Shown here: one piece after another, positions 1-63,364 of the stretch
How the letters are laid out: each line of letters opens with the position of its first letter
How positions within the stretch are numbered: position 1 is the first letter of the stretch
DNA from: an uncultured Clostridia bacterium
GTDB lineage: Bacteria > Bacillota > Clostridia > Christensenellales > UBA1242
Assembly: GCA_944332185.1 (NCBI GenBank)
Contig: CALVJJ010000001.1
Location: forward strand, 66,422 to 129,785
Length of the DNA stretch: 63,364 bases
Reading direction: 5' to 3'
Notes under the pieces: generated by a model
The model's database searches: none
The model's input: only the letters and a program-made list of their open reading frames with translations
Told to the model about the DNA's origin: nothing
Program-made: the position numbers and the translations under genes

Positions 1-2403
1 TTCTCCATTGCTAGCAAAGCAATCTTCTTCACTAATCACAACATCTTGAGCAACATCAACCAATCTTCTTGTCAAATAACCAGAGTCAGCAGTCTTCAAT
101 ACCTTATCGGCAAGACCTTTACGAGCACCACGAGAAGAAATAAAGTATTCTAGTGGTGTCAAACCTTCACGGAAGTTACTCTTAACTGGAATATCGATCT
201 TACGACCAGACGTTGTACCCATGATACCACGCATACCACAAAGTTGTTTGATTTGGTCCGTGCTACCACGAGCCCCTGAGTCAGCCATCATACGAATTGG
301 ATTTTCTACAGACATGTTGTTGATAACAATATCTTGTAATCTGCTTGTAGCTTCATTCCACAATTCTATATTTCGGTCTATTTTTTCTTTTTCTGTGATC
401 ATTCCACGATGGTAGAATTTTTCATTTTGTGCAACTTTTGCTTCTACTTCAGCAAGCAAATCTTTCTTTTCTGCCGGAATTAACATATCAAATACGTTAA
501 TGGTAATCGCACCGATAGTAGAGTACTTGTATCCACATGCTTTAATATTATCTAGCATTTTAACAGTTTCTGTAGCACCATATCTATCAAAACAACGAGT
601 AATAATATCACCCATTTGTTTCTTTCCTACAATAAAATTGATTTCAAATTTGTTGACATTTTCACGTTTTGTTCTATCTACAAATCCAAGATTTTGAGGA
701 ATATTATGGTTGAAAATAATTTTACCAACAGTGGTGTTGATTCTATCTGTGACAAGTTCTCCGTTAAACATTGCACTACGTTTTAATTGAATCTTACTTT
801 GCAAAGTCACAATACCGTTAAAATAAGCCATCAATGCTTCATCTTCATCAATAAAGCATTTACCTTCTCCTTTTACTCCTTCTTTTTCATACGTTAAGTA
901 GTAAGATCCCAAGATCATATCTTGTGTAGGAGATAGAATAGGTTTTCCATCAGCTGGTTTTAATACGTTGTTAGATGCCAGCATCAATACTCTAGCTTCT
1001 GCTTGTGCTTCTAGAGATAGTGGTACGTGCACTGACATTTGGTCACCATCGAAGTCAGCATTGAATCCACCACAAACAAGAGGGTGTAATTTAATGGCTT
1101 TTCCTTCTACAAGCACTGGTTCAAAGGCTTGGATAGAAAGTCTGTGCAAAGATGGTGCACGGTTTAGTAGTACTGGGTGATTTTGAATTACTTCTTCTAG
1201 AATGTCCCATACTACTGGTTTTTTATAATCAATGGCTTTTTTAGCAGATTTAAAATTTAAACTAATATTTCGCTCAATCAGTTTTCTCATAATAAATGGC
1301 TTAAATAATTCTAGAGCCATTTCTTTTGGTAACCCACATTGATAAATTTTAAGTTCTGGTCCAACGACGATAACACTACGACCAGAGTAGTCAACACGTT
1401 TACCAAGTAAGTTTTGACGGAATCTACCTTGTTTTCCACGAAGACCAGCAGCAAGACTCTTTAATTCTCTTTGTTTTGGTCCTTGTACAGCCTTGGTACG
1501 TTTTCCATTATCAATAAGAGCATCTACTGCTTCTTGTAACATTCTTTTTTCGTTACGGATAATGACATCAGGAGCACCAATAGACATAAATTTTTTCAAA
1601 CGATTATTACGGTTAATGATTCTTCTATATAAGTCATTGATATCACTAGTAGCAAAACGACCACCATCTAGTTGAATCATTGGACGAATATCTGGTGGAA
1701 TGACTGGTAATACAGTCAAAACCATCCATTCTGGTCTATTACCAGCTTGAATCATTCCTTCTACCATTTCCAATTTTTGTGTTAGTTTTATTTTCTTTTG
1801 ACTTTTTGCTGTTTCTAGTTGTTTTAAAAGGCTTTCTTTTTCTTTTTCAAGATCAATTTCGGAAAGCAATTCTCTAACAGCTTCTCCACCCATACCAGCT
1901 CTAAAACTACCTTCACCGTATTTTTCAAGAGCTTCACGGTATTCAAAGTCATTCAAAATTTGTAATTTTTGAAGATCAGTTTTACCTGGATCAATGACAA
2001 CATAACTAACATAATACACAATTTTTTCTAATTGTTTTGAGTTTAGGCCTAGCAAAGTACCAATTCTAGATGGTATATTTTGCAAAAACCAAATATGTGT
2101 CACAGGAGTTGCAAGTGTAATGTGTCCCATTCTTTCTCTACGAACGATACTTTTGGTAACTTCTACACCACACTTATCACAAACAATCCCTTTATGACGC
2201 ACTCTTTTATATTTTCCACAGTGACATTCCCAGTTCTTTTTTGGCCCAAAAATACGTTCGCAAAGAAGACCATTTGGTTCTGGTTTGTGTGTACGATAAT
2301 TGATTGTTTCAGATTTGGTCACTTCCCCATGAGACCATTCTAGAATTTTTTCTGGGGAAGCAATGCTAATCTGTATTGAGGCTAAGTTATTTAATTCAAA
2401 CAT
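1..2403 (-). CDS. rpoC: RNA polymerase beta' subunit (5' part; runs off window start)
   Basis: Missing from ORF track because it has no stop in the window. ATG at 2403 with AGGAG RBS reads [28 protein letters not shown]...[16 protein letters not shown]...CDKCGVEVT; catalytic [10 protein letters not shown] at ~1037-1066; follows rpoB. Confidence 0.98.
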
Positions 2404-2414
2404 TATATGCACTC

Positions 2415-5400
2415 CTAATCTTCAATATCATCAAACAATGCAGATTCATCAAAAATTTGATCATATTCATCATCTGTATTTTCGATGTTTTCAGTTTGTT
2501 CCAAGTTATCAAACTCAATGTCAATATCTTGTGTTTCTTGTTTTGGTTTTGTGACTTCACTAAATGTAGCAACATCATCAGCTTGTAATTCTGTAAGTTC
2601 AAAGACTTTATTGTCTTGGTTACGAAGTTTTACATCAAGTCCAAGTCCTTGTAATTCTTTTAGTAATACTTTGAAGGCTTGTGGAACACCTGGTTCTGGG
2701 AATGGTGTACCATACACAACAGAATTGTATGTTGCATATCTACCTTCCACATCATCAGATTTCACGGTCAACATTTCTTGTAGCAATTTACTTGCACCAT
2801 AAGCTTCTAGTGCCCATACTTCCATTTCCCCAAGTCTTTGACCACCAAACATAGATTTACCACCTAGTGGTTGTTGTGTGACGTAAGTTACTGGACCAGT
2901 AGATCTAGCATGCATCTTATCACTAACCATGTGTTCTAGTTTAATATAATACATATATCCAACCGTTACAGGATTTTCAAAAGGTTCCCCTGTTCTTCCA
3001 TCATATAGTTGGATCTTTCCGTTTGCTGGGAAATTGTTTTCAATCAAAAGTTGTTGAATATCAGATTCTTTGACTCCATCAAAAGCTGGAGTTGCGATCT
3101 TAATTCCTAGTGATTTTGCCACCAATCCCAAATGTGTTTCTAGTACTTGTCCGATATTCATACGAGATGGAATACCTAGTGGATTTAGGACAATATCTAC
3201 TGGTTGTCCATTAGCCATAAAAGGCATATCTTCTACTGGTAAAATACGAGAAACAATACCTTTGTTACCATGACGACCTGACATCTTGTCACCGACGCTA
3301 ATCTTACGTTTTTCAGCAATGGTGACTCTAACCATCATGTTGACACCAGTATCTAGTTCATCTTTATTCTTTCTAGAAAATACTTGAATATCTACGACTA
3401 CACCTTCTACTCCGTGAGGAACACGTAAAGAGGTATCTTTGACATCTCTTGCTTTTTCTCCAAAGATGACTCTAAGCAATCTTTCTTCAGGAGTTGGTTC
3501 TGTTTCACCTTTTGGTGTTACTTTCCCAACAAGAATGTCACCAGGTTTTACTTCAGCGCCTAGTCTAATGATACCACGTTCATCAAGATCTTTTAGGACA
3601 TCTTCCCCAAGATTTGGAATATCACGTGTAAACTCTTCATCTCCAAGTTTTGTTGTACGACATTCTACTTCACATTCTTTTAAGCAAATAGAAGTATATA
3701 TATCTTCTTTGACTAGTCTTTCACTAATCAAAATAGCATCTTCGTAGTTGTATCCTTCCCAGTTCATGTAAGCAATTAGCATATTTCTACCCAATGCCAA
3801 TTCCCCACCACTGGTACTGTATCCATCGATCAAACATTCACCTTTCTTGACTTTTTGACCAAGGGCAACAATAGGTTTTTGGTTAATACAGCTTTCTTGG
3901 TTGGTACGAGTGAATTTTGTTAATTCATGGTATTCTTGTGTACCATCATCATGCGTAATAGTAATGTGTCTTGCATCAACAGAAGTAACAACACCGTTTT
4001 CATCAGCGACAATGATAGAACCATTATCACGAGCAACCACACATTCCATACCTGTTGCCACAATAGGAGCTTCGGTACGAAGTAGTGGCACAGCTTGACG
4101 TTGCATGTTACAACCCATGAGCGCTCTAGCACCTTCCCCGTTTTCCAAGAAAGTAATCAAACTTGCAGGCACAGATACCAGTTGTTTTGGACTAACATCC
4201 ATATAATCTACTTTTGATTTGTGTACAGATACGATGGTATCTTGGTATCTACAAGCAATATAATCATTCACAAATGAACCATCTTCGTTAAGTGGTTCTA
4301 CAGCTTGTGCAATGTAGCAGTTTTCATCTTCATCAGCCATGAGGTAAACAACATCATTGGTGACGATACCTTTTTCTTTATCAATGATTCTATATGGAGC
4401 TTCAATAAATCCATATTCATTGATACGTGCGTACGTAGCAAGAGCATTGATCAGACCAATACTGCTACCTTCTGGTGTTTCAACAACACAAATACGACCA
4501 TAATGAGAATAGTGAATATCACGAACTTCATCAGTTGCTCTATCCTTTTTAATACCACCAGGGCCCACAGCAGACAATCTACGTTTTTGAGCAAGTCCAG
4601 ACAAAGGATTCATTTGATCCATCAGTTGACTTAATTGGTGATTAGCAAGGAAGTCTCTAAACGCACGATTGATAGGTCTAGCATTGATAACTTGGCTAGG
4701 TGTAATGTCTACCAAATCATGTGCTTGTAGACTTTCTTTGACAGCTGTAGAAAGTTTTAACATACCACTGTGGAATGCTTCTTGTAGTAATTCTCCACAA
4801 GCTCTAACACGGCGGTTAGCCAAATGGTCGATGACATCAATACTTCCCACACCCACATTAAGATCAAGGAAGTAACTTACAGTCGCAAGCATATCATCAA
4901 TGGTAAGTGTAGATCCGATCAAATCTTCTACACTAGAACGAATAGCTTCGATTTTTTCATCTTTTGTTTTGTTATCTTTCAAAAGTTCTTCTAAAACTGG
5001 ATAGTACACAAGAGCATCAATACCCAATTCTTTTTCATTGCATTTGATCACTTCGCTAAGTTTTACACGGTTGTTACCATACATTTTATGACGTTTGCCA
5101 TCAACTAAAACCCAAACTTCATTGATTCCTGCATTTTGAACTTTCCAAGCAGTCTCTTTTGTAAAGACATCACCAGCTTTGACAAGCACTTCTTTTTTGA
5201 CAGTGATGTCATCAGCACTGGTAAGTCCAACAAGACGATTGCCAAGACTTAATTTTTTATCTATTTTAAAACAGCCAACTTTACCAAGGTTGTAATATTG
5301 TGTACTAAAGAATTGTGAGAAAATGAATTGTTTTGTAGCTTCGACACTAGGGATTTCACTTGGTCTCGTTTTCTTACTAAGTTCGATCAAAGCTTCTGCT

Positions 5401-6101
5401 TGAGTATCAATACCATCTTTTTCAAGTGTAGCTTTCATCATTTCATTGTTTCCAAATATATCCAACAATTTTTCATTGGTAAACCCGAAACATTTTAAGA
5501 AAACACCAAGACCAATCTTGCCACCCTTGTCTAGAGCAACACGCATATAATTTGGTTCTTTTTCTCTTTGTTCAATTTCCAACCAACTACCACGAGTAGG
5601 CATCAACGTGCAGTTGTAAATTTTACGGCCTGTCTTATCAATATTATAAGAATAATATGCACTAGGGCTACGAACAATTTGGCTCACAATGACTCTTTCA
5701 ATACCATTAAAGATGAAGGTAGCCTCATCGGTCATGAAAGGAACATCTCCTAAGAAAATTTCTTGTTCAATCGCTTCACCTGTTTCACGAATGACCAATC
5801 TCACTTTTACTTTTAAAGCGACACTATAATGTCCGCCTTTACGTTTGGTTTCCTCTTTTGATAATTTTGGACGTGGTTCTAATTGATAATCAAGAAAATA
5901 AATATCAGCTTTGCCACTATAATCACTAATTGGTGAGAATTCTTTGAGTACTTCGCCAATTCCAGACTCAATGAATTTTTTATAACTATTTTTTTGGACT
6001 TCTAGCAAATATGGAACTTCGATGACTTCTTTTGCCTTAGAAAAAGTATAACGAACATTATTGCCATATTTCACTTTTTTGATATTCTTTGTGTTTAGCA
6101 T
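2415..6101 (-). CDS. rpoB: RNA polymerase beta subunit
   Basis: 1228 aa with [35 protein letters not shown] and NMQRQAVPL motifs; AGGAG RBS. Confidence 0.99.
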
Positions 6102-6156
6102 CTTAAAAGACCTTCTCCTTCAAACCTTTTCTTTCTATTCAGTTGTGTATAATAGC

Positions 6157-6202
6157 AAAAGAAAAACCCTAAAAAAAGCCATTTTTTTAGTTTTTCTCCT
6201 TT
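6157..6202 (-). promoter_or_regulatory. Terminator-like hairpin (possible attenuator) in rpoB leader
   Basis: Minus strand GAAAAACTAAAAAAA-TGGC-TTTTTTTAGGGTTTTTC followed by TTTT, between promoter and rpoB RBS. Confidence 0.5.
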
Positions 6203-6250
6203 CACTTATATAATTTTAGTGGTTTTTCCACACACTACTATGCATAAACG

Positions 6251-6279
6251 ATTTTACCATAAGGAGTCAAATTAGTCAA
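6251..6279 (-). promoter_or_regulatory. SigA-type promoter for rpoBC
   Basis: TTGACT-17 nt-TAAAAT with extended -10 TG. Confidence 0.7.
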
Positions 6280-6860
6280 CATATATTTTACAAAAAAAAT
6301 AAATTTTTTTCGTGCTTTTTTTACAATCAAATTTTTTATTTTTTTAGTAGATCATAGACTATTTTTTAGGCAAAATATACAAAAATATTTTTTTATCATT
6401 TTTGACAAAAAAGAAAGAGAGAAAACTGCATTTTTTCTCTCCAAAGTCACAAAAACCATATTGTAAGGATCATTATGACTAACACACATGATTTACATCT
6501 TGATACCATTACACTACTTATACAATAGATATACTTTTATGCCACAAGCATGTTTGCCCAATAGATCTTCCTTTATACTTTTTTAAAAAATTGATTTTTC
6601 CTATCCTAGTTTTATCATCTCTATAACGTTGTATAATCTCCATGATATGTGTATCGATTATATTTTATCAATCTGCCTACTATATATTTCATCTAAAAAT
6701 TATGATATATATAACATTATAATAATAGACTAAAAGGACACACCGACAATCACAAATACTGGTTCATAGATAGCATGATAAGACTGTCGTAATGATATAG
6801 TGCCCTGATATTCCACGATCGCCCCATATTGCTTATGTTTTTTATGATATTATAACAATA

Positions 6861-8159
6861 CTATATTTTTGTATCAATCGTAATATCTATTGTATATAGC
6901 ATACTATCTAGATAATTTTCTTCCCCTACTTTCTTAAGATATTCTTTCCATTCTTGAGGGTGATAGGCTTCAAAATATCGGTAACTTTCCAAATAATCTA
7001 TCTTACTACTTTTACCATTATTAAAAAGCGTGCTAGCAATAGCAAAAATATGTTCTTTGATTTTATCTTCTAGAATACTGTCCAAATAACTCGTCGTTGC
7101 CTGATAATCACTGAGTTCGTACTCACCCATAACAATAGAATCTAGCGAACACACATAGTGGCAATCTAGATGAAACACAGGTTTTCCATCTAAAAATTTT
7201 GCCTGATATTGTACTTGACTATTTGTAATTTTCATAGTCACTTTGGCATTTTGTAATTGATCTGTGGTGACATCATAAGCCATCAAAATACCTTTGCTTG
7301 TGGTTTTGGCAAGAATATTCATAGCATACGATTCTTCTTGTGACAATTCTTTTACCAATTTCCCTTGATAGAGTACTAAAGATTTTCCTTCGCTTTTAAT
7401 GGTTTTTTGATTTTGCTCCCCAGAAGAAGATTGTCCCTGACTAGATTGTTGATTAGAAGAACTACCACTAGACGAAGTACTATCTTCTTCGCTAGTTGAT
7501 GCATTAGTTGATCCTGTTGCAAAAGTAGGTTCTTTACTATCTTTCACATCAATAATAGGCATAATATAAGACGGATTTTGTGAAAATAATTTTTCATAAT
7601 AATAACTTAAGGTCGCTTGTGTGGTAAACATATAATCATCTAAATGAAAAATAATACTGCGTAATGACAAGTTGTAATCATTTTTTTCACTCGTTGTCAC
7701 TTGCAACAATTCTTTTGCCCCACTTGGACAACAAATTAAAAAAGCATTACTAATTAGATTACTAGACCTAACAAAATAATCTAAATACGGTGTAATCCCT
7801 TCTTCTAATAATGTTTTATCTATCACAATACTGTCACAGTGAGCAATCCCCACTTCTTTTCCAATAGCAAGACTAAGTCGTAACATACATTGTGAAACAT
7901 CTTCTCCTACCGCCGAATATAGTTGTAAAGTTTGATTTTCTGGTGTGGCACTACCAGAAGGAGCAATGGTAAGCACTGACACCTCTAGTTGTCCTTGTTC
8001 ATTTTTATCTATACCAAGTGTGGTCACCACAGCTACCTTTTCTGTTTGAGCCGGCGTAAACATCGCAAACGGTGTCGCAACACCAAACAGAATCAAAAAC
8101 ACATAAACTGTCATATTTTTATATTTTGATCTAATAATATTCCACCATTTTGCTTTCAT
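6861..8159 (-). CDS. gerKC: Spore germinant receptor C subunit (Ger(x)C family)
   Basis: AVVTTLGIDK...LEVSV motif; third gene of gerA-B-C operon, overlapping gerB stop. Confidence 0.85.
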   Translation of the reverse strand: MKAKWWNIIRSKYKNMTVYVFLILFGVATPFAMFTPAQTEKVAVVTTLGIDKNEQGQLEVSVLTIAPSGSATPENQTLQLYSAVGEDVSQCMLRLSLAIGKEVGIAHCDSIVIDKTLLEEGITPYLDYFVRSSNLISNAFLICCPSGAKELLQVTTSEKNDYNLSLRSIIFHLDDYMFTTQATLSYYYEKLFSQNPSYIMPIIDVKDSKEPTFATGSTNASTSEEDSTSSSGSSSNQQSSQGQSSSGEQNQKTIKSEGKSLVLYQGKLVKELSQEESYAMNILAKTTSKGILMAYDVTTDQLQNAKVTMKITNSQVQYQAKFLDGKPVFHLDCHYVCSLDSIVMGEYELSDYQATTSYLDSILEDKIKEHIFAIASTLFNNGKSSKIDYLESYRYFEAYHPQEWKEYLKKVGEENYLDSMLYTIDITIDTKI

Positions 8160-9271
8160 TATGATTGCTCCTTTTGAAAACGAACTGGTTTTTCCATCAT
8201 CTTTCTATTCACTCTAACACTTGCCAACCAAACAACAAAAGGCATAAGTGTTTGTACAGCCAGACAAATAGCGCAAAACCAAGTACTTGTAATGAGTTGA
8301 ATAAAAGCCTCTAGATCAAAATATAGAATGGCCATGACCACAAATAACACTCCTACAATGATAAGCGAAGACCAATATTTGTTGCAAGGGATCACTTCCT
8401 CAAAACAACTTTTAACCAGCACAAACATAATAGCCATGATCATCAAAATCACAAACACCCAGCAAATGACACTCACCCAATCCAATCTACCAATCGTCGA
8501 TGGGTATACAGCAGACAAAGGTAAATCACTAATAGCCAATCCTTGATTGATGGCAATTTTGCCAAAAACTCCATAAAATACAAAATAAAATACCCATACC
8601 AAAACCACAGCAGATAAAGCATAACCAATTAGTGTTCTTTTTAATGAAGCATCTATCTTGACACGACCGACAAACACCAGCAACAGAAAATAATCTCCAA
8701 TGATAAAATTCACAAAAAACAAACCTTTTAATAAGGATCCCCAATCATTTTCCATTAAAGGCAAAATATTAGTTACCTTCCATTTCATGATAGGAATCAG
8801 TAAAGTAAAAGCAAAAGAGATCAGTACCATAAAGAATAAGAATTCAATAGTTCTAGCCAGCACCCTTCTGCCTTTGATCATGACATAGAATAAAAACAGC
8901 AACAACGGAATCGTGAATGCCAGCCAGTGCATTTCTTCTACCAAATTGTCTACCAAATAGATATGAGCTTGTTTTACAATAAAAACACATTTGATCCCAA
9001 AGAATAAAAATAAGATAGTAAAAAAGAGAATATGAGCAACTTTACCCAATCCTACTTTAAGAATTTCTCCCATTGTCATATTCGGGTACTTTTCCATACA
9101 GTTTACATAAATCAACATAGTCAAAAAATCTAGCATGGTAAGGATCATAATTCCTATTTTTCCATCAGTACCACAATATTTTGTCACTAATGCTGGTATT
9201 ATTGTCAATTTCATACTAATAATACTCAAAAACAGCATTTTACCAAGTTGAGATGATGTGACTTCTTTCAT
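8159..9271 (-). CDS. gerKB: Spore germinant receptor B subunit (GerAB/APC-like permease)
   Basis: ~10 hydrophobic segments, LART.E, NILP and IGRLD motifs; between gerA and gerC. Confidence 0.88.
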   Translation of the reverse strand: MKEVTSSQLGKMLFLSIISMKLTIIPALVTKYCGTDGKIGIMILTMLDFLTMLIYVNCMEKYPNMTMGEILKVGLGKVAHILFFTILFLFFGIKCVFIVKQAHIYLVDNLVEEMHWLAFTIPLLLFLFYVMIKGRRVLARTIEFLFFMVLISFAFTLLIPIMKWKVTNILPLMENDWGSLLKGLFFVNFIIGDYFLLLVFVGRVKIDASLKRTLIGYALSAVVLVWVFYFVFYGVFGKIAINQGLAISDLPLSAVYPSTIGRLDWVSVICWVFVILMIMAIMFVLVKSCFEEVIPCNKYWSSLIIVGVLFVVMAILYFDLEAFIQLITSTWFCAICLAVQTLMPFVVWLASVRVNRKMMEKPVRFQKEQS

Positions 9272-10734
9272 GATTTTCGCCCTCCTTTTCTTTGACGAAT
9301 TGGATTGTGATTGACTACACTTTTAGGACGAGTACGCATATGCACAATATCAATTTTGCTTAGTGCATCTTTTTTGTCCTCTTTAATATTTGGCGAAATT
9401 GGTGCCAAATATGGCGAACCATATCCATCAAAATCATTTAGATATAGAATCAAAAAGAAAGAGAGTAAAATAATACCATAGAATCCAAAGCACCCACCAG
9501 CGAACGTAAATACCCACCTTAAAATAGATAGTTGTCCCGATTGATTGGGTATGGTATATAGCGTAATCCCACTCATAGCCACAATCATGACTGCAGGAGG
9601 GCTCACAAGTCCAGCTTTGACAGCAGTATCCCCTAAAATCAATGCCCCTACAACAGATAAAGCCAAGCCCAAATACGTTGGCATTCTAAGACTGGCTTCA
9701 TATAGCACTTCAAATAGCAAAAGAATAAACACAATTTCTAAAAAAGGAGTCAGTGGCAATCCTTGTGTGGAATTCATAATGGTGATCAAGAATTTTAATG
9801 GCATGGTTTTGTAATGATACATTTGTACAGCCACATACATACCGGGAAAGAGAATGGTAATGAGCAAACTTGCCACACGTAACCATCTTAGGAATCTTGC
9901 ACGACTATGTTGATCATAATAATCTCCACTACTTTGCAAATCTTCAATAAATAAAAACGGTACAGTAAGTACGATTGGAGATCCATCTACAATGATCGCA
10001 ATACGACCTTCCAACATTTTTGCACAGACAATATCCGGCTTTTCTTCTGTGCCTACTTGTTTGAACATACTTTGGGGGTGATGTTCAAGATATGATGCAA
10101 TATAAAAACTATCTAATACCCCATCTATATTGATATTTTCTATTTTTTTGACAATATCTTGTACAATTTTGTCATCAGCAATAGAATCTATATACATAAC
10201 AGCTATTTGTGTCTTTGTGATTTTCCCTACTTCTAGTATCTTGGTACGAAGATGTGAAGTGGATAAAATTTTGCGAATACAACTAATATTGACTTTGTAA
10301 TTCTCAATGAATCCACTTCTTGGACCACGTAGTACACTACTGGTAGGAGGTTCGCTAATCGATCTTTCTTTGAATTTGTCTACATTGGCAATCATTGCTT
10401 CCTTAAGACTTTCTACAAAAACAACAGCTTTCCCTTTTGTGATCTCTGTCACAATTTTTTCCCAGTCTGCACAAACATCTAATTGTGGCAAAAAGAAAAC
10501 TTTTTGAATAAGATAGTCACTTGTAAGTGGTTGAGATATTTTTTCTACTCTTTGTGCTGGTTTTATTAAAAAATCTGTTAAGATTTCTACATCAATAAGT
10601 CCCACCATATAGACTAAAAAAGCATGATATTGCCCCAAGAAAAACTCTTTGATGATAAGTTCGTCCCCATTACAAAAACGTTGTTTTAAATAAGCAATAT
10701 TTTGTGCATTCTTTGTTGCAATTTTCTTATTCAT
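9268..10734 (-). CDS. gerKA: Spore germinant receptor A subunit
   Basis: RSISEPPTSSVLRGPRSGFIE, EKPD..C..MLEGRIAIIVDGSP, EASLRMP, SVVGALILGDTAV.AGLVSP; start moved to ATG 10734 because a terminator lies in the ORF-track extension. Confidence 0.95.
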   Translation of the reverse strand: MNKKIATKNAQNIAYLKQRFCNGDELIIKEFFLGQYHAFLVYMVGLIDVEILTDFLIKPAQRVEKISQPLTSDYLIQKVFFLPQLDVCADWEKIVTEITKGKAVVFVESLKEAMIANVDKFKERSISEPPTSSVLRGPRSGFIENYKVNISCIRKILSTSHLRTKILEVGKITKTQIAVMYIDSIADDKIVQDIVKKIENINIDGVLDSFYIASYLEHHPQSMFKQVGTEEKPDIVCAKMLEGRIAIIVDGSPIVLTVPFLFIEDLQSSGDYYDQHSRARFLRWLRVASLLITILFPGMYVAVQMYHYKTMPLKFLITIMNSTQGLPLTPFLEIVFILLLFEVLYEASLRMPTYLGLALSVVGALILGDTAVKAGLVSPPAVMIVAMSGITLYTIPNQSGQLSILRWVFTFAGGCFGFYGIILLSFFLILYLNDFDGYGSPYLAPISPNIKEDKKDALSKIDIVHMRTRPKSVVNHNPIRQRKGGRKS

Positions 10735-10792
10735 ATTAGACACCCAACTTTTCCCTTTATAATAGTTGTTTGTCTTTTTGCTAGAATTATAC

Positions 10793-10822
10793 AAAAAAAA
10801 CAAGTCCCTTAAGACTTGTTTT
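10793..10822 (-). terminator. Intrinsic terminator after transglutaminase-like gene
   Basis: AAAACAAGTC/GACTTGTTTT inverted repeat with U-tract on minus strand. Confidence 0.75.
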
Positions 10823-10841
10823 CCCTCTATATATTGATGCA

Positions 10842-12866
10842 TTATAACACAAAGATAATACGAGCATTAAGATATGGCACTTCAAAATATTGTTGATTTC
10901 CCTCTTGGTCTTTCCCTGGCACAATACATTGTAGTCCATTTTGATATAACAAATTCAAAACAGTTTGATAGCTACTAATCGATACCACAATTTCCAAATT
11001 GTTATCTTCATGACTATCTAAATAAGTTTTGATATTGGCTATATCTTGTGTTAAAAAGAAACCGAATCCACTAGTTAAGTATCTACTGTAAGATACCCCA
11101 TTGACTATATATGGTACAACAGAGTAGTAATTCAAACTTGTATCTGTTGCAGGCATAGTATAGTAAGTACTCATATCACTAGCAAAATGTGTACCACTCA
11201 TGTAATCTGTCCCACTAATATCATAATCAGAGATCATAAAATATTGATGAGAGCCAATTTCTATATTTGTCCCTTCCAAAGAGCAAGTGAAATTGGTCCA
11301 AGTAATATCTACTACGTACCACATAGTACCCATACGTACTTTATTCCAAGCATGACCACCATATCCACCATTAGAAGAAGCTACTACCCCTACAATACGA
11401 GCACAATCAATGCCTAGCATATTACACATAAGACTATAAGCTTTTGCATATCCATCGCATACAGACACGTGATCGTAGAATACCCCTTCTAGATAGAAGC
11501 AGTTGTATGCTGTTGTCGTAGATTGATTCTGTCCATCATTTTCAATCAAATCTAATACATTGGTATCATATTGTACATTGACGACCAACCAATCAAAGAT
11601 AGACAATGCTTTTTCATAGTCTGTCATCTCTTCACTAATGATGTCGTTTAGAATGGATTTTGCTTCTTGATAAATGAGATATGCATCACTTGTAGTTGAC
11701 AAAAACTTTGGTCTAGCCCCACTTTCTACCACATGATATAATTGATCTGTGGTTTGGACAGGATAGGTAATAGGTTGGCTATCTGATGCAAAACTATCTA
11801 CACCCATTTGTCCTGTGTAAGATTCATAATAAGGCTGGAATTCCATTGGATATGGATAAGTGTCCAGTGTCCCAGAATCAATAGAAGGTTCTTCTTGCCC
11901 AAAATAATTAAACGTCAGTACGAAAATTGGATTCCACATATCTAATTTTTGTATGATCATATCGTATGCATACGTTTCGTACAATCTATCTTTACTAATT
12001 TCCAATTTTTCTTGTAGTGTCACTCGATCATCTACAAAATTTTCTGCACATTGGAATTTGCATTCTTTTAATTTTTGCAAATAGCAAAAACGGAATAAAT
12101 GATCTAGATCATTTTGATCCGTAATATAATAGTCATAATATTCCCCATCTAGATAGAAAATATTTTCTGTATAACTTGCAAGTGCTTCACTATCATTTTC
12201 TGTACTGAAATATTTTTGATTGTTGTCATTTAGGTACAAAATATCATTTTCTTGCAGTCCTACATTGACCATGTAGACTTCATCTTCTTCTAGATATTTG
12301 TAGATATTAAGATAGGTAGAAGTTGTTGGTATATATTCTATATCTTCCCTTCCTGATGCAATGACGACCACATACGTATCCCCACTTTCTACTGCATTCC
12401 AACTAAGGACACAAGTAGAAAAGGTATACACTACCCCTCTTGGTGCTTTGGTATTGTCATACATGATAGAAGCTATCTCAATAGAAGGATCTGCCACTTG
12501 GTAGACAAAATCTTGACTTTTTCTATAATTACCGTTACTATCATACGATTTTACATAGAATCGGTAGATACTTTCATTACTTGTCATAGCCTGTGTAAAA
12601 TCATATTGTAAAGAAGTCTGTCCTACAAAACTTGCTTGTTCATACGTTTCCACAACAGCTTGATTCACGAGCACTTCATATTTGACAGCATTGCTATCAA
12701 TATTCCACGTTAGCAACATCGTGTTTTTATCAAAAGTTGCCGCAATGGTGCCTAATTGTACGGAAGAAAACCATTCCCAAAAAGGTGTACATGCTGTAAA
12801 AATAGGCATCGCAAAACAAAGTAGTCCCAAAGCAATCCATTTGATTGCCCATTTTTTCTTTTTCAT
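10842..12866 (-). CDS. Transglutaminase-like lipoprotein with N-terminal FN3-like domains
   Basis: Lipobox FTAC; Cys-His-Asp triad motifs VCDGYAKAY, GHAWNKV, WYVVDITW; W..V....Y.V beta-sandwich motifs. Confidence 0.85.
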   Translation of the reverse strand: MKKKKWAIKWIALGLLCFAMPIFTACTPFWEWFSSVQLGTIAATFDKNTMLLTWNIDSNAVKYEVLVNQAVVETYEQASFVGQTSLQYDFTQAMTSNESIYRFYVKSYDSNGNYRKSQDFVYQVADPSIEIASIMYDNTKAPRGVVYTFSTCVLSWNAVESGDTYVVVIASGREDIEYIPTTSTYLNIYKYLEEDEVYMVNVGLQENDILYLNDNNQKYFSTENDSEALASYTENIFYLDGEYYDYYITDQNDLDHLFRFCYLQKLKECKFQCAENFVDDRVTLQEKLEISKDRLYETYAYDMIIQKLDMWNPIFVLTFNYFGQEEPSIDSGTLDTYPYPMEFQPYYESYTGQMGVDSFASDSQPITYPVQTTDQLYHVVESGARPKFLSTTSDAYLIYQEAKSILNDIISEEMTDYEKALSIFDWLVVNVQYDTNVLDLIENDGQNQSTTTAYNCFYLEGVFYDHVSVCDGYAKAYSLMCNMLGIDCARIVGVVASSNGGYGGHAWNKVRMGTMWYVVDITWTNFTCSLEGTNIEIGSHQYFMISDYDISGTDYMSGTHFASDMSTYYTMPATDTSLNYYSVVPYIVNGVSYSRYLTSGFGFFLTQDIANIKTYLDSHEDNNLEIVVSISSYQTVLNLLYQNGLQCIVPGKDQEGNQQYFEVPYLNARIIFVL

Positions 12867-12874
12867 ATTCCCTC

Positions 12875-13264
12875 CTATCTGTTGTGAATCTGATATGCTT
12901 GTGGCAACAATTCTTGTAAAGAAAACACCCCATCACTCGTAATAACTTCGATATTTGGTGCATATTCCACAAAGAATTGTCTGCAAGTCCCGCAAGGTGT
13001 TATGATCTGTGTACTGCCATCTTTATGGACACCTACACTGACAATGGTAGCAAAATCGGTATCTTTTGCTACCGTTGCAGTAGAGATAGCCACTTGCTCG
13101 GCACAAATACTATGAATGCCGTCCATATTGATCCCCACATAGATGACACCAGATTTGCTACGCAAAGCACACCCTACACAGTGATGTATTTCATCATAGT
13201 AGTCTTGTGCTACTTGTTGTGCCATAGCCACTAGTTCTTCATCTTTTTTTGTTGTCTTTCTCAT
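12875..13264 (-). CDS. cdd: Cytidine deaminase family protein (three-Cys, Cdd/Bsd-like)
   Basis: ICAEQVAI and PCGTCRQ zinc motifs, LQELLP C-terminus; start at ATG 13264 just after upstream stop. Confidence 0.8.
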   Translation of the reverse strand: MRKTTKKDEELVAMAQQVAQDYYDEIHHCVGCALRSKSGVIYVGINMDGIHSICAEQVAISTATVAKDTDFATIVSVGVHKDGSTQIITPCGTCRQFFVEYAPNIEVITSDGVFSLQELLPQAYQIHNR

Positions 13265-13266
13265 GC

Positions 13267-14457
13267 TTAGCCCCCGTAAGCTTCTGTAATATGATTGATC
13301 CATGCTTGTGGACAAGTAGACCAATAGGTATATTCTTCTGTATCGTAGATACCATCTTGGTTCCCACCCCAAATGGTAATATCTTCATTCATGCCATTAT
13401 CGAATCTTGTAATAATAGATGCATGATTTGCTGTACTCATTGCTTGAATGGTGATCTTAATGGTAAGATTTTGTCCTGCGAATTCTGATCCTATGTTTTC
13501 ACCAACTAGTTCTATACTATCAAACAAACGATAGGTTTTCGTTTTTGGTTCTAGTTGGTAAGCATAATAGTACCAGCCATCATCTTCTTTACAATATGGT
13601 GTGCCGTCCCAAGAATTAACAAGACTATCTTCTACTTCCTTGTCATAATGATACCAATAATCACTATTAGCTGTGACATGAATAAGATTATTCATCAGTC
13701 TACCATCATAATAAGCATCGACTCTATATCTAATATAGACAGTTTCCCAATTCCCCTTATCTTGTGGTGTAAAGGAATTCTGTGCCACAATTTCATTCGT
13801 GATCTTGTCCCCTGGATCTAGATCAGATACACTATACTTAAAGTCTGTAATCTCTGCATCTGTATATGTCACACCATCAATGCTAACGCTCACACGTGTA
13901 GATCCATCACTAGGTGGATTGATCCATGTCACATATACCCAATACGTACCACCAGCAAGCAAGCCGATGAGTAATAGGAACAGTAGCAAAAGTATCAACA
14001 ATCGTCTTCTCTTTTTCTTTGGTTGTTCTTGGGTATTCTGTAATGTTTTTCCTTTTGCTTTGGCAAGTAATTCTTGATTACGTAGTTGGATCTTTTCTCT
14101 TTCTGTAAGTGGTCTTCTTGGTTGGGAAGAAGTGTCTGTCTCTTGCAATCTTGCTTGTTTTATTCTTTCTTGCAGATCACTAATCGACGTATCTTCTTTT
14201 GGTTGATTGTCTACATTGTTCGATTGCTGTTGTACTCTTTTTTCTCGTTCTGCACGAAGTCTCTCTTCTTCTTGTTGTTTTGCTAGTTGCTCTGCTCTAA
14301 TTCTTTGCGATTCAGCTAGTACCGAACGAAAATCAAAGTTATTCTTCTGCTCTTGTGTTGGTCCAGCATTGGCTTTGGACTGCTCTTGCATTCTTTGTTG
14401 CTGGAGTCTTCTCGCTTTTTCTAGCAGATCATTCGTGTTGTTCCCTTTTTCTTTCAT
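13267..14457 (-). CDS. Membrane-anchored TasA/BsaA-like protein with long Q/E/R-rich N-terminal region
   Basis: ~150 aa charged coil, KKKRRR + Leu-rich TM ending GGTYW, then LDPGD, YIRYRV, DGWYYY, ITIQAM motifs shared with neighbouring paralogues. Confidence 0.75.
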   Translation of the reverse strand: MKEKGNNTNDLLEKARRLQQQRMQEQSKANAGPTQEQKNNFDFRSVLAESQRIRAEQLAKQQEEERLRAEREKRVQQQSNNVDNQPKEDTSISDLQERIKQARLQETDTSSQPRRPLTEREKIQLRNQELLAKAKGKTLQNTQEQPKKKRRRLLILLLLFLLLIGLLAGGTYWVYVTWINPPSDGSTRVSVSIDGVTYTDAEITDFKYSVSDLDPGDKITNEIVAQNSFTPQDKGNWETVYIRYRVDAYYDGRLMNNLIHVTANSDYWYHYDKEVEDSLVNSWDGTPYCKEDDGWYYYAYQLEPKTKTYRLFDSIELVGENIGSEFAGQNLTIKITIQAMSTANHASIITRFDNGMNEDITIWGGNQDGIYDTEEYTYWSTCPQAWINHITEAYGG

Positions 14458-14722
14458 AATCTTTCCCACTTACATGCTCACTCTTTTCTATATAGTGTGT
14501 GCATTATTCCCATTTTATTTCTAGTTCTATTGTATCAAATAGAATAAAAAACAGCAAATTGTTTAGAAGAATATTTCCAATATTATACTGAAAATTTTGT
14601 GTAAATAACTTTTGCTTTTTTACATCATTTTGTATCTTGTATGTGTTGTGATATAGTACCCAATGATCTTGGTGTTTTTAAAAAAAATAGTCTCCCACAA
14701 TTCCAAATACATATTCCCTAAA

Positions 14723-14751
14723 GTATAGACTTTCTTGGACTGCATATACTA
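14723..14751 (+). promoter_or_regulatory. Possible forespore SigG/SigF-type promoter
   Basis: GTATA-17 nt-TATACTA just upstream of AAGGAG RBS of 14771. Confidence 0.4.
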
Positions 14752-14770
14752 AGCAAAAGGAGTATTTTGC

Positions 14771-15367
14771 ATGCAACCAATCACAAAAAACGTGTTGTGG
14801 GTGGTGGGTATTGTTGTCCTATTGGGTATCATGATCGGTGGATCACTAGCCTATTTTAGCAGTATTCGTTCGCAACGTGGAGATATTCAATTCGCCGAAG
14901 TTTCTGGTATCACCATGGGAGATATTCACCCCCTTACGAGTGAGAATAGCCTTATTATTCCCGGCGACCAAATACAAAATCCGATCTCTTGGCAAAATAT
15001 CTCTCCCATCGATCATTCCATTACAAGACAAGCCGATGTGTTCGTACGAGTCAGGCTAGATGCCACTTTAGATACGGTAGATACCAATGCCATACAACTG
15101 ATTTTTCAAAAACCACAACAATGGATCTGGGGTAATCAAGGGTATTACTATTATACCGGTTATGTCGCACCAGCAGAAACCATTGCTATCATCAGTGGAC
15201 TATCTGTCAGCACAAAACTGACTAGAATGTATTCTGGCAAAGATGTGAATCTAACCATTCATATCGAGTGTCTGCAAGCTCCTTACCAAGCCTACCAATC
15301 TGTCTGGGCAGATGCCCCACAATATTGGATAGACAACTATGCCAGCACGTATGAGGTAACGACATGA
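14771..15367 (+). CDS. SipW-dependent TasA/BsaA-like protein
   Basis: Signal GGSLA|YFS; IIPGD, VFVRVRL, GYYYYTGYV, IHIECLQ, WADAPQYW. Confidence 0.85.
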   Translation: MQPITKNVLWVVGIVVLLGIMIGGSLAYFSSIRSQRGDIQFAEVSGITMGDIHPLTSENSLIIPGDQIQNPISWQNISPIDHSITRQADVFVRVRLDATLDTVDTNAIQLIFQKPQQWIWGNQGYYYYTGYVAPAETIAIISGLSVSTKLTRMYSGKDVNLTIHIECLQAPYQAYQSVWADAPQYWIDNYASTYEVTT

Positions 15368-15939
15368 GACAAGAAAAAAAGATAAAGGTACAACGTATCA
15401 TCTATAGCATCAGTGTGGCTATTCTATTCTTCCTATCTATACTAGTCCTTTTCTATGTGCCAAATACGTTGAGTTATTTTTCACAATCTGATCAAAAAGA
15501 CACAGAGACCAAAGTCGGTACAGTATCTACTTTGATCTTACCTAGTACCACCAGTGCTTTTGTCTATGATGGCTCCCCCATCATCTGTCCTATGACCATC
15601 ACCAACATTTCTGATCTAACAGTCTATACCAGAGTCATGCCGATGATTCGGTGGCAAGACTATCTTCCTAATCCTAGTACCATGACCATAGTAGAAAGTG
15701 AAGACTATGTATTAAGTACTGATGATTGGTACTATATTCCTTCCTCTATTGCACCCAATGAAAGTCACACTTTTACCATACAATTAGATCTTATTCCTAC
15801 AGAATATCTAGGCAAAACTGTCTATCTGGATCTCTATGTCGAAAGTGTACAAGCTAGTCACTTAGCCTACCAAGATACATTCCCTACTGCACCTGAACAA
15901 TGGATAAAACTCATTACCCCATCATCTACACAAGCATAG
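15364..15939 (+). CDS. SipW-dependent TasA/BsaA-like protein
   Basis: Signal NTLS|YFS; VYTRV, DDWYYI, YVESVQ, FPTAPEQW; ATGA overlap with upstream gene. Confidence 0.8.
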   Translation: MRQEKKIKVQRIIYSISVAILFFLSILVLFYVPNTLSYFSQSDQKDTETKVGTVSTLILPSTTSAFVYDGSPIICPMTITNISDLTVYTRVMPMIRWQDYLPNPSTMTIVESEDYVLSTDDWYYIPSSIAPNESHTFTIQLDLIPTEYLGKTVYLDLYVESVQASHLAYQDTFPTAPEQWIKLITPSSTQA

Positions 15940-15976
15940 ACTCCTACATCTTCATTCTCTTATCATGCGATAGCAC

Positions 15977-16007
15977 AAAAAAAATACGACCGAAGTCGTA
16001 TTTTTTT
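15977..16007. terminator. Bidirectional intrinsic terminator
   Basis: AAAAAAATACGAC-CGAA-GTCGTATTTTTTT; C(UUCG)G loop on minus strand; between convergent genes. Confidence 0.85.
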
Positions 16008-16016
16008 CATTTTAGA

Positions 16017-16721
16017 TTAAGCTCCGATACCAAATGCATCATCCATTACAGCAGCAACTGCAGAAATAGTATTTGCTGTACTTGCTGTGCTTGCATCCAA
16101 ATATGTACTTTGAATTGCCTCTGCTATGAATTTTACAGTAATAGATTTCAAAGCAACTGCATTTGTCCAGTCAGATGGAACGCTAACTTTACCATCCAAG
16201 AAGGCAACACTTGCAGCAACTGATGTAGCATCTACTTCTTTCATGACAGTTGAATCACTCTCAACAGTTGCAACATCACTATTATCAACTGTAGGTTTAG
16301 TACCAACATAGTAATAATATTGATCATCACCTAATTTCCAACCTTTAGCAGCAGCAGCTTCTTTGATTTGGTCATTGAATTCTGTTGTTAATGTTTCAGC
16401 CTCAGTACCAGTAATTTCAACTTTCAATCTAAAGAATGCTTTTGTACTGCTTTTAGCCATGTTAACAAAAACTTTAGAATCAATTGGTTGTCCTGGGACT
16501 AAGTTGGAACCACTGAAAGTCACTTCAGCTGCGTCTTTAGTGTATTCATCATCACTTTCCATAGCGATGTTAATAGCACCACCCATGGTTAATGTACCAC
16601 TTGCTTCTCTTTTATCCAAGAACCATGCCATGGTACCTCCGACAGCAACAGATGCAAGCAAGAGTACACTTAGCACTGCAATCATCAAAGTTTTCACATT
16701 GAATTTTTTGGCTTTTTCCAT
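16017..16721 (-). CDS. SipW-dependent TasA/BsaA-like protein, candidate major subunit
   Basis: Signal GGTMA|WFLD; LVPGQ, AFFRLKV, DQYYYYVG, FIAEAIQS; AGGAGG RBS, own promoter and terminator. Confidence 0.88.
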   Translation of the reverse strand: MEKAKKFNVKTLMIAVLSVLLLASVAVGGTMAWFLDKREASGTLTMGGAINIAMESDDEYTKDAAEVTFSGSNLVPGQPIDSKVFVNMAKSSTKAFFRLKVEITGTEAETLTTEFNDQIKEAAAAKGWKLGDDQYYYYVGTKPTVDNSDVATVESDSTVMKEVDATSVAASVAFLDGKVSVPSDWTNAVALKSITVKFIAEAIQSTYLDASTASTANTISAVAAVMDDAFGIGA

Positions 16722-16758
16722 TTTTTCCTCCTATAATATTTTTTCATCCGACACCTAT

Positions 16759-16787
16759 ATTATAGAATTTTTTTAAAAAGTTGTCTA
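16759..16787 (-). promoter_or_regulatory. SigA-type promoter
   Basis: TAGACA-17 nt-TATAAT. Confidence 0.7.
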
Positions 16788-16892
16788 ACAAAATTCGATA
16801 TATTTTTTAAAAAAATTGTTTCTCTTTTGCTGTCTATGTATTGTAGATACTTTTTGCTAGATTGTGCCTTTCCATTGTGCTTAAAGACTTAT

Positions 16893-16926
16893 AAAAAACA
16901 AGAGGTAGTATACACCTCTTATTTTT
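16893..16926 (-). terminator. Intrinsic terminator after 16949..17626
   Basis: AAGAGGT/ACCTCTT stem with U-tract on minus strand. Confidence 0.65.
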
Positions 16927-16948
16927 ATAACAATTTTCATGCTATTTC

Positions 16949-17626
16949 TTATGCATTGGCATAGTTGGACAACCAATCTTCTGGCGCTGTTGTCCACACT
17001 TCACTTGCTGCACCATTGGCTTTTTGAATAGCCTCGACAACTACTTCTATACTAAAAGTCTTTTTGGCATCATCATTGGTGAGATCCGTAGGAACAGTGA
17101 TAGATGTCACAAAGTCTTGACTAGATCCTGCAGTAAATGTACCTTTGTAATAATAGTAATCATCACTATCGCCTTTTTGCCACGTATTTACTGTCGTGGC
17201 TTTTACTGTTTTTGATGCTCCATCGGTATTGGTAATGGTCAATTTTGCTCGTACCAATGAGTCAGATGTATCATCTGGTTGGCTGACACCGATAGCTTGG
17301 TCATAGACTGTACCAGGCAGTGCATTGCCCGGGAAAGTAAGACTTGATGCAGAACTTCCGCCTTGGGTAATATTGATATTGACAGGATTCCCTAAAGTAA
17401 TGGTACCACTGGCACTAGCGTTAGCTAGGAAGTAAGCAAGTGTTCCCCCTACGGCAATACTGATGAGCAGTAGTGCAGAAAGCACTGTCACAGCGATCAT
17501 TCCCCCTCTTTTCCTTCTTCTAGGTGTAGAAGTAGAAGACTGTGCAATGGAACTAAGTTGTTCTACTTTTTCTTCTTGTGTAGTTGGTTTTTTTGTAACA
17601 GTTTTTGTTGTTTTTTTTGTCGCCAT
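16949..17626 (-). CDS. SipW-dependent TasA/BsaA-like protein with extended basic N-terminus
   Basis: Signal GGTLA|YFL; ALPGT, SLVRAKL, DDYYYYKG, VVEAIQ, WTTAPEDW. Confidence 0.88.
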   Translation of the reverse strand: MATKKTTKTVTKKPTTQEEKVEQLSSIAQSSTSTPRRRKRGGMIAVTVLSALLLISIAVGGTLAYFLANASASGTITLGNPVNINITQGGSSASSLTFPGNALPGTVYDQAIGVSQPDDTSDSLVRAKLTITNTDGASKTVKATTVNTWQKGDSDDYYYYKGTFTAGSSQDFVTSITVPTDLTNDDAKKTFSIEVVVEAIQKANGAASEVWTTAPEDWLSNYANA

Positions 17627-17806
17627 AATATACCTCTCTTACTAATAAATTGTGTGATTTTGCTGATTTCATACATGAATTACAATATTCTTTTGTTTTT
17701 ATTATCACCTATCTATACTGGGTAGTTGTTTACGCTTGCCTTATACAGTATTCTTACTTTTGGCTCTTAAGGGATCAAAATCATACAGTATTTCCTTTTT
17801 TGGGTA

Positions 17807-17835
17807 TTTACAAATACTTGATCTCATGCTATACT
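17807..17835 (+). promoter_or_regulatory. SigA-type promoter
   Basis: TTTACA-17 nt-TATACT with extended -10 TG. Confidence 0.6.
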
Positions 17836-17928
17836 AAACAAAAATAAAAAGTATTATTGGTAGCCATTGTGCCATACCAATTATCTTTTACCCCATAAAG
17901 ATAGCACCATAAAAAAGGAGTACTACAG

Positions 17929-18930
17929 ATGAAATATTGTGATTTTAAAGAAATTGATCGAATCAAACAATTTTGTGAACAAAATCCTTACCTTTACACC
18001 ATTATTGATCCAGCCAGTGCACCTGATCAAAAAGAATGTGGACCATTTGATCTATCTCAACTGTACCACAACAAAATCCAGGGCAACTTGGACAAAGTAG
18101 ATGATGCAATGATCAATGATTGTTCTGCTTTTTGTCAACAGTCACTCATGAGAGATCTCCAATCCATGCCAACACTTCTAGAAGAAAACAAGCAATCTAG
18201 ATATATTCTAGATACAGACAGTGATTTTATCATAGACTATCAAGATGGAAAACCTGTATACTTTAATGAATTACGATTTTGTTACATGGGTGGTGTCGTG
18301 GTAGATATTCAGGCATTGATCAAAGATCTAAGTAATCCAACATATAGCAGATTACAAAAACAATTCATTATCTTCCAATATCATCATTTGTTGCAATTCG
18401 CTTGCACGACCAGTTTTTATACTTATGCCTGTACCAAAATACAAAAATATTTGCAATTACTATACCCTACCGAAGAATGCAATAGAGAACTCAATAATTG
18501 TTTTGGGTATATCTACCAAACACAAGTTGCACCTACTTTTAATTTTTTACAACAATATTTTTTACAATATGATCTATCTGTAGAAAAATTTTTACAAAAC
18601 AAACAACTTTATCATATCAATCGTGTTGTACCTCAGGATTACCAACTAGATCATCTAGAACTTCGGGCACTGTATAAGGCATTGAATTTGATAGACCATA
18701 CAGATACCACAGGTATTGTCAATAACGAAGTACGATTCGATCTACCAAAACAAACAAACGAACAAAAGATCAATAATTTGCTACGTATCTTGCATACTTA
18801 CAATCAAAGAATCAACAAAGCGTACAAAAAGAAAATATCTGTCCCAATGGAACCATACCAATCCATTGAACAAATTAGACAATCTGTGGAAAAAGTGAAA
18901 CAAGAAATGGAAGAATTGACCATGCTATAA
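17929..18930 (+). CDS. Hypothetical cytoplasmic protein
   Basis: 333-aa ORF with AAGGAG RBS and promoter; no recognised family. Confidence 0.8.
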   Translation: MKYCDFKEIDRIKQFCEQNPYLYTIIDPASAPDQKECGPFDLSQLYHNKIQGNLDKVDDAMINDCSAFCQQSLMRDLQSMPTLLEENKQSRYILDTDSDFIIDYQDGKPVYFNELRFCYMGGVVVDIQALIKDLSNPTYSRLQKQFIIFQYHHLLQFACTTSFYTYACTKIQKYLQLLYPTEECNRELNNCFGYIYQTQVAPTFNFLQQYFLQYDLSVEKFLQNKQLYHINRVVPQDYQLDHLELRALYKALNLIDHTDTTGIVNNEVRFDLPKQTNEQKINNLLRILHTYNQRINKAYKKKISVPMEPYQSIEQIRQSVEKVKQEMEELTML

Positions 18931-19054
18931 AAAGCATACTAGTATACGATACATGATAACAATATGATGGTGGCGATGGTAGGTAACTTACTCAAAATAT
19001 CACAAAATGATATACCATATACCACGATGACAGATGAAAATATCACTTGAGATG

Positions 19055-19083
19055 AAAAAAACCACTTGCAAAAGTGGTTTTTT
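19055..19083. terminator. Bidirectional intrinsic terminator
   Basis: AAAAAAACCACTT-GCAA-AAGTGGTTTTTT between convergent genes. Confidence 0.75.
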
Positions 19084-19180
19084 ATTTGGTTAAAATACAC
19101 GATAGACAATATGTTATGGAAGCATAAAACTTCATATTGATTTTCTACCCTATTTTTTCATACCATACTTTTTTATGATA

Positions 19181-21043
19181 CTACATACTTAAGTCTATAT
19201 TATTTTCTTCTTTTTCTTTTCCTTGATCTACGATTACTTTTGTACTTTGTGTTACACTTTTTTCTATAATTGCAACATGATTTTGTGGTGTAGACGTAGT
19301 TTGATTTGCTTCCTGGTGTAGTTCCATTCTTTGTTTTTCCACCATTTTTCTAGTCATTAAGAGAATCTTTTCCTCTATTGCTTTTTCTTTACTTATATTT
19401 TCTTCATTCTCTCGTGATGGATTTTGTTCCAAATTTTGATCCTTGGTATTTTCTTGAATCGCATTGATAATAATGACAGCATTGTCATCTTCTACAGATC
19501 TTGCTTTTGTAGATGATTTTTTCTCTACCGGCTTTTCTTGTCTTTCTTGGGTATTGGCACTGGCTTTACTTTCATAGATTTGACTGAGTCTATCAAAGAA
19601 TCCTGTAGATACTGTGCTCGTATTGGTTGTTGTTTTGTCTTTTCCCTTTTCTTTTTTCGTGTCTTTCCCAGGCTTTTTACTATCTTTTTTTGCTTCTTTT
19701 TTAGCTTCTTTCTTGGTTTCTTTCTTAGTCTCTTTTGGACTTTCTTTTTGTGTTTCTTTTGTTTTTTCTTTCTTCGTGGTTTGTTTTTTAAGTACATCTT
19801 CTTTGCCACTTACTTGGACTTCAGAACCATAACTAGATCTGTTGGCTAGATCTACTTTTGCTTTCCTTTCTACGATTGTAGCTGTTTTTTCTTTTTTATT
19901 CGCAACGAGTCCACTCACTGATGCTGATAAAAGGACCATTTTTTCTTGATTGGTTAGTTCTTTTTTATCTTTTTGTAGAATATTCTGTTGTCCATCTGCC
20001 ACCAGTTGTGTTCGCAATGCATCTTGTCTAACTTGTTGTTGTACTTTCATATTTTGCAAGGTATCATTTGCTTTTTGAGACAAATACTCTTCCAAATTGA
20101 CCGTTGTATCTTCTGTTTGGTTTTCTGCTTCCTTGATCACATTGACCATTTCAATCAAATTGGTTTTGTCATCTTTGGTGGCTGTTTTGATAATTTTTTC
20201 TTGAGCAGTTGTTTCTAATATTTTTGTTTCTTGTTTAAAATTCTCAAATTCTGTCTTTCTTAAATTCTGGAATTCTTCTATCACCGATTGACTCACTTGT
20301 TCGGAATCTTCAAAGGTAATATCTACTTTTTCAACAGCATTATTGATAATATCCATCATGTCTTTATCTTGGATATCTTCCATCGTTTTGCCTTCCAAAG
20401 TTTTGAGTGTTGCGTAGATCTCCATACCTGTTTCTATTTCATTTAGCACTGCTTCTGTATAGGCACATGGGTGAGATTTTAAGAATTGTAATTGTTTTAC
20501 ACATACTTGATTGCTCAATTTTTTAATCTGCTTGTCTGTAATCATTCTTACGGCAATATTATATTTTACAATTAGATCCATAAGAGCAGTTTTGTCTTCT
20601 TGATAGAGTTTTTTCTCTTCTCCACTATCTTCATCTTTTATATATACATTAAAATCTGCAAAAGCACGCAACAACACATCTTCTTTGTACTCATACGTAC
20701 TGCTACAAATATTCGTGACAAGTTGATTGGTTACCATGCCATCAGCAATCATTACTTCTTCTAGTAATGCAAAATTCACGATCACTGATTGTCCATCATT
20801 GATCAGTTGGTAATTCATGAGAATGGTTAGATCTTTTGCAACATTAGATAGATGACATGACAAATAGATAGTCTCTCCCACCATACTATCCAAATATTTT
20901 TTAGCTTTGATCAGTTCTTCAATCACAGCTGTTGGCAAGATATATTGCCCTTGTTCATTCATGCGACCTAATAAATTGTTGTCGTGAATTTTGACATTCA
21001 TGACAGATACAGTTGCATCATCTTTTGTGATTTCCTCTTGCAT
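19181..21043 (-). CDS. Hypothetical protein with K/E/Q-rich low-complexity C-terminal half
   Basis: ATG 21043 with AAGGAG RBS and TTGTAG-17-TATACT promoter; no signal peptide, no recognised family. Confidence 0.8.
   Translation of the reverse strand: MQEEITKDDATVSVMNVKIHDNNLLGRMNEQGQYILPTAVIEELIKAKKYLDSMVGETIYLSCHLSNVAKDLTILMNYQLINDGQSVIVNFALLEEVMIADGMVTNQLVTNICSSTYEYKEDVLLRAFADFNVYIKDEDSGEEKKLYQEDKTALMDLIVKYNIAVRMITDKQIKKLSNQVCVKQLQFLKSHPCAYTEAVLNEIETGMEIYATLKTLEGKTMEDIQDKDMMDIINNAVEKVDITFEDSEQVSQSVIEEFQNLRKTEFENFKQETKILETTAQEKIIKTATKDDKTNLIEMVNVIKEAENQTEDTTVNLEEYLSQKANDTLQNMKVQQQVRQDALRTQLVADGQQNILQKDKKELTNQEKMVLLSASVSGLVANKKEKTATIVERKAKVDLANRSSYGSEVQVSGKEDVLKKQTTKKEKTKETQKESPKETKKETKKEAKKEAKKDSKKPGKDTKKEKGKDKTTTNTSTVSTGFFDRLSQIYESKASANTQERQEKPVEKKSSTKARSVEDDNAVIIINAIQENTKDQNLEQNPSRENEENISKEKAIEEKILLMTRKMVEKQRMELHQEANQTTSTPQNHVAIIEKSVTQSTKVIVDQGKEKEENNIDLSM
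19670..19745 (-). repeat. Degenerate 12-bp coding tandem repeat
   Basis: Encodes ETKK-ETKK-EAKK-EAKK-DSKK. Confidence 0.65.
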
Positions 21044-21313
21044 AAGAAACTCCTTACTATGATATCCACAACATGATATCTTTCTTATCATTCTTATGTA
21101 TAGTATACCACAATCCTTACTATTCTACAAGTATCTACTATTGGATTTTCCTTTTTTATCATCTTAAAAAAGACCATATCATACCCCTTATCACAAAACT
21201 TTTTTTTTATTGGTTTAAAAAGTCATACTGCTAAAACATCAACAAAACCTATATTTTTGTGTACTTTTTGTCAGTTTATCATCTTTGTCCACAAAAAACT
21301 TACTTGTGAAGTA

Positions 21314-21342
21314 TTGCCAAGTAGAAAATATTTGAGTATAAT
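21314..21342 (+). promoter_or_regulatory. SigA-type promoter
   Basis: TTGCCA-17 nt-TATAAT. Confidence 0.7.
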
Positions 21343-21401
21343 ATAGTCAATAAAAGAATACTTCTACTTTTCTTTTATGAGACAAAAAAGGAGAAACAAA
21401 G

Positions 21402-23174
21402 ATGAATATAAAGAAATCTTTATTGGTTTTGTTGCTCTGCGGAGGATTTTTCATTAGTTCTATGGGATTGACGGCATGTAGTCCATCAGCTCCAACTACA
21501 GCAACAGCAACAAAACCAAACGGTGGAGATTTACCTGATCCACCAAAACCAGATCCAGATCCAGATCCAACACCTGATCCTGATCCAGATCCAACACCTG
21601 TATACGAATGGCGCTATGCAGACATCTTACAACCTACCATTATCGTGGGTGGTATTAGCGACACCGTATTAGATAAAAATGTACAAAAACCTTTCATAGA
21701 TATTGTTGATCGACAAATTGATATGCTTGCTGAAGAACTTGTATCTCGTATAGAATACATCTATGGTACGAACAATATCAACACCACACACAATATCAAA
21801 GATACCACTGATGGTAGCCTATTCTCTAGTTATTCTAGTATGAACATCTTCTCTGATACAATTACCGCAAATATGTCTGTGTACAATTACAAAGATGAAT
21901 ATGTAATGAGCGACGGTACCATTATGCTAGATAGTAATGGAGAAAAAGTGCTTTTTGATAGTACAAAACATAGTTATTATGTACAAGAAGATGGTGTAAA
22001 ATATGCAGCAGTGACATCACTGAATGTTGGTGGACTCTTTACAAGTGCTACAGCTTTTCAATACACCATGCAACAGATCGGTCGTCCAGCTTTTGATATG
22101 TCTTATCCTGATGGATACGAACTTGATAGTATCCTTACCTTATCTGGAGCCATCTACGGCACCCCAACATGGAAAAGAGAAACAATATCACTTTCTCAAG
22201 ATTATTATGAATACACTTACAATCAAAATGAATTCACTACCCCTTGGAATTGGGCTAATGATTTTGCCAATGGTACTATCAAAGATAAAGTAAAACACTA
22301 TCTTGCCTATATCATAGCCAACGATATTACAGATTATCAAGATCTACCAAATGAAAGTGTGATCTTATCTAGTGACTATGATACTTTACTTACCAATATT
22401 GGTGAAGTAAATAATTATATATCTACTTACCAAGATTTGATCTTTGATACCCTTACAAAACGTATGATTGGCACTGCCTATGAAGGAGATAGTCAGGCTG
22501 GACAAGATGGTGCTACCATTGCTTTAGCCATTGATCTAGCGATTAGAAAAATGGATCCAAATGTTGCTCAAACATTTTTCTACAATGGGAATTATCGTTC
22601 TTTATATGATGATTCTACTACTGAAGGTATCCTTAATATGATCAATGAAAAAAGCACTATGAATATTTATATTATACAATATGATCATGCTCGCAATTAC
22701 AAAGCATACGACGTGATTTTGAAAGGGATTTTAAGACAAATAGCCCAAGTAGATGATTACCAATCTTGTCTTCCTGTATCCTATGCTACCCAGTCTCTAT
22801 CACAAACACAAGTCTCTTCGGCTTATAAAGATACTACAGATGTCTATTTCTTCTTCAAACAATCTGTCAACTTAAATAGTTATAAAATAGCCCTTGGAGT
22901 ACCTTACGATACAGACATAAAACTCACAGATAAGAATGGCAATACGGTAAACTACACTAAAGAAAAAGATGATCAAAATCATCTTGTCATTACCATCAAG
23001 ACAACGGTCAATGGGACATCTAGTATTCCTACCAATCTAAAAAATATTCAAGGATATGGTGCGACATCTACTATACAACAACTTTTAGAGAATACCAATT
23101 ATCTATGTATTCATTTTGATACAGTAGAAAGTTTTACTTTATACCCTATGGTCTTAACACAAGTCAATGCATAG
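21402..23174 (+). CDS. Lipoprotein of unknown function (paralogue of 23249..25459)
   Basis: Lipobox LTAC, Pro/Asp linker, shared blocks IVDRQI..AE...SR....YGT and ARNY..Y. Confidence 0.85.
   Translation: MNIKKSLLVLLLCGGFFISSMGLTACSPSAPTTATATKPNGGDLPDPPKPDPDPDPTPDPDPDPTPVYEWRYADILQPTIIVGGISDTVLDKNVQKPFIDIVDRQIDMLAEELVSRIEYIYGTNNINTTHNIKDTTDGSLFSSYSSMNIFSDTITANMSVYNYKDEYVMSDGTIMLDSNGEKVLFDSTKHSYYVQEDGVKYAAVTSLNVGGLFTSATAFQYTMQQIGRPAFDMSYPDGYELDSILTLSGAIYGTPTWKRETISLSQDYYEYTYNQNEFTTPWNWANDFANGTIKDKVKHYLAYIIANDITDYQDLPNESVILSSDYDTLLTNIGEVNNYISTYQDLIFDTLTKRMIGTAYEGDSQAGQDGATIALAIDLAIRKMDPNVAQTFFYNGNYRSLYDDSTTEGILNMINEKSTMNIYIIQYDHARNYKAYDVILKGILRQIAQVDDYQSCLPVSYATQSLSQTQVSSAYKDTTDVYFFFKQSVNLNSYKIALGVPYDTDIKLTDKNGNTVNYTKEKDDQNHLVITIKTTVNGTSSIPTNLKNIQGYGATSTIQQLLENTNYLCIHFDTVESFTLYPMVLTQVNA
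21552..21599 (+). repeat. 24-bp tandem duplication encoding DPDPDPTP x2
   Basis: GATCCAGATCCAGATCCAACACCT / GATCCTGATCCAGATCCAACACCT. Confidence 0.85.
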
Positions 23175-23189
23175 CAAATAAGGCACAAT

Positions 23190-23226
23190 AAAAAATACCA
23201 CAGTTATATACTTGTGGTATTTTTTT
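23190..23226. terminator. Bidirectional intrinsic terminator
   Basis: AAAAAATACCACA/TGTGGTATTTTTT between convergent lipoprotein genes. Confidence 0.8.
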
Positions 23227-23248
23227 AGGTTTATCATCGTGATATTCT

Positions 23249-25459
23249 TTAAGCATTCAGTACTTGAATACTAAATCCGAATGGAATATTCTCTTCTAAT
23301 GGTTGTCCCTCCAGATCAAATACTTCAAAACTGATTTGAATATAATTGACAGCATTCAAGATCGTGTCTATACTATCTTCTGTTCTAGATAGTACCCAAT
23401 CATTGTCCGCAATGGTAGAATTGGCTGTCGCATCATAGATACCAGCACTGGCAATACTACCTTTATGCAGTTCTAATTCAAATCCCGCATAGTCTTGTCC
23501 CATATCGGTGATATATTGATCATCAGTTTTGACGATGTATTGTCCTGTGGTACGATCTCCTCCAACAAAGTCACTATCACTTGCTGTCAGTTCGCTAATC
23601 GTATAGTCTTCCATTGTCAAAGTCGTTATTTCTTGCTCACTTGTTGTCCCACTGCAAATAGTAATAATAGGACGAACAGCGAATGCTTGGGATACATTCC
23701 CAAAGAAAAACCATATATTATAATCTTGTGTCAAGTCCACAGCTTCTTTGGCAAAGAATAGGACACTTTTATACTCTTTGGCAGGTAAGATCTCCATATC
23801 TTCGCCCGCAAAATCATCTTGACTATCATAGACCGTCACGGCACTTTTGCTGCTGACATACCATCTACTCTTTGTTTCACTCTCCATAGCATAAGTATGA
23901 TTGGCACCACTTCTTACCATGCTTGGTATTAGCAATTCATATCCTTGATAATTCCTGGCTTGGAGATATTGTGTAAGAAAATTCCATAGATCATCTGTAT
24001 AAGGATTGTTTGCTACGCGATCAGCATACACACTATCCATAATTTCTACCATTTCTGTTATATAAGTTGTATTTTGAATGGTGTAAATAAATGTTGGAGC
24101 ATTTTTTGTTTCATGATAATAATAATCCGGCAAACTAATGATTTGTGTTGTAACCATCTCATACAAATCATCAGATAATTGTTGTAGATATGTACCATAT
24201 TTTACATCATTGTTCCAAAGTGTAGGACCAATGACATTTTCTTTGATCACGTTTAGGATATCTTCATAGTATAGATCGATCCAATTAGCAGTATAATTGA
24301 TCGAGTCAATGGTTCTGTCATAGGCTGTATCACTTGCACTACTATAGACATCAAGATCTAGGTATACCTCTTCATCACCATTGGAAGCAATGATACTTGC
24401 AATATATTTTTTTAGGACTGTAGTAAGTATATTTTGATCAATAGTGGTAGGATAGTCTTGTACGATCTGCCATGCATCTTGACTAATAGTTATGATTTTA
24501 TCTTTTTCATTAGTTTTGGTTGGAATAGATCCAAAGGAAAATTCCAAAAGATAATAATCATCAAGAGTCACATCTTCGTCCCCTACGGGCTCACTTGTTC
24601 CATTATCATAGTATTTAGCAAGCACAGACCAACGATTACCACCTTCTATACTATTAGAAAAGTTGAGCACATTAGCTAGACTATATACATAATCATTATC
24701 TTCTTGATCAATATCCTGATGAATAATGGTTCCTTTTTGTCCATCAGACATGACTTCATTCATGGTATAGAGCAAATTACTAAGGTTATTAAACAAACTT
24801 GCTTGGTTGTTTTGTAATATGACACCATAATACTCTGATGGGGTCACATTGTTTTGTGCAACATAGTAATGATTATACTTTTCATAAGCACCTACAGTAT
24901 TGGTCACAGAATTGCTTAATACATTGCCTTTTTCATCTAGTGTCACATCTAGGTAAGCTGTCTGCAATCCACTTGTATCAATAGGCTCTTGTGGATTATT
25001 AGTTGCATAGACTGAATATGGACTTCCATCATTCAAAGGGATAGCAATAGATACTGGTTGTCTTACATCATTCGTATCAGTTGTTGACTGCATGACTTGG
25101 TTAACAACAAGATTCTTGACAGTTTCTGTTAAGAATACCCCACCATTCAATTTGTCTCCAATTGAGATATCTTGTCCATGTGTCGTTCCATAGACTGACC
25201 ACAATCTTGACGCAATATCTTCTGCCATAGCTGTAATCTGTCTATCTACGATCTGCCTATAAGTATATTGTTGTCCATTATAGTCCGTAAACAACGTATC
25301 TGGATTGGTATATTCGACAAGTGCTACTTTTCCAAAAGTGGTAGATATATCCGTTGTTGTACCATCATTATTCGTGAAAGATCCCGAACAAGCAGTCAAT
25401 CCTAGCACACTTACTAACCCACAAGAAAGTAAAATATTCCTCCACCATTTTCTTTTCAT
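23249..25459 (-). CDS. Lipoprotein of unknown function (paralogue of 21402..23174)
   Basis: ATG 25459 with AGGAGG RBS; lipobox LTAC; acidic, Tyr-rich; 14 nt downstream of a TasA/BsaA-like gene. Confidence 0.85.
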   Translation of the reverse strand: MKRKWWRNILLSCGLVSVLGLTACSGSFTNNDGTTTDISTTFGKVALVEYTNPDTLFTDYNGQQYTYRQIVDRQITAMAEDIASRLWSVYGTTHGQDISIGDKLNGGVFLTETVKNLVVNQVMQSTTDTNDVRQPVSIAIPLNDGSPYSVYATNNPQEPIDTSGLQTAYLDVTLDEKGNVLSNSVTNTVGAYEKYNHYYVAQNNVTPSEYYGVILQNNQASLFNNLSNLLYTMNEVMSDGQKGTIIHQDIDQEDNDYVYSLANVLNFSNSIEGGNRWSVLAKYYDNGTSEPVGDEDVTLDDYYLLEFSFGSIPTKTNEKDKIITISQDAWQIVQDYPTTIDQNILTTVLKKYIASIIASNGDEEVYLDLDVYSSASDTAYDRTIDSINYTANWIDLYYEDILNVIKENVIGPTLWNNDVKYGTYLQQLSDDLYEMVTTQIISLPDYYYHETKNAPTFIYTIQNTTYITEMVEIMDSVYADRVANNPYTDDLWNFLTQYLQARNYQGYELLIPSMVRSGANHTYAMESETKSRWYVSSKSAVTVYDSQDDFAGEDMEILPAKEYKSVLFFAKEAVDLTQDYNIWFFFGNVSQAFAVRPIITICSGTTSEQEITTLTMEDYTISELTASDSDFVGGDRTTGQYIVKTDDQYITDMGQDYAGFELELHKGSIASAGIYDATANSTIADNDWVLSRTEDSIDTILNAVNYIQISFEVFDLEGQPLEENIPFGFSIQVLNA

Positions 25460-25473
25460 ATTTTTCCTCCTTT

Positions 25474-26163
25474 TTAAGCCCACCATGGATTACCATTATT
25501 GCCAGTCAAAATGGTTTGTGCATCAATATTATTAGATTGTATAGCTTCTACAACGAATTTCATATCCAAAGTTTTGCTAGCAAGTTCATTGGTGACCGCT
25601 TTGTCAATAACAAGTGTCCCATCAACTAAAAAATCGATCACTTGATTGTTTTTGACAGCCATTGGCAAATCAGTTGTTTGCTCCATGAGTACCCACCAAT
25701 CTTCACTTGTACCAAGATCATTGGTAAAAGTTAATTTTTCCCAATAATAGGTATGGTCTCCATTCCCATTAGGATCTTGACCCAGATAAATTTTGTCTTG
25801 CATGGTTACTAAAATACCATCAATATAAATATTTTCAATTTCAAACTTTGCTCGTACATAAGCCACGGTATCAGTATCTGTACTTCCTTCTCTTGTCACA
25901 TACGTACGAAGAGTAAGTCCTGTAATAACTGATCCCGGTTGTACTTTAGCTGGTTCTATAGGTGCCACACCACTGATAGATTGTCCATTCATATCAAAAG
26001 AATTGGATACCACAATAGGTTTTCCAAAACTAATAGATCCACTAATAGATTTTTGTTGTACCATAATAGCCAGTGTTGCTCCAACGAACAAAATAGCGAC
26101 CAAAAAAACGGTTAGGCTAATAATCAAAATCTTATATTTAGGCAAAGGTCTATTTTGTTCCAT
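25474..26163 (-). CDS. SipW-dependent TasA/BsaA-like protein (divergent)
   Basis: Start ATG 26163 (GGAG RBS); signal GATLA|IM; VQPGS, AYVRAKF, VTNELASK, FVVEAIQS. Confidence 0.8.
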   Translation of the reverse strand: MEQNRPLPKYKILIISLTVFLVAILFVGATLAIMVQQKSISGSISFGKPIVVSNSFDMNGQSISGVAPIEPAKVQPGSVITGLTLRTYVTREGSTDTDTVAYVRAKFEIENIYIDGILVTMQDKIYLGQDPNGNGDHTYYWEKLTFTNDLGTSEDWWVLMEQTTDLPMAVKNNQVIDFLVDGTLVIDKAVTNELASKTLDMKFVVEAIQSNNIDAQTILTGNNGNPWWA

Positions 26164-26213
26164 ATTTTCTCCATTTTTATTTAGTATGTGTATATTTTTG
26201 ATAGATATGTTGG

Positions 26214-26840
26214 TTATGCTCCATATCCCAAATCTTGCATAGCTTGTACCCAATTACTTGGCAAATTTTCTTCTCCCCAAAGTTCCAGACAAGCTGTCCA
26301 ATTATCTTGTACTGCTTCAGCTTCGATATGAATAGATACAGCATCAATCTTGCTTCCTGTTGTGTCCACCACTTCCCCGTTGATAGAACCTGTCGAATAG
26401 GAAGTAATGAGTGTGCTTTCTTCATTCACATCTAATGCTCCTACATAGTAATAATAGGTGCCATCTGCAGTGTCTTGTGCAATCCAAGATAATGTATCTC
26501 CATTATAATAGGCAATATTTGGCATAATAAAAGAAGAACTAGTGCTTACTTTGACTCTAACAAACATAGCTATATGATCGAATACATTCGTATTGACAAT
26601 TTTTGTAGTACCACTATAGGTATTATTAGGCACAAGTGGCACTTTTGGATCTGGATAGGTAGACTCTACTTGTACCACTACTTGTCCCATGACCACTTCT
26701 TCTTCCCCACTATCTTTTCCTGCAAACCATGATAGTGTACTATAGATAAAGGATACCAACAAAGAAACACAAACTATGACTAATAAAGTTTGCAACAAAA
26801 TATTAGTTGGTTCTTTTTCTGCAACAATATGTCTTTTCAT
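26214..26840 (-). CDS. SipW-dependent TasA/BsaA-like protein
   Basis: Signal STLS|WFA; LVPNN, MFVRVKV, DGTYYYYVGAL, IEAEAVQ; AAGGAGG RBS. Confidence 0.85.
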   Translation of the reverse strand: MKRHIVAEKEPTNILLQTLLVIVCVSLLVSFIYSTLSWFAGKDSGEEEVVMGQVVVQVESTYPDPKVPLVPNNTYSGTTKIVNTNVFDHIAMFVRVKVSTSSSFIMPNIAYYNGDTLSWIAQDTADGTYYYYVGALDVNEESTLITSYSTGSINGEVVDTTGSKIDAVSIHIEAEAVQDNWTACLELWGEENLPSNWVQAMQDLGYGA

Positions 26841-26997
26841 GGTATCCTCCTTTTACAATTTTTACGATAAAACTTTTAGTTTTTAACTTTTTTCTTCTTA
26901 ACCATCTAGAATAAGTGTTATTAAGATACATAAATCTTATATATTATATAAATATAATTTCATATTCTATTTACTAGTTGTCTATAAATTACTCTAA

Positions 26998-27690
26998 TTA
27001 TAGATAAGCTTTCCATGTATCTGGTATAGGTGACCAAGGCTTATTGATAGAAGATGTTTTATAAGGATTGTTGTCATACGCAATAGCCTCTGCCTCAAAA
27101 TTCACATATACAGGATCGCTCAAATCTAATTTTGTCGTATCTATGATGTCGATACTCGTAATAAAGGCAACTTCTCCATTGGCAGGAATCACAGCATTGT
27201 AGTAATAATCTCCTGCATAATGAGTAGGATCTTCTTCGTTTTCAAACAAATTAGAAAAGATCCAAAGTGTATCCATATTCAAAGACAATTCGTCAGCACC
27301 TAATTCTCTATAAAATACTGGATTGCCTTGACTATCAACAATAAAAGAGTCTGTCGCAATAGATACAGATGCAAGACGTAATAGCACACTGACTGAACTA
27401 GTATTCTTAATTTTGACAAGACCGGTACTTACCTGATCTCCATGATGAAAAGCCATAGATGTTTGGCCAGCACCATCTTCTATTTTTTGATAAGTAGAGG
27501 AATCTGTATCATAAGCATAGACTTCTAGTCCAATATTGGCAATAGGCAAATCTCCTGACGTATCTTCTTTTTTATCAGAAAACCATGCCAATGAAAAAGA
27601 ACAGCCTGTTAGTGACAACATAAGCATGACAAGAATCAAAGAAAAACAAACTCTTTTGATGATCCAACTATATGGTTTTTGCTTTGTCAA
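26998..27690 (-). CDS. TasA/BsaA-like protein with both lipobox and SipW-type motif
   Basis: TTG start at 27690 after GGAGGAGGTG; LTGC then SFSLA|WFSD; VLLRL, GDYYYNAVI, FEAEAI, WSPIPDTW. Confidence 0.8.
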   Translation of the reverse strand: MTKQKPYSWIIKRVCFSLILVMLMLSLTGCSFSLAWFSDKKEDTSGDLPIANIGLEVYAYDTDSSTYQKIEDGAGQTSMAFHHGDQVSTGLVKIKNTSSVSVLLRLASVSIATDSFIVDSQGNPVFYRELGADELSLNMDTLWIFSNLFENEEDPTHYAGDYYYNAVIPANGEVAFITSIDIIDTTKLDLSDPVYVNFEAEAIAYDNNPYKTSSINKPWSPIPDTWKAYL

Positions 27691-27769
27691 AATGACACAC
27701 CTCCTCCATTGTACTTCCTTTTTTATTGTAACATTTTCAAAAATGAGAGTAAAGTAAAATGACATAATA

Positions 27770-27776
27770 TGTCGAA
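27770..27776 (+). promoter_or_regulatory. Spo0A box (perfect 7-mer)
   Basis: TGTCGAA between a TATACT -10 (27791-27796, minus strand) and the 27690 start. Confidence 0.4.
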
Positions 27777-28000
27777 GCATTTTTATACTAAGTATAAAAA
27801 AATAAGATAAAAAAGATCGTAAAATTCAAAAATTATATCAAATATTATAGTAAAAATAATGAGATATATAGCCATTTTTACGCATTTTGACAAATAAAAA
27901 TAAAATCATTTTGCTAGATGTATCCATTTTTTAAAAATAAGTAAAATATACACTAATATCTTGCATTACTACTTACAACCACCCACACATTCCAAAGCAT

Positions 28001-28033
28001 AAAAAAACACTAACAAAATTGTTAGTGTTTTTT
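28001..28033 (-). terminator. Intrinsic terminator after sipW
   Basis: AAAAAACACTAACAA/TTGTTAGTGTTTTTT. Confidence 0.8.
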
Positions 28034-28035
28034 GT

Positions 28036-28533
28036 TTATAGCATTTGGACAACATAATATGTCAATCCTACTCCCACGATCAAAATCAAGATTTTGAAAG
28101 GATCTTTAAAGAAAGCTACAAGGTCTCCTAAAAAATTGGAATGAAAGATTACTTTTCCTTGGATTCTATCTTTACTGACTGGAGTAGGATCAGGATTATT
28201 GGAAGCATCACCTTGGGTAATCACATATCCATCTCCAATTTCTATGATTCTATGTGTTACAAAAACAGTTTCCTTACTGCCATAAGTCACAACATCTCCT
28301 ACTTTCAAATCTTCAAAATCTACTTTATGAATACAAATGATTGTCCCCACAGGCAAGTTAGGTTCCATAGAGCCTGTTAGAATTGTCAAATATTGATATC
28401 CAAATAGTAAAGATAGGACAAAGGTAGCCACAAGGCAGAATAGGATAGTTCCTATTGCCTTGATGATGCCTTTGTATATTTTTTCTCCTTTTGAAGTCGT
28501 ATCGATAACTTGTTTTTTTACAAATTGATTCAT
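28036..28533 (-). CDS. sipW: ER-type signal peptidase I (S26B), SipW
   Basis: ILTGSMEP (Ser), LKVGDVVTY, VTHRII (His), TQGDASNNPD; N- and C-terminal TM helices. Confidence 0.92.
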   Translation of the reverse strand: MNQFVKKQVIDTTSKGEKIYKGIIKAIGTILFCLVATFVLSLLFGYQYLTILTGSMEPNLPVGTIICIHKVDFEDLKVGDVVTYGSKETVFVTHRIIEIGDGYVITQGDASNNPDPTPVSKDRIQGKVIFHSNFLGDLVAFFKDPFKILILIVGVGLTYYVVQML

Positions 28534-28534
28534 A

Positions 28535-31500
28535 TTATGCCTGCCATTTTAGTTTTACATGGTCGCTAGAAGCGACAAATTCTAAAGTAAGTCCTGTCAT
28601 TTGACTTAGATCAGTATACACAGTCACCCCTGTAAGACTTAAGGTGTTATTACTCATCGTGATTTCGCTAGATTCGTATGTCTTGATCAAAGTTTGATTT
28701 TGACAATTACTATAGTAATACACGTTATTAAAGATTGAGTAACCATTTTGTTTTGCATTAGAACTATATGCAATTTGACCAAATTGATATCTATTATTCG
28801 TGCTTGTAATATCATGAATGACTACATAGCAATTCACAATAGAAGCGCTACTAACTGCCACAGCAGAATTGTTGTATGTTACCAGACCACCGACATAAGC
28901 AAAATTTTCTGTTAAAGAAGAGACATTACTATCTAGTACTAAATTGTCACTATTTATCAATACATAAGAGTTACTAATTCTTGGATCCATGTCTGCTCCC
29001 AAATATCTATTCAAGTTGTTTACCACTAAACCACCTACATAAATTGGAGATACTGAATTATTAGAATCTTTTGTCACTTGTACAGCACGAATAGAACCCG
29101 TAAAGTACGAAGTATTGAGTTGTGCATAGTTTTGATAAATAATACCAGCAATATTGCTACCACTTAGTACCCCTTCTACCCCACATTGTTCTACAAGTTG
29201 CTTATTTTCATACACAATACCAGCTAATTTTGAAGCATAACTAATAGATTGACTTTCGTTCGTGTTATTCGTCATATTCATAGTATTGACAACGTGTTTG
29301 ATTGTCTTGTCGTTGGTATAAGCAACACCTGCTACAATAATTTCTCCAGATGTTCCTGTATAAGTTGTGAGCGATCCACTTAGTGTAATATTCACAATGG
29401 TACCTTGGTTCCATTCGGTAATCATAAATACATGTAGTTCATTTGATGTACTTGCTGGCATAACGGTAAGAGCATTGGCGACAACAGAAATATTACTGAT
29501 AGTACCTGTATTAGTACCTGCTACAAATGCCAAATTGTTGACCGTATATGTTCCACTAATTGTAAGACTAAGTCCATCAATAGTTCCGTTATTCGTATCA
29601 GCAATTAAGCGATAGGTTGATTTAGATATATTATTATTCTTGGTGATTACCAAATTGGTTACACTGCCATCTTTGGTAATTGTCCCAAACAAACTTTCTG
29701 TATAGGTATTAGGAATAGTAAGAGTTTTTCCATTACCCAGAATGACACCATCTAATTTTTCCATCTTTGTATAACTATTCGATAGAGTAATGTTATCAGA
29801 AAGTTGGAAGTAATAATGAAGTGCAACTGTACCATCTACTGATTCATACGAAATGGTGTTACGTTCTCGAATAGCCAAGAATTGTTCGGCTGTACTAATG
29901 ATGTAAGGATCTTTTTGTGATCCACTACCACTCGCATAAATAGAGTAGTTAGCTGTAAAATCAAATGGTAATGACATCACACCTAAGTCATTCATTGCAT
30001 AAATTTTGACGGTATATTGTTGTGCAATCGTTGGAAGATAATAAGTTGTAGCAGATTTTGCAAGAACGATTGGACCAGAGGAAATCGTCTCTCCATTTCT
30101 CATGTAAGAGTATTCCAATACTGGATAAGCTGTGGTGGTTTTATTCGTCCATACAATCTTACCATTTTGTTGTAAAGATTGAACATCTACTACTGGAGTT
30201 TGAGGAAGTTCGATATCCATATAACTATCTTCGTCTATCAATAAGCTAGAAGCATACAAATGATCTTGTGTATTTTGATCAGCAGAAATAGTACTACCCA
30301 TTGCTTCTACATAAATTCGATATACACTTTGTTGAATATTGGCAATAGAGAATTTCCATACATTTTGCTCTGGATCATATTCAAAATCTTTTTGTTGATC
30401 GACTTGATCCACATATACAATGTATTCACTATCATATTCATACACACCATCTGTATTTGGTACATATACATATACTTTATATCCTAATGCATGATCAATA
30501 CTGTTCCATTTTATGAAATTACCTGCACTGGTATCTGCATCATCAGTGGATAAGGTAACATGCTGTAAAATAGTAAAGTTCATGCGAGCAATTTCACCAT
30601 CTACATAGGTTGTATTGCCTAGCACACTCTTAAATTGTACAGTAATGGTATATACAACATTTGGTTGTAAGTATTCCCCATTACCAAGTGTAATGGTATT
30701 TAGATCAAGATTGGTCGTAGTTCCTGTATAAGATTGTTTAAAGATAGCCAAATTGCCTTGTAAAATTTCAACAGCTATTTCTCCTACTTCTTCAAATCCA
30801 ACTGAGGAAGTATTCCATACAATCTTACCTTGTTCCAATCTCAAATCTGGAGCATTCAGTTTTGTGACAGTAATAGAATTAGAGAACACACTAGACAACT
30901 GCTGCGTGATGCTGTCAGCTAGATTTCTTAATTTGATTTCATAACTTCCAGCTTTGTAGTTGGCATCTAGACTAAATGTCTTACCAAAAACCTTTTCTTC
31001 TAGTATGGTTCCGTTCACCATGACTTCAAATTGATTACCTGTGCCGTCCCATGTGATCTTACCATTTTCAATTCTAAGTCCTGTTGGAGCAGACAATCTA
31101 CTATATCCTGTATCCATAGTGGTATAAGAACTTCTTAAATAAGCAAAATTGTCTTCTGTTGGTTGTTCATCATCTTCTACCATATTGGCAATCGCAATTT
31201 TATAATATTGCAATAATCCATCTACATATTGTAGATATTGATCTCCAATAGCCAAACGAGATTGTTCTCCTAATTGACTACTAACAATAGAGTATTCTTT
31301 ATCTGTTGTGTATCCGCCGTTTTGTTCAGCACTTTGATATACCATTGCTTTTGCTGCTGTTGGACTTGTCACGACTGCATCTACCCAATTTGGAGTCCAT
31401 ACAAAATCTCCATAATCAAGATCAATGGTATTGCCTCCTTGTAAAATTTCTGGCAAACGATATACTTTTACTTCTGGGCTCCATTCACCATTTAAGAAAG

Positions 31501-34500
31501 CAGTTCCATCGCCCAATGCTCTAACCTTAAAGGCATACCAGCCAGCGCCAAATTGATGTTCAGCAAAATCTACATCTAGATCTTCATACGTGATGATTTT
31601 ACTATCATAAATTCGAACAATATCTGCTTCTTGTTGTCCAATCACATCATCTTTTGACGTGATCTTATAGACGTGTACTTCGTATTGAAGCGCATTACTA
31701 ACAGCACCTGTACCCCACATCAATTCCCCATCTTTTACAAATGGTATAGCTTCCGTAAGGATTTGTGTTTTACTACTTGTCCCTACCCCACTACGAAGAA
31801 TAATGGTTTCATCTGGATCAACTGCTGTACTATCTTCTGTTCCTAGTACTCTAACACGAATGTAAAAATCTTTTCCTTGGTTAATTGGCGAAGTCGCATT
31901 TAATAATTCACGCACGTTTACTTCTCCATATTGTCCAGAAAGGTTCTTTTGTGGAACAATATATTCTTGATAAGTGATTGCCATATTCATATCATAAGAA
32001 CCATATTCCACTACATAAGTTGTATCTAAGGTTGTAACTTCTTCTTCACCTTGTTGTATGAAAGGTACTTTTTTGAAAATGATGGTTTCATTGTGGATAT
32101 AAGAAGAAATATATGTATCTCCTTCTCCCGTAGCAATAGATTGTGGAGCAATGGATCTATATACTGTCATCAAACTACTTGGGTAGTTCGCATTGACAAA
32201 TAAATCATATTGTGCTTCTGTATCTCCAGTATTACCCAAGCTACGAAGTTTGATTTGATAATACCCTGATGCTCTCATGATGGAAGTCTGGCTGTTATAG
32301 ATCATATCATCATAGGATAAAATCAATTTTTGATTCTCATCATCGCTGACGATAGTAGATACTACTAGTTTTTGATAAGCAAAAATTCCCACACTAGATC
32401 CATTCATACCTAAATTGGCTGCACCCAATTCAAAATACACTAATTGTGCGAGCGAATTAAAATAAGTTGTTTCTTGTGGTGTCATTTGTCCACCATGATA
32501 TTTTTTCACAAGGTTTGCTAATTCCACCCCTGCTTGATAATCAAAAGGTTGGATTTCACCTTCCATATTTTGATATTGCATCATAGAGTTAATGGTAGCA
32601 AAAGGCAAATCCCATGTCAAAATACCATTGATCACTCGTACATTTTGGAGTGGCGACAATTTTGTAACTGTAATCGTAGCTGGAATATCATTAGATAGAA
32701 CAGTTTTTCCATCACCTAATGGGTAAAGAGCTATAAAATACTTTCCACCTTGTCCTAATTCTTCTAATTCATAAGTCGTTTCATACATATTGTCTATGAC
32801 TTTTAGGGCATCTTTTTGCGTATAAGAAGTATCAATTCCTTCTTCATAATCATACATTTTGATCATGAACTTTGTGGCATTTCCTAAATCCCATGTTAAG
32901 ATCCCGTTACTAACTTGCAAACCAGTGATTTGGCCTAAAGTTGTATACGAAATTGGAGTAGATATAGCACTGGTCCAATATCCTATTGCGCCATCTGTAA
33001 GACTTACTTGATCACTCCCAACTGCCAAAACTACATATTGATGGGTTGTCCCTTCAATGTCAGTATTGACCATATAATATTGATTTTCTTCTGTTTGTGC
33101 AATCAAGGTAAGGGTAGGATCTTCATTACCTTCTTGACTCACTACTTCATAAATCATATACGATGTAGCACCATTCACAGCATTCCAAGTTAGCGTTGCT
33201 GTATTGGTTTGATCATTGAGTACCACTGCCAAGTTTTGTGGAGCTTGCATTCCTTGAATGACTGCATCTACTGTAGTTTCACTGGTAATGATATTCCCTG
33301 TTTCCTCATCATAACAAGCAATAGCAATATGATTTTGTTGTTCTGCAACAAACTGATTACCAGAGTAATATAACACGCCATCTTCTTCGTAAAATTCATA
33401 TCCTACTCTTTGTACAGTTTCAGCATCTTTGGCTTCTTCAAGTAGAATAGGTGCCCCGTTAAGATATAGAATATATTTTGTTGTAGGTGTTGCGTTGCTT
33501 GGGGCCTTCCATTGTAGCACCCCTTGTATTACACCAGAAATCACTGATGCTTTCTTTCCTACGATCAAGTTGGTTGCTGTACTTAATTTTGTCACAGCTA
33601 TCGTTTCTTTTTGTGTACTACTAATAGTACTACTACCATCACCAATCACTGTAATGGTTACTTGGTAATTGCCCACATATTTTTGTTGGTCAGTATCTTT
33701 AAAAGCAAAAGATTTTTGTAATTTATTATCTAATGTAGTACGAGTTTCTCCTTGCACTAACTCCAATTCAAATCGAACAGGTTGTTGTCTATCTACATAA
33801 TCATATACCAAAATTCCATCTTCTACTCTTACATTGCTGACGCCTGATAATTGATATGTACTTGTTGCTGTAGGCGCACTACTTACATATCGTACACTAT
33901 CCCCGATAGCCGTAAGAGAAAAATCGAATTCTCCTGCATTTGGTAATACTGGTAATGCGGTAGATAGTGTCAAAGCATCTAGATCTTGATGATATTCCAT
34001 GGTATTACTTGCATCAATAGCATAACCTGTTGCATGTTCTACTGTTTCCCACAAGAATTGATTATTTTGAATTCTAAACTGTGTAGGGCTTGGTAGTTTT
34101 TCTACTTCAAAGGCAGTTTTGTTTTTATTAGATGTCATATAATCATCATGTGTTACTTCTACAATCAGTTGGTAAGTTTTTCCTGCCACTAGCATAGATC
34201 CAATATTGGTACTACTATCTTTAATACCTGCTTGTATCGTTTCATACATCACACCTGTGTCACTTTTCACAACATGATAAATATTGTAAGATACTCCTTC
34301 AATTTGGCTATCCACAATTTGTAAAACGCCATTTTGTAAAGTAAGACTTCCCACAGCCAATTTGTCAAATTCCAATGCAATAGAATCTTCACTGCTGATA
34401 ATATTCACATCATCACCAATCGCTGTGACAGTGGCTGTATATTTTCCTGCATCAAGATCAGCATAATAGGATAATCCAGAAACTGTTTCTAATTTCCCAG

Positions 34501-37228
34501 TATTTAATTTGACTTGATACCCAGTAGCTGTAATACCATAACTAGTCAAATCTCCAGTAGACCAAGTTAATTTTCCTTGTGCCATAGCAAGTTGTGGAGT
34601 GTTTAATTTGTAAAACTCTTTTGCTTGTGTTTGTACTGATGTCAAATATCCTATTCCAGATGTAACACTGTTGCCTATTGCATACACGGTGGCCAAATAT
34701 GCACCAGATTCTGCTACTTGAATCGTATAAGTGTTGGCAGATACTTGTTGGGTGTATTTGACTTCATGATTTTGAGAGATAGTCACTTGATATGCTGTAG
34801 CACCTGTGACAGTATCCCAAGATAATGACACGACATTATCTTTTTTTGTCATAGACACAGCATTCATGCCTAAAAGTGTAATTTTCATTGCTGGACTATA
34901 TGCGCTACTTAATTTCCCATTTTGTTTGACTCTGACAGCAACTTCATAAGGTGTTTGCATTGTCAAATACGATCTAATATCCACTGTGATATCTTCTGTT
35001 GTAATGACTGTAGCCAAGGCTTGATCTTGATAGATGGCTAGTTCATAAGTAGCTTCTTCTAGTATTCCACTTTGCTCATTTTCTACAATGACAAGTTCGC
35101 CATTTACCGTTTTGACACCTTCTGGAGTATACAACATAGCAAAACTATATTCTGTCCCTTTACTCATGACAGTATTATAATTATTACCCCAAGCATAGAT
35201 GGTAATAGTATTTTGCCCTGCTACTGCATGACGTGGTGCATATTGTGTTTGATTTCCAATGTAATAATACTGCGCATTTTGTGATTCTTTGATGATATAC
35301 CCAGTGGACTTTGCCACACTAGAGAACGAAATGGTCTGTGTATCATCATGGAATTCTATATCTTCAAAATCTGTATTTGGTAATACTTCGAATGTAAAAC
35401 CGTAAGTCGTTGTATCTTGAAAATCTACTGTACTAGAGATGACAGCATTTTCCCCATTGGCTTGTACCCATACATGATAGATCGCTGGATCCATCACAAA
35501 ACCAAATGTGTAATTTGTATCAGTTGTTGTAGCCACTCTAGTTGCTTGTTCACTGCCTTTTTGCAGGTAAATGGTATAACTCGTAGCATTTTGAACAGCT
35601 TCCCATTCTACGGTTGGATTCACCCAATCCGTGATGATCTCTAGATTATCACTTTCTGGTACTGTTGTTTTTGTGCCTTGGTTGGTTACACAGGTAATAG
35701 TGGCATTATTGAGTTTTTCAATTTCGATTCCATCTATTAGTAATTTGTTACTATTGACTAGATTCAATCCGGTATTTTCTTTTGCAATCACTCGAATGGC
35801 AATGTGATATAGACCTGCATTTTCAATAATCAGTCCTACTTGACTACTGTTGCCTGTGACGATACTTGAGTAGGAATCAATTTCATTTTCATAATAGATT
35901 TGGTATTCTTCTACTCCAATCACACTTTCAAATGTCAAAAGATTGCCCGTTAGTTTTACACTAGATGGATTGATAGATCCGATCTTGGTAAAGGAAAGTA
36001 CTTCACTGATAGTTCCATCAATGGTATTATCTTCCCCATGTGCCATTACTTGTAAATGATACTCCCCTGCATTCAATTCTTCAGGGATTTTGTATTCATT
36101 CACATAGACATCTTCTTGTTTTACTTCTAGTCCATCTGTGGTTGTGATTTTGACCGTATAATAGGTCGCATATTCTACGGTATCCCAACGAATGATTGAC
36201 TGATCTTGTCCATTGTGAATGGTAAAATTCGCAACTTGAGAAAGTGGATAAATTGTCAAAGAATGGGACCACTCACTTTCCAAATACACATATTTTGTAT
36301 CTGTTGATGGGTGAATAGCTTTGACTCGAATAGAGTACTCATCATAAGAAGGAAATTCTTCTAATAAAGCATACGTTATTTCTTCTTCTCCATTACTAGG
36401 AATAGTTACTATCGTCGTAGTTGGTTGTCCATGATCTAGGTAGGTAATTTCTACTTGATAAGCATTGGCTCTAGCAACTGGATCAAAATAAATGACACCA
36501 TCTTCTTGACGAATATCTGTCACTGTTTCCAATGCTGTAAAGTATAACTCTTGTGAATAACTACCATCTGCTGTTGTGGTACCATTACCATTTGCTTTGA
36601 CTTTTACTGTATATTCATGTCCTATTGTAAAATCTACCACTTGGTATCGTACGATATTTTGATAAGTTGGATCATAATAGACAGTAATAGGATCCAAAGT
36701 TTCTGCATTGTCAGTCATCACCAATGTGTAATTCTTGGCATCATCGATCTTATCCCATATCACATATCCATCTTCATAGACTAGATGTGTTGGAGTAGGT
36801 AAAATGGTAGGATCTACTACTTGGAAAGTAAAGGTATCTGATCGAACAGGTAGACTTTTTGTCTCAATATGTACAGTCACTTCTCCACGATTGACAGCAT
36901 GAATCAACACACTACCCATGACTCCGTTTTGTGTTGTTTCCACAATTTCTGCTGCATCAGCAATTCCTGTAAAAAATACATTCACATCATTTTGTGTGGA
37001 AGTACCTGGTCGAATTTGGTAATCTATCTTAATGGTAGAACCGACATAGACAAAATTTTCACCATCAACAACATAATCTCCAATGGAATCTTTGTTGTTG
37101 ATCGTCAGTGAAATAGGCGTGGTCACAATGGTTGGTGTATCATTCTTACTAGAACAACTGCACCCCCCTAAAATAGCTACACAAAAGATAGCAAAATACA
37201 TTAAAATTAAAGATGTTTTCCTTTTCAT
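28535..37228 (-). CDS. Giant (2897 aa) surface lipoprotein with many FN3-like repeats and a C-terminal GLUG-like beta-solenoid
   Basis: Lipobox LGGC; more than 20 repeats of type L..P......G.L.W..V..A..Y.V...Y...V.A.G....S..S; GSGSQKDPYIISTAEQF followed by GGLV..N / AGIV..N repeats. Confidence 0.85.
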   Translation of the reverse strand: MKRKTSLILMYFAIFCVAILGGCSCSSKNDTPTIVTTPISLTINNKDSIGDYVVDGENFVYVGSTIKIDYQIRPGTSTQNDVNVFFTGIADAAEIVETTQNGVMGSVLIHAVNRGEVTVHIETKSLPVRSDTFTFQVVDPTILPTPTHLVYEDGYVIWDKIDDAKNYTLVMTDNAETLDPITVYYDPTYQNIVRYQVVDFTIGHEYTVKVKANGNGTTTADGSYSQELYFTALETVTDIRQEDGVIYFDPVARANAYQVEITYLDHGQPTTTIVTIPSNGEEEITYALLEEFPSYDEYSIRVKAIHPSTDTKYVYLESEWSHSLTIYPLSQVANFTIHNGQDQSIIRWDTVEYATYYTVKITTTDGLEVKQEDVYVNEYKIPEELNAGEYHLQVMAHGEDNTIDGTISEVLSFTKIGSINPSSVKLTGNLLTFESVIGVEEYQIYYENEIDSYSSIVTGNSSQVGLIIENAGLYHIAIRVIAKENTGLNLVNSNKLLIDGIEIEKLNNATITCVTNQGTKTTVPESDNLEIITDWVNPTVEWEAVQNATSYTIYLQKGSEQATRVATTTDTNYTFGFVMDPAIYHVWVQANGENAVISSTVDFQDTTTYGFTFEVLPNTDFEDIEFHDDTQTISFSSVAKSTGYIIKESQNAQYYYIGNQTQYAPRHAVAGQNTITIYAWGNNYNTVMSKGTEYSFAMLYTPEGVKTVNGELVIVENEQSGILEEATYELAIYQDQALATVITTEDITVDIRSYLTMQTPYEVAVRVKQNGKLSSAYSPAMKITLLGMNAVSMTKKDNVVSLSWDTVTGATAYQVTISQNHEVKYTQQVSANTYTIQVAESGAYLATVYAIGNSVTSGIGYLTSVQTQAKEFYKLNTPQLAMAQGKLTWSTGDLTSYGITATGYQVKLNTGKLETVSGLSYYADLDAGKYTATVTAIGDDVNIISSEDSIALEFDKLAVGSLTLQNGVLQIVDSQIEGVSYNIYHVVKSDTGVMYETIQAGIKDSSTNIGSMLVAGKTYQLIVEVTHDDYMTSNKNKTAFEVEKLPSPTQFRIQNNQFLWETVEHATGYAIDASNTMEYHQDLDALTLSTALPVLPNAGEFDFSLTAIGDSVRYVSSAPTATSTYQLSGVSNVRVEDGILVYDYVDRQQPVRFELELVQGETRTTLDNKLQKSFAFKDTDQQKYVGNYQVTITVIGDGSSTISSTQKETIAVTKLSTATNLIVGKKASVISGVIQGVLQWKAPSNATPTTKYILYLNGAPILLEEAKDAETVQRVGYEFYEEDGVLYYSGNQFVAEQQNHIAIACYDEETGNIITSETTVDAVIQGMQAPQNLAVVLNDQTNTATLTWNAVNGATSYMIYEVVSQEGNEDPTLTLIAQTEENQYYMVNTDIEGTTHQYVVLAVGSDQVSLTDGAIGYWTSAISTPISYTTLGQITGLQVSNGILTWDLGNATKFMIKMYDYEEGIDTSYTQKDALKVIDNMYETTYELEELGQGGKYFIALYPLGDGKTVLSNDIPATITVTKLSPLQNVRVINGILTWDLPFATINSMMQYQNMEGEIQPFDYQAGVELANLVKKYHGGQMTPQETTYFNSLAQLVYFELGAANLGMNGSSVGIFAYQKLVVSTIVSDDENQKLILSYDDMIYNSQTSIMRASGYYQIKLRSLGNTGDTEAQYDLFVNANYPSSLMTVYRSIAPQSIATGEGDTYISSYIHNETIIFKKVPFIQQGEEEVTTLDTTYVVEYGSYDMNMAITYQEYIVPQKNLSGQYGEVNVRELLNATSPINQGKDFYIRVRVLGTEDSTAVDPDETIILRSGVGTSSKTQILTEAIPFVKDGELMWGTGAVSNALQYEVHVYKITSKDDVIGQQEADIVRIYDSKIITYEDLDVDFAEHQFGAGWYAFKVRALGDGTAFLNGEWSPEVKVYRLPEILQGGNTIDLDYGDFVWTPNWVDAVVTSPTAAKAMVYQSAEQNGGYTTDKEYSIVSSQLGEQSRLAIGDQYLQYVDGLLQYYKIAIANMVEDDEQPTEDNFAYLRSSYTTMDTGYSRLSAPTGLRIENGKITWDGTGNQFEVMVNGTILEEKVFGKTFSLDANYKAGSYEIKLRNLADSITQQLSSVFSNSITVTKLNAPDLRLEQGKIVWNTSSVGFEEVGEIAVEILQGNLAIFKQSYTGTTTNLDLNTITLGNGEYLQPNVVYTITVQFKSVLGNTTYVDGEIARMNFTILQHVTLSTDDADTSAGNFIKWNSIDHALGYKVYVYVPNTDGVYEYDSEYIVYVDQVDQQKDFEYDPEQNVWKFSIANIQQSVYRIYVEAMGSTISADQNTQDHLYASSLLIDEDSYMDIELPQTPVVDVQSLQQNGKIVWTNKTTTAYPVLEYSYMRNGETISSGPIVLAKSATTYYLPTIAQQYTVKIYAMNDLGVMSLPFDFTANYSIYASGSGSQKDPYIISTAEQFLAIRERNTISYESVDGTVALHYYFQLSDNITLSNSYTKMEKLDGVILGNGKTLTIPNTYTESLFGTITKDGSVTNLVITKNNNISKSTYRLIADTNNGTIDGLSLTISGTYTVNNLAFVAGTNTGTISNISVVANALTVMPASTSNELHVFMITEWNQGTIVNITLSGSLTTYTGTSGEIIVAGVAYTNDKTIKHVVNTMNMTNNTNESQSISYASKLAGIVYENKQLVEQCGVEGVLSGSNIAGIIYQNYAQLNTSYFTGSIRAVQVTKDSNNSVSPIYVGGLVVNNLNRYLGADMDPRISNSYVLINSDNLVLDSNVSSLTENFAYVGGLVTYNNSAVAVSSASIVNCYVVIHDITSTNNRYQFGQIAYSSNAKQNGYSIFNNVYYYSNCQNQTLIKTYESSEITMSNNTLSLTGVTVYTDLSQMTGLTLEFVASSDHVKLKWQA

Positions 37229-37705
37229 ATCTTATCCTCTATCTTTTTCCCGTTGACAGGAATCGACATATCTATGTTTATTCTACCAAAATTTTACACA
37301 AACGCAAAACAATTCAAACTATTTTATCTTATTTTATGTAAATATATATAAAATATAAAAAGAATATTTTTGTTTGTTTTTCTATCTACTTTTGTCTAAT
37401 TTTCCAAACTATTTTTTAGTTTTTAGTTGTTTTTGATCTATAGGCAGGGACAAACAATATTATAAAAAAAGAATAAATTGTAAAAAATATGTAATGATTT
37501 TAAGATAAAAAAATTATGAAAAATTTTTATGATTTTTCTCTTTATTTCGTGTGTTTCAGCTATCTATTCTCTTAAAAAATAAGTCTCTATAATTGTCTTA
37601 TGATACTATATTTTTTTATCTTGATTGCAAAAAATAATGAAAGTTTTTAATTATATTTTTTGTGTTTGATAAAACATATTTTTACAAAAGTCAAAAAAAA
37701 GCATA

Positions 37706-37737
37706 AAAAAATCAAGCAAAATAATGCTTGATTTTTT
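37706..37737 (-). terminator. Intrinsic terminator after 1996-aa gene
   Basis: AAAAATCAAGCA/TGCTTGATTTTT. Confidence 0.8.
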
Positions 37738-40700
37738 ATAGATCTGCACCCCATGTTGCATATAGTGTCATATCACTTGTTACAACTATTTCCGTAAGCA
37801 CGGTATAGTCTTTGTTTTGTATGTTAGATATCAACACATTGCTAGCACCGGTCGTATTCCAAGTCACAACACGCATATCATAACTATCTGTAATCCATAC
37901 ACATTGATAGGTATAGGTACAATAACTTGTATATAAAGATGGATCAATCGTATCCCCTTCTAACACATAAATATTTTCTACTGTGTTTGGTGCTTTCACA
38001 CAAGTAATTTTTCCTTGGAATGCACTATTTTTATCTATCCATGCTGAAGGTTTTACCCAACCTAAATTAAAGGATACCACATACCAATTTTTACGTTCTT
38101 CTTCTACAACAGAAACAATATTTCTATCTGTATTGCTCATCACAAAATTGGTAAGGTACTGACCATTTTCTTGGTACCCTAAGAAATGGTAAATCATGCG
38201 ATATGCTAATTTTCCACCCTCTTGATAGTCAATACTATACTCTACCTGTTCTGGTAATTGAAAGGTTTCTCCTTGGTACAAATCAAGTGTTTTTGTATAT
38301 TGTGTATGCTGTTGATCTACCTTTTCATAATATGTATAAGTTACTCTATAACGATTGCGAATATGTAACACAAGATCTTGATCAGGCATAGTATCCTGAT
38401 ACGTTGTGGCTTGTGTGTATTCTGCATCTAGATACCATTTGGTAAATTTATCAATTTTGATCCTATCTGGCAACGAGATCACATCTCCTACTTTCCATAA
38501 CCCTTGATACACAATTTCATTTTGGTCTAGAATGGTCAAAGATCTTTCTTTGACAATACTTAAAACTTCCCATTGTGCATAGATCGTAAGATCGTGGCTT
38601 GGCATCATACCTGTAAATTCTTCACGATATTCTGGATCTACATACCACCCTAAGAAATGGTATGTAATGGTCGTACCATCTGTATTCTCTACGATCGTAT
38701 TCCATGATGGAAGTGATACAGTATCTTGTTCATAACACTGCATAGCTGGTAATGATTCCCCATGATCTGTAACAAATTGCAAGGTATAAGAAGTTTGAGT
38801 ATAGGTGGTAATGAATCTAGCATACAAATTTTGACTTACAGAAGGTATTAAGGTGATTTTATCTCCATTTTGATCTGCCCAACAATCAAATGTTTGAAAT
38901 AGTTTTTGATTGCCTTGAATAAGAATACGATCTTGTAAATAATTTTCTTTGATAGCAGTTCCGACCAATCCATAGTACTGATCTATGAGTTGGTCATCTA
39001 CATAGTAGAATATAGTACGATATGCCTCTTTCTCTACCCATTTTGCATATAGAGTTAGGTCCCCTCTGGTGATCACCGTTTTTGTATATTTTTCACCTTC
39101 AAAAGTTGGTGTTGTATACCAGCCATCAAAAGTATAGATAGTCTTATCTGTATCCGTTTCAACCACTTTATTTGGTAAAGTTGGCAAAGTATAGACAGTA
39201 TCAATAGCTCCTGTCACATTTTCAACTTCTTGCCCACCGTTTTCTTCAAAACTTACCGTATAGACAGTGGCACTAGCAAGTGTCCAATTCCCATTACTTG
39301 CGTGCCAATATTCGTCTACTTTATATGGATAACTATTGATATAATTTTCCATTTCTGCAAAATCAATTTCTTGCCCAATAGTATTTAGCGTAAGATCAGT
39401 ACTTGTAATATCTACCTTAAATGCACTAGAGATTGGCATATGTACTTCCAATGCCCCTTGCACAATGTACTCTTTTTGATCTACTGGACTCGTGGTAAGA
39501 CGAATGGTCATGGTATCTAAGTCACTATTGTTGGCTAACTCTGCAAGATTTAAGATCAATTCATAGGTGTTATCAGTCTTACCAAAACCTAGTAAAATAT
39601 TACTCATATCTAATGGAGTCGTTCGGTTCATAGCTTTATCGACTGCTACTTGAATCTCGTCCATGATAATGTCTTGGAATCCACAACCATAACTTAATAG
39701 CATCATAGGATCAGCCAAAAATTCTTCCAAAGTCATTTTTAATTTTTTCTCATATTTTCTATCAGAACTTGCAAATCTAGGAATATTTTCACTTCGATAA
39801 AAATACACATAGCCATCTGCAAAATATACTTTCAAGATTCTATCTTTTCCACAATTCACACCACTAATGGTATCACCAAAAACATAAGGAACATCATTAT
39901 CAATTGGTGCAATGACTGGAATTGGTCCAACAGTTAGCATGATTTCTGGTTTTTGATCACGCAGACGAATTGCAAGATCAACTGGTACACTCATAGAGAT
40001 GGCATCACTTAAACTCAAAACTTCCATGGTAATATCTAAAGTAGCTGTGATATGGAAATATTGCAAACTTGATGTATCTATAAAAGCTTTGACTAATGGT
40101 GCACAATCAGACAAATCCATATATTGTTCTTTATCTGGTAATTGTTGCACTCCTTGAAATTCATTGACAAAGATAGACAAATCGAATTTTTCAGTTGGTG
40201 TCACCCCTGAATAAAAGTCTTTAATTATAATACCACTTAATGCATGGTCATTGGTAATGATATCAATGGTGACATCTTGACTATTTTCCACCCCACTTAA
40301 TTTTGAACCATATAATGTAATGGTCAAAATGGAATCATGAAAACTTACCTTTTTAATATAGGTTAGTAGCATCAGTGGTTGTGTTGGATCAAACGATGGA
40401 ATCAGTTGTTGCAAATTCTCTAGATCTAGTTGCATATCTTGTGCGACATCTTGTAAGAAATCTAATTTTGAAGTATCAATACCCAAAACACTAGCGAGTA
40501 TATACGCTAATTCCTTGAGACAATCTTGTGACATTTTGACTTTTAATTTGTTGTAATTGACATACAGCATTTTGTCTTCATAAGCAAGATTAAATTCCAT
40601 ATCTTGCAATCCAGTCAGTTTTGCCTCGCCGAACAATGCAAAAGTGTTTTGCCAATCCATTTCTAATTGACAGTTGGCAACATATTGAATACTATTTTCT

Positions 40701-43700
40701 TCATAAACTGTTGCATTAGCAGACACACTGACTTGTTTTGTTTCTATGATACCCATGATACTGTCAATAAGTTGTGTGAGCATCGTATAATGTTGGAATT
40801 GTGTAGGATCAACTTCAATCATCACTGGCGACCATACTACCCCTGCTTTGATAGAAAGTTGTGGAGCAGATAGTTGTACTTGCCAACTTTCTTGTCTACT
40901 AAGTGTAAGCATAAACTGATCCAAGAAAGATAAGGAGATAGTATTATTCTTCGTTGTGATACTATCTAGACTATCTAAAGATAGATCACTGGTATAGACA
41001 CTAGGCAACTTAAAATCTGTACCAAAACGAGCATTGATCCACTCCAACAGCATTGGAATTTCGTCCAATCCCATTGCAATACGAAGCCCTGCTACTGTCA
41101 TATATACTGTCGCATGATCCAAGATTGCTTCTATATCTAATCCATAAAATTGTGTGACTACTTTTGCTTTTAAGTTTTCAATATCACTTAGACTTTTCAT
41201 TTGACGAGCATCTAGTTCAAAATCTACTTGCACTTCTAGATCTTGATACTGAATATCTAATGTGCCTTTTGCTTGTTTTTCTTGATAGAATTGTGCAAAA
41301 TCTTGTACGAATGGCAACACATCTTCTACCTGTACAGTAGATGGTAATGGAGTAATACTTGGTTGTTTTCCCCAATCTATCTGTATGGTAACATCAGCCA
41401 CTCCGTGATAGCTGATACTTTCCAATCCTTGTGCAGAATAGACAAGACGGATTTCCTGTCCCATGGCACTACCAGATAAACTATACTGATATTTTTCTTG
41501 TTGTAATTGTAGACTATCTATTGTAAGAGTTTGCAAAAATTGTACAATTTGATCAGTAGATATAGATAATTGTGGCAATACTATTTCCCCATTAGGTAGA
41601 TATGTTTCTAGTACTTTTTGAATATCTTCCACTGGGAGATGATAGTCATTAGATAGAATATCGAATAATTGTGTAAGAGTAGTGATCTTGGTGGATACGA
41701 CTATGTTGTTGATAGATAACGTAAGGAGTCCATTCTGCAACACGACACCTAGTTGATATCCTTGCATGGTAGTATGAATTTCTACATTTAGACCATTACG
41801 AAGATCTAAGGCAATATCGAATAGGTATGTATGGTCTTGTAGACATAGTTCTACTTGCCCTACTACTGTTTTTTGATCTATCACAGTCATTATATGTTGT
41901 GCTAGAATATCTATACTTTCCAAAGATAGATAAGCTTCTTTTTCTACCGTTGGTATTGTCATTGGTTGAAGATTTACTACAGCATGGATCTTGTCTAGAT
42001 AAGATACAGCAATGGTGGACAAAGATTGACTGTCTCTTGCGATATTAAGTTGTAGTCCTTGATACGATAATTGGAATTGTGTATCATTCCATACTATGAT
42101 ATGTAAACTATCTAAAATAGACAAAATATCCAATGTAGCAAAGTCAATTTTGTCAATAGATACCGTAGGTAATTCTATCTTCATTCCATATTTTGCTAGA
42201 TAAGATTGCACTTCTTTCCATGTAGTTTTGATATACACTCCATCTAGATGTAGATAGACAACTTCTTCTTGATACCATATCTCTATTGGTTGCCCAAATA
42301 GTGTAGTAGAAATATATAGTTGGATTCCTGCATTCCAATCTACCATCATATTCCCTGATACAGTAATATCTTGATAAGTTGCAGAGAATTGTCCTGCAAT
42401 TTGTTTTTCTTCCATGATATCCATGATAGTATCAAGATAAGAAACTACTGTTGTAATGGAAGTAAACGATCCTTGTGGTTGTTGAATAGGTGTATTCCAT
42501 GTCTCAAAGCCAATATGAATATGATGAGATTGCCATTGCCAGTCAATATCGTTTAATTTTCCATCTGCATCGCTTTGCAAAAGAATTGTTCCATAGTGTG
42601 CCAACGTGATCTTAATTCCACCATCTATTTGTTCAATGTTTTGAATGATCTCTTGAATAGCAAGAGTATCTAGCGAGATGGTAGGTAGGACAAGTTGTGG
42701 AAAATATGTTTGCATTATTTTTTGGATTTCTTCTATGGTAGCTTCTATATGTATGGATCCAATACTTACATAGATATGATCCTCTACCACGATGATTTCC
42801 ACAGTTTTACCATTGATTGTCCCCCGGAATTGCAAAGCAAACCCATTATCTGTTGTGATGGCTATAGATCCATCAATCATATATCCAAACAGCTCTCCTT
42901 CAAAGCAGAATTGGAAAGCATCATATCCTTGATATCCCAACAACATAGATATTAGATGATACGCATTACTAATATCCAAATAGGTATCTTGCTTGACAGC
43001 TGGTATGCTAAAATCTTCTGCATTGCATACCATATCGACATCTAACGAGAAGGTAATACCTGCAATAGTCGTTGGTTCTATGATGACTTTTTCCATGGTA
43101 TAAGTTTCATCTAGTAAGATGGTTGCATGGATCAAATCTTCTACCAAAAATTCTAATTGGTATCCTCCTTCTCTTTCACTGGTGTGTACATATTGCAATA
43201 AGGAAGTCAAACTGCTGATATCTAATTCCTCTAAATTCCCTAATCCTAATGCATCTAAAAAAGACAAATCTAAATTGTTGATATAAGGTTTTAAGATAGA
43301 CAAAAGTGGTTGCAAACTATCTAGTAAATGAGAAGTATTGATCTTGATATTTTGACCAAGTAAAGATAGATAAGCTGTCGATTCTTCATAATGTAAATAG
43401 ATTGGCAGTTGTTGATCTTGATAGACAACAAAAAGATTCGCATCTACTTTTAGCGTAGGTGTCACTTGTAATAACACATTCCCTGTTAAATCTATGGTTG
43501 TGCCCTGATATTCGCCACGAATGTGAATAGTAAGATTCATATTCTTGGTTGCAAGAGTTTTAGACACCATTCCATCTAGAATAGGATCGCTCGTATCTGT
43601 TTCTCCTCCTGCCAATAATCCATAACTATCCGAATCACCAGAGACTTTATATACCATAACCATCGTTCCTGCCGAAGCTAAGAATACGATGAGAAAAACC

Positions 43701-43726
43701 ATAAGGTATTGTAATAATCTTTTCAT
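37736..43726 (-). CDS. Large (1996 aa) N-anchored surface protein with seven ~180-aa repeats and C-terminal InlB B-repeat (Listeria-Bacteroides) domains
   Basis: N-terminal TM; repeated I.I.Y....VYL...G..IK motif; YTVSFEENGG..YTFDGWY..LTLYAKW type repeats from ~39262 to the end. Confidence 0.85.
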   Translation of the reverse strand: MKRLLQYLMVFLIVFLASAGTMVMVYKVSGDSDSYGLLAGGETDTSDPILDGMVSKTLATKNMNLTIHIRGEYQGTTIDLTGNVLLQVTPTLKVDANLFVVYQDQQLPIYLHYEESTAYLSLLGQNIKINTSHLLDSLQPLLSILKPYINNLDLSFLDALGLGNLEELDISSLTSLLQYVHTSEREGGYQLEFLVEDLIHATILLDETYTMEKVIIEPTTIAGITFSLDVDMVCNAEDFSIPAVKQDTYLDISNAYHLISMLLGYQGYDAFQFCFEGELFGYMIDGSIAITTDNGFALQFRGTINGKTVEIIVVEDHIYVSIGSIHIEATIEEIQKIMQTYFPQLVLPTISLDTLAIQEIIQNIEQIDGGIKITLAHYGTILLQSDADGKLNDIDWQWQSHHIHIGFETWNTPIQQPQGSFTSITTVVSYLDTIMDIMEEKQIAGQFSATYQDITVSGNMMVDWNAGIQLYISTTLFGQPIEIWYQEEVVYLHLDGVYIKTTWKEVQSYLAKYGMKIELPTVSIDKIDFATLDILSILDSLHIIVWNDTQFQLSYQGLQLNIARDSQSLSTIAVSYLDKIHAVVNLQPMTIPTVEKEAYLSLESIDILAQHIMTVIDQKTVVGQVELCLQDHTYLFDIALDLRNGLNVEIHTTMQGYQLGVVLQNGLLTLSINNIVVSTKITTLTQLFDILSNDYHLPVEDIQKVLETYLPNGEIVLPQLSISTDQIVQFLQTLTIDSLQLQQEKYQYSLSGSAMGQEIRLVYSAQGLESISYHGVADVTIQIDWGKQPSITPLPSTVQVEDVLPFVQDFAQFYQEKQAKGTLDIQYQDLEVQVDFELDARQMKSLSDIENLKAKVVTQFYGLDIEAILDHATVYMTVAGLRIAMGLDEIPMLLEWINARFGTDFKLPSVYTSDLSLDSLDSITTKNNTISLSFLDQFMLTLSRQESWQVQLSAPQLSIKAGVVWSPVMIEVDPTQFQHYTMLTQLIDSIMGIIETKQVSVSANATVYEENSIQYVANCQLEMDWQNTFALFGEAKLTGLQDMEFNLAYEDKMLYVNYNKLKVKMSQDCLKELAYILASVLGIDTSKLDFLQDVAQDMQLDLENLQQLIPSFDPTQPLMLLTYIKKVSFHDSILTITLYGSKLSGVENSQDVTIDIITNDHALSGIIIKDFYSGVTPTEKFDLSIFVNEFQGVQQLPDKEQYMDLSDCAPLVKAFIDTSSLQYFHITATLDITMEVLSLSDAISMSVPVDLAIRLRDQKPEIMLTVGPIPVIAPIDNDVPYVFGDTISGVNCGKDRILKVYFADGYVYFYRSENIPRFASSDRKYEKKLKMTLEEFLADPMMLLSYGCGFQDIIMDEIQVAVDKAMNRTTPLDMSNILLGFGKTDNTYELILNLAELANNSDLDTMTIRLTTSPVDQKEYIVQGALEVHMPISSAFKVDITSTDLTLNTIGQEIDFAEMENYINSYPYKVDEYWHASNGNWTLASATVYTVSFEENGGQEVENVTGAIDTVYTLPTLPNKVVETDTDKTIYTFDGWYTTPTFEGEKYTKTVITRGDLTLYAKWVEKEAYRTIFYYVDDQLIDQYYGLVGTAIKENYLQDRILIQGNQKLFQTFDCWADQNGDKITLIPSVSQNLYARFITTYTQTSYTLQFVTDHGESLPAMQCYEQDTVSLPSWNTIVENTDGTTITYHFLGWYVDPEYREEFTGMMPSHDLTIYAQWEVLSIVKERSLTILDQNEIVYQGLWKVGDVISLPDRIKIDKFTKWYLDAEYTQATTYQDTMPDQDLVLHIRNRYRVTYTYYEKVDQQHTQYTKTLDLYQGETFQLPEQVEYSIDYQEGGKLAYRMIYHFLGYQENGQYLTNFVMSNTDRNIVSVVEEERKNWYVVSFNLGWVKPSAWIDKNSAFQGKITCVKAPNTVENIYVLEGDTIDPSLYTSYCTYTYQCVWITDSYDMRVVTWNTTGASNVLISNIQNKDYTVLTEIVVTSDMTLYATWGADL

Positions 43727-43736
43727 GTTCTCCCTT

Positions 43737-44711
43737 CTATAACAAAGTTACATTGTCATACTCAAACTGCATCAGCAAACTGCCACCACAAGTCACAGTC
43801 ATACCGTATGTTACTTTGTATTCTTCTTTAATTGTAATGGACAAAAATCTTCCATTTTGATCCACTGAAAATTGCACGGTCACATAATTAAATTTTGGGG
43901 AATCTAATCCACTCATTTTGCTCATTTGTTTGACATAATTGATAACGGAAGCTTGTGGGTGTAAGGAAATTTCACATTGATATACCCCTTCCACAAGATT
44001 CTTTGTCCCTTTACCTATGACTGTTCTAGTTCCCACAACATAAGGAATGACACCCGTTGGGCTAGTTCCCCATTGTTGTTTGTATTCTTCTGCACTTACC
44101 TTTTCTTCTGCGCCATTCCATGTTGCAGCCCCATCATTTTCTGGTTTCCCTGACTGCACAATGACATCACTATTTACAGTATAATGCATTTGATAGGCTA
44201 CATTTTTAATGCCTTTACTAATTTGGTTGTTGTAATACTGATCACCTTGTTTTTGAAATGTAGACCAAACCAACTGATCTGTCAGCGGATTGGTGACCTT
44301 CCCACTCGCATTCATTTGGTATTGATACTCTTGTGACAGTTTGTATTCTCCCACTACAAATATTTCTGCTGGAGTCAAAGAAGCAATATTCTTTTTTAGC
44401 AAACTTGGAATATTATCTCCTGCCCGTAACGATGTTTCATCATACATAGAATAATCCACTTTTGATAAAAATGCTTCTACAATATAATTCCCCACAAATA
44501 TTCCACTAAAGCAGCCCATCACAGCAAAGACACAGATGTTCAGCCAAAATCTTTTTTTTGTGATTTCTTTTTTTCTTTTTTTCTTCTTTTTTGTTTTACT
44601 TTCTTTTTCTTGAATAGATTGCAGTTGTTGTTTTTTATCATCTTCGATCAGCAAGGTCTGTGTCTCGACCGTTGTCGAAGTATCTTTTATATTTTTTTTC
44701 TTTTGTTTCAT
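43737..44711 (-). CDS. Membrane-anchored protein with beta-rich (LolA/LppX-like?) ectodomain
   Basis: Lys-rich N-terminus, one TM, alternating beta strands (VTVQFSVDQNGRFLSITIKEEY...FEYDNVTL); fold call is inference. Confidence 0.7.
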   Translation of the reverse strand: MKQKKKNIKDTSTTVETQTLLIEDDKKQQLQSIQEKESKTKKKKKRKKEITKKRFWLNICVFAVMGCFSGIFVGNYIVEAFLSKVDYSMYDETSLRAGDNIPSLLKKNIASLTPAEIFVVGEYKLSQEYQYQMNASGKVTNPLTDQLVWSTFQKQGDQYYNNQISKGIKNVAYQMHYTVNSDVIVQSGKPENDGAATWNGAEEKVSAEEYKQQWGTSPTGVIPYVVGTRTVIGKGTKNLVEGVYQCEISLHPQASVINYVKQMSKMSGLDSPKFNYVTVQFSVDQNGRFLSITIKEEYKVTYGMTVTCGGSLLMQFEYDNVTLL

Positions 44712-45442
44712 ACGTTACCCATCTCAACTTTTTTCATGGTTTGATAGACAAATCGAAACGAAAATCCAGTAATTTTCACAATTTGTCTAATACTAGCCCC
44801 ATATAAAGAGACCATTCTTTGAATCAGTTTTTTCTTTTTCTCTACATTCATAGACTGTATTGTTTCTGCTTGACTATCTAAAAATGCCTTGACTAATTGT
44901 GCTAATTCTACTTCAGTATATTTTTTCCCGATTTTACGCATCAGTTGTAAAACCTCTGGTTGTTGTGCTTGTAAAAACAAAGATTGTTCTATGGAAGGAG
45001 TCATCACTAGATAAGGTCTGCCTGTTTTATCTTGTAGATACCCATCTTCATTATAATGATATTTACTACAAAATTTGGTTTCTTCTTGCAAATAGTGAAG
45101 ACTAGCTATCATTTGGTACACTTCTGTCACCGTATGGGCACTGTAACTTGTAAAACGATCTTTAAAGATCTCCCCTTTTCTATGATGTTGTTTGTTGTAA
45201 GAATAGACAAAACGAATACAAATACTTTTCATGAGTTCGCTCATTTGGTCGCTTTGGACCACAAAACGAAAACAAGTATCTGCCAAATGGTAGGCAAAAA
45301 TTTTGCTATTCATCTGCCATACATAATGTTGTACCACATCTAATAGCATGGTTTTATCTGCATCATCTAGCATAATATCTTGCGTCTTTAAAACCACTAA
45401 ATAGGTATGAATTTCACTGGTTGATCTTGCCACTCTTGCCAT
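44708..45442 (-). CDS. RAYT/IS200-like (Y1) transposase homologue with catalytic motifs lost, plus C-terminal HTH
   Basis: MARVAR start, KIFAY.L, YNKQHHRKGEIFKDRF.S match the RAYT pattern; HUH reads CFR, catalytic Y.H.NP reads SLHYL; GASIRQIVKITGFS HTH. Confidence 0.8.
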   Translation of the reverse strand: MARVARSTSEIHTYLVVLKTQDIMLDDADKTMLLDVVQHYVWQMNSKIFAYHLADTCFRFVVQSDQMSELMKSICIRFVYSYNKQHHRKGEIFKDRFTSYSAHTVTEVYQMIASLHYLQEETKFCSKYHYNEDGYLQDKTGRPYLVMTPSIEQSLFLQAQQPEVLQLMRKIGKKYTEVELAQLVKAFLDSQAETIQSMNVEKKKKLIQRMVSLYGASIRQIVKITGFSFRFVYQTMKKVEMGNV

Positions 45443-45474
45443 AATCTTTCCTTCCTTTTTTAAAAAACCAAGTA

Positions 45475-45503
45475 AGTATACCAAATTTTACAATACTTGT
45501 CAA
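45475..45503 (-). promoter_or_regulatory. Near-consensus SigA promoter for the RAYT-like operon
   Basis: TTGACA-17 nt-TATACT with extended -10 TG. Confidence 0.8.
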
Positions 45504-45574
45504 ACATTAGTGTCCCTTTTGTTACATTTTTATGATTTTACCTTCTTGTCCTATGCTAAAAATAGCAAAAAAAT

Positions 45575-45604
45575 AAAAAACAGTCTTTCCAACTGTCTTT
45601 TTTT
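45575..45604 (-). terminator. Intrinsic terminator after dinB
   Basis: ACAGT/ACTGT stem followed by long U-tract on minus strand. Confidence 0.55.
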
Positions 45605-45620
45605 AAGTGTTTTATGTTTT

Positions 45621-46862
45621 TTATTTGTGTAATACAGTAGGGTGAACCACATGTCCCCCTTCTTCCATATTGATCGCATCAAAATCTGCATCTTTCATAA
45701 TGCTAGCCTGCTTAATAATGTGATGTCCATATTTTTTGCGTAACACTGTGACAACTTGCTCAAGTTTTTGACGTTTTTCCACTTGTTGTATATCATCAAA
45801 AATACTATACTGTTTTGGTTTTGGTGTTAATTTGAGAGCCCGTACACCTAAAGCTCTGACCGTATGCTCCCACGTATAATGTTGTTGAAACAATTCCAAT
45901 GCCCCTTCATGCAAATCTTTTGCCAAATCTGTTGGCATAAAGAATTGTTTTTGCCTATCAAAAGAGGCTAACGTATTATCTTTGACCCATAGTTGCACTT
46001 CTTTTGCATAAACGCCTTCTTTATTCATTCGTTTTGCAACATTTTCTGCCAGCAAATACAAAATATGAGACACTTCTTCTATAGTTTTTAGATCACGTGG
46101 ACAAGTGGTAGAATTGCCAATGCTTTTCATCTCTTCCCTGTACCCAGTTTTTCTCACTTCTCCATCATCTAATCCACAAGCAAATTTATACAACATGACA
46201 CCGTTTTTCCCAAGCAAAGTATGTAACAATTTTTCTTCTGTTTTTGCCAAATCTTCAATGGTTTTGATACACATTTTTTGCAATTTTTGATATGTGGCAC
46301 GACCAACATAAAGGAGCTGATCTACCGACAATGGCCATACTTTTTCTTTAAAATTATCTGGAGTAATGACTGTCACAGCATTTGGTTTTTTTAGATCACT
46401 GCCTAGTTTTGCAAATACTTTATTATAACTGACTCCAATGCTCACCGTGAGTCCTGTCTCTTGCAACACACGAACACGTATGGTATGAGCGAGTTGTTCT
46501 GCTTCTTGAAAAGAATGAACACTTTGGGTAATATCTATCCACGCTTCATCAATTCCAAATGACTCCACTCTATCAGAGTATTGTCTATAAATATCTTTGA
46601 CAATTCTAGATAGTCTTTGGTACCTGTCAAAATGTACCGGAACACAAACTAAATCTTGCCCACAACATTGTGTAGCTTCCCATACCGTAAAGCCTGTTTT
46701 TACCCCTTTCTTTTTCGCTATTTGATTTTTGGACAAAACCACACCATGTCTTTTTTCTACATCACCTACCACAACCATTGGTTTGTTGCGAATAGAAGGA
46801 TCGTAGAGACATTCACAACTAGCATAAAAATTATTTAGATCAGAATGTAAAATATATCTCAT
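45621..46862 (-). CDS. dinB: Y-family DNA polymerase IV
   Basis: ILHSDLNNFYASCE, SFGIDEAWID, SIGVSYNKVFAKLGSDLKKP; start ATG 46862. Confidence 0.92.
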   Translation of the reverse strand: MRYILHSDLNNFYASCECLYDPSIRNKPMVVVGDVEKRHGVVLSKNQIAKKKGVKTGFTVWEATQCCGQDLVCVPVHFDRYQRLSRIVKDIYRQYSDRVESFGIDEAWIDITQSVHSFQEAEQLAHTIRVRVLQETGLTVSIGVSYNKVFAKLGSDLKKPNAVTVITPDNFKEKVWPLSVDQLLYVGRATYQKLQKMCIKTIEDLAKTEEKLLHTLLGKNGVMLYKFACGLDDGEVRKTGYREEMKSIGNSTTCPRDLKTIEEVSHILYLLAENVAKRMNKEGVYAKEVQLWVKDNTLASFDRQKQFFMPTDLAKDLHEGALELFQQHYTWEHTVRALGVRALKLTPKPKQYSIFDDIQQVEKRQKLEQVVTVLRKKYGHHIIKQASIMKDADFDAINMEEGGHVVHPTVLHK

Positions 46863-46880
46863 GGCTTCTTTCCTTAAAGG

Positions 46881-46896
46881 TAGAACATTTGTTCTA
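46881..46896. promoter_or_regulatory. LexA (Cheo) box upstream of dinB
   Basis: TAGAAC-ATTT-GTTCTA, GAAC-N4-GTTC, overlapping the expected transcription start. Confidence 0.88.
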
Positions 46897-46901
46897 TTGA
46901 T

Positions 46902-46930
46902 AGTGTACCATAGGGGGAAAAATTTGTAAA
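46902..46930 (-). promoter_or_regulatory. SigA-type promoter for dinB
   Basis: TTTACA-17 nt-TACACT with extended -10 TG. Confidence 0.65.
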
Positions 46931-46965
46931 GAGTTTTACTAAAAAAAAGATGCAATGATGCATCT

Positions 46966-47877
46966 TTAGTCTTTGCTCACAAATTCCCACATCAGTGTGG
47001 TGTCTGGCAATAATTTTTTATCAATCTCTACACTTGCTCGAATCATCTCGACAAAAGGCAGATCTTTGCTTACGATTTCATGATTGTCCATAAATTCTAA
47101 GAATTTTTCTCTATAAAGCGCTAGTTCATAGGTATGCGTAGTATTGATCATAAAATCACATTGATCTTTGTATGGTGCAATATATAGATCTTCCCCAGCA
47201 CAAACGTTTGTCCATGTCTGTAAAGTTGTTTCTGGACTATTTCCACGTCTATCCACATCTCGAACCATACGTCTTACCAATCGTAATTGTCTAGCATCCA
47301 TATATTGATCCTGATACACAAACCCGCTAATGGTACTAGCATATACTTTGAAAAATGCTGTCGTTCCAAGGTGACAGGTCAGTTCTGGATTGATCACGTG
47401 TAATCCTTCAAAAATGATGATGGTATTCTCATCAATTTTTAAAAATTTTTTATGTGCATGATTGATCCCTGTTTTAAAATCATAAATTGGAAACCACGCC
47501 TTTTTTTGTTCCCATAACGTAGAAAAGCATTCTTCCATCTGCACTAAATTCAGTGATCGAACACTATCATAATCTTTCATGCCATTTGGCAAAAGTGGTG
47601 TATCTTCACGATTTAAGAAAAAATCGTCCATACTCACCGTCACGACATGATATCCTCTCTCCTCCAACACTCCTTTTAGCAATTTTGCAGATGTGGTTTT
47701 CCCGGCACAAGATGGTCCTGCTAGTAATACAATTTTAATATCTCCTCTTTCAATAATTTGACTAGCAAGAGTAGATAATTGACTACGGTATCGATCTTCG
47801 GCACGTCTAATCACATGATAGGTGTTTTTTTCTAATTGTTCATTGATAATTTCTACATTCAAAAATTCTTGATCCAT
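46966..47877 (-). CDS. udk: Uridine/nucleoside kinase family protein
   Basis: Walker A LAGPSCAGKTT, SMDDFF, IIFEGLH, RLVRRMVRD..RG. Confidence 0.85.
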   Translation of the reverse strand: MDQEFLNVEIINEQLEKNTYHVIRRAEDRYRSQLSTLASQIIERGDIKIVLLAGPSCAGKTTSAKLLKGVLEERGYHVVTVSMDDFFLNREDTPLLPNGMKDYDSVRSLNLVQMEECFSTLWEQKKAWFPIYDFKTGINHAHKKFLKIDENTIIIFEGLHVINPELTCHLGTTAFFKVYASTISGFVYQDQYMDARQLRLVRRMVRDVDRRGNSPETTLQTWTNVCAGEDLYIAPYKDQCDFMINTTHTYELALYREKFLEFMDNHEIVSKDLPFVEMIRASVEIDKKLLPDTTLMWEFVSKD

Positions 47878-47886
47878 ATTTTTCCT

Positions 47887-48858
47887 CTATACATTTGGTA
47901 AAATTAAAAAAACGAAATACATAGCGACTGGTATAGCACAAAGCACACTAGAAGCTATTTTAGATACCCAACCATGTCGTTTTTTGTATACTTTGACAAA
48001 TAACAACATAAGGATACTGATTGCACTAATAAGTCCACACCATAATAGATATTGCGATGTGGTATTGTTGACATAAATTGGTGACTTAAAATTCATAAAA
48101 TCAGCAATAGATAAAATTAAAAAATTAAAGGTATTACTTCCTAAAATATTACTTACCCCTGCATCAAAATTGCCTAACTTAAACAATCCAATCGTGGATA
48201 CTACCTCTGGTAAAGAAGTCGCAATACCTAGCAAAATCGCCCCTGCAAACGTTTTACCGAGTCCTAGCTGTGTTGATAATGCATCAGATAAATAGGTAAT
48301 ACCAATACTAGATGCTACAAGCAGAACACTAGCTAGCGAAAAACGAATCCAAATTTGCTTTGGTGTTAAAGCAACTTGTGCTCTTTGTTCTTTATCTGTT
48401 TCTTGTGCCACGCATTTGACTGAAATAAAGTATAAAATAATAAATAAAAAGGAAATGGTATTGATACCCCACAAGCATAATTGCCATCGTGCAATGGTTG
48501 CATAGATAGCAAACCCATAAAATAAGAGCAAAAAAATACTTGTCCAAATCAATCCGGCATTCATAGATTTTTTAGAAAATGATTTCATAAAGACTAAGAG
48601 CAACACTCCTAAGACTGCCACATTAAATATATCACTTCCCATGACATTGCCTAATACCAATTCACTTTGATCTAAAAATAATACGGCAGAAATAGAAGTA
48701 AACAATTCTGGTAAACTTGTCACTGCGGCTAAAAACACACCACCAATCAATGCCCCTGACATTTTTGTTGTCTTATCGAGCATATCTACATATTGAGATA
48801 GTTTGATAGATAAAATAACCACAACAATAGCTAATATAAAATACAAAAATATAGTCAT
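47887..48858 (-). CDS. Sodium:calcium antiporter (CaCA family)
   Basis: Two alpha repeats TSLPEL...GNVMGSDIFN and TSLPEV...SNILGSNTFN; start ATG 48858 with GGAG RBS. Confidence 0.9.
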   Translation of the reverse strand: MTIFLYFILAIVVVILSIKLSQYVDMLDKTTKMSGALIGGVFLAAVTSLPELFTSISAVLFLDQSELVLGNVMGSDIFNVAVLGVLLLVFMKSFSKKSMNAGLIWTSIFLLLFYGFAIYATIARWQLCLWGINTISFLFIILYFISVKCVAQETDKEQRAQVALTPKQIWIRFSLASVLLVASSIGITYLSDALSTQLGLGKTFAGAILLGIATSLPEVVSTIGLFKLGNFDAGVSNILGSNTFNFLILSIADFMNFKSPIYVNNTTSQYLLWCGLISAISILMLLFVKVYKKRHGWVSKIASSVLCAIPVAMYFVFLILPNV

Positions 48859-48922
48859 ACAGTACTCCAATACGAAAACATTGTACAAAAAAGTTCCTTT
48901 TTTTGTCAACTTATCTACCACA

Positions 48923-49168
48923 CTATTTTGGCAATTTTGCTTCTACAAACCATTTTCCTTCTTCTTCAAACAAGTAAGTAGTTTGTCCTAATACACGAAT
49001 GGTATATTTCATACCAACTCCCCCCACTAAAAGACTTACCCCTAGTCTACTATCTAACACCTTATCTACCTGATATACATGGTCATGATACGTAATCGAT
49101 AACGGAATGGTTTTTCCTTCCACTGTATGTTTTGCAACAACTTCTACATATACTTTTCTCATATCCAA
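48923..49168 (-). CDS. Small conserved hypothetical protein of the type often found beside Clostridial dinB
   Basis: KVYVEVVAK...G...PLSI......Y.VDKVLD.R....L.VGGVG..Y........YLF.E..KWFVE pattern. Confidence 0.7.
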   Translation of the reverse strand: MDMRKVYVEVVAKHTVEGKTIPLSITYHDHVYQVDKVLDSRLGVSLLVGGVGMKYTIRVLGQTTYLFEEEGKWFVEAKLPK

Positions 49169-49209
49169 CCTTACTTGTAGTGTATGAAGTATTGCACGAT
49201 TTTACACAT

Positions 49210-49242
49210 AAAAAAATACGACTTTTTTCTTGTCGTATTTTT
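49210..49242 (-). terminator. Intrinsic terminator
   Basis: AAAAATACGAC/GTCGTATTTTT. Confidence 0.75.
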
Positions 49243-49247
49243 CTTTG

Positions 49248-50600
49248 TTATTCTTCTTCCTCTTCTGTTAATACTGGTGCATCTCCATCTGCAAAAGTAC
49301 CAAACATTTCAAACACAGGACTAGATTTTTGCATATCCCAACGATTCAAATATTGATTTTCTTCACTACTTTCATTGGTATACGTACGGACAAAATAGAT
49401 ATTTCTTCCATCAATATCATATAACGTTGCATCATCTGGCATAGATACTTCACTATCTCCACAAATGGTTTTGTTGTTTAGTGTCAAAACATCAACACAA
49501 GACAATACTCCTTCTTTTACATAGTAGATAGTTGCACCTAACACATCAACAACGGTAGCGCCTGATAAGACACTAATTGTCTTTACATAACCATTGTTTG
49601 CAGCATACATTTCAAAGACACCATTGTTATTGAATACAACAGCATTCATATTCATATTGTCTAGAATATAAGTATCCGTTGCGTTTTGTAAAGAGAACAT
49701 AGATTCATCACTAATATTACTTACTTGATAACTTACCAATTTTGTCGTACCAAGTGTACTACTTGTGACATTGACATACACTTTGTCACTGACAATATCC
49801 ACCACACTATACGTATTGGTATCATTTTTAATCGTTTGTTCGTTCGTTGTACCCAAAGCACACCTAGCAAGAACATTCCCACTTTGACCTTGTTCATCTT
49901 CTTTTAAACTACGTGTATACCAAACATATCTTTCAGCATCTGTGGTTTGGTAATTACTAGCACTATAGGTATCATGATGTGCCATAGCAAAACTGGTAAC
50001 ACCAGTAGCAATGGTATTGGTTGTTGCTTTTTTACCATTAGCCACAACACTAACCAAACTATCTCCATTGTATACCACAAAATATACTGTTTGATCTACT
50101 TTGACCATTCCCCAATCGCCTTCTTCCATAGAGCCATTGGAAGTATAGAGTCTTTTTTCATCTGTTCCGTCTAATTTGACACGGTAAAAATCAATATAGT
50201 TTTTAAGGGTATTCCCTTCTTTGTCTTTTTCCATATTTGGTGTTGCATAATAGATATATCCATCAAATAGATAAATGCCACCCATTGCATACCCTACAAG
50301 TCTACTACTTACTTTTTCTGCATTAGTTAGATAGTTATTCTCATCAAGACTTGCATAATATTGATTATCTAATTTGGCACGATACAAAGCACCTTTTGTC
50401 ATATCTTTGCTTGCATTCTCATAGGTGTCATAGCCGTTGGCAAAATATACAAATTGTCCTTGTTGTACAACTAGTCCTCCATTGCCAATGACAGTATCAT
50501 TTCCATTAGGGTTTTCTTTAAATCCTTTTTGTCCACACCCTGTTAGTACAAGCGAACAAGCCATGAACACAAACACAAATAGTAACGCAATTCTTTTCAT
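49248..50600 (-). CDS. Lipoprotein, probable beta-propeller (DUF5050-like)
   Basis: Lipobox LTGC; NGGLVVQQGQFVYFANG, DGYIYYA, FYRVKLDGT repeats. Confidence 0.75.
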   Translation of the reverse strand: MKRIALLFVFVFMACSLVLTGCGQKGFKENPNGNDTVIGNGGLVVQQGQFVYFANGYDTYENASKDMTKGALYRAKLDNQYYASLDENNYLTNAEKVSSRLVGYAMGGIYLFDGYIYYATPNMEKDKEGNTLKNYIDFYRVKLDGTDEKRLYTSNGSMEEGDWGMVKVDQTVYFVVYNGDSLVSVVANGKKATTNTIATGVTSFAMAHHDTYSASNYQTTDAERYVWYTRSLKEDEQGQSGNVLARCALGTTNEQTIKNDTNTYSVVDIVSDKVYVNVTSSTLGTTKLVSYQVSNISDESMFSLQNATDTYILDNMNMNAVVFNNNGVFEMYAANNGYVKTISVLSGATVVDVLGATIYYVKEGVLSCVDVLTLNNKTICGDSEVSMPDDATLYDIDGRNIYFVRTYTNESSEENQYLNRWDMQKSSPVFEMFGTFADGDAPVLTEEEEE

Positions 50601-50728
50601 GTAAACCTCATTTTTATACTATGCCACAACTTTTTATAGCACTTTACAATTATTTCCCAACAGATAAGGAAACATACAGCACTATGCCTATTATGACATT
50701 TATAACAAATATGTTATACCAAAAAATA

Positions 50729-50761
50729 AAAAGATAGTCAAACACAAAAGACTATCTTTTT
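50729..50761 (-). terminator. Intrinsic terminator
   Basis: AAAAGATAGTC/GACTATCTTTT. Confidence 0.65.
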
Positions 50762-50777
50762 GTTAAATTTCCTCTTT

Positions 50778-51806
50778 TTAAGCTACATGATCCTCTATCA
50801 TACAATTATCACCCGTCAGTGCATCTTGATACATGACCCAATACCCTTGATCTTCCTCTCCATTACTTGTCAAAATAAATTGACTATATGCTCGAAATTC
50901 TTCTGGTGGCAACATATCTTTTTCTCCTTGCACCCCATAAGCAATATAACGTAACGTTTGATCTTGATATAATAGTCCTAGTACATATTGGCCACTGCCA
51001 TCTACCTGATCGACTAACACCCATTGAGAATGAGGCACAAGACTTTCAAGATTTCTTTCATGCTCATTGTGTGCAAAAAGATCTTCAATTTGATCTTTGA
51101 TCTGGTCATAAAAAGTATCTTGATCATGATCTAATTTTGCCATCTCTTGTGCAAACATATCCAATTTTCCCTCTTGACTCATAGCCTGATCAATGACTTG
51201 ATCCAATTCTTTTTCTTCTAATGGCTGAAAAAATGCTGTAGGATCTACTGTATCTTGAATATTGGTAACATCAGTCACGATCCTATCAACATCTTCTGGT
51301 GAATCTTGTCTCCCTTGAGATATGTGGTTATCAACGACACTTGCCTGAGAAAGGATAGAACTATCTTTACGGTGATCTTTTTTCTCTTGATCTACCGAAT
51401 TTTTGATCTCAACTACCCTATCTTCTACAGGTTGTTCCTTTTCTTTTTGTTGCATAGATTGTAGCAAATTCATTCTTGTATCATCTAATTTTTCCGTACT
51501 TCCCCAAACAATCGGTTTTTTATCTTCTTTCGTCACTAAAACACACGTGATTTTTTTTTGCAAATCCAAGTTGGCAACTGTGCGAATCACAGCCATACTT
51601 CCTCCTTGAAAGCATACCGGTACAATACACATCTGTTTGTCTTGACAAGCTATTCCCAAAAGATACTCTGCCTGTTTATCTTCAAAATAGTAAGATTTGA
51701 GTGTCCCTACCCATTCTTTTCCTTTCTTTTCCAACGTAAGTGTCAGCATAGACTTATGATCAAATTGATCGTTGGATAAAATCATTGTTTTTTTTGTCAT
51801 TCCCAT
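50778..51806 (-). CDS. Conserved Clostridial hypothetical protein (possibly sporulation-related)
   Basis: N-terminal beta domain, acidic linker, C-terminal YVLGLLY...YIAYGV.G...PP.E....GYWVMYQDA.TG. Confidence 0.7.
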   Translation of the reverse strand: MGMTKKTMILSNDQFDHKSMLTLTLEKKGKEWVGTLKSYYFEDKQAEYLLGIACQDKQMCIVPVCFQGGSMAVIRTVANLDLQKKITCVLVTKEDKKPIVWGSTEKLDDTRMNLLQSMQQKEKEQPVEDRVVEIKNSVDQEKKDHRKDSSILSQASVVDNHISQGRQDSPEDVDRIVTDVTNIQDTVDPTAFFQPLEEKELDQVIDQAMSQEGKLDMFAQEMAKLDHDQDTFYDQIKDQIEDLFAHNEHERNLESLVPHSQWVLVDQVDGSGQYVLGLLYQDQTLRYIAYGVQGEKDMLPPEEFRAYSQFILTSNGEEDQGYWVMYQDALTGDNCMIEDHVA

Positions 51807-51911
51807 ATTTTATACACCTACTTTTTCTTTACTTGTATTGTATATGAAAGCAGGAAAAAAAGTGTTATTTTGGCTTTGCTTTTTTTAGCAAAAAAAGTCG
51901 AAATAACACTT

Positions 51912-52772
51912 TTATTTTGTTTTATCGGATTTTACTTTATAGAATAGACAATGTTGACAAAGATCGTGTATTCTTTTCCCTTGCCAAAAAGATTGTTTGT
52001 ATGTTTGAGCAGTATCACTTTCTAAAATATTTTCTAAACTATCTTGTTTTAGATTGCCTAACACCATTTTCCCTTCGCTATCCAAACAACATGGCACAAC
52101 ACTTCCATCGACTAGAACAGCAATCTGTTTTGACAAAGCTGGACAATATCCTTGTATATGGGACACTTGTGATTGAATTGGCCACACAAAAGTGGTCCCA
52201 AACATAATATAAGCATTGTGATCCAACTTGATACTATTTTGATATTTGTTGTCCTTTATGATAGTGGGATAGATGGCTTCCTTACCGTATTGTTGTAGTA
52301 AAAATTGGACCTGCTCTTTTGCAAGCATAGAATGATCCCAATTCCAGAATCGATATTCCACAATAATAGAGGAAGGCAACCTATGGACAGCTGTTACGAT
52401 ATTTTCTAAATAGGTTTTCCAGTTGGTTTCTCCATTTTCTTCTAAAGATTGTACAGAGATGGTAATCTTTCTTAAAGCATTGGTTTTTGACAATATGTCT
52501 ATAGTATTAGACAATTTTGTACCGTTAGTTGTTAAGTTTACTTGCAAATGTATTTTTTCACACACTGCTAGGATTTGATCTAAATGTGGGTGCAGTAAAG
52601 GTTCTCCCATGACATGTAAATAAATATGATCACAGACTTTCTTGACTTGTTTTGCAATATTTTCAAAAAAATCCACAGCCATCACTTCTTTCTTTCGATG
52701 ATTTTTTGGACAAAATGCACACTGTAAGTTACACACATTCGTAATCTCAATATAGACTCGTTGGAATTTCAT
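51912..52772 (-). CDS. Radical SAM protein with SPASM/twitch domain
   Basis: CNLQCAFC, MGEPLLHP, LTTNG, C...DGSVVPCC...LGN...C..C; start ATG 52772 in TAATG overlap. Confidence 0.92.
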   Translation of the reverse strand: MKFQRVYIEITNVCNLQCAFCPKNHRKKEVMAVDFFENIAKQVKKVCDHIYLHVMGEPLLHPHLDQILAVCEKIHLQVNLTTNGTKLSNTIDILSKTNALRKITISVQSLEENGETNWKTYLENIVTAVHRLPSSIIVEYRFWNWDHSMLAKEQVQFLLQQYGKEAIYPTIIKDNKYQNSIKLDHNAYIMFGTTFVWPIQSQVSHIQGYCPALSKQIAVLVDGSVVPCCLDSEGKMVLGNLKQDSLENILESDTAQTYKQSFWQGKRIHDLCQHCLFYKVKSDKTK

Positions 52773-52933
52773 TACCAATCTACAACATCATGCGTATGAC
52801 TTTTGATATCATCATAATACGCAAAATACTTTTGTTTTTCTTTTTGTGTGTTCTTAATTGCTTGTTCTTTCTTTATTTGTGCATACGTTTTCTTTTTCTT
52901 ATTAGGATTGGCTAATTTAGTTTGTTGTTCCAT
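52772..52933 (-). CDS. Small 53-aa protein missed by ORF track
   Basis: MEQQTKLANPNKKKKTYAQIKKEQAIKNTQKEKQKYFAYYDDIKSHTHDVVDW; GAAGGA RBS within rlmD end; stop overlaps radical SAM start; exactly fills the gap. Confidence 0.75.
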   Translation of the reverse strand: MEQQTKLANPNKKKKTYAQIKKEQAIKNTQKEKQKYFAYYDDIKSHTHDVVDW

Positions 52934-54257
52934 AATCTTTTTCCTTCATGATTGCCAGTGTTTCTACGTGCTTTGTCTGTGGAAACATATCAAATGGTAT
53001 GATTTTTTCAATATGATACTCTAATGACAGTTGTCCCAAATCTCTTGCTAACGTACTAGGATTACAGGAAATATAGACAATAGTGCGTGGTTTTGCTTGT
53101 TTTAAAGCTTTGATAATACGTGGATCACACCCTTTTCTTGGTGGATCTAATACAACAGCACCTGTTTTTCCTTGCAATAACTCTGGTAAAATATCTGCAC
53201 AATCTCCACATATATTTTTTACATGTTCTAATCCATGTTTTTTTGCTAATTGATTAGCACTTTCTACTGCTTCTGGGACTATTTCTACCCCAATGACTTC
53301 TGTGGATACTTTTCCCAACATTGCTGTTAGCAATCCAGCTCCACTATAAGCATCGATCACAAAATCTTCTTTCTTAATATACTCCAATACTTTTTGGTAG
53401 ATGGCTTTTTTGATATCTTCATTTACTTGAAAAAAGCAAGCATTATCAATCGTATATTGTATGCCAAATTCTTCTACCTTAAGATATTGTGGCCCCATGA
53501 TTGGAATATATGTTTTTCCTAAAATAACATTAGAATTTTGTTGATTGATATTGTAATTTAATCCAAAGGAAGAAAATTTCTTTTGTAATAGTTCAATGAG
53601 TAGATGTTGATCAGGAAGAGTCTTTCCATTGATCACAAGGGTAATGAGTAATTGATCTCCTACAGATCTAGCTACTACATGGCGAAGCAATCCTTTTCCT
53701 GTTTTTTCATCATAGACACTAACTTGGCTATGTTGTAGATAGTTGTTGATGACTTCGATTAAGTCTGTACTCCATGGTTGTGCTATTTTACAAGAATCCA
53801 CATCAATCATGGTGTGACTATTACTTTTAAAAAAAGATACTTTTCGTGTCACAGGATTGATAGGTAAAGCAACTTTATTACGATATGCCCAAGGCAACGG
53901 ACTTGCTACACAAGGATCAACTACAGCATCAATTTTACCTACATGTTTTAAGGTATCTTCTACCATTTGTTGTTTGATGCGTAGTTGTTTTTCATATTGA
54001 ATATGTTGCAGATCGCAACCACCACATTGTTTAAAATATGGGCATAATGGTATTTGTCTATCTGGACTTTCTTGTATAATCTCTATGATTTTGCCAATTT
54101 TTATATTCTTTTTGACAAAAATAATATGTATTTTGACCGTTTCTCCAGTGATAGCAAAAGGGACGAAGATCACTTCCCCGTCTACTTTCGCTACCCCCGA
54201 ACCATTACAATCTTGACTCATGATGGTGACAATGAGTTCATCGTTTTTTGCAATCAT
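52917..54257 (-). CDS. rlmD: 23S rRNA (uracil-C5)-methyltransferase
   Basis: TRAM domain, C..F..CGGC cluster, FFQVN, DAYSGAG, LDPPRKG, YISCNPSTLARD, DMFPQTKHVE. Confidence 0.95.
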   Translation of the reverse strand: MIAKNDELIVTIMSQDCNGSGVAKVDGEVIFVPFAITGETVKIHIIFVKKNIKIGKIIEIIQESPDRQIPLCPYFKQCGGCDLQHIQYEKQLRIKQQMVEDTLKHVGKIDAVVDPCVASPLPWAYRNKVALPINPVTRKVSFFKSNSHTMIDVDSCKIAQPWSTDLIEVINNYLQHSQVSVYDEKTGKGLLRHVVARSVGDQLLITLVINGKTLPDQHLLIELLQKKFSSFGLNYNINQQNSNVILGKTYIPIMGPQYLKVEEFGIQYTIDNACFFQVNEDIKKAIYQKVLEYIKKEDFVIDAYSGAGLLTAMLGKVSTEVIGVEIVPEAVESANQLAKKHGLEHVKNICGDCADILPELLQGKTGAVVLDPPRKGCDPRIIKALKQAKPRTIVYISCNPSTLARDLGQLSLEYHIEKIIPFDMFPQTKHVETLAIMKEKDYGTTN

Positions 54258-54258
54258 T

Positions 54259-54681
54259 TTAAAACTTTTTCAAAACTGCTTGGACAAGTTTCATATCACA
54301 AACAGCACCATAATTGGCTTTAAAATATTTCATCACTGTTGGAATAGATTTATCTTCCATTTTTTCAATAATTGCATAAATTTCAGCTTCACTCATCATT
54401 TGAGGCAAATATTTTGTCAAAGCATTCTTTTGCTTTTCAATATTTTCTACTTCTTGGCTATGTCCAGCTTTTTGATAATTGGCTTTTTCTTCTTCTAGTT
54501 CTTTAATTGTCTTTTGAATGATTCTAATCATCACTTCATCGTTTACTTCTTTCCCACTGGTACGAGATTCTACCGTTGCCTGCATATGTTTGTTCATCAG
54601 TACTGAATAGATAGCTCTTAAATTACTATCATGATTCTTCATCGCTTCCATATTTGCTTTTTTGATTTCGTCTATAATCAT
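54259..54681 (-). CDS. GatB/YqeY domain protein
   Basis: AMK......R, KYLPQMMSEAEI, VMK.......DMKLV pattern. Confidence 0.85.
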   Translation of the reverse strand: MIIDEIKKANMEAMKNHDSNLRAIYSVLMNKHMQATVESRTSGKEVNDEVMIRIIQKTIKELEEEKANYQKAGHSQEVENIEKQKNALTKYLPQMMSEAEIYAIIEKMEDKSIPTVMKYFKANYGAVCDMKLVQAVLKKF

Positions 54682-54694
54682 TGTTTTTCTCCTT

Positions 54695-55369
54695 TTACTT
54701 TTGTAACTGTCCTATGATATATGTCAGTAATTCACTTTGTATATCTTCAATACTACGAATGGCGTTATGTTTTACACACATAATAATATGATATTTTTCT
54801 CTTTTTGCTACTTCCAAATAGCTTCTTTCTGCATTCTCAAGATATGTGATATCTTTTTCTACTTCATCTAATTTTTCTTTTCGATTCACACGCAAAGCTT
54901 CTGCATTTTTTGTTGGCATATATAATAGAACTTTTATATCTGCTCTTGGTAATTGTAGCATACCATATTCTAATTTGTCAAACCAGTCATACATAGCATG
55001 ACGTTTTTTCTTATCGAGTACTTTTCCTCCTTGATGTGCCATATTGCTATCTACATAGCGATCTAGGACTACATGGGAAACTTCTAGTTGTTCTTGTACT
55101 TTCTTTTGATTGTACGCTCTATCAGCAGCATAATAAAGTCCCATAACTTTTGGATCTAATTCACTTACATGATCAAAGTAAGACTGTCCATATTGTTCTT
55201 TTCCTAGAATTGGTCCAGCAATAATTCTCCCTGTTGGACTATCATAATTGGGATATGCCATGCGCACACTTTTGATCCCTTTTTCTGCTAAATTTTTGAC
55301 AAGTAATTCGCTTTGTGTTTGTTTTCCACTGCAATCTGTTCCTTCTATGACAATCAGTTTGTTTTTCAT
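54695..55369 (-). CDS. tmk: Thymidylate kinase
   Basis: IVIEGTDCSGKQTQ, YAADR, VLDRYVDSNMAHQG. Confidence 0.93.
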   Translation of the reverse strand: MKNKLIVIEGTDCSGKQTQSELLVKNLAEKGIKSVRMAYPNYDSPTGRIIAGPILGKEQYGQSYFDHVSELDPKVMGLYYAADRAYNQKKVQEQLEVSHVVLDRYVDSNMAHQGGKVLDKKKRHAMYDWFDKLEYGMLQLPRADIKVLLYMPTKNAEALRVNRKEKLDEVEKDITYLENAERSYLEVAKREKYHIIMCVKHNAIRSIEDIQSELLTYIIGQLQK

Positions 55370-55390
55370 TTGTACTTTACTCCTCCCTTT

Positions 55391-57172
55391 TTATGCTTGA
55401 TAACTTTCTTTTAAAATCATGAAATATTTTTCCATTTCTTCTTTGACAACTTGATAAGGGTGATCTGTCGTAAGATCCACACCTGCTTGTTTTAAAAGTT
55501 CTACTGGCCAATCACTGCCACCTGATCTTAAAAGATTCAAATATTTATCTACGCCACCTTTTTCTTCGGTAATCATTTTCACAAGATTGATAGCTGTCAC
55601 AATACCTGTCGCATATTTATAAACATAGTAAGAAGAATAAAAATGTGGAATACGCAACCATTCATACTGAATATAAGGATTGTCTTTGACTGCTTTTCCA
55701 AAATACGTTTGGTTCAGTTCTTGATATTTTTTAAGCAAAATATCTTTGCTAATGGCTTGCCCTTGCTCTACTAATGTATGAGCATAATTTTCAAATTCAG
55801 AAAACATGGTTTGTCTAAATAGTGTAGATTTTAGACTTTGTAAAAATTCATTGGCATAATACGCTTTTTCTTGTTTTGTTTTTGCGTGTTTAATCAGATA
55901 CTGATTGAGAAGCATTTCATTGACTGTACTAGCTACTTCAGCAATAAAAATACTGTATCCAGCTTTTTGGTAAGGTTGTGTTTGGTTAGCAAGATAGGAA
56001 TGCATTGCATGTCCCATTTCATGAACGAAAGTACTAGTATAACTTTTCCTACCATCAAAATTAAGTAAAATATATGGGTGGACATTGTAGGCATCAGTCT
56101 GGTAAGCACCGGTTACTTTATTCTCATTAGGCATCACATCAATCCATTGATCTCGTACAGCGTTTTGCACAACACGACTATACTCTTTGCCTAACACTTG
56201 TAAGGCATCGACACCTAAAGCAACCATATCTTCATAACTGATCTTACTGTCCATACTTTTTACCGGGCTTACATACACATCATAATAGGTATAATTTTTC
56301 AATCCCAAGCATTTTTTTACAAAAGCATAATATTCATGCAAAATTGGTAACATGGTTTGTGTATTTTTTAACAACGTATAATAGACAGATTCTGGAATAT
56401 TATTACTATAAAGACTTGCTTGTAGACAACTTTTGAATTTTCTTGTTTTATCAAAATACCAATCCACATACACATTTTGAATATAATTGGTTGCAATGGT
56501 GTTGCTAAATTGTTGATAAGTCTTATACATACTTTCAAAAGTATTTTTACGTAAGACTCTATCTTTGTTTTCCATGAGCATTGCATAACTACTATGTGTG
56601 ACTTCGTGTGCTTTTCCTTTGCTATCAAGAGCCGGCGCAAACTTTAAATCCGAACTATCTAAACTATCAAACACTTGAGAAAATCCACCAGCAAAACTTC
56701 CTACCCCTGCTAATAGTTTTTCTTCTTTTTCACTAAGAAGCAAATGTTTGTTTCTTTTAATTTGCTCGATCATCATAGAATATTTTGCCATAGTAGGATC
56801 TTGTAAGAATGCATCTAATACACTGTCTTTGATCTTACTTTGCTCTACTTCTACAAAAACCGTTTCTTCTTGAAATTGTACTAAAAAAGTAGAAAACACA
56901 TCTTGCATTTCTTTGTATTTTGCCACAACTGTATCTTGATCATGACATCTTCCCAAATACAAAGATAATTTTTCTATTACCAAATCAAATTCTTCTTCTA
57001 ATTCAAAAAATTCTTTTAAGCAAGATCCTTTTTCTAACTTTCCTTGGTAAGCTTGGAATTTTGGCAAATAGGTCTTTGCTTGTTCAAAATCTTTCCACCA
57101 AGCATCATCATTTGCATAGATATCTGACACTTTCCATTTGTATTGATTCTCAATTTGGCTTCGTTTTTTCAT
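55391..57172 (-). CDS. pepF: Oligoendopeptidase F (M3B)
   Basis: HEMGHAMHS, IFIAEVASTVNE, RQTMFSEFE, W.RIPHFY..YYVYKYATG. Confidence 0.96.
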   Translation of the reverse strand: MKKRSQIENQYKWKVSDIYANDDAWWKDFEQAKTYLPKFQAYQGKLEKGSCLKEFFELEEEFDLVIEKLSLYLGRCHDQDTVVAKYKEMQDVFSTFLVQFQEETVFVEVEQSKIKDSVLDAFLQDPTMAKYSMMIEQIKRNKHLLLSEKEEKLLAGVGSFAGGFSQVFDSLDSSDLKFAPALDSKGKAHEVTHSSYAMLMENKDRVLRKNTFESMYKTYQQFSNTIATNYIQNVYVDWYFDKTRKFKSCLQASLYSNNIPESVYYTLLKNTQTMLPILHEYYAFVKKCLGLKNYTYYDVYVSPVKSMDSKISYEDMVALGVDALQVLGKEYSRVVQNAVRDQWIDVMPNENKVTGAYQTDAYNVHPYILLNFDGRKSYTSTFVHEMGHAMHSYLANQTQPYQKAGYSIFIAEVASTVNEMLLNQYLIKHAKTKQEKAYYANEFLQSLKSTLFRQTMFSEFENYAHTLVEQGQAISKDILLKKYQELNQTYFGKAVKDNPYIQYEWLRIPHFYSSYYVYKYATGIVTAINLVKMITEEKGGVDKYLNLLRSGGSDWPVELLKQAGVDLTTDHPYQVVKEEMEKYFMILKESYQA

Positions 57173-57334
57173 GATTACTCCTTATTGGTATTATTGTACA
57201 CCATTTACCTATTTTTTTAAAACAAAAATAGAATAAAAGTTATACTTTTTTCTCTCTTATTTTGTCAAAATATTGTCAAAACTTGAATGGTTTTTCCTCC
57301 TAAAAAGTCTAAAAAAAGAGAGAATATTCTCCCT

Positions 57335-58168
57335 TTATTTTTTATAGTTTTTCACAATTTTGCACCATTCATCGTTTTCTTCTTTAGATAGTGGTGTTAC
57401 ACTAACACAATGATCAACATATTTTGCCACAGGGACACCACATTTTAGACTTGCTAGATAAGTATGTCTTCCTTTGACAATATATAGTTTTCCGTCTTGC
57501 TCTGCAATCCATATTGGTTTTACTTTTTTACCTTTTACCAATTTTGATTCTATTTTTTCTACTTTACTATGTTTGATAGTTTGGCAAGACTGTATTGGAT
57601 ACAATGGTTTTTCTTTTTTCTCTTCCTTAATAATGGTACGCATGACTTCTACTGTGCGATCCATATTTTGATTGCGAATGACATAGTCATATCTATAAGC
57701 CTCTTTTTGTTCTTTCCCATAGACTTTGAGTCGTTGTTTTATGTTCTTTTCTCCACGTTGCACCAAGCGTTGTTTTAGTACTTTTTTACTTTCTGTCAAG
57801 AAAATAGTCATAATAGGATATTTGTCTCCGATGACTTCTTTGGCTTTGTCTACACCTGCAATCGTTAAGTCTTTCATAACCACATCAAATGTTTTAAAAT
57901 CTTCATCAATGGTAGTCAAAGCATGCCCCATATAATTACCATGAATGATATCATATTCTAAAATTTGATGATTCTCATGTAGTTGTTCAAATTCTTCTTT
58001 GGTTACAAAATGATATTGCACACCATTGGTTTCAAATGGTCTTTTCTCTCGAGTAGTATAGCTGACAATAAACTTAATACTTTTTTCTTTGGCTGTAAGT
58101 TGTGTAATAATGGTATTTTTCCCCACACCACTCGAACCAGAGATATAAACAATCATTTTTTTATTCAT
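57335..58168 (-). CDS. gmk: Guanylate kinase with C-terminal ParB/Srx-like extension
   Basis: ISGSSGVGKNT, SYTTREKRPFE.NG..YHF, HGNYMG; tail VKPIWIAEQDGKLYIVKGRHTYLA. Confidence 0.85.
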   Translation of the reverse strand: MNKKMIVYISGSSGVGKNTIITQLTAKEKSIKFIVSYTTREKRPFETNGVQYHFVTKEEFEQLHENHQILEYDIIHGNYMGHALTTIDEDFKTFDVVMKDLTIAGVDKAKEVIGDKYPIMTIFLTESKKVLKQRLVQRGEKNIKQRLKVYGKEQKEAYRYDYVIRNQNMDRTVEVMRTIIKEEKKEKPLYPIQSCQTIKHSKVEKIESKLVKGKKVKPIWIAEQDGKLYIVKGRHTYLASLKCGVPVAKYVDHCVSVTPLSKEENDEWCKIVKNYKK

Positions 58169-58251
58169 ATAGTTTCCTTTTTCTTGGTTGTTGCTAGTAT
58201 TATACGAAAAATTACTATAGCTTGCAACTTTTTTTTAGCTTTTTTAAAAAA

Positions 58252-59049
58252 TTATGATGTAGTTTGGTTGCCTATCTCTTTTTCAAATTGTGTCTGATGG
58301 TCTACTCTATATTTTGCATACATACTTGCAAAAGCTCTTTTAGATTCTTTTGTCATGGTCTTATGATGTTCTTCCCAAGAAGTACGAAACTGTTCTACTC
58401 TATTTTCTTTGTCTTCTATTTGCTCTGGAGTAAGCGATATGGTTGTATTTTCATGCAACTGATTGATCTTGTCGATCAAGTCTTCATTGGATAATTTTTT
58501 TAATTGTTCAAAACTTGTTTGACTATCTTGTCTTAAGATAGATTGTATCAAATAGTATTTGTCCATATTGCTGATCTTATGTTCTTTTGCCTGACTTATG
58601 AGTACCTGATCTTTTTCGTTTTCCACAATCACACCCAGAATTTCATGATCTAACAAATAGTTTTGTATGGTTTGATACACGCGAACTTCTCTTCTATGGG
58701 TAAGCCCTGCCACCACTGTCATTTTAATCGCATTGGTATTATTCTCTGGTGTGGCATCTATGGATAGATATCCCATTTTTGTGGCAAGATCCATGACTTT
58801 TCCCACACCTTCTTCAATCGTCAATCCAGAAAATGATTCTCCCCATAACAATTCTTTACCTTCTTCGTTATGAGAGTATGCACTTTTTATTTTTCCTTTT
58901 TCAATGATAAACTCTACTTGAGGATTGATATCTAGCGCAACATAATCATAATTGCCATTACGAAATCCAGAATAATTGACTCCTACTGCCACCCCTACAG
59001 CTAATAACAATACCATTCCAATAACAATCCAACTACTATACTTTTTCAT
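58252..59049 (-). CDS. RsgI-like extracytoplasmic domain protein
   Basis: TM helix then YVALDINPQVEF...V/I.....NEEG..LL....A..MGYL pattern of RsgI anti-sigma ectodomains. Confidence 0.75.
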   Translation of the reverse strand: MKKYSSWIVIGMVLLLAVGVAVGVNYSGFRNGNYDYVALDINPQVEFIIEKGKIKSAYSHNEEGKELLWGESFSGLTIEEGVGKVMDLATKMGYLSIDATPENNTNAIKMTVVAGLTHRREVRVYQTIQNYLLDHEILGVIVENEKDQVLISQAKEHKISNMDKYYLIQSILRQDSQTSFEQLKKLSNEDLIDKINQLHENTTISLTPEQIEDKENRVEQFRTSWEEHHKTMTKESKRAFASMYAKYRVDHQTQFEKEIGNQTTS

Positions 59050-59124
59050 ACATTTCCTCTTGTACTAGTTTTTGAATAAAAAGATAATTTATACAAAAAA
59101 ACTTGATGCAATAGGTTTTGCAAT

Positions 59125-59159
59125 AAAAAAACTGTACAACTATGTACAGTTCTTGTTTT
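59125..59159 (-). terminator. Intrinsic terminator after cysS operon
   Basis: AACTGTACA/TGTACAGTT stem with U-tract on minus strand. Confidence 0.7.
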
Positions 59160-59190
59160 ATGAGTAATGTGTCTATATTTTATACTTTCT

Positions 59191-59409
59191 TTATTTCTTT
59201 GGTTCTTCCGATATGCCTACTAAAAAGTAAATAACCAATCCAAATCCCAACAAGATCTTTGGTAATTGAAGTAGTAAAAAACTCATAAATGAGTTATCTA
59301 ATGCCATCACACCTTGTTCGCCTTGGTATTTTAGCATAATAAATACTTGACTCAATAAATAAATCATTGTTGTGACTAATGCTAGCAAACTAGCTCCTTT
59401 TTTTGTCAT
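59191..59409 (-). CDS. Small two-TM membrane protein
   Basis: 72 aa, AGGAG RBS, overlaps cysS end. Confidence 0.7.
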   Translation of the reverse strand: MTKKGASLLALVTTMIYLLSQVFIMLKYQGEQGVMALDNSFMSFLLLQLPKILLGFGLVIYFLVGISEEPKK

Positions 59410-60805
59410 TTGTGTTCTCCTCTATTTTTTTCTCTATTTGATACCCATCTTTTTGATCCAAAATACTATATCCTAATTGTGCAATTTCTTGACGTATTGC
59501 ATCTGCCTTACTCCAATCTTTTGCTTGTTTTGCTAGCCATCTATCCTTTGCCAGTTGTTGTACTTTTTCTGGAATATCTTGGCTTACTTGACGACTTAAA
59601 AAGTCTGCTGGATTTTCTTGGAACAATCCAAGAATAGCATACAATTTTTTCATCGTCGCTACATCATTGGCTACGGTAGGATCTTGTTTTTGATACTTCT
59701 CTTGCATCTTTTTAAAATAAGTAAAGACATTCGCAATCACAACTGCAGTATTGAGGTCATCGTCCATAGCTGCTTCAAATTCTTTGATCATGCTTTCATT
59801 TTCCCCTGTAACGACATAATGACTATCTTCTATTTTTTGCAAAATAGTATAGATGTTGATTAAGTGTTGTTTTGCTTTAGGGAACAGATCATCAGTAATA
59901 TTGATATCGTTTTTATAATTGGTTTGTAAAAGTGCAAAACGAATGACTTCTTTATCGTATTCTTGTAATAAATCATGTAAAAGAATAGAATTTCCTAAAC
60001 TTTTACTCATTTTTTGCCCATTGACTTTCACTAATCCATTATGTGTCCAATATCTTACAAATGGTTTTCCAGTTAGACATTCACTTTGTGCGATTTCATT
60101 CTCGTGATGTGGGAAAATAAGATCTCTGCCTCCTCCGTGGATATCTACTGTACTTCCAAAATGGGCTAAATTCATGGCGCTACATTCTATATGCCACCCC
60201 GGTCTTCCTTTTCCCCATGGAGAATCCCAACTAATCTCTCCGGCTTTTGCCTTTTTCCATAGTGCAAAATCTAAAGGATTGTGCTTATTTTGTTCACTAT
60301 CGATACGCACACCGGTTAGCATATCTTCTACTTTACGATTGGATAACTTGCCATACTTAGGATCTTTTTCTACAGAAAAATAAACATCGCCTTCTGGTGT
60401 GGCATAGGCAAATCCTTTTTCAATCAGTCCTTTTGTCATAGCAATAATGTCTGGAATATGCTGAGTTGCTCTCAGTTCCATATCTGGTCTACGTACCCCT
60501 AGTGCGTCCATGTCTGCATCTATAGATTGAATTTTTTGATTGGCATATTCCATAGGATCAACATGTACTTCATGGGCACGAGCAATGATTTTGTCATCAA
60601 CATCAGTATAATTCCTAGCATACGTAACTTGGTATCCTTTGTACTCAAAATATCGACGCATAATATCATAAATCATAGCTTGAATAGCATGGCCAATGTG
60701 TGCATCTCCTGACACGGTAATCCCACAAGCATACATATTGATTTTACCTTTTTGTAAAGGAACAAATTCTTCTTTTTTATGTGTGAGTGTATTATATAAT
60801 TTCAT
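59390..60805 (-). CDS. cysS: Cysteine--tRNA ligase
   Basis: HIGH, KMSKS, DFALWK, GRPGWHIECS, DIHGGG.DL.FPHHENE; start MKLYNTLT at 60805; TTGCAT-17-TATACT promoter at 60845-60873. Confidence 0.98.
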   Translation of the reverse strand: MKLYNTLTHKKEEFVPLQKGKINMYACGITVSGDAHIGHAIQAMIYDIMRRYFEYKGYQVTYARNYTDVDDKIIARAHEVHVDPMEYANQKIQSIDADMDALGVRRPDMELRATQHIPDIIAMTKGLIEKGFAYATPEGDVYFSVEKDPKYGKLSNRKVEDMLTGVRIDSEQNKHNPLDFALWKKAKAGEISWDSPWGKGRPGWHIECSAMNLAHFGSTVDIHGGGRDLIFPHHENEIAQSECLTGKPFVRYWTHNGLVKVNGQKMSKSLGNSILLHDLLQEYDKEVIRFALLQTNYKNDINITDDLFPKAKQHLINIYTILQKIEDSHYVVTGENESMIKEFEAAMDDDLNTAVVIANVFTYFKKMQEKYQKQDPTVANDVATMKKLYAILGLFQENPADFLSRQVSQDIPEKVQQLAKDRWLAKQAKDWSKADAIRQEIAQLGYSILDQKDGYQIEKKIEENTNDKKRS

Positions 60806-60888
60806 AGTACTATATATTCCTTCGGTCTTAAATATGTTATACATAGTATATAGGAAAGCAAAAAAAAATGCAAATATCTAATGATTAT

Positions 60889-60917
60889 TTGCAAAAAATA
60901 CATAAAATATGTACAAT
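60889..60917 (+). promoter_or_regulatory. SigA-type promoter for pyk
   Basis: TTGCAA-17 nt-TACAAT, back-to-back with cysS promoter. Confidence 0.65.
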
Positions 60918-60941
60918 AAATAGCAAAGGAGTACCCCTTAT

Positions 60942-61958
60942 ATGAAAACTACAAAAATTATTGCAACACTAGGACCTAGTAGTGCCAATGAACAAGAAAT
61001 GATCCAGATGATTCAAAACGGAGTAAATATTTTTCGTGTGAATTTTAGTCATGGGACAAAAGAAGATCATGCATCTTTACTCCATCTCATTCATCATGTC
61101 AATACTTTAGTAGATACCCCTGCTTCTATTTTGATTGATACGAGAGGACCTGAAATTCGTATTGGCACATTTGAAAATGGCAGTGTCATGCTCAAAAAAG
61201 ATCAAACTTTCACTTTTTATAAAGAACAAAAAATTGGGAATCAAAACGGTGTCAGTTTATCTCAATCCACCATTCTAAACCATATTACCGTAGGCAAAGA
61301 GTTTTTAGCCAATGATGGTATGATGCGTTTTGAAGTACAAAGTGTAGATCACGAAAAAATGGTGGCCAAAGTCTTAACAGATGGCAAATTATCCAATCGA
61401 AAGAATTTGACTTTTTTAAAAGTCCCTATGGGATTGCCTTATATTAGTCAAGAAGACAAAGAAGATATTTTACAAGCCATATCCATTGGTTGTGATATGA
61501 TTGCTTGCAGTTTTATGTCCAATTTACAAGATATTATTGCGATAAAACAACTTTTGAATACCATACCCAATCATCTCAAAATCATTGCAAAAATTGAAGG
61601 CGAAGAAGCGATAACCAATCTTGATGATATCATTACACATACTGATGGTGTTATGGTCGCAAGAGGAGATTTGGGAGTAGAAATGCCTTATCAACAACTA
61701 CCTATTCTACAAGATAAGATTGTCTCCGCTGCTAAAAAACATCAAAAGCCTTGTATCATTGCTACAGAGATGCTAGAAAGCATGATTGTTGCTTTAAGAC
61801 CAACAAGAGCAGAAATTACCGATATTTATCAAGCTGTCAAACAACAAGCTTATGCAGTCATGTTGTCAGCAGAATCTGCTATGGGAAAACACCCTTCTTA
61901 TACGATACAAGTACTATCTTCTATTTTAGAAGAAGCAGAAAAATACTATGCACATTAA
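60942..61958 (+). CDS. pyk: Pyruvate kinase (short form, A+B domains only)
   Basis: TKIIATLGP, RVNFSHG, DTRGPEIR, MVARGDLGVE, PTRAE.TD, MLSAESA.G.HP. Confidence 0.93.
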   Translation: MKTTKIIATLGPSSANEQEMIQMIQNGVNIFRVNFSHGTKEDHASLLHLIHHVNTLVDTPASILIDTRGPEIRIGTFENGSVMLKKDQTFTFYKEQKIGNQNGVSLSQSTILNHITVGKEFLANDGMMRFEVQSVDHEKMVAKVLTDGKLSNRKNLTFLKVPMGLPYISQEDKEDILQAISIGCDMIACSFMSNLQDIIAIKQLLNTIPNHLKIIAKIEGEEAITNLDDIITHTDGVMVARGDLGVEMPYQQLPILQDKIVSAAKKHQKPCIIATEMLESMIVALRPTRAEITDIYQAVKQQAYAVMLSAESAMGKHPSYTIQVLSSILEEAEKYYAH

Positions 61959-62002
61959 ACTTGCTTATGGGTGTATTGCCATTTTTTCCCTAATAGTTCA
62001 TA

Positions 62003-62031
62003 GAATAATTTTATGATTATGTTGCACACTA
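62003..62031 (+). promoter_or_regulatory. Possible SigG-type promoter
   Basis: GAATA-17 nt-CACACTA. Confidence 0.5.
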
Positions 62032-62076
62032 TGAGTAATAGTACAGTGTACTAAATATGAAAAAGGGGGAAAAAGC

Positions 62077-62493
62077 ATGGAACTAACTCATAAAAGAATA
62101 CTACAAAGTATGTTGTATTATTCTATGTTGGCACTTACAATTATTCTATCTGTCTTCTTTATGATTACACTTTCTATGAAAGATACCATGTTGTATGCTC
62201 GTATCATTTATTATATTTGGACGGGTGTGCTGGTTGCATCTTTAATTTTTGATATTGTATGTACCATCATGCACAAGAACAAATTTGTTGTAGGTCTTAT
62301 CCTATTTGTTCTTGCCGTTTTATGGCTTGTAATGGCAATCATTGTGTATTTCAATTTAAGTACAGGTGCAATGCTTGTGGCTGCTAATATGGGATTGTTC
62401 AACCGTTTGGTTGTTCTAAGTTTTATCCTAACGGGAATGTCTATCTTTACATTCATCACAGGCGAATTTTTAACTCAATCTTATAAAAGATAA
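62077..62493 (+). CDS. Four-TM membrane protein of unknown function
   Basis: 138 aa, four hydrophobic segments, AAGGGGG RBS. Confidence 0.8.
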   Translation: MELTHKRILQSMLYYSMLALTIILSVFFMITLSMKDTMLYARIIYYIWTGVLVASLIFDIVCTIMHKNKFVVGLILFVLAVLWLVMAIIVYFNLSTGAMLVAANMGLFNRLVVLSFILTGMSIFTFITGEFLTQSYKR

Positions 62494-62494
62494 T

Positions 62495-62526
62495 AAAAAA
62501 AACACTAGGTTTTCCTAGTGTTTTTT
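62495..62526. terminator. Bidirectional intrinsic terminator
   Basis: AAAAAACACTAGG-TTTT-CCTAGTGTTTTTT between convergent genes. Confidence 0.85.
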
Positions 62527-62962
62527 ATTGTTCTATCTCATCAAGATCAACAATTTCTTCAAAGACAAAATATTTTTTAGTAAAGTCTTTTTCAATCAGC
62601 CCATATAGGACTCCATACTCTTCCATCGTATGTCCTGTGTTACTCTTTTGTTTGATAGCTTTTGCATTGCATAATGCTTTTAAGAATAAATCTTTATTCT
62701 TGTGAATGGCTGCATACATACCAATATTCAGTCCTTTTTTGTCTTGATGTTCTGAGGCACATGCATCTTCGAGACTCATTTCTGCTACTTTATTGTACCC
62801 ATTTTCTATAGCATGCATGCCAAGATTTTTACCTTTTTTATCGATGATTCTCATAACAACTGGATATTTGTGTATTAAAGCCAGCATGGTATTCTCATCT
62901 TTTCCTTCTTTCATTGCATCAACTAGATCATTACACATTTTTATAAGATATCCTGCTTCCAT
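62525..62962 (-). CDS. Ankyrin-like repeat protein
   Basis: ~33-aa repeats DKKGKNLGMHAI / DKKGLNIGMYAA / SNTGHTMEEYG. Confidence 0.65.
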   Translation of the reverse strand: MEAGYLIKMCNDLVDAMKEGKDENTMLALIHKYPVVMRIIDKKGKNLGMHAIENGYNKVAEMSLEDACASEHQDKKGLNIGMYAAIHKNKDLFLKALCNAKAIKQKSNTGHTMEEYGVLYGLIEKDFTKKYFVFEEIVDLDEIEQ

Positions 62963-63286
62963 GATTCCTACCGTTCCTTTTTGATTTGTTTTCTATATCA
63001 TACCACAGAGAATAGTCGTTGTCAATATGGAATTTTATCTTATCACACATAAAATCCATATTGGTTTTATGATATCTACATGAAATTGCCATCTTCATCA
63101 TCTAAAAATAATCTCTAATATGATAGTTTTTATAGTAAGCAATACTCAAAATAATCAAAAACTTTGTTATATCTATATTTTGATATATAGTAATTGTATG
63201 AAATTAAAAATTTTTTTACTTTCTTTATTTACAATACTCTATACCATTATTTTTATATCATACGATAAAACTTCTTAATAAACAAT

Positions 63287-63321
63287 AAAAAAAAGTACTC
63301 CTGCGAAGGCGTACTTTTTTC
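63287..63321 (-). terminator. Intrinsic terminator of a gene entering from the window end
   Basis: AAAAAAGTAC..CCT/AGG..GTACTTTTTT with long U-tract. Confidence 0.75.
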
Positions 63322-63364
63322 TCATCTATTAAATATTGTAGACTCTTGAACTTGGCTAGTCTTA
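63322..63364 (-). CDS. 3' end of an unidentified gene (partial)
   Basis: Frame KTSQVQESTIFNR* stops immediately before the terminator. Confidence 0.35.
   Translation of the reverse strand, partial: KTSQVQESTIFNR

Follow-up and report, generated by a model that had tools for sequence, protein, structure and literature searches.

Does a cluster of eight related genes beside one signal peptidase gene encode the parts of a single surface fibre, or several products that merely lie close together? The question is raised by a 63,364-nt stretch of DNA (here called the window) from an uncultured Clostridia bacterium of the Christensenellales. Most of what is known of TasA-type fibres concerns the biofilm matrix of Bacillus and C. 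perfringens, and the description of mixed or ordered fibres of this type has only just begun. A first-pass annotation had proposed that the window encodes a sortase-independent, pilus-like heteropolymer processed by SipW. We consider it reasonably probable (about 0.6) that the window encodes a surface-fibre system of the TasA/BsaA superfamily, having several specialised subunits and arranged in two modules; from the genes we infer cleavage, polymerisation, the order of the subunits and the role of a giant lipoprotein. The literature is cited throughout from excerpts of the papers concerned.

Organisation of the locus and its genome setting

All eight ORFs (A to H, Table 1) of the first-pass annotation were present at the positions that it gave, and they form one protein family between 13267 and 27690. 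Ribosome-binding sites were used to refine ORF starts (A, ATG at 14457; F, ATG at 26163; H, TTG at 27690). About 2.5% of a small Clostridia genome (~1 Mb in this family) is devoted to the TasA-like locus, which consists of two modules. Module 1 comprises A, the B-C pair, D and E; A and B are divergently transcribed, and C overlaps B by 4 nt, so that B and C are likely to be co-translated. Module 2 is a co-directional string in which the giant lipoprotein gene and sipW are followed by a terminator-like hairpin and then by H, G and F. The modules lie 7.8 kb apart, the intervening genes have no family match, and each module has terminator-like sites. Promoter-like sites in the window were not more frequent than in shuffled sequences (68 versus 73.7), an Rfam scan of the window gave no match, and a repeat search of it revealed no shared operator, only coding-DNA echoes of the paralogy.

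Table 1. Features of the locus (window positions; E-values are those of the representatives-only HMM described in the text)
Feature	Length (aa)	Position	Strand	Description	E-value
A	396	13267..14457	-	TasA-like two-part membrane protein	2.3e-26
B	198	14771..15367	+	TasA-like, GGSLA-YF motif	2.7e-37
C	191	15364..15939	+	TasA-like, NTLS-YF motif	1.4e-23
Terminator-like hairpin		15978..16007	.	between convergent genes C and D	
D	234	16017..16721	-	TasA-like, GGTMA-WF motif	1e-42
Promoter-like site		16787-16759	-	near-consensus, upstream of D	
Terminator-like hairpin		16900..16920	.	between E and D, just downstream of E	
E	225	16949..17626	-	TasA-like, GGTLA-YF motif	6.3e-52
590-aa lipoprotein	590	21402..23174	+	PDPDP repeat; no family match	
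736-aa lipoprotein	736	23249..25459	-	start refined; 14 nt downstream of F; no family match	
F	229	25474..26163	-	TasA-like, GATLA-IM variant, no aromatic residue	2.5e-25
G	208	26214..26840	-	TasA-like, YSTLS-WF motif	3.1e-27
H	230	26998..27690	-	TasA-like, most divergent, SFSLA-WF motif	2e-17
Terminator-like hairpin		28033-28002	-	directly 3' of sipW	
sipW	165	28036..28533	-	SipW-type (ER/archaeal-type) signal peptidase I; N- and C-terminal membrane segments	
Giant lipoprotein	2897	28535..37228	-	lipobox ILGGC; co-directional with sipW, ends 1 nt before sipW	

Other contigs of this genome encode a ninth TasA-like paralogue and a second archaeal-type (SipW-type) signal peptidase. The ninth paralogue adjoins a spoIIE-like gene, which was identified by reading its translation.

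TasA was first described as a spore-associated protein, and a reading that places the present proteins on the spore surface, as components of a coat or appendage, and not in fibres of the vegetative cell would echo that description. The host is a spore-forming gut bacterium that has kept Spo0A. Module 1 lies directly beside a gerA germination operon and the gene of a transglutaminase-core lipoprotein, an order kept in two relatives (G001 and L027). The spoIIE-like neighbour of the ninth paralogue, recognised by eye, fits the same picture, and the solved TasA entry is itself named 'Spore coat-associated protein N'. However, synteny alone may explain why module 1 adjoins gerA, and a signal anchor with SipW-type processing points to export across the mother-cell or the vegetative membrane, which is compatible with a spore function and not specific to it. 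The appendage families Ena and F-ENA/DUF4183 are also unrelated to these proteins. We regard a spore-surface role as improbable.

The eight proteins as members of the TasA/BsaA superfamily

Judged by sequence, the likeness of the eight paralogues, in motifs as well as overall, lies far beyond chance. Each ORF has a single N-terminal hydrophobic segment, and one R and one Y of the YYY strand were invariant in all eight rows of the window-only alignment (A1), in agreement with the shared motif set of the first-pass annotation. The signal-end motif [ST]-[LM]-[AS]-[YW]-F was found in six of the eight (B, C, D, E, G and H); A has GGTYWVYV and F has TLAIM at this place. In alignment A1 the PG turn was present in five paralogues, and the E[AS][IV]Q-like strand was seen in five (C, D, E, F and G); A, B and H have variants of this strand. 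The variant of F was kept in its orthologues. A C-terminal W..P..W motif, not in the earlier list, is common to most paralogues and is missing from D. All-against-all BLASTP linked B, C, D, E and F at E-values of 1e-7 to 2e-24, and A, G and H only at about 1e-3.

From 140 database representatives, and leaving out the window proteins, we built an HMM (the representatives-only HMM). Over almost the whole length of the model it matched all eight proteins, at E-values of 2e-17 to 6e-52, and it matched no other ORF of the window at E ≤ 10. When the window-only and the representatives-only alignments were compared by hhalign, the probability was 99.9 and the E-value 2e-35. Among the 148 rows of alignment A2, TIGR04090 (BsaA family) was matched by 94 (best E-value 4e-25), TIGR04088 (SipW-type signal) by 89 and NF046066 (TasA) by 22, all counted at E ≤ 1e-3. 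PF12389 (Peptidase_M73; TasA/camelysin) was matched by 86 of 109 representatives, the first listed scoring 32.1 against a cut-off of 22.5. The best solved structure was the TasA fibre 8aur, both for profile A2 (E-value 3.2e-4) and for profile A4, which contains no window rows (1.7e-3), and AbpX was also among the solved-structure matches of the two profiles. The alignment with 8aur spans the donor strand/PG region of TasA and its final E-A-x-Q strand.

In per-protein scans, none of the eight clearly reached a curated family cut-off. The closest were D with PF12389 (19.0; cut-off 22.5) and E with TIGR04090 (26.9; cut-off 60; E-value 3.7e-6); B stayed below with 17.2 bits for TIGR04090. For TIGR04088 (cut-off 19 bits) D scored 17.3, E 16.3 and B 13.5 bits, and A, C, F, G and H gave no match; a six-frame search of the genome with the same model and cut-off gave 21.3 for D, 19.2 for E, 15.2 for B, 12.6 for C and 23.8 for the ninth paralogue. 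C, F, G and H matched no TasA, BsaA or SipW-signal family when scanned singly, and neither the single sequences nor the window-only profile A1 found TasA among the solved structures. The representatives-only HMM, the hhalign comparison and the top match to 8aur nevertheless place the eight proteins in the TasA/BsaA (Peptidase_M73) superfamily, and the annotation was right on this point.

The Pfam family is named as a metallopeptidase, and the polymer reading of this locus is itself drawn from genes alone. One could therefore suppose that the proteins are non-polymerising monomers, tethered to the membrane or secreted (such as binding proteins or camelysin-like enzymes), which have the fold and the signal type of TasA. 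However, the designation as a peptidase probably goes back to a misidentification (PMC11580942), and the best conservation with TasA lies in the donor strand and the final strand; the excerpts describe filaments for each characterised member that they name, namely TasA, BsaA, CalY, AbpA and AbpX. We hold such monomers to be highly improbable.

Conservation and gene order in relatives

In a tree of 55 rows, no two window paralogues were sisters; each grouped with orthologues from other genomes at a support of 91-100. Since each paralogue has its own orthologues elsewhere, the eight are old and distinct subunit types. E is the most conserved of them, being 58-67% identical across genera, and it has 708 homologues, the best of which are about 60-74% identical. 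C has its own orthologue (P0125, 74% identity), the orthologues of A are 47-48% identical and have the same architecture, and H grouped with the sipW-adjoining gene of G007 (support 95). A metagenome scan with G returned nothing beyond the window's own sequence. D is a hotspot of strain variation: contig pieces over D differed by 3.4-7.9%, as against 0.4-2.1% elsewhere, in three of four runs. In the gap between C and D, 31 nt at 15939-15971 were swapped for 98 other letters in two runs.

The genes of E, B-type and A-type proteins are neighbours in three other genomes and in the sister species. B-type genes stand beside E- and A-type genes in L027, L028 and L059, and A-type proteins adjoin E-/B-type genes in these three loci and in L033. 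The order of module 2 is kept in G011, where a giant lipoprotein gene directly upstream of sipW is followed by three TasA-like genes; in G026 the string is giant, sipW and four TasA-like genes, and in G007 the giant lies beside sipW and three or four of them. Among 14 sipW loci of relatives, a set that we picked ourselves, sipW was followed by two to four different paralogues in six and had no TasA-like neighbour in seven. The orthologues of E were solitary in 17 of 21 loci of other genomes. As E is mostly solitary and sipW often has no TasA-like neighbour, co-location in the window need not mean one machine. Both modules recur in relatives, but the earlier description of a single locus is weakened by their being separable and by the solitary habit of E.

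The same observations bear on the second possibility of our opening question, namely that these paralogues form no single ordered heteropolymer but separate homopolymeric fibres or matrix components of the two modules, perhaps even of single genes, which would serve different conditions or antigenic variety and would have been brought together by rearrangement in a compact genome. The solitary E loci agree with this, as do the distance between the modules with its family-less genes and the terminator-like sites that each module has of its own; D varies among strains like a stand-alone surface antigen, and BsaA is reported to polymerise without BsaB or BsaC (PMC7395162). However, the E/B/A-type trio recurs in other genomes, different paralogues follow sipW in the six loci mentioned above, and an A-type protein that cannot be cleaved would be hard to understand as a homopolymer. 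In addition, heterofilaments of TasA and CalY exist (PMC13082335). On balance, separate fibres seem to us rather unlikely.

The signal peptidase and the lipoproteins

The peptidase is of the SipW/archaeal type, as first annotated, since it matched TIGR02228 at 86.3 bits (cut-off 51.85). With NF046067, the Bacillus SipW equivalog, it scored 75.1 bits, below the cut-off of 190; by these scores it is the same type of enzyme as Bacillus SipW and not its orthologue. When it was aligned with the second peptidase of this genome and with three related peptidases of other genomes, the Ser of SM.P, the His of THRI and the Asp of GD were conserved, and we take these to be the catalytic residues of this type. 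The gene lies beside the paralogues, and a single nucleotide separates its start from the stop of the 2897-aa ORF, just as the first-pass annotation had it. The statement of that annotation that there is one sipW has to be qualified: only one adjoins the paralogues, but the second peptidase on the other contig could act instead of the window SipW. TIGR02228 was matched in 14 of 15 relatives with TasA-like genes and in 13 of 25 without; this co-occurrence speaks for the proposed pairing of peptidase and substrates, but the latter figure indicates that peptidases of this type are not confined to such substrates.

H is the first paralogue after sipW, and a lipobox-like LTGC precedes its SFSLA-WF motif. 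This lipobox was dropped as a conserved feature, being absent from the counterpart in G007.

In the giant lipoprotein, Fn3/Ig-like repeats are numerous and divergent, and the C-terminal region is rich in repeats. The motif W..V..A..Y.V occurs in it nine times, as against a mean of 0.8 in shuffled sequences. It had no Pfam or NCBIfam match at cut-off, and just three database proteins matched it at E ≤ 1e-5. Its C-terminal 600 aa were found in one of 40 relatives and are therefore too diverged for statistics of co-occurrence. Its large size and Ig/Fn3-like repeats agree with the earlier designation as an adhesin, but that designation has no other basis. In relatives, proteins of 2412 aa and 3914 aa start with a SipW-type signal, and the former has a full TasA-like domain.

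The 590-aa and 736-aa lipoproteins, which had been proposed as accessories, are distant paralogues of each other (E-value 4e-7) and genus-restricted (found in one of 40 relatives), and nothing ties them to the fibre; they are co-located with its genes, and the proposal lacks support. A strand-like Q-V-x-N-A motif at the end of the lipoproteins was also rejected as a conserved feature, since the homologue of the 736-aa protein in G001 lacks it.

A proposed model of fibre assembly

In A, a charged cytoplasmic tail of about 150 aa leads into a polybasic/poly-Leu membrane helix, and the outer domain is TasA-like; a cleavable A-x-F motif is missing (GGTYW-VYV). The anchor subunit of the first-pass annotation thus has a candidate among the paralogues. 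As a membrane protein without a cleavable motif, A is likely to be the membrane anchor, and we propose that it also serves as the terminal strand acceptor.

In the fibre reading that we prefer, the subunits would be inserted through Sec by their N-terminal signal anchor, and a SipW-type peptidase would cut after the small residue of [ST]-x-[AS] to leave an N-terminus starting with two aromatic residues; by analogy with TasA, cleavage of E is predicted between A64 and Y65. The next subunit would then take up the freed strand in a groove of its predicted jelly-roll/Ig-like beta-sandwich. This would be donor-strand exchange of the kind known from TasA, where the donor strand comprises residues 28-38 (PMC9674648). 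E would be the bulk of the fibre, and we propose it as the major subunit. A could not be cut, its N-terminus would stay in the membrane, and it could therefore only accept a strand, which would put it at the cell-proximal end as the anchor. B, C, F, G and H may be adaptors, initiators or minor subunits, and D an exposed, strain-variable one. The giant lipoprotein may be a partner surface protein coupled to sipW, with a possible part in adhesion. A and F have no canonical motif, an observation that speaks against this reading.

No PF04203 sortase domain was found in this 97%-complete genome, whereas the control search found PF04203 in three reference genomes, and none of the eight translations has a C-terminal sorting signal; these results support assembly independent of sortase, as proposed earlier. 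TapA/YqxM (TIGR04087) had no match in the genome at E ≤ 0.01, with a control that found TapA in B. subtilis, and the genome gave no match to flagellin and no clear one to a type IV pilus ATPase. The F-ENA/DUF4183 spore appendages had been considered as the family of the eight proteins and proved unrelated; no Pfam matches to Ena or F-ENA/DUF4183 were seen.

A bolder version of the preferred reading is that gut Christensenellales with genomes of about 1 Mb build a true adhesive pilus of TasA-fold subunits without sortase, usher or TapA. The A-type protein with its cytoplasmic tail would be its anchor and terminal acceptor, E its shaft and the old paralogues its ordered adaptors, and the giants would be TasA-headed proteins in relatives and, here, a lipoprotein translationally coupled to sipW. 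We offer this version tentatively, as possible but doubtful. If it is true, the pilus would be a Gram-positive counterpart of the chaperone-usher or tafi architecture and a main means of attachment of metabolically dependent bacteria. The family of the host has genomes of about 1 Mb that are without many biosynthetic pathways (PMC12306168), and its members therefore probably depend on neighbours or on their host.

If the eight subunits form an anchored, ordered fibre, the locus would be a compact natural case of a complex pilus made by donor-strand exchange at a single membrane, and it would give a handle on the attachment of these uncultured bacteria. If they do not, it would be another multi-copy locus of the TasA family.

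Comparison with known fibre systems

As far as sequence can tell, the fibre system of this locus is of a known kind, in a richer form, and its assembly is a prediction. The first-pass annotation had called it more elaborate than those described. The eight or nine paralogues agree with this, but multi-paralogue TasA/BsaA operons are already in print (PMC11580942), as are TasA-CalY heterofilaments (PMC13082335), and a sister genome, G123, has 14 matches against nine in this genome. The former source, a 2025 preprint, describes several BsaA/TasA paralogues per operon and suggests heteropolymers.

The sipW-bsaABCRSD operon of C. perfringens, also of the Clostridia, likewise encodes a SipW-type peptidase together with several TasA-superfamily paralogues. 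E matches the BsaA model TIGR04090, as do 94 of the 148 A2 rows, although the window proteins stay under its cut-off. The 'exchange-and-lock' subgroup of BsaA is marked by an N-E-K triad through which an isopeptide bond joins the subunits. BsaA polymers are SipW-dependent and a terminator follows bsaA (PMC7395162), as one follows the gene of the proposed main subunit here; the oligomers of BsaA have a membrane anchor, and sortase plays no part in linking them (PMC7395162, PMC11580942). The differences are in number and in partners. There are eight or nine paralogues here, but two in the bsa operon and two elsewhere in the C. perfringens genome. The vWA protein BsaC and a two-component system were not seen here, nor was a clear type IV pilus ATPase, whereas one of the subunits here brings a membrane helix and a cytoplasmic tail of its own, and sipW is coupled to the gene of a giant lipoprotein.

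With tapA-sipW-tasA of B. subtilis and sipW-tasA/calY/capP of B. cereus, the locus shares a dedicated SipW, a signal end of the A-x-F type and sortase-independent assembly, and the window family aligns with TasA in the region of the N-terminal strand and in the E-A-x-Q strand. In contrast to these systems, TapA is missing here, SipW scores below the Bacillus equivalog cut-off, there are many more types of subunit, and the proposed anchor is a TasA-like membrane protein instead of TapA or CapP. The TasA-CalY heterofilaments of B. cereus are a precedent for mixed fibres (PMC13082335).

The tat-fimbriae (tafi) of haloarchaea are archaeal and rely on Tat signals and a generic peptidase, whereas export here would be of the Sec/SipW type, and none of the eight window paralogues is fused to an adhesin domain. 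Nevertheless, the tafi and the archaeal ABP/AbpX filaments resemble the fibre that we propose: AbpX is among the solved-structure matches of the window-family profiles, and the layout of the tafi, known from an AlphaFold model (PMC11821415), has a proposed tip, adaptor, core and membrane anchor joined by donor-strand exchange at the cytoplasmic membrane.

The eight paralogues and their mutual kinship

All eight ORFs, A to H, which the first-pass annotation had assigned to a SipW-dependent, TasA/BsaA-like fibre locus, are real according to the ORF calls and translations. Each has one N-terminal hydrophobic segment, and ribosome-binding sites favoured the start codons given in the table as well as ATG 25459 for the lipoprotein gene after F. 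The motifs listed in that annotation were visible in the window-only alignment of the eight (A1), together with a further C-terminal W..P..W motif; two residues, an R and a Y, are invariant. The hydrophobic stretch closes with [ST]-x-[AS]-[YW]-F in B, C, D, E, G and H, with TLAIM in F and with GGTYWVYV in A.

In BLASTP comparisons, B, C, D, E and F were strongly linked (1e-7 to 2e-24), and A, G and H weakly (~1e-3). The decisive test, a non-circular one, used an HMM built from 140 database representatives and zero window rows. It matched all eight at E values of 2e-17 to 6e-52 with near-full-length coverage, as well as a ninth gene on another contig (2.5e-26), and no further ORF of the window at E <= 10. 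When the window-only and representatives-only alignments were compared by hhalign, they matched over 184 columns (probability 99.9, E 2e-35).

The ninth paralogue is solitary, flanked by spoIIE-like and tilS-like genes (tentative names, read from translations), and was placed by the tree in a clade with D; an orthologue occurs in G001, a genome of the same genus. It was the only paralogue passing TIGR04088 in the per-protein scan (21.2 bits). H carries a lipobox-like L-T-G-C five residues (SFSLA) ahead of the predicted A-WF cut site, so that lipidation could replace or precede SipW-type cleavage; the Cys at this position is absent from its counterpart in another genome, G007.

Features of the locus and of related loci (window positions unless a locus or genome handle precedes; interval, distance to the next gene)
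Feature	Position	Strand	Interval	Properties
Transglutaminase-core lipoprotein	10842-12866			674 aa; core 50.8 bits; Fn3-like modules
A	13267-14457	-	313 nt	start ATG 14457
B	14771-15367	+	4-nt overlap
C	15364-15939	+	77 nt
Replaced stretch	15939-15971			31 nt
Divergent region	15971-17202			over D
D	16017-16721	-	227 nt
E	16949-17626	-
Four genes between E and F				no family matches; 333 aa and 636 aa (no membrane segments), 590-aa and 736-aa lipoproteins
P-D-P-D repeat	21543-21593			in 590-aa lipoprotein
F	25474-26163	-	50 nt	start ATG 26163
G	26214-26840	-	157 nt
H	26998-27690	-	345 nt	start TTG 27690
sipW	28036-28533	-	1 nt	165 aa
Giant lipoprotein	28535-37228	-		2897 aa
Second giant	37736-43726			1996 aa
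Ninth paralogue	L009:1797-2573 (G000:C12)			258 aa; GASFA-WY
Second SipW-type system	L010:2987-6829 (G000:C2:92986-96828)			four genes, next four rows
181-aa protein	L010			signal anchor; weak TasA-like HMM match, E 7e-6
355-aa protein	L010			secreted
377-aa signal peptidase	L010			TIGR02228 catalytic domain, 74.6 bits, fused to multi-pass membrane region
DUF5305 protein	L010
Large proteins with SipW-type signal	L044:2750-9985			2412 aa
	L045:911-12652			3914 aa
	L046:3472-6438			at least 989 aa
Giant upstream of sipW	L048:1699-14010 (G011)
TasA-like protein, related family	L038:8313-8960 (G026)

Placement in the TasA/BsaA superfamily

The families proposed earlier for checking this placement were TIGR04088, TIGR04090 and Peptidase_M73, and they bore it out only in part. 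In per-protein scans, no window paralogue clearly reached a curated cut-off: D scored 19.0 with Peptidase_M73 (cut-off 22.5), D and E scored 17.3 and 16.3 with TIGR04088 (cut-off 19), E scored 26.9 (E 3.7e-6) with the BsaA-family model TIGR04090 (cut-off 60), and C, F, G and H had zero matches to TasA, BsaA or SipW-signal families. In a six-frame genome search D (21.3) and E (19.2) were slightly above the TIGR04088 cut-off of 19.

The family as a whole is large: of 1.84 billion representatives, the profile of the eight retrieved 6925 at E <= 1e-3, of which 1261 had E <= 1e-10. Among the 148 rows of A2 (8 window, 140 representatives), 94 matched TIGR04090, 89 TIGR04088 and 22 the TasA model at E <= 1e-3. 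Peptidase_M73 was matched by 86 of the 109 representatives in A4, the representatives-only profile, and the motif [TS]-x-[AS]-[YWFA]-[FY] was present in 108 of 150 representatives. Among sequences of solved structures, A2 found the TasA fibre 8aur as top match (E 3.2e-4), followed by TasA 5of1 and AbpX, and 8aur was again top with A4 (E 1.7e-3); neither the window-only profile nor single sequences retrieved TasA from this set. The aligned parts of TasA were its N-terminus (F-N-D...S-G-T-L-D-L...P-G-D) and last strand (F-E-A-T-Q). From this transitive profile evidence (independent HMM, A2 and A4 matches, TasA structures), and not from curated thresholds, we infer that the eight paralogues are diverged members of the TasA/BsaA superfamily.

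Conservation and strain variation

A maximum-likelihood tree computed quickly from 55 rows had no sister pair among the window paralogues. Each of them clustered with orthologues of other genomes (support 100 for the A, C, F, G and E clades, 99 for D, 95 for H and 91 for B), H with the gene adjoining sipW in G007, so these are old, separate copies. For E, 708 homologues were found, the best of them 60-74% identical, and the conservation map shows it conserved over its entire length. In G001, the syntenic neighbours are just 34-47% identical, whereas GerA is 71% identical. Terminator-like hairpins lie directly after sipW, in the C/D gap and after E.

Among contigs from other samples, those of sequencing run X5 were colinear over the full 20-kb stretch at ~98.6% identity. 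Strain divergence was concentrated on gene D: in three of four runs the D pieces diverged by 3.4-7.9%, compared with 0.4-2.1% elsewhere (72/934 nt in X8; 97/1233 nt in X13; 53/1048 nt and 46/1349 nt in X11). In X5 and X8, 98 other letters replace the 31 nt preceding this region. The 590-aa lipoprotein has, close to its N-terminus, a P-D-P-D repeat whose length differs among samples; contigs of X5, X8 and X13 step back 38-45 nt there.

Two modules across relatives

The locus consists of two modules, E with the B-type and A-type genes, and the giant gene with sipW and paralogues; a synteny comparison, as suggested earlier, found both again in relatives. In G001, the order lipoprotein, lipoprotein, 636-aa protein, E-like, D, A, transglutaminase lipoprotein, gerA mirrors the window, minus B and C. 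The E/B-type/A-type trio also occurs in locus L027, where gerA is adjacent too, in L028 and in the same-family genome G123. E orthologues had no TasA-like neighbour at 17 of 21 fetched loci, some of which are short.

For the other module, we surveyed 14 sipW loci hand-picked from search hits: a TasA-like ORF lay within 3 kb at seven, and an ORF of 1000 aa or more lay within that distance at seven. In G011, a lipoprotein of 2658 aa, which shares 24% identity with the window giant across 800 aa, lies 84 nt ahead of sipW, and three TasA-like genes come next, in the order seen in the window; G013 and G026 have a giant immediately upstream of sipW on the same strand. This co-directional arrangement was seen in other genera (L048, L053, L038). 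In G026, the C-terminus of one TasA-like protein from a related family consists of P-K-T-G-D, a hydrophobic segment and KKKKK. As this end resembles a sortase-type sorting signal, some relatives may wall-anchor such fibres.

Signal peptidase

The peptidase gene begins, as first described, directly past the stop of the giant ORF, which opens with a lipobox. Its product passes TIGR02228 (86.3, cut-off 51.85) and fails the Bacillus SipW equivalog (75.1, cut-off 190). Aligned with the peptidases of three relatives and with a second one encoded in this genome, it keeps the SM.P serine, THRI histidine and GD aspartate motifs, whose catalytic roles, described in the literature, are presumed here. That second enzyme is a fusion with a multi-pass membrane region; the genome also has one ordinary bacterial-type signal peptidase. 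Among 40 relatives, TIGR02228 was matched in 14 of the 15 with TasA-like matches and in 13 of the 25 without, an enrichment and not an exclusive link. The second enzyme belongs to a separate four-gene SipW-type system, resembling AbpX-type loci with a ten-helix signal peptidase as outlined in a preprint (10.64898/2026.01.04.697558).

Giants and other large surface proteins

The 2897-aa giant had just three database matches at E <= 1e-5 and no domain match at cut-off. Its Fn3-like W..V..A..Y.V motif occurs 9 times (0.8 in shuffles), and one Ig-like domain is present in a homologue of 44% identity; the name 'adhesin' is a guess from architecture. A ...W-Q motif near the C-terminal end is shared by the giants of the window, G007 and G011 and by two database homologues. 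Just upstream lies the second giant gene, whose product has Listeria-Bacteroides repeats (Flg_new, 74.7 bits), an N-terminal hydrophobic segment and no match to the TasA-like HMM. We do not count the mid-locus 590-aa and 736-aa lipoproteins as parts of the system; the latter was found in only one of 40 relatives.

In the same-family genomes G004 and G020, three large proteins start with a SipW-type signal. The TasA-like model matched the 2412-aa and at-least-989-aa proteins across most of its length, and these may represent fusions of an adhesin with a fibre subunit. The signal and the match would fit tip adhesins plugging into TasA-like fibres. Among the eight window paralogues there is no such fusion.

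Genome and host lineage

The source genome (962,355 nt, 20 contigs, 97% complete) has a G+C content of ~34%. The left flank holds rpoB/rpoC and a gerA-type germination operon, then the transglutaminase-core lipoprotein gene and a cytidine deaminase gene; Spo0A is encoded elsewhere in the genome. Searches of the genome gave no sortase, TapA or flagellin match, and for the type II/IV secretion ATPase family the matches were marginal and partial. Relatives found through E are uncultured gut Clostridia labelled Christensenellales, Candidatus Onthoplasma among them. One, MAG KY236-132, is assigned to family UBA1242 in a study of reduced-genome gut bacteria, whose account of the family has many biosynthetic pathways and flagella missing and sporulation genes retained (PMC12306168). 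The window DNA occurs in runs labelled chicken gut metagenome from nine studies. In G001 and L027, too, the transglutaminase-core lipoprotein gene has gerA on one side and the A-type gene on the other; that its product cross-links or trims the fibre or the spore surface is conceivable, if speculative.

Proposed mechanism

We infer the entire mechanism from the family. As described for TasA, residues 28-38 freed by SipW complete the next subunit's sheet (PMC9674648); BsaA export and polymerisation are reported to require SipW (PMC7395162), and BsaA oligomers to be anchored in the membrane (PMC11580942). If the paralogues behave likewise, cleavage of B, C, D, E, G and H would follow the small residue of the motif (A64/Y65 in E), and these subunits would donate an N-terminal strand beginning with two aromatic residues. 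A, having W at -1, would stay uncut at this position and keep a cytoplasmic tail of ~150 aa. Its outer domain could accept a strand and not give one, which would fit a cell-proximal anchor; proteins built like A recur in relatives. For haloarchaeal tafi, PMC11821415 presents a model with the order tip-adaptor-core-anchor.

Comparison with known systems

In the literature searched, we found no account of this lineage's loci, of an A-type TasA-like membrane anchor or of the giant lipoprotein-sipW coupling. A match was present in 18 of 150 sampled genomes of the class; G123 has 14 matches, against 9 in the source genome, many of the 14 being to the signal region of larger proteins only. The kind of system is already known. 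It has precedents in Bacillus (SipW with TasA/TapA), in C. perfringens (sipW-bsaABC) and, as reported, in B. cereus (TasA-CalY heterofilaments with CapP; PMC13082335). A further one is a cross-domain TasA superfamily that is described as taking in AbpA, AbpX and tafi (PMC9245690; preprint 10.64898/2026.01.04.697558). According to a 2025 preprint, several BsaA/TasA paralogues may share a putative operon, and heteropolymers are suggested there (PMC11580942).

Follow-up and report, generated by a model that had tools for sequence, protein, structure and literature searches.

The LolA fold is known as a single-domain acyl-chain carrier of two-membrane bacteria; spore formers have a few derivatives of it, also of one domain. 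In the window (the whole stretch of 63,364 nucleotides analysed here, from an uncultured Clostridia bacterium), a giant gene encodes a protein in which this fold, as modelled, occurs in tandem; in the family of this protein, 1 to 15 copies form the bulk of a giant membrane-anchored chain. The host belongs to the spore-forming Clostridia, as judged from taxonomy and gene content, GerA/GerB/GerC-type germination proteins are encoded in the window, and the envelope is presumably monoderm. The locus raises the question of what an array of such modules does at the surface of such a cell. A sequence-only reading of the locus had proposed a conduit for lipid transfer; our analysis leads us to favour a surface fibre.

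Architecture of the locus

The genes P0160, P0002 and P0001 seem to be transcribed together as a single unit (Table 1). The stop codon of P0160 overlaps the start of P0002 by 4 nt, and P0001 starts 10 nt downstream of the P0002 stop, with a ribosome-binding site (AGGGAG) 5 nt ahead of its ATG. The promoter-like site ahead of the three genes shows 11 of 12 consensus matches and is the top site in a 9-kb scan of a region whose site count is no higher than that of shuffles.

From its N-terminus, P0001 consists of one membrane helix, six repeats of ~175-200 aa, a divergent head and a series of Listeria-Bacteroides repeats. The segment aa 7-27 holds the sole strong hydrophobic 19-mer of the protein (aa 7-25, Kyte-Doolittle 2.34). 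Judged from the sequence, this helix is kept in homologues and is the predicted envelope anchor; no LPXTG is present. The tandem array sits behind this single helix, as had been proposed, and the seven units counted at ~39300-43560 correspond to six canonical units plus a divergent one at 39287-43600.

Internal repeats were detected by chunk-wise BLASTP as 8 off-diagonal matches in aa 68-1091 (E <= 0.003, best 2e-8); this search took the place of a self-BLASTP of the whole protein, which returned the identity match alone. An HMM made from the six window units only recovers 5-6 units per close homologue, with E-values down to 4e-31. Identity among the units of P0001 is 22-28% and the mean column identity across 107 units is 14%. 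No DNA-level tandem repeats were found in the gene except short chance arrays, which indicates that the units are old. The amphipathic strands of the sequence-only reading are borne out by a strict alternation of hydrophobic and polar residues that leaves one face hydrophobic, the three core strings that it quoted lie at aa 109, 481 and 1045, and the helix and I..P....Y linker are seen in both the unit alignment and the DSSP assignment.

The head is the best-conserved part of the P0001 family, with a mean top-residue frequency of 0.54 vs 0.40 for the shaft units. It carries an inserted conserved loop (PIDNDVPYVFGDT) and nine invariant residues, each P, D, R, Y or K, and its conserved site is polar and rich in Tyr, Arg and Asp. 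The unit HMM matches the P0001 head over its first ~55 positions only and covers the whole head in the related loci L010 and L025; the P0001 head is too divergent for the HMM and is therefore counted as a divergent unit beside the six canonical ones. In 137/156 database proteins a single head comes after the last unit, and in the other 19/156 no head was detected. Within aa 1485-1995 there are at least five copies of the Listeria-Bacteroides repeat, in agreement with the B-repeats noted earlier (Pfam Flg_new, E 6.3e-21; TIGR02543, E 2.4e-7). Of 19 diverse relatives searched for Flg_new, 15 have it at E <= 1e-3, including 12 that pass the Pfam cut-off, and the tail after the head is nearly absent in 18 of 115 complete relatives, so that the repeats are dispensable.

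Table 1. Features of the three-gene locus and of the giant protein P0001 (positions in the window)
Feature	Position	Strand	Basis
Promoter-like site, TTGACA-17 nt-TATACT with upstream TG, ahead of the three-gene unit	45475..45503	(-)	consensus match
P0160, small and cytoplasmic, ORF of 258 aa with probable start ATG at 45442	44708..45484	(-)	ORF
P0002, conserved partner	43737..44711	(-)	ORF
P0001, giant protein	37736..43726	(-)	ORF, 1996 aa plus stop
Membrane helix / signal-anchor of P0001, aa 7-27	43646..43708	(-)	hydrophobicity
Unit 1, aa 43-234, membrane-proximal	43025..43600	(-)	unit-profile match from about position 20-30 on
Unit 2, aa 235-412, predicted LolA-fold module	42491..43024	(-)	unit HMM, AF2 residues 1-178, Foldseek
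Unit 3, aa 413-586, predicted LolA-fold module	41969..42490	(-)	unit HMM, AF2, Foldseek
Unit 4, aa 587-790	41357..41968	(-)	repeat alignment, unit HMM, homology with units 2 and 3
Unit 5, aa 791-968	40823..41356	(-)	repeat alignment, unit HMM
Unit 6, aa 969-1196, predicted LolA-fold module	40139..40822	(-)	unit HMM, AF2 model 2 residues 1-229
Head, aa 1197-1480, seventh divergent predicted LolA-fold unit	39287..40138	(-)	AF2, Foldseek, alignment
C-terminal tail, aa 1481-1996, Listeria-Bacteroides (InlB B-repeat type, Flg_new) repeats	37739..39286	(-)	Pfam, NCBIfam
Terminator-like hairpin, 13-bp stem then T run, directly 3' of the P0001 stop codon	37706..37737	(-)	pattern match only

The upstream gene product P0002 has a lysine-rich cytoplasmic N-terminus followed by its one hydrophobic helix (aa 55-77, window 44481-44549) and an ectodomain of ~245 aa, and is thus membrane-anchored as the sequence-only reading had it. 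The same reading called the ectodomain similar to the units, a similarity that is unsupported by sequence, given a profile-profile (hhalign) probability of 0.09%. P0002 has no match in Pfam, NCBIfam or the PDB (the Pfam scan at E <= 10 took in 22 members), all of its database relatives are unnamed (26/26), and the ESM Atlas gives a weak sub-threshold lead to DUF6612 / 'putative LppX_LprAFG' (score 0.88, rank 21). A complex prediction for P0001 aa 1-414 with P0002 aa 55-324 gave ipSAE values of 0.00 and 0.00, which count neither way. P0160 lacks a hydrophobic segment, and at its C-terminus HTH_58/HTH_23/HTH_28 helix-turn-helix matches (E 0.02-0.16) stay below the Pfam cut-offs.

In a survey of 28 loci with flanks of up to 10 kb, the only recurrent neighbours are the P0002 family, a 300-aa single-pass membrane protein encoded immediately upstream of the giant gene in 23/28 loci, and the P0160 family, found upstream in 7/28. 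No transporter (ABC, MmpL, MFS), ATPase or lipid-metabolism gene recurs beside P0001 in these loci, and no sigma or anti-sigma gene belongs to the conserved neighbourhood. Five ORFs of at least 100 aa in the window have a plausible lipobox; a sixth regex match, at 14207-14521 (+), is a spurious shadow ORF. The proposed tie to neighbouring lipoprotein genes is kept in 0/27 related loci. We likewise rejected a link to the downstream giant lipoprotein P0003 and to the SipW-like peptidase cluster, because homologues occur in 0/27 related loci.

Predicted fold of the units and extent of the family

According to two independent AF2 models, the units adopt the half-barrel fold of LolA, LppX, LprG and RseB. 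The model of units 2 and 3 reached a pLDDT of 90.2 and a pTM of 0.80 with an alignment of 57 rows; pLDDT is at least 90 for 254 of its 352 residues and mostly >90 in unit 2. This alignment was made from non-overlapping segments, after 117 overlapping two-unit segments had aligned in a staggered fashion (1390 columns) and were discarded. The model of unit 6 with the head (26-row alignment) has a pLDDT of 82.6 and a pTM of 0.70, with low confidence for the longer helical insert of unit 6. DSSP assigns the same order of elements to units 2, 3, 6 and the head: one helix, six strands, two helices and five strands. LolA itself has 11 strands and three helices. The pTM of 0.80 for two domains suggests, at the level of the model, a defined orientation between units.

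In Foldseek searches of the PDB, both models match RseB, LppX, LprG and LolA with a probability of 1.00 and E-values of ~1e-5 to 1e-3, as originally proposed from pattern for LolA, LppX and LprG, and for the model of unit 6 with the head LprF and LolB were found too. TM-scores normalised by target are 0.40-0.55 (LppX 0.55, LolA 0.50), with high rmsd. The top match of the two-unit model is RseB, at an rmsd of 18-20 Å, and the length of this alignment (~300 columns) implies that more than one domain is aligned in a row. Competing matches, to the sliding clamp and similar structures, have probabilities of 0.2-0.35. Among viral structures, nothing credible was found with unit 6 and the head: clamp-like matches have a probability of <= 0.38, and an uncharacterised giant-virus protein with a probability of 1.00 has a TM-score of 0.31 normalised by target.

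No LolA-clan Pfam family (LolA, LolB, LppX_LprAFG, MucB_RseB, DUF6612 and others) matches the whole of P0001 at E <= 0.1 or any of the 57 two-unit segments at E <= 10, the units have no family match in NCBIfam, and neither sequence nor profile searches of the PDB returned a match to them. The ESM Atlas links the units to LppX_LprAFG with a score of 0.83, a weak sub-threshold lead. A word-limited search with a single-unit profile found no stand-alone relatives of 91-377 aa.

The P0001 family comprises 152 cluster representatives at E <= 1e-3, and all located genomic copies (27/27) are in uncultured Clostridia, Christensenellales-like where classified. Loci L004 and L009 have a single unit and L007 has 14, the extremes among the loci; the 115 database proteins that appear complete have 3-15 units, with a mode of 5-8. 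L007 carries a recent block duplication of three units (93-100% identity), and L019 an older one (38-60% identity). In the literature we found neither this family nor any tandem array of the LolA fold described. Members of the family are widespread in uncultured gut Clostridia and go undetected by present domain libraries.

Candidate roles of the array

The variable length, the poorly conserved shaft, the polar conserved head and the adhesin-type tip make us favour a fibrillar adhesin or spacer, that is, a length-variable surface fibre with a LolA-fold shaft, and about half of our confidence lies with this reading. As a surface-exposed rod, P0001 would sit in the cytoplasmic membrane via its single N-terminal helix, with the N-terminus inside. 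The shaft would consist of the six tandem modules, each an open half-barrel of 11 strands with three helices, held in fixed relative orientation by short conserved linkers. It would carry out past the wall the specialised head, a LolA-fold unit whose polar/aromatic site is conserved, and, beyond it, the Listeria-Bacteroides repeats, and the length of the shaft would have been adjusted in evolution by the gain or loss of units. P0002 may serve the membrane-side end of the fibre as an anchor, assembly factor or signalling protein. The adhesive role of the head and the repeats is putative and drawn by analogy.

Some observations run counter to a fibre. Most characterised Foldseek relatives bind lipid or acyl chains, and a purely structural role of seven such modules would be unusual. 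The hydrophobic face of the strands suits a lipid-binding half-barrel, though it would equally suit any packed core. The tip is always Flg_new, unlike the mixed tips on generic stalk domains. The dispensable tail and the absence of 'LolA' from the main text of a fibrillar-adhesin survey (see below) weigh on this side as well.

It is possible, though we consider it doubtful, that the membrane-anchored units keep their cavities and form a lipid-binding array. This could be a relay or conduit for acyl lipids or lipoproteins, or else a multi-site sponge that captures fatty acids, bile acids and other hydrophobic gut molecules, and P0002 would be the loading or receiving partner on the membrane side. 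The structural matches LolA, LolB, LppX, LprG, LprF and RseB are all lipid or acyl-chain binders, the 11 strands have one hydrophobic face and the lid helices are amphipathic, and a defined orientation between units, as the pTM of the two-unit model suggests, would permit aligned cavities. The conserved membrane partner and the weak ESM Atlas leads for the units and P0002 point the same way. However, with 1-15 units the array differs from what a bridge of fixed span calls for, its length not being matched to any single distance, and no ABC transporter, MmpL, other energy source or lipid-metabolism gene is conserved nearby. A monoderm would presumably offer no acceptor membrane, LolA-type transfer is mouth-to-mouth and would not be obviously compatible with a rigid head-to-tail chain, and conservation is highest for polar or aromatic residues of the head rather than for a greasy lining. 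We think it unlikely, more specifically, that seven LolA-fold modules with lipid-sized cavities, fixed head-to-tail, represent the first bridge or relay lipid device of a monoderm. In such a device, which in relatives would comprise as many as 15 cavities, the adhesin-tipped end would take lipids from the host, the diet or neighbouring cells and pass them to the cell membrane, with P0002 receiving them; the reverse direction, export of lipid or lipoprotein through the wall, would be equally possible.

A third role, which we regard as improbable, is that of an envelope or sporulation scaffold or sensor making protein-protein or wall contacts like SsdC, GerS and RseB, for instance by bridging the gap between the mother-cell and forespore membranes or by reporting the state of the envelope via P0002 and P0160, a possible DNA-binding protein. 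RseB tops the Foldseek matches of the two-unit model, roles of this kind are on record for LolA-fold proteins in spore formers, germination proteins are encoded in the window, and P0160, the first protein of the operon, has its weak helix-turn-helix signal. Against this, P0160 accompanies the array in 7/28 loci only and the conserved neighbourhood has no sigma or anti-sigma gene. RseB, GerS and SsdC are each a single protein with one or two domains, unlike P0001 with its size and variable length, and the Pfam family description and, reportedly, other literature describe Listeria-Bacteroides repeats as typical of proteins exposed at the surface.

A last possibility is that AF2 has produced an artefact and that the units belong to another beta-rich type of stalk domain (Ig-like or beta-sandwich) unrelated to LolA. 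This would accord with the failure of Pfam (E <= 10) and PDB profile searches to tie them to the LolA clan and with moderate TM-scores at high rmsd, but seems very improbable given two models from different alignments that share one topology and the same PDB families at a probability of 1.00, the high pLDDT in 254/352 residues, an element order that agrees with the 11 strands and three helices of LolA, and clamp-type competitors that reach a probability of only 0.2-0.35.

If the modules are structural, as the surface fibre would have it, they represent a new and unusually large stalk module, together with a new anchor-partner pair for bacterial surface fibres. If they bind lipid, the array would be unprecedented in monoderms as an extracellular machine for handling lipids. 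The definition of the P0001 family aids the annotation of many giant 'hypothetical' genes in Christensenellales-like gut bacteria.

Relation to known systems

Like LolA and LolB, the units have an N-terminal helix, six strands, lid helices and five strands, in a predicted open half-barrel with a hydrophobic face, but they show no detectable sequence relation to these proteins. LolA and LolB are one soluble or lipid-anchored domain, whereas P0001 is a membrane-anchored chain of 1996 aa with seven domains and no LolCDE-type transporter nearby. Moreover, LolA and LolB serve diderms, and the host of P0001 belongs to Clostridia presumably lacking an outer membrane, none being known.

The best single-domain structural match is to the LppX/LprG/LprF group (2byo, TM 0.55 by target; 3mh8, E 1.5e-5), and P0001, like these proteins, would lie at the outer side of the cytoplasmic membrane. 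These proteins have a lipobox, in contrast to P0001 with its membrane helix, its tandem array and no match to Pfam PF07161. In place of an MmpL or Rv1410-type partner, P0001 has the novel single-pass P0002.

RseB/MucB is an envelope-stress sensor with a LolA-like large domain and a small domain. The two-unit model aligned to it over more than a single domain, as described above, yet P0001 is far larger, varies in length and has no RseA or sigma-E context.

GerS and SsdC are LolA-fold proteins of spore-forming monoderms with non-carrier roles, according to the available part of the report (bioRxiv 10.1101/2025.01.13.632879). On that description, P0001 shares with them a LolA-superfamily fold in a monoderm spore former outside periplasmic lipoprotein transport. 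GerS and SsdC are, in contrast, single-domain proteins of sporulation and germination, with neither tandem arrays nor Listeria-Bacteroides repeats, and no sequence similarity of P0001 to them was found.

With bridge-type lipid transporters (the LptC-LptA-LptD jellyroll chain and the repeating beta-groove proteins AsmA/TamB and VPS13), P0001, in the sequence-only reading, shares the concept of an anchored chain of beta-modules with a hydrophobic face. Their fold differs from that predicted for the units; LptA, LptC, LptD, TamB, AsmA and VPS13 are absent from the best ~50 of at least 500 Foldseek matches. These transporters span two membranes and Lpt is ABC-driven, whereas no ABC drive is seen for P0001 and a second membrane is presumably lacking.

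Fibrillar adhesins have tandem stalk domains, a distal binding part and a variable number of stalk domains, as described in the available parts of PMC8286594 and PMC8201768; the main text of PMC8286594, a survey of fibrillar adhesins, mentions no LolA-type domain (0 occurrences of 'LolA'). On these accounts, fibrillar adhesins and periscope proteins with SHIRT-, Rib- or G5-E-repeat stalks resemble P0001 in having an anchor, a tandem array of variable number and a distal specialised part. Their stalks are built from a small Ig-like or beta-sandwich domain, whereas the P0001 module is a predicted LolA-fold half-barrel of ~180 aa, and most P0001 units are ancient and divergent instead of near-identical. 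The polarity of P0001 is also reversed, with an N-terminal membrane helix and a C-terminal tip in place of an LPXTG anchor, and, in contrast to these fibres, P0001 has a dedicated membrane partner gene.

The repeat array and the fold of its units

Comparison of P0001, the giant membrane-anchored protein of the window, with itself by chunk-wise BLASTP gave eight off-diagonal matches inside aa 68-1091 (top E 2e-8) and a ninth in the C-terminal tail. An HMM built solely from the six window units found six units in each of two close homologues (P0005, P0006) and five in a third (P0007; E to 4e-31), and after four iterations there were 210 unit matches across 28 family proteins (the window and 27 related loci). 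The three core strings quoted in the sequence-only reading were located at aa 109, 481 and 1045, with equivalent cores at aa 309, 659, 865 and 1297; its claim of a repeat array is thus borne out by the BLASTP off-diagonals, the unit HMM and the quoted cores alike. Six of its seven units are canonical, and the "seventh" is a divergent domain, the head. Pairwise identity among the window units is only 22-28% and the P0001 gene has no tandem repeat at the DNA level, so the array is ancient.

A 57-row alignment (A3), made of two-unit segments that do not overlap, was the input for AlphaFold2 on aa 235-586 of P0001. The model has a mean pLDDT of 90.2 (>=90 at 254 of 352 residues) and a pTM of 0.80, the latter suggesting that the modules would be held in a defined relative orientation. 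In each unit an N-terminal helix is followed by six strands, a helix, a linker of lower confidence, a short helix and five strands. Foldseek returned 57 matches to the PDB at E <= 1e-3, of which RseB, LppX, LprG and LolA of several species are credible (probability 1.00), with E 3.9e-5 for RseB, E 8.8e-5 and TM 0.55 (normalised by target) for LppX 2byo, and TM up to 0.50 for LolA; sliding clamps matched with a probability of just 0.2-0.35. A second model, of unit 6 and the head (aa 968-1480; 26-row alignment A4; pLDDT 82.6, pTM 0.70), shows the same order of helices and strands twice and matched LprG (E 1.5e-5), LolA, RseB, LppX, LprF, LolB and the two-barrel BFA1. Since both models match LolA/LppX/LprG/RseB-type structures, the LolA/LppX-type fold, initially guessed from sequence pattern alone, is supported. 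Hydrophobic and polar residues alternate strictly at the strand positions across the alignments, so that one greasy face would lie under the amphipathic helices.

Pfam and NCBIfam matched P0001 in its C-terminal Listeria-Bacteroides repeats only, and none of the 57 two-unit segments matched a LolA-clan family of Pfam, even at E <= 10. Similarly, no PDB relatives of the units were found by sequence or profile, and a single-unit profile gave, in a word-limited search, no stand-alone relatives of 91-377 aa. In a protein language-model atlas, the units matched hypothetical Bacillota clusters and, as a lead only, an LppX_LprAFG cluster (0.83).

The head, the tail and the spread of the family

Conservation within the family is highest in the head (aa 1197-1480), with a mean top-residue frequency of 0.54 versus 0.40 for unit 6. 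Nine residues are invariant in A4 (P1270, D1278, P1280, R1296, D1304, Y1308, R1311, Y1325 and K1327); some sit within or beside the extra loop that separates strands 3 and 4, others on strands 4-6, and they form a polar and aromatic signature rather than a greasy one. A single head is present in 137 of the 156 database proteins examined, and in none does a unit follow it; it was undetected in 19, many of which are short and probably fragments. The tail of P0001 contains at least five Listeria-Bacteroides repeats. Of 19 diverse relatives scanned, 15 have Flg_new at E <= 1e-3 (12 above Pfam's cut-off); P0130, among the remaining four, is an unrelated false positive. The tails of 115 complete proteins measure <60 aa (18 proteins), 60-350 aa (21), 350-650 aa (73) or >=650 aa (3).

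A full HMMER scan, covering 1.84 billion cluster representatives, puts the family at 152 proteins at E <= 1e-3, of which 121 remain at E <= 1e-10 and 78 at E <= 1e-30; lengths are mostly 1500-2700 aa, with a maximum of 4174 aa. A word-indexed search gave nine relatives, among them a protein with 98% identity to P0001. From species-representative genomes 27 loci were obtained, all of uncultured Clostridia, with record titles that include Christensenella sp., Catabacter sp., Candidatus Caccopulliclostridium, Eubacteriales and one Oscillospiraceae bin; Candidatus Onthoplasma, which is Christensenellaceae by NCBI taxonomy, is also among them.

The number of units is 3-15 (mode 5-8) in the 115 proteins that have a head and whose hydrophobic N-terminus is intact. 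Two of the 27 loci (L004 and L009) encode forms of ~940 aa with one unit ahead of the head, and a third (L007) has 14 units. In the latter (L007:2864-12418, +), units 5-7 and 8-10 form a repeated three-unit block with 93-100% amino-acid identity, the product of either very recent duplication or faulty assembly, and an older duplication of a three-unit block (38-60% identity) is present in L019:3960-12821 (+).

The partner protein, the neighbourhood and the host

Features of the three-gene locus and unit borders of P0001
Feature	Position	Strand	Remarks
P0001	37736-43726	-	1996 aa
P0002	43737-44711	-	324 aa; 10 nt upstream of P0001
P0160	44708-45484	-	third ORF; 4-nt overlap with P0002 start
Strong promoter-like site	45503-45475	-	pattern match only; one side of the three-gene group
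Terminator-like hairpin	37737-37706	-	pattern match only; other end of the three-gene group
Unit borders in P0001	aa 43-234, 235-412, 413-586, 587-790, 791-968, 969-1196

P0002 is a dedicated membrane partner that accompanies the array, with a homologue immediately upstream of the array gene in 23 of the 28 loci (window counted); the five loci lacking one include L023, where the contig end cuts, and L017, with just 618 nt upstream. It has a lysine-rich N-terminus, a single membrane helix (aa 55-77) and an outer domain of ~245 aa. No name, Pfam domain or PDB relative was found for its family, and the language-model atlas gave DUF6612 (0.88) as a weak lead. This ectodomain had been described as similar to the units, a likeness that did not hold up at the level of profile similarity. 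In the window (G+C ~35%), a T-rich low-complexity run at 44550-44611 (+ strand) codes for the poly-lysine N-terminus of P0002; slippage could occur at homopolymer-like tracts such as this. The family of P0160, a small cytoplasmic protein with sub-threshold helix-turn-helix signals only, recurs in 7 of the 28 loci. Beyond these two families, the 28 loci showed no recurrent neighbour of the array gene and no conserved transporter, ATPase, sortase or lipid gene beside it.

Downstream in the window lies P0003 (28535-37228, -), a 2897-aa lipoprotein (lipobox ILGGC near aa 20) with no Pfam or NCBIfam match at E <= 1e-3, whose sequence, by eye, shows beta-rich repeats of ~90 aa in large number and, at the C-terminus, a stretch resembling a parallel beta-helix. 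Three uncharacterised ORFs of 208-260 aa come after a small S26/SipW-like signal peptidase (28036-28533, -; Pfam E 1.7e-5), and two of the three (26214-26840 and 25474-26253, -) have paralogues among the ORFs at 16017-16721 and 16949-17626 (-). The group at 25474-28533 (-) may represent a cassette for a SipW-dependent secreted fibre. Neither P0003 nor the SipW-like peptidase cluster has a counterpart in the 27 related loci. A plausible N-terminal lipobox is present in five window ORFs of >=100 aa (10845-12866, 21402-23171, 23252-25486, 28538-37228 in P0003, and 49251-50600); the first of these (10842-12866) shows weak similarity to the Mycoplasma-type MAG6410 transglutaminase-related lipoprotein family (E 2.4e-23, well short of the family cut-off). 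A radical-SAM/SPASM enzyme gene (51912-52778, -) neighbours two uncharacterised ORFs (50778-51806 and 49248-50600, -), one a lipoprotein, and the group at 49248-52778 may be a peptide-modification cassette.

Besides rpoB, the window carries genes for GerA/GerB/GerC-type spore germination proteins, which makes the host a spore former of the Bacillota. A GerXC/GerXB-permease/GerXA-type germination receptor operon at 6861-10842 (-), with all scores below the equivalog cut-offs, identifies the host as endospore-forming, and by taxonomy and spore genes the host is presumably monoderm.

Possible functions of P0001

P0001 combines a membrane helix, a chain of LolA-fold modules, a conserved specialised head and, behind it, repeats typical of exposed surface proteins. 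Unlike this architecture, its function is something that we infer, and we give an even chance to P0001 being a surface fibre that projects a binding head. This is favoured by the variation of length through block duplication and by a shaft that is weakly and a tip that is strongly conserved. A precedent also argues for it: GerS and SsdC, LolA-fold proteins from monoderms that form spores, are reported to have taken on roles other than that of a carrier (bioRxiv 10.1101/2025.01.13.632879).

Most of the characterised structural relatives found bind lipid, and all 11 strands and 3 helices of the fold are retained in the units, as would suit a lipid-binding relay or sponge, which we nevertheless consider rather unlikely. 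The lipid-transfer conduit proposed from the sequence, taken as one of fixed span, is countered by a unit number that varies 1-15-fold, by the lack of a conserved transporter at the 28 loci, by the presumed lack of an acceptor membrane in this lineage, and by the head-to-tail order of the units, whereas transfer between LolA-type proteins, where known, goes mouth-to-mouth. An envelope or sporulation scaffold or sensor, in a host with spore germination genes, is less probable still, and that the LolA fold is a modelling artefact, with Pfam's LolA clan silent on the units and two models in agreement, is hardly credible.

Full-text literature searches yielded no account of LolA-fold domains in tandem arrays, nor of the P0001 family, and the main text of a fibrillar-adhesin survey does not mention LolA (PMC8286594). 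What is new here is a known fold in a repeated, surface-anchored architecture, together with a new partner protein. The reading of P0001 as a fibre with a binding head is further favoured by its layout, which matches the general plan on which fibrillar adhesins and periscope proteins are built (PMC8286594; PMC8201768).

Follow-up and report, generated by a model that had tools for sequence, protein, structure and literature searches.

P0001, a 244-amino-acid protein encoded on the reverse strand of the 63,364-nucleotide stretch of DNA analyzed here (the window), has the fold of a Y1 transposase and none of its catalytic residues, and its gene heads a three-gene operon whose promoter is preceded by a box homologous to the left terminal inverted repeat (TIR) of catalytically intact relatives. 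We consider it probable, with a likelihood of roughly 60%, that P0001 is an exapted, sequence-specific DNA-binding regulator that uses this fossil transposon end as its operator. The initial annotation had suggested that P0001 regulates the downstream surface proteins. This now appears much more plausible because the TIR-derived box is unique in the genome, phase-locked to the promoter, and strictly co-occurs with the gene. The features of the operon are as follows:

45571..45600, reverse strand: terminator-like hairpin and T-run closing the upstream dinB-like gene (identified by eye)
45507..45527, reverse strand: conserved box ATGTAACAAAAGGGACACTAA, candidate operator and left-TIR fossil (cross-genome conservation)
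45475..45503, reverse strand: sigma-70-type promoter, TTGACA, 17 nt, extended -10 TGgTATACT (promoter scan; orthologous layout)
45446..45455, reverse strand: ribosome-binding site GGAAGGAAAG (read from the sequence)
44708..45442, reverse strand: first gene, catalytically dead Y1-transposase-like plus HTH coding sequence (P0001, 244 amino acids; stop TGA overlaps the ATG of the next gene)
45083..45442, reverse strand: Y1 (HUH-fold) domain, residues ~1 to 120 (AF2 model, pLDDT 82.3)
45266..45274, reverse strand: C-F-R, codons 57 to 59, replacing the HUH metal-binding motif (MAFFT alignment; hhalign)
45086..45103, reverse strand: S-L-H-Y-L-Q, codons 114 to 119, replacing Y-I-H-x-N-P (MAFFT alignment)
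44723..44845, reverse strand: predicted C-terminal helix-turn-helix (HTH), residues ~200 to 240 (sub-threshold Pfam, hhalign, model)
43737..44711, reverse strand: second gene, 324 amino acids, with a Lys-rich N terminus, one transmembrane helix, and an extracytoplasmic domain (no known family)
37736..43726, reverse strand: third gene, 1996 amino acids, with a signal/anchor at the N terminus and Listeria-Bacteroides repeats at the C terminus (Flg_new, E 6.3e-21)
37706..37737, reverse strand: intrinsic terminator, 13-bp stem and T-run, closing the three-gene operon (terminator scan)

The open frame on the reverse strand (44708..45484) begins with a TTG at 45484, which was rejected as the start codon because it overlaps the -10 hexamer. 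The real start is therefore the ATG at 45442, which follows the ribosome-binding site at 45455-45446, and the N termini of orthologues begin with an identical M-A/P-R start in the alignment. The initial annotation had described an intact open reading frame, a ribosome-binding site, a near-consensus promoter, and an ATGA overlap with the next gene, and each was confirmed, with the frame full length from the ATG and the overlap at 44711-44708. The -35 hexamer TTGACA lies at 45503-45498 and the -10 hexamer at 45480-45475, with a score of 11/12 and an extended TG. A promoter match is not significant alone, with 50 promoter-like sites in the window versus 49.2 expected; the position is supported by the arrangement of box, -35, and -10, which is repeated in orthologous loci. 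The terminator-like hairpin ends the upstream dinB-like gene, and thus the operon has its own start; this hairpin was not flagged by the terminator scan, which demands three G-C pairs. Searches of positions 45300-45700 against Rfam gave no match near any gathering score, and an Atlas search with the 324-amino-acid protein returned only unnamed Bacillota clusters.

A Y1 transposase fold without its catalytic residues

The RAYT-like scaffold proposed in the initial annotation was recovered by profile homology and by structure but not by the Pfam Y1_Tnp HMM (PF01797), which did not match P0001 even at E <= 1, nor by NCBIfam. No family was assigned by Pfam, NCBIfam, PHROGs, or PADLOC, and a PDB sequence search with the P0001 profile returned chance matches only. 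In the AF2 model the Y1 domain has strands at residues 13-20, 47-53, 57-63, and 93-102 and helices at 27-43, 67-86, and 105-116. Foldseek placed this model at E values of 1e-4 to 1e-3 from IS608, ISDra2, IS200, and RAYT chains; there were 25 matches at E <= 1e-3, and the 19 entries listed among ranks 1 to 24 were all chains of these types. The VIA-align matches at ranks 1 to 16 had Z scores of 10.1 to 13.6 to Y1 transposases, compared with no more than 8.4 for generic ferredoxin-like folds. The comparison with TnpA-REP that the initial annotation had suggested aligned 142 residues of 4er8_A with a Z of 12.1.

Profile comparisons gave the same picture. A profile built from 8 orthologues found 866 proteins at E <= 1e-3 (hmmsearch) and reached proteins that score 1e-8 to 1e-19 on PF01797. 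Among 55 relatives found with this profile, Y1_Tnp was above the Pfam cut-off in 34, below it in 2, and unmatched in 19, and these 19 are the dead clade. Alignment of the dead clade with the active clade by hhalign gave a probability of 100 and an E value of 5.3e-41 over 235 columns that include the HTH, and an N-terminal M-A/P-R-x-A-R-x-x-S motif and an F-x-D-R-F-x-S strand are common to both. The scaffold of P0001 belongs to the Y1/RAYT class, and its nearest active kin are HTH-bearing, TIR-flanked relatives of the TIRYT/subclass 2.1 kind, not REP-associated RAYTs proper.

The residues required for Y1 catalysis are replaced in P0001, as the initial annotation had read from the sequence. The HUH region reads AYHLADTCFRF (45295-45263) and the nucleophile region SLHYLQ (45103-45086), each a few bases from where it had been placed. 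When 157 relatives were aligned with MAFFT, C57-F58-R59 fell in the columns of H-u-H, E91 in that of the GHLFQ His, His116 in that of the Y-I-H His, and L118 and Q119 in those of N-P, while Ser114 occupies the column of the catalytic Tyr; at the HUH site, hhalign paired the dead-clade 'f~fVi' with 'NHvHLLiK'. Both His residues and the Tyr are missing from 31 of the 157 sequences. Another 27 sequences are partial, and in many of these Phe replaces the Tyr although HUH is retained. In an unrooted tree from a quick search, 24 of these 31, P0001 included, formed a single clade (SH-aLRT 98) and 6 more a neighboring clade (98), and both clades trace to genomes with identical synteny. Across the dead clade the alignment contained no conserved polar residue at the three catalytic positions. 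The nearby Tyr of SLHY, which the initial annotation had raised as a possible alternative nucleophile, is Tyr117, three residues past the catalytic column; it is kept in only 9 of the 31 fully dead sequences and therefore does not serve the clade as a substitute nucleophile.

For the C-terminal HTH of the initial annotation, the structure models predict a three-helix HTH, and all Pfam matches to residues 201-238 were sub-threshold (HTH_58, E 0.018; HTH_23, 0.087; HTH_28, 0.14). Structural matches to the C-terminal model were generic HTHs only, and the best VIA Z of 6.3 (LsrR) is 'middling' on the tool's own scale; KorB (6.0), DnaA domain IV (5.5), and a SETMAR-TIR complex (5.3) followed. The longest matches, over 67 to 72 residues, were to DnaA domain IV (Z 5.0 to 5.5) and are likewise generic. 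Foldseek with the C-terminal domain alone found nothing below an E value of 1.4. Within the predicted helix 2, an S-x-RQI-x-R-x-T motif is common to the dead and active clades, with S217-x-R219-Q220 invariant and T225 nearly so.

Distribution, synteny, and selection

Among 200 other genomes from the same Clostridia family, 21 carry the dead-type gene, and they span 10 genera. A 22nd match, in genome G060, was left out of the dead-clade counts because the gene, which is intact, and its end are both of the active type. The same membrane-protein gene lies directly downstream on the same strand in 21/21 of the genomes with the dead gene, although these genomes are related rather than independent and may stand for few events. 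A giant open reading frame (1653 to 2714 amino acids) came next in 5/5 loci that were extended further, and the outer flanks differ. The pair of membrane-protein and giant-protein genes is present in 113 of the 200 family genomes and the dead gene in only 21. Therefore, the operon does not need P0001, and the dead gene is an accessory add-on to the pair. A search for related loci with a narrow orthologue alignment found one locus, on a contig of the same genus.

The initial annotation had described a domesticated gene rather than a decaying or mobile one and had noted no flanking REP palindromes and no tnpB. This reading was supported. P0001 is encoded by a single-copy gene in a genome of 962 kb that is 97% complete, in which there was no other PF01797 domain and no TnpB domain (PF07282). 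No REP or TIR pair flanks the gene; the only inverted repeats at the locus are A/T rich and of low identity. Protein identity among orthologues falls to ~25%, with no frameshift across the 21 genomes and with core residues Y51, F93, and R96 conserved. The dN/dS analysis that the initial annotation had suggested gave 0.07 to 0.2 overall, 0.068 to 0.12 for the closest pairs, and no more than 0.29 for all pairs of finite dS, with dS above 1.3 (saturated) in every interspecies pair. The frame is full length in each of the nine sequence variants that make up the 90% cluster. Contigs from three other studies had no stops or indels in the gene and no single-nucleotide polymorphisms (SNPs) in the box or promoter. 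Within the species there were 5 synonymous and 6 nonsynonymous changes, a pN/pS of roughly 0.4 from small numbers; the nonsynonymous set includes R59H, seen on one contig at a depth of 4.4.

A promoter box descended from a transposon end

A box of ~17 bp, TGTWRCAAAAGGGACAC, was found upstream of the -35 in 22/22 loci in constant orientation, with 17 exact pattern matches and 5 variants that have a substitution or a 1-nt indel. The gap from GGGAC to TTGAC is 8 to 9 nt in 7 loci and 17 to 19 nt in 12, and TTGAC is lacking in the other 3; the two spacings differ by 10 bp. Within the window, 8 nt separate the end of GGGAC from the -35. A second box lies downstream of the -10 in two genera. The only exact match in the organism's own genome is at 45507..45527, and in 5/5 other genomes matches with at most one mismatch were confined to the locus, whereas a reversed-pattern control gave 0. 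The box was absent from 6/6 membrane-protein/giant-protein loci that lack the dead gene. With up to two mismatches, there was 1 match in the window versus 0.96 expected, which is not significant alone, and 20 in the genome versus 14 for the control. The case for the box therefore rests on its conservation across genomes. Two further single-mismatch matches occur in the genome. One was rejected because it falls within a coding frame; the other, on a different contig, is intergenic. Box-like sequences ~630 nt upstream in two genomes (G193 and G118) were attributed to chance because they are the reverse strand of M-K-C-P-Y-C-N codons in a divergent gene.

A sample of 300 genomes from across the class Clostridia contained active relatives in 98, with up to 9 copies per genome. 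Within the family of P0001, an active-type copy was found in 1 of 200 genomes (G060) and in none of 6 in the class sample. The GGGAC motif lies upstream of 22 of 25 active relatives, and an inverted copy within 120 nt downstream of 19 of the 25, mostly 14 to 24 nt past the stop. The consensus of the active ends is caaGGGGACGGtTCT.Ttg. These ends are inverted hairpins whose GGGGACGGTTCT loop is conserved, the left one overlapping the -35 of the gene. Perfect flanking stems of at least 4 bp were found at 21/22 active ends (mean 5.9 bp; shuffled, ~2) versus 6/22 dead-locus rows (mean 2.8 bp), one of these six being the active-type G060. Homology is shown directly by comparison of the box CAAGGGGACGCTTCTTG in genome G102 with the active CAAGGGGACGGTTCTGTTG. 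Active ends do not contain the TGTTGC that makes up the 5' half of the box, and the dead-type loci have a left copy only, with no inverted copy within 1.5 kb. The box is homologous to the left TIR of the catalytically intact relatives in other Clostridia, and the dead clade no longer has the right end or the arms of the hairpin. Boxes of the variant TGTAAC pair with the helix-3 variant FR(F/L)VY in 3/3 loci, and TGTTGC-type boxes with PLR.LW-type helices in the remaining loci; this pairing probably represents one evolutionary event.

Proposed regulation, alternatives, and relation to known systems

These comparisons suggest that the ancestor of P0001 was an HTH-bearing Y1 transposase of the TIRYT/TnpA-REP subclass 2.1 kind. 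One copy would have inserted ahead of a pre-existing pair of membrane-protein and giant-surface-protein genes in one family of gut Clostridia with ~1-Mb genomes. It would then have shed its right end, the arms of its hairpin, the histidines of HUH, and the tyrosine, while retaining its fold and HTH, its promoter, and the left-end core. We infer that the HTH of P0001 binds the double-stranded box, and that P0001 is probably dimeric through its Y1 domain, like Y1 transposases. With the box 8 to 9 or 17 to 19 bp upstream of the -35, bound P0001 would govern how often the three-gene operon is initiated, and because the operon includes the gene for P0001 itself, an autoregulatory loop would result. 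We lean slightly toward negative autoregulation because the promoter is near consensus, the ancestral end overlaps the -35, and a second box lies past the -10 in two genera; the 10-bp phasing fits activation equally well.

It is possible, though unlikely, that the Y1 domain rather than the HTH is the working part, binding single-stranded DNA or an RNA or DNA hairpin as TnpA and RAYTs do, and acting after initiation or on intermediates of replication or repair. The Y1 fold is well preserved, active relatives have the same N-terminal motif and F-x-D-R-F-x-S strand, and in this genus a DinB-type polymerase gene lies upstream. However, that neighbor is limited to one genus, the box is upstream of the -35 and hence outside the transcript, and the leader has no Rfam family match. 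The shortening of the stems from a mean of 5.9 to 2.8 bp, with the loop core and a new 5' half fixed, also argues against recognition of a hairpin. Transposition immunity, in which P0001 would be a dominant-negative end-binding fragment that blocks invading active TIRYT elements and its link to the surface operon would be incidental, is rather improbable. Active-type copies are rare in the family and common elsewhere (1/200 and 0/6 versus 98/300), and the core of the box is the conserved loop of the active ends. Yet most genomes of the family have neither the dead gene nor active copies, and rarity thus needs no protection. The fixed position with a stop/start overlap with the membrane-protein gene in 21/21 genomes points instead to a local promoter role, as does the 10-bp phasing of box and -35, and the TGTTGC half does not occur in active ends.

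P0001 could be functionless if a strong promoter was all that the insertion contributed and the frame is kept by translational coupling or is slowly decaying. The near-consensus promoter, the ATGA stop/start overlap, and the within-species ratio of 5 synonymous to 6 nonsynonymous SNPs are compatible with this view, which we nevertheless judge very unlikely in light of a dN/dS of 0.07 to 0.2 at identities down to ~25%, the lack of frameshifts in 21 genomes, the invariant S, R, and Q of the HTH, the conserved Y51, F93, and R96, and full-length frames in 9/9 cluster variants. That P0001 is still an enzyme that cleaves and joins DNA through other residues, for example Tyr117 with Cys57, Arg59, and His116, is extremely improbable. 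Tyr117 lies on the same helix as the nucleophile position, three residues past it, His116 matches the His of Y-I-H, and one strain contig has a His at position 59; but Tyr117 occurs in just 9/31 dead sequences, the three catalytic positions have no conserved polar residue, there is neither a second end nor a hairpin substrate, and the gene occurs once, in a fixed position.

The proposal of an exapted regulator can be compared with several known systems. According to the available parts of the published descriptions, TIRYTs, or TnpA-REP subclass 2.1, have a class 2 Y1 core and a C-terminal HTH (HTH_23, HTH_28, or Bac_DnaA_C-like), are not associated with REPs, and are low in copy number; those described are flanked by a pair of TIRs, many with GGGGWSAS, and all conserve HuH and Y (PMC3733652, PMC6006769). 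The tree of Quentin et al. (2018) was, in the part available, limited to sequences with HuH and Y, and forms lacking HuH were left out (PMC6006769). The gene for P0001 resembles this group in its class 2 Y1 core, predicted C-terminal HTH, low copy number, and lack of REPs, and the window sequence AGGGACAC fits GGGGWSAS at 7/8 positions, with GGGGACAC at several orthologous loci. Unlike TIRYTs, it lacks HuH and Tyr, has one end only, and occupies a fixed position before two host genes. The intact Y1-plus-HTH genes of ~250 amino acids in other Clostridia share full-length homology, the left-end core beside a TTGAC -35, and the helix-2 motif with P0001, but they keep AYCLMxNHxHLL and RYIHQNP and have two hairpin ends, multiple copies, and varied neighborhoods.

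TnpA-REP of E. coli (RAYT, 4er8) and the TnpA proteins of IS608 and ISDra2 (2vju, 2a6o, 2xo6) have the same fold as P0001, with Z up to 13.6 for IS608 TnpA. In contrast to them, P0001, at ~10% identity, has no catalytic residues, no REP or subterminal hairpins, and an extra HTH. Its locus also differs from those of RAYTs proper in having no REP family and a box that is unique in the genome.

Some transposases control their own expression because the end they bind overlaps the promoter of their gene, an arrangement that provides a ready-made repressor/operator pair. Such proteins are still transposases, whereas P0001 would keep only the regulatory half and heads host genes. Many eukaryotic regulators are known to be exapted transposases, and TnpB has recently provided bacterial examples. 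TldRs are, as far as the available part of the source describes them, nuclease-dead, TnpB-derived, RNA-guided transcription factors encoded beside their targets (10.1101/2023.11.30.569447). P0001 is like TldRs in that an IS200/IS605-related nuclease has lost catalysis and is proposed to have been recruited to control adjoining host genes, and unlike them in that TldRs have the RuvC fold of TnpB and are guided by RNA, whereas P0001 would read DNA through its HTH, with a former transposon end as the operator. A literature search, a review included, found no case of an HUH Y1 transposase exapted as a regulator in the parts of the sources available, and papers on 'Huh' cell lines obscured some of its results. 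We consider the chances somewhat better than even that P0001 is the first nuclease-dead Y1 protein of the TnpA/TIRYT type to be recognized as a transcription factor, a TnpA counterpart of TldR with the fossil of its own left end as operator, in a feedback loop that would set or switch the giant surface protein in genome-reduced gut Clostridia.

The locus is an unusually complete record of such a transition, with two hairpin ends in the active relatives and one end, now a promoter box, in the dead clade. It provides a testable model for how a transposon end and an end-binding domain could become an operator/regulator pair, and it hints at the recognition target of the unexplained HTH in TIRYT-type proteins. 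The products of the downstream genes are a conserved membrane protein and a 2000-amino-acid surface protein of unassigned function, a pair that is widespread in the family, and P0001, if it is their regulator, offers a handle on an envelope system of uncultured Clostridia with ~1-Mb genomes. This family occurs in chicken-gut metagenomes.

Gene, promoter and operon

The minus-strand open frame at 44708-45484 begins at a TTG. This codon was rejected as the start because it sits on the -10 hexamer and the orthologues all begin M-A/P-R, the N terminus encoded from the ATG at 45442. The resulting product, P0001, is 244 aa long. The intact reading frame, near-consensus promoter, ribosome-binding site and ATGA overlap described in the initial annotation are all present in the window:

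45621-46862, minus: DinB/ImpB-type translesion polymerase gene (IMS, IMS_C; IMS E 5.7e-44), directly upstream
45503-45475, minus: promoter TTGACA-17-TGgTATACT (promoter scan)
45455-45446, minus: purine-rich ribosome-binding site
44711-44708, minus: ATGA stop/start overlap of the P0001 gene with the next gene
43737-44711, minus: 324-aa single-pass membrane protein, second cistron
37736-43726, minus: N-terminally anchored 1996-aa protein carrying Listeria-Bacteroides repeats (Flg_new E 6.3e-21)
37737-37706, minus: strong terminator closing the operon

A hairpin and T-run, read by eye, follow the DinB-type gene, a neighbor that among the loci compared was common only to the same-genus genome. The window's own genome comprises 962 kb in 20 contigs and is 97% complete, and near-identical DNA is present in chicken-gut metagenome runs from several studies. 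Directly past the operon terminator, after a gap of ~500 bp, lies a second giant open reading frame (2897 aa; 28535-37228, minus strand).

Relationship to Y1 transposases

The RAYT-like scaffold proposed for P0001 was not recovered by the PF01797 profile (no match in Pfam even at E ≤ 1) but was supported by profile-profile comparison. An NCBIfam search with P0001 yielded no family, and a PDB sequence search yielded no match. A profile built from eight orthologues that are 56-62% identical retrieved 866 proteins at E ≤ 1e-3 from a library of 1.84 billion. A Pfam scan of 55 of the 866 placed Y1_Tnp above the cut-off in 34 and below it in 2; the domain was absent in the other 19 (P0010-P0022, P0024-P0028, and P0035), which are the closest matches. 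When 26 dead sequences, in which both His and the Tyr of Y1 catalysis are replaced, were compared as a profile with 18 active sequences, in which the HUH motif and Tyr are intact, the match (probability 100, E 5.3e-41, 235 columns) spanned the N terminus through the C-terminal helix-turn-helix (HTH).

The AlphaFold model of P0001 (pLDDT 82.3, pTM 0.75) yielded 25 Foldseek matches at E ≤ 1e-3, and among the matches listed all were IS608, ISDra2, IS200, S. tokodaii or RAYT transposase chains. The same chains occupied VIA-align ranks 1 to 16 (Z 10.1-13.6), whereas generic ferredoxin-like folds reached a Z of at most 8.4. The structural alignment to E. coli TnpA-REP (4er8_A) suggested in the initial annotation gave a Z of 12.1 over 142 residues. 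Sequence profiles and the predicted structure thus indicate that P0001 is related to Y1 transposases, a relationship missed by standard tools but found by sensitive ones.

The predicted loss of the HUH and Tyr motifs was confirmed in an alignment of 157 relatives. Active relatives carry AYCLMxNHxHLL, GHLFQDRF and RYIHQNP; P0001 reads AYHLADTCFRFVV, GEIFKDRF and SLHYLQE. The H-u-H column corresponds to C57-F58-R59, the nucleophile Tyr column to S114, and the N-P columns to L118-Q119. Both His residues and the Tyr are needed for Y1 chemistry in IS608 TnpA and TnpA-REP, as restated in a portion of PMC6006769. It had been considered that the nearby Tyr of SLHY (Tyr117) might serve as the catalytic Tyr, with alternative metal ligands. 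This residue was found in just 9 of the 31 dead sequences and is absent from 22, and no conserved polar residue occupies any of the three catalytic positions across the dead clade. All of H, H and Y were present in 99 of the 157 relatives, some in 27 and none in 31, proportions that are biased because the sequences are the best-scoring matches of a search started from the dead profile. Many of the partial-loss relatives (for example, P0032, P0036, P0068, P0103, P0120, P0131, P0140, and P0155) keep the HUH motif and carry Phe where active relatives have the catalytic Tyr, so catalytic inactivation may be recurrent in this HTH-bearing family. One contig from run X7 carries R59H (CGT>CAT, window position 45267, codon 59), which restores a His to the second position of HUH and, at a depth of 4.4, may be an assembly error.

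Across 19 C-terminal sequences, S217, R219 and Q220 of the HTH never vary and A216 and R230 rarely do, and the motif S-x-RQI-x-R-x-T(G/S) is common to the dead and active clades. In the next helix, most dead genes have PLR(F/L/M)LW, the window's lineage has FR(F/L)VY and active genes have ISR..I. Modeled alone (pLDDT 81.4), the C-terminal domain had no Foldseek match below E 1.4; its VIA-align matches were middling and all to DNA-binding HTH domains, including LsrR (Z 6.3), KorB (Z 6.0), DnaA domain IV (Z 5.5, 67 residues) and SETMAR bound to a TIR (Z 5.3).

Distribution, neighborhood and selection

The initial view of a domesticated rather than mobile gene was consistent with its distribution. 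The dead gene is single copy in its own genome, which has no other PF01797 match (6 of 14 control genomes were positive) and no TnpB domain. Searches for flanking inverted repeats at the locus returned just A/T-rich noise, in line with the reported lack of palindromes and tnpB. A scan of 200 other genomes of the host's family gave 22 with a match at E ≤ 1e-8. The match in G060 was rejected as dead-type because the gene is intact, of the active type, and carries an active-type end, which leaves dead-type genes in 21 of the 200 genomes, across 10 genera, one gene each. Matches to the dead profile within the family ranged from E 1e-71 to 1e-87, apart from a gene split across two contig ends (G110, E 1e-39). 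The best match in 294 nonfamily genomes of the class was E 1.2e-48, and the matches there were HUH-intact loci; among the genomes searched, the dead clade is confined to the host's family. A quick tree, left unrooted, grouped 24 dead sequences, P0001 among them, in one clade (SH-aLRT 98) and 6 others in a neighboring clade (98), a topology with which a single origin is compatible. Both groups map to genomes sharing one gene order. The G060 gene (C2:101419-102120; locus L043), the sole intact active-type Y1+HTH gene in the 200 family genomes, has HUH and YIHNNP motifs and an active-type end, GGGGACGGAGG, and lies away from the membrane-protein gene.

Comparison of orthologous loci bore out the expected synteny. 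At five loci from four genera the dead gene precedes a membrane-protein gene (303-414 aa), which overlaps or adjoins it, and then an anchored-protein gene (1653-2714 aa); protein identity falls to ~25-30% and the outer flanks differ. Gene coordinates place the membrane-protein gene directly downstream of the dead gene in 21 of 21 dead-type genomes. The membrane-protein family occurs in 113 of 200 family genomes and, with the window's own genome counted, 44 of 58 genera. At six membrane-protein loci without the dead gene, the giant gene adjoins in five and another gene in one (L050), and none has a regulator homologue. Because the envelope pair is this widespread and is kept at loci without the dead gene, the pair is the older module, to which the dead gene has been added in a subset. 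The 324-aa protein had no Pfam, NCBIfam, PHROG or PADLOC match, and the Atlas returned just unnamed Bacillota clusters. In some genomes members of its family are fused into 1083-1616-aa proteins, with the giant anchored protein usually next.

Pseudogenization, considered initially as a possible objection, was not apparent. For the three closest pairs, Nei-Gojobori dN/dS was 0.068, 0.082 and 0.124; it was ≤0.29 for every pair with finite dS. These values are rough because dS is saturated (>1.3). Contigs from three other studies carried 11 coding SNPs (5 synonymous, 6 nonsynonymous), no stop or indel in the coding sequence, and no change in the box, described below, or the promoter. The 90% cluster has nine members, each 244 aa long.

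A promoter box and its putative role

Alignment of upstream regions revealed a motif, wTGTTGCAAAAGGGACAC (the box), whose window version is TGTAACAAAAGGGACAC at 45526-45510. It occurs in 22 of 22 dead-type loci, always on the coding strand and 50-190 nt ahead of the start codon; [AT][AG]CAA[AGT][AG]GGG[AG]C[AG] is matched exactly in 17 and the other 5 differ by substitutions or a 1-nt indel. A further box lies between the -10 and the ribosome-binding site in two genera (G007, G105), and two other genera (G155, G070) have two or three tandem upstream boxes. Counted from where GGGAC ends, the next TTGAC follows after 8-9 nt in 7 loci and after 17-19 nt in 12, classes one helical turn apart; three loci of one genus have another -35. 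In the window, the motif gave one match at ≤2 mismatches against 0.96 expected, which alone is not significant. The exact box occurs once in the window's own genome, and in five other genomes matches at ≤1 mismatch lay only at the dead-gene locus (reversed-pattern control, 0). No box was found at the six membrane-protein loci without the dead gene. Box-like sequences ~630 nt upstream of the gene in two genomes (L021, L030) were discarded as the antisense of M-K-C-P-Y-C-N codons in a zinc-ribbon-like gene transcribed divergently, an example of how coding sequence can give rise to the motif.

The box is visibly homologous to the ends of active relatives. Intact ~250-aa Y1+HTH genes occur in 98 of 300 class genomes at E ≤ 1e-20, often at 2-9 copies per genome, but in none of the six family genomes in that sample. 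Among 25 intact genes from 24 loci, GGGAC lies within 200 nt upstream in 22 (typically 62-65 nt ahead of the ATG), and an inverted copy lies within 120 nt past the stop in 19 (mostly 14-24 nt). The consensus is caaGGGGACGGtTCT.Ttg, and in 21 of 22 active loci the core is bordered by arms that pair perfectly over at least 4 bp (mean 5.9; shuffled flanks, ~2). The active end is thus a hairpin with a conserved loop and element-specific arms, the 3' arm running into the TTGAC -35. The active elements match the "TIRtron" layout and GGGGWSAS motif in portions of Di Nocera et al. (PMC3733652) and subclass 2.1 in portions of Quentin et al. (PMC6006769); both use the term TIRYT for these HTH-bearing, TIR-flanked relatives of RAYTs. 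At L052-L075, loci of other Clostridia, inverted hairpin ends flank intact genes, with stems that covary between elements, the left one reaching into the gene's own -35, and the loop GGGGACGGTTCT, a clear structural description of Clostridial TIRtrons not met in the portions of the TIRYT literature covered.

Dead-clade boxes read CAAGGGGACGCTTCTTG in G102 and GGGACACTTCTTG in many others. Their arms average 2.8 bp, and 6 of 22 rows, the active-type G060 among them, have arms of 4 bp or more; dead-type loci have no right-hand copy. The dead clade has also gained a conserved 5' half, TGTTGC or TGTAAC. That the arms were lost while the core was kept and extended argues that the HTH would now recognize duplex DNA, in place of a Y1 domain recognizing a single-stranded hairpin. 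TGTAAC pairs with the FR(F/L)VY helix in three of three loci and TGTTGC-type boxes with PLR.LW-type helices in the others, a pairing that is consistent with recognition of the box's 5' half by helix 3 and is probably one event because the three TGTAAC loci are each other's closest relatives.

As the simplest account, we propose that an element of the TIRYT type landed in front of the envelope pair in an ancestral member of the host's family. Its end-binding HTH and end-embedded promoter would have formed a ready protein/operator pair. Selection would have kept this pair and the fold of a presumably dimerizing P0001-type protein; Y1 transposases are obligate dimers. The nuclease residues, hairpin and right end would then have decayed. 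On this computational support, we assign a probability of about 0.6 to the dead Y1 protein being a regulator of its own operon. Control of the operon would form a feedback loop, because the putative regulator is its first cistron.

Exaptation of a transposase into a DNA-binding regulator is known, and the present case would be a variant, well supported computationally. No dead or exapted Y1/TnpA regulator was found in the literature searched. In the portions covered, a review on recruitment of mobile elements in prokaryotes names IS200/IS605 only for IscB and TnpB, and the tree of Quentin et al. (PMC6006769) was built only from sequences with HuH and Y. The closest conceptual precedent is TldR, nuclease-dead TnpB regulators (10.1101/2023.11.30.569447).

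If P0001 is a regulator, the near-consensus promoter, the ancestral overlap of end and -35, and the boxes past the -10 in two genera favor repression, whereas strict 10-bp phasing to the -35 is expected of an activator contacting RNA polymerase; we lean slightly toward repression. The sole intergenic near-match elsewhere in the window's own genome (C2:52933-52948, L014; TCTAGCAAAAGGGACA, 1 mismatch) is oriented the opposite way, a short distance downstream of one minus-strand gene and ~260 nt upstream of another, and could be a chance match or a second site.
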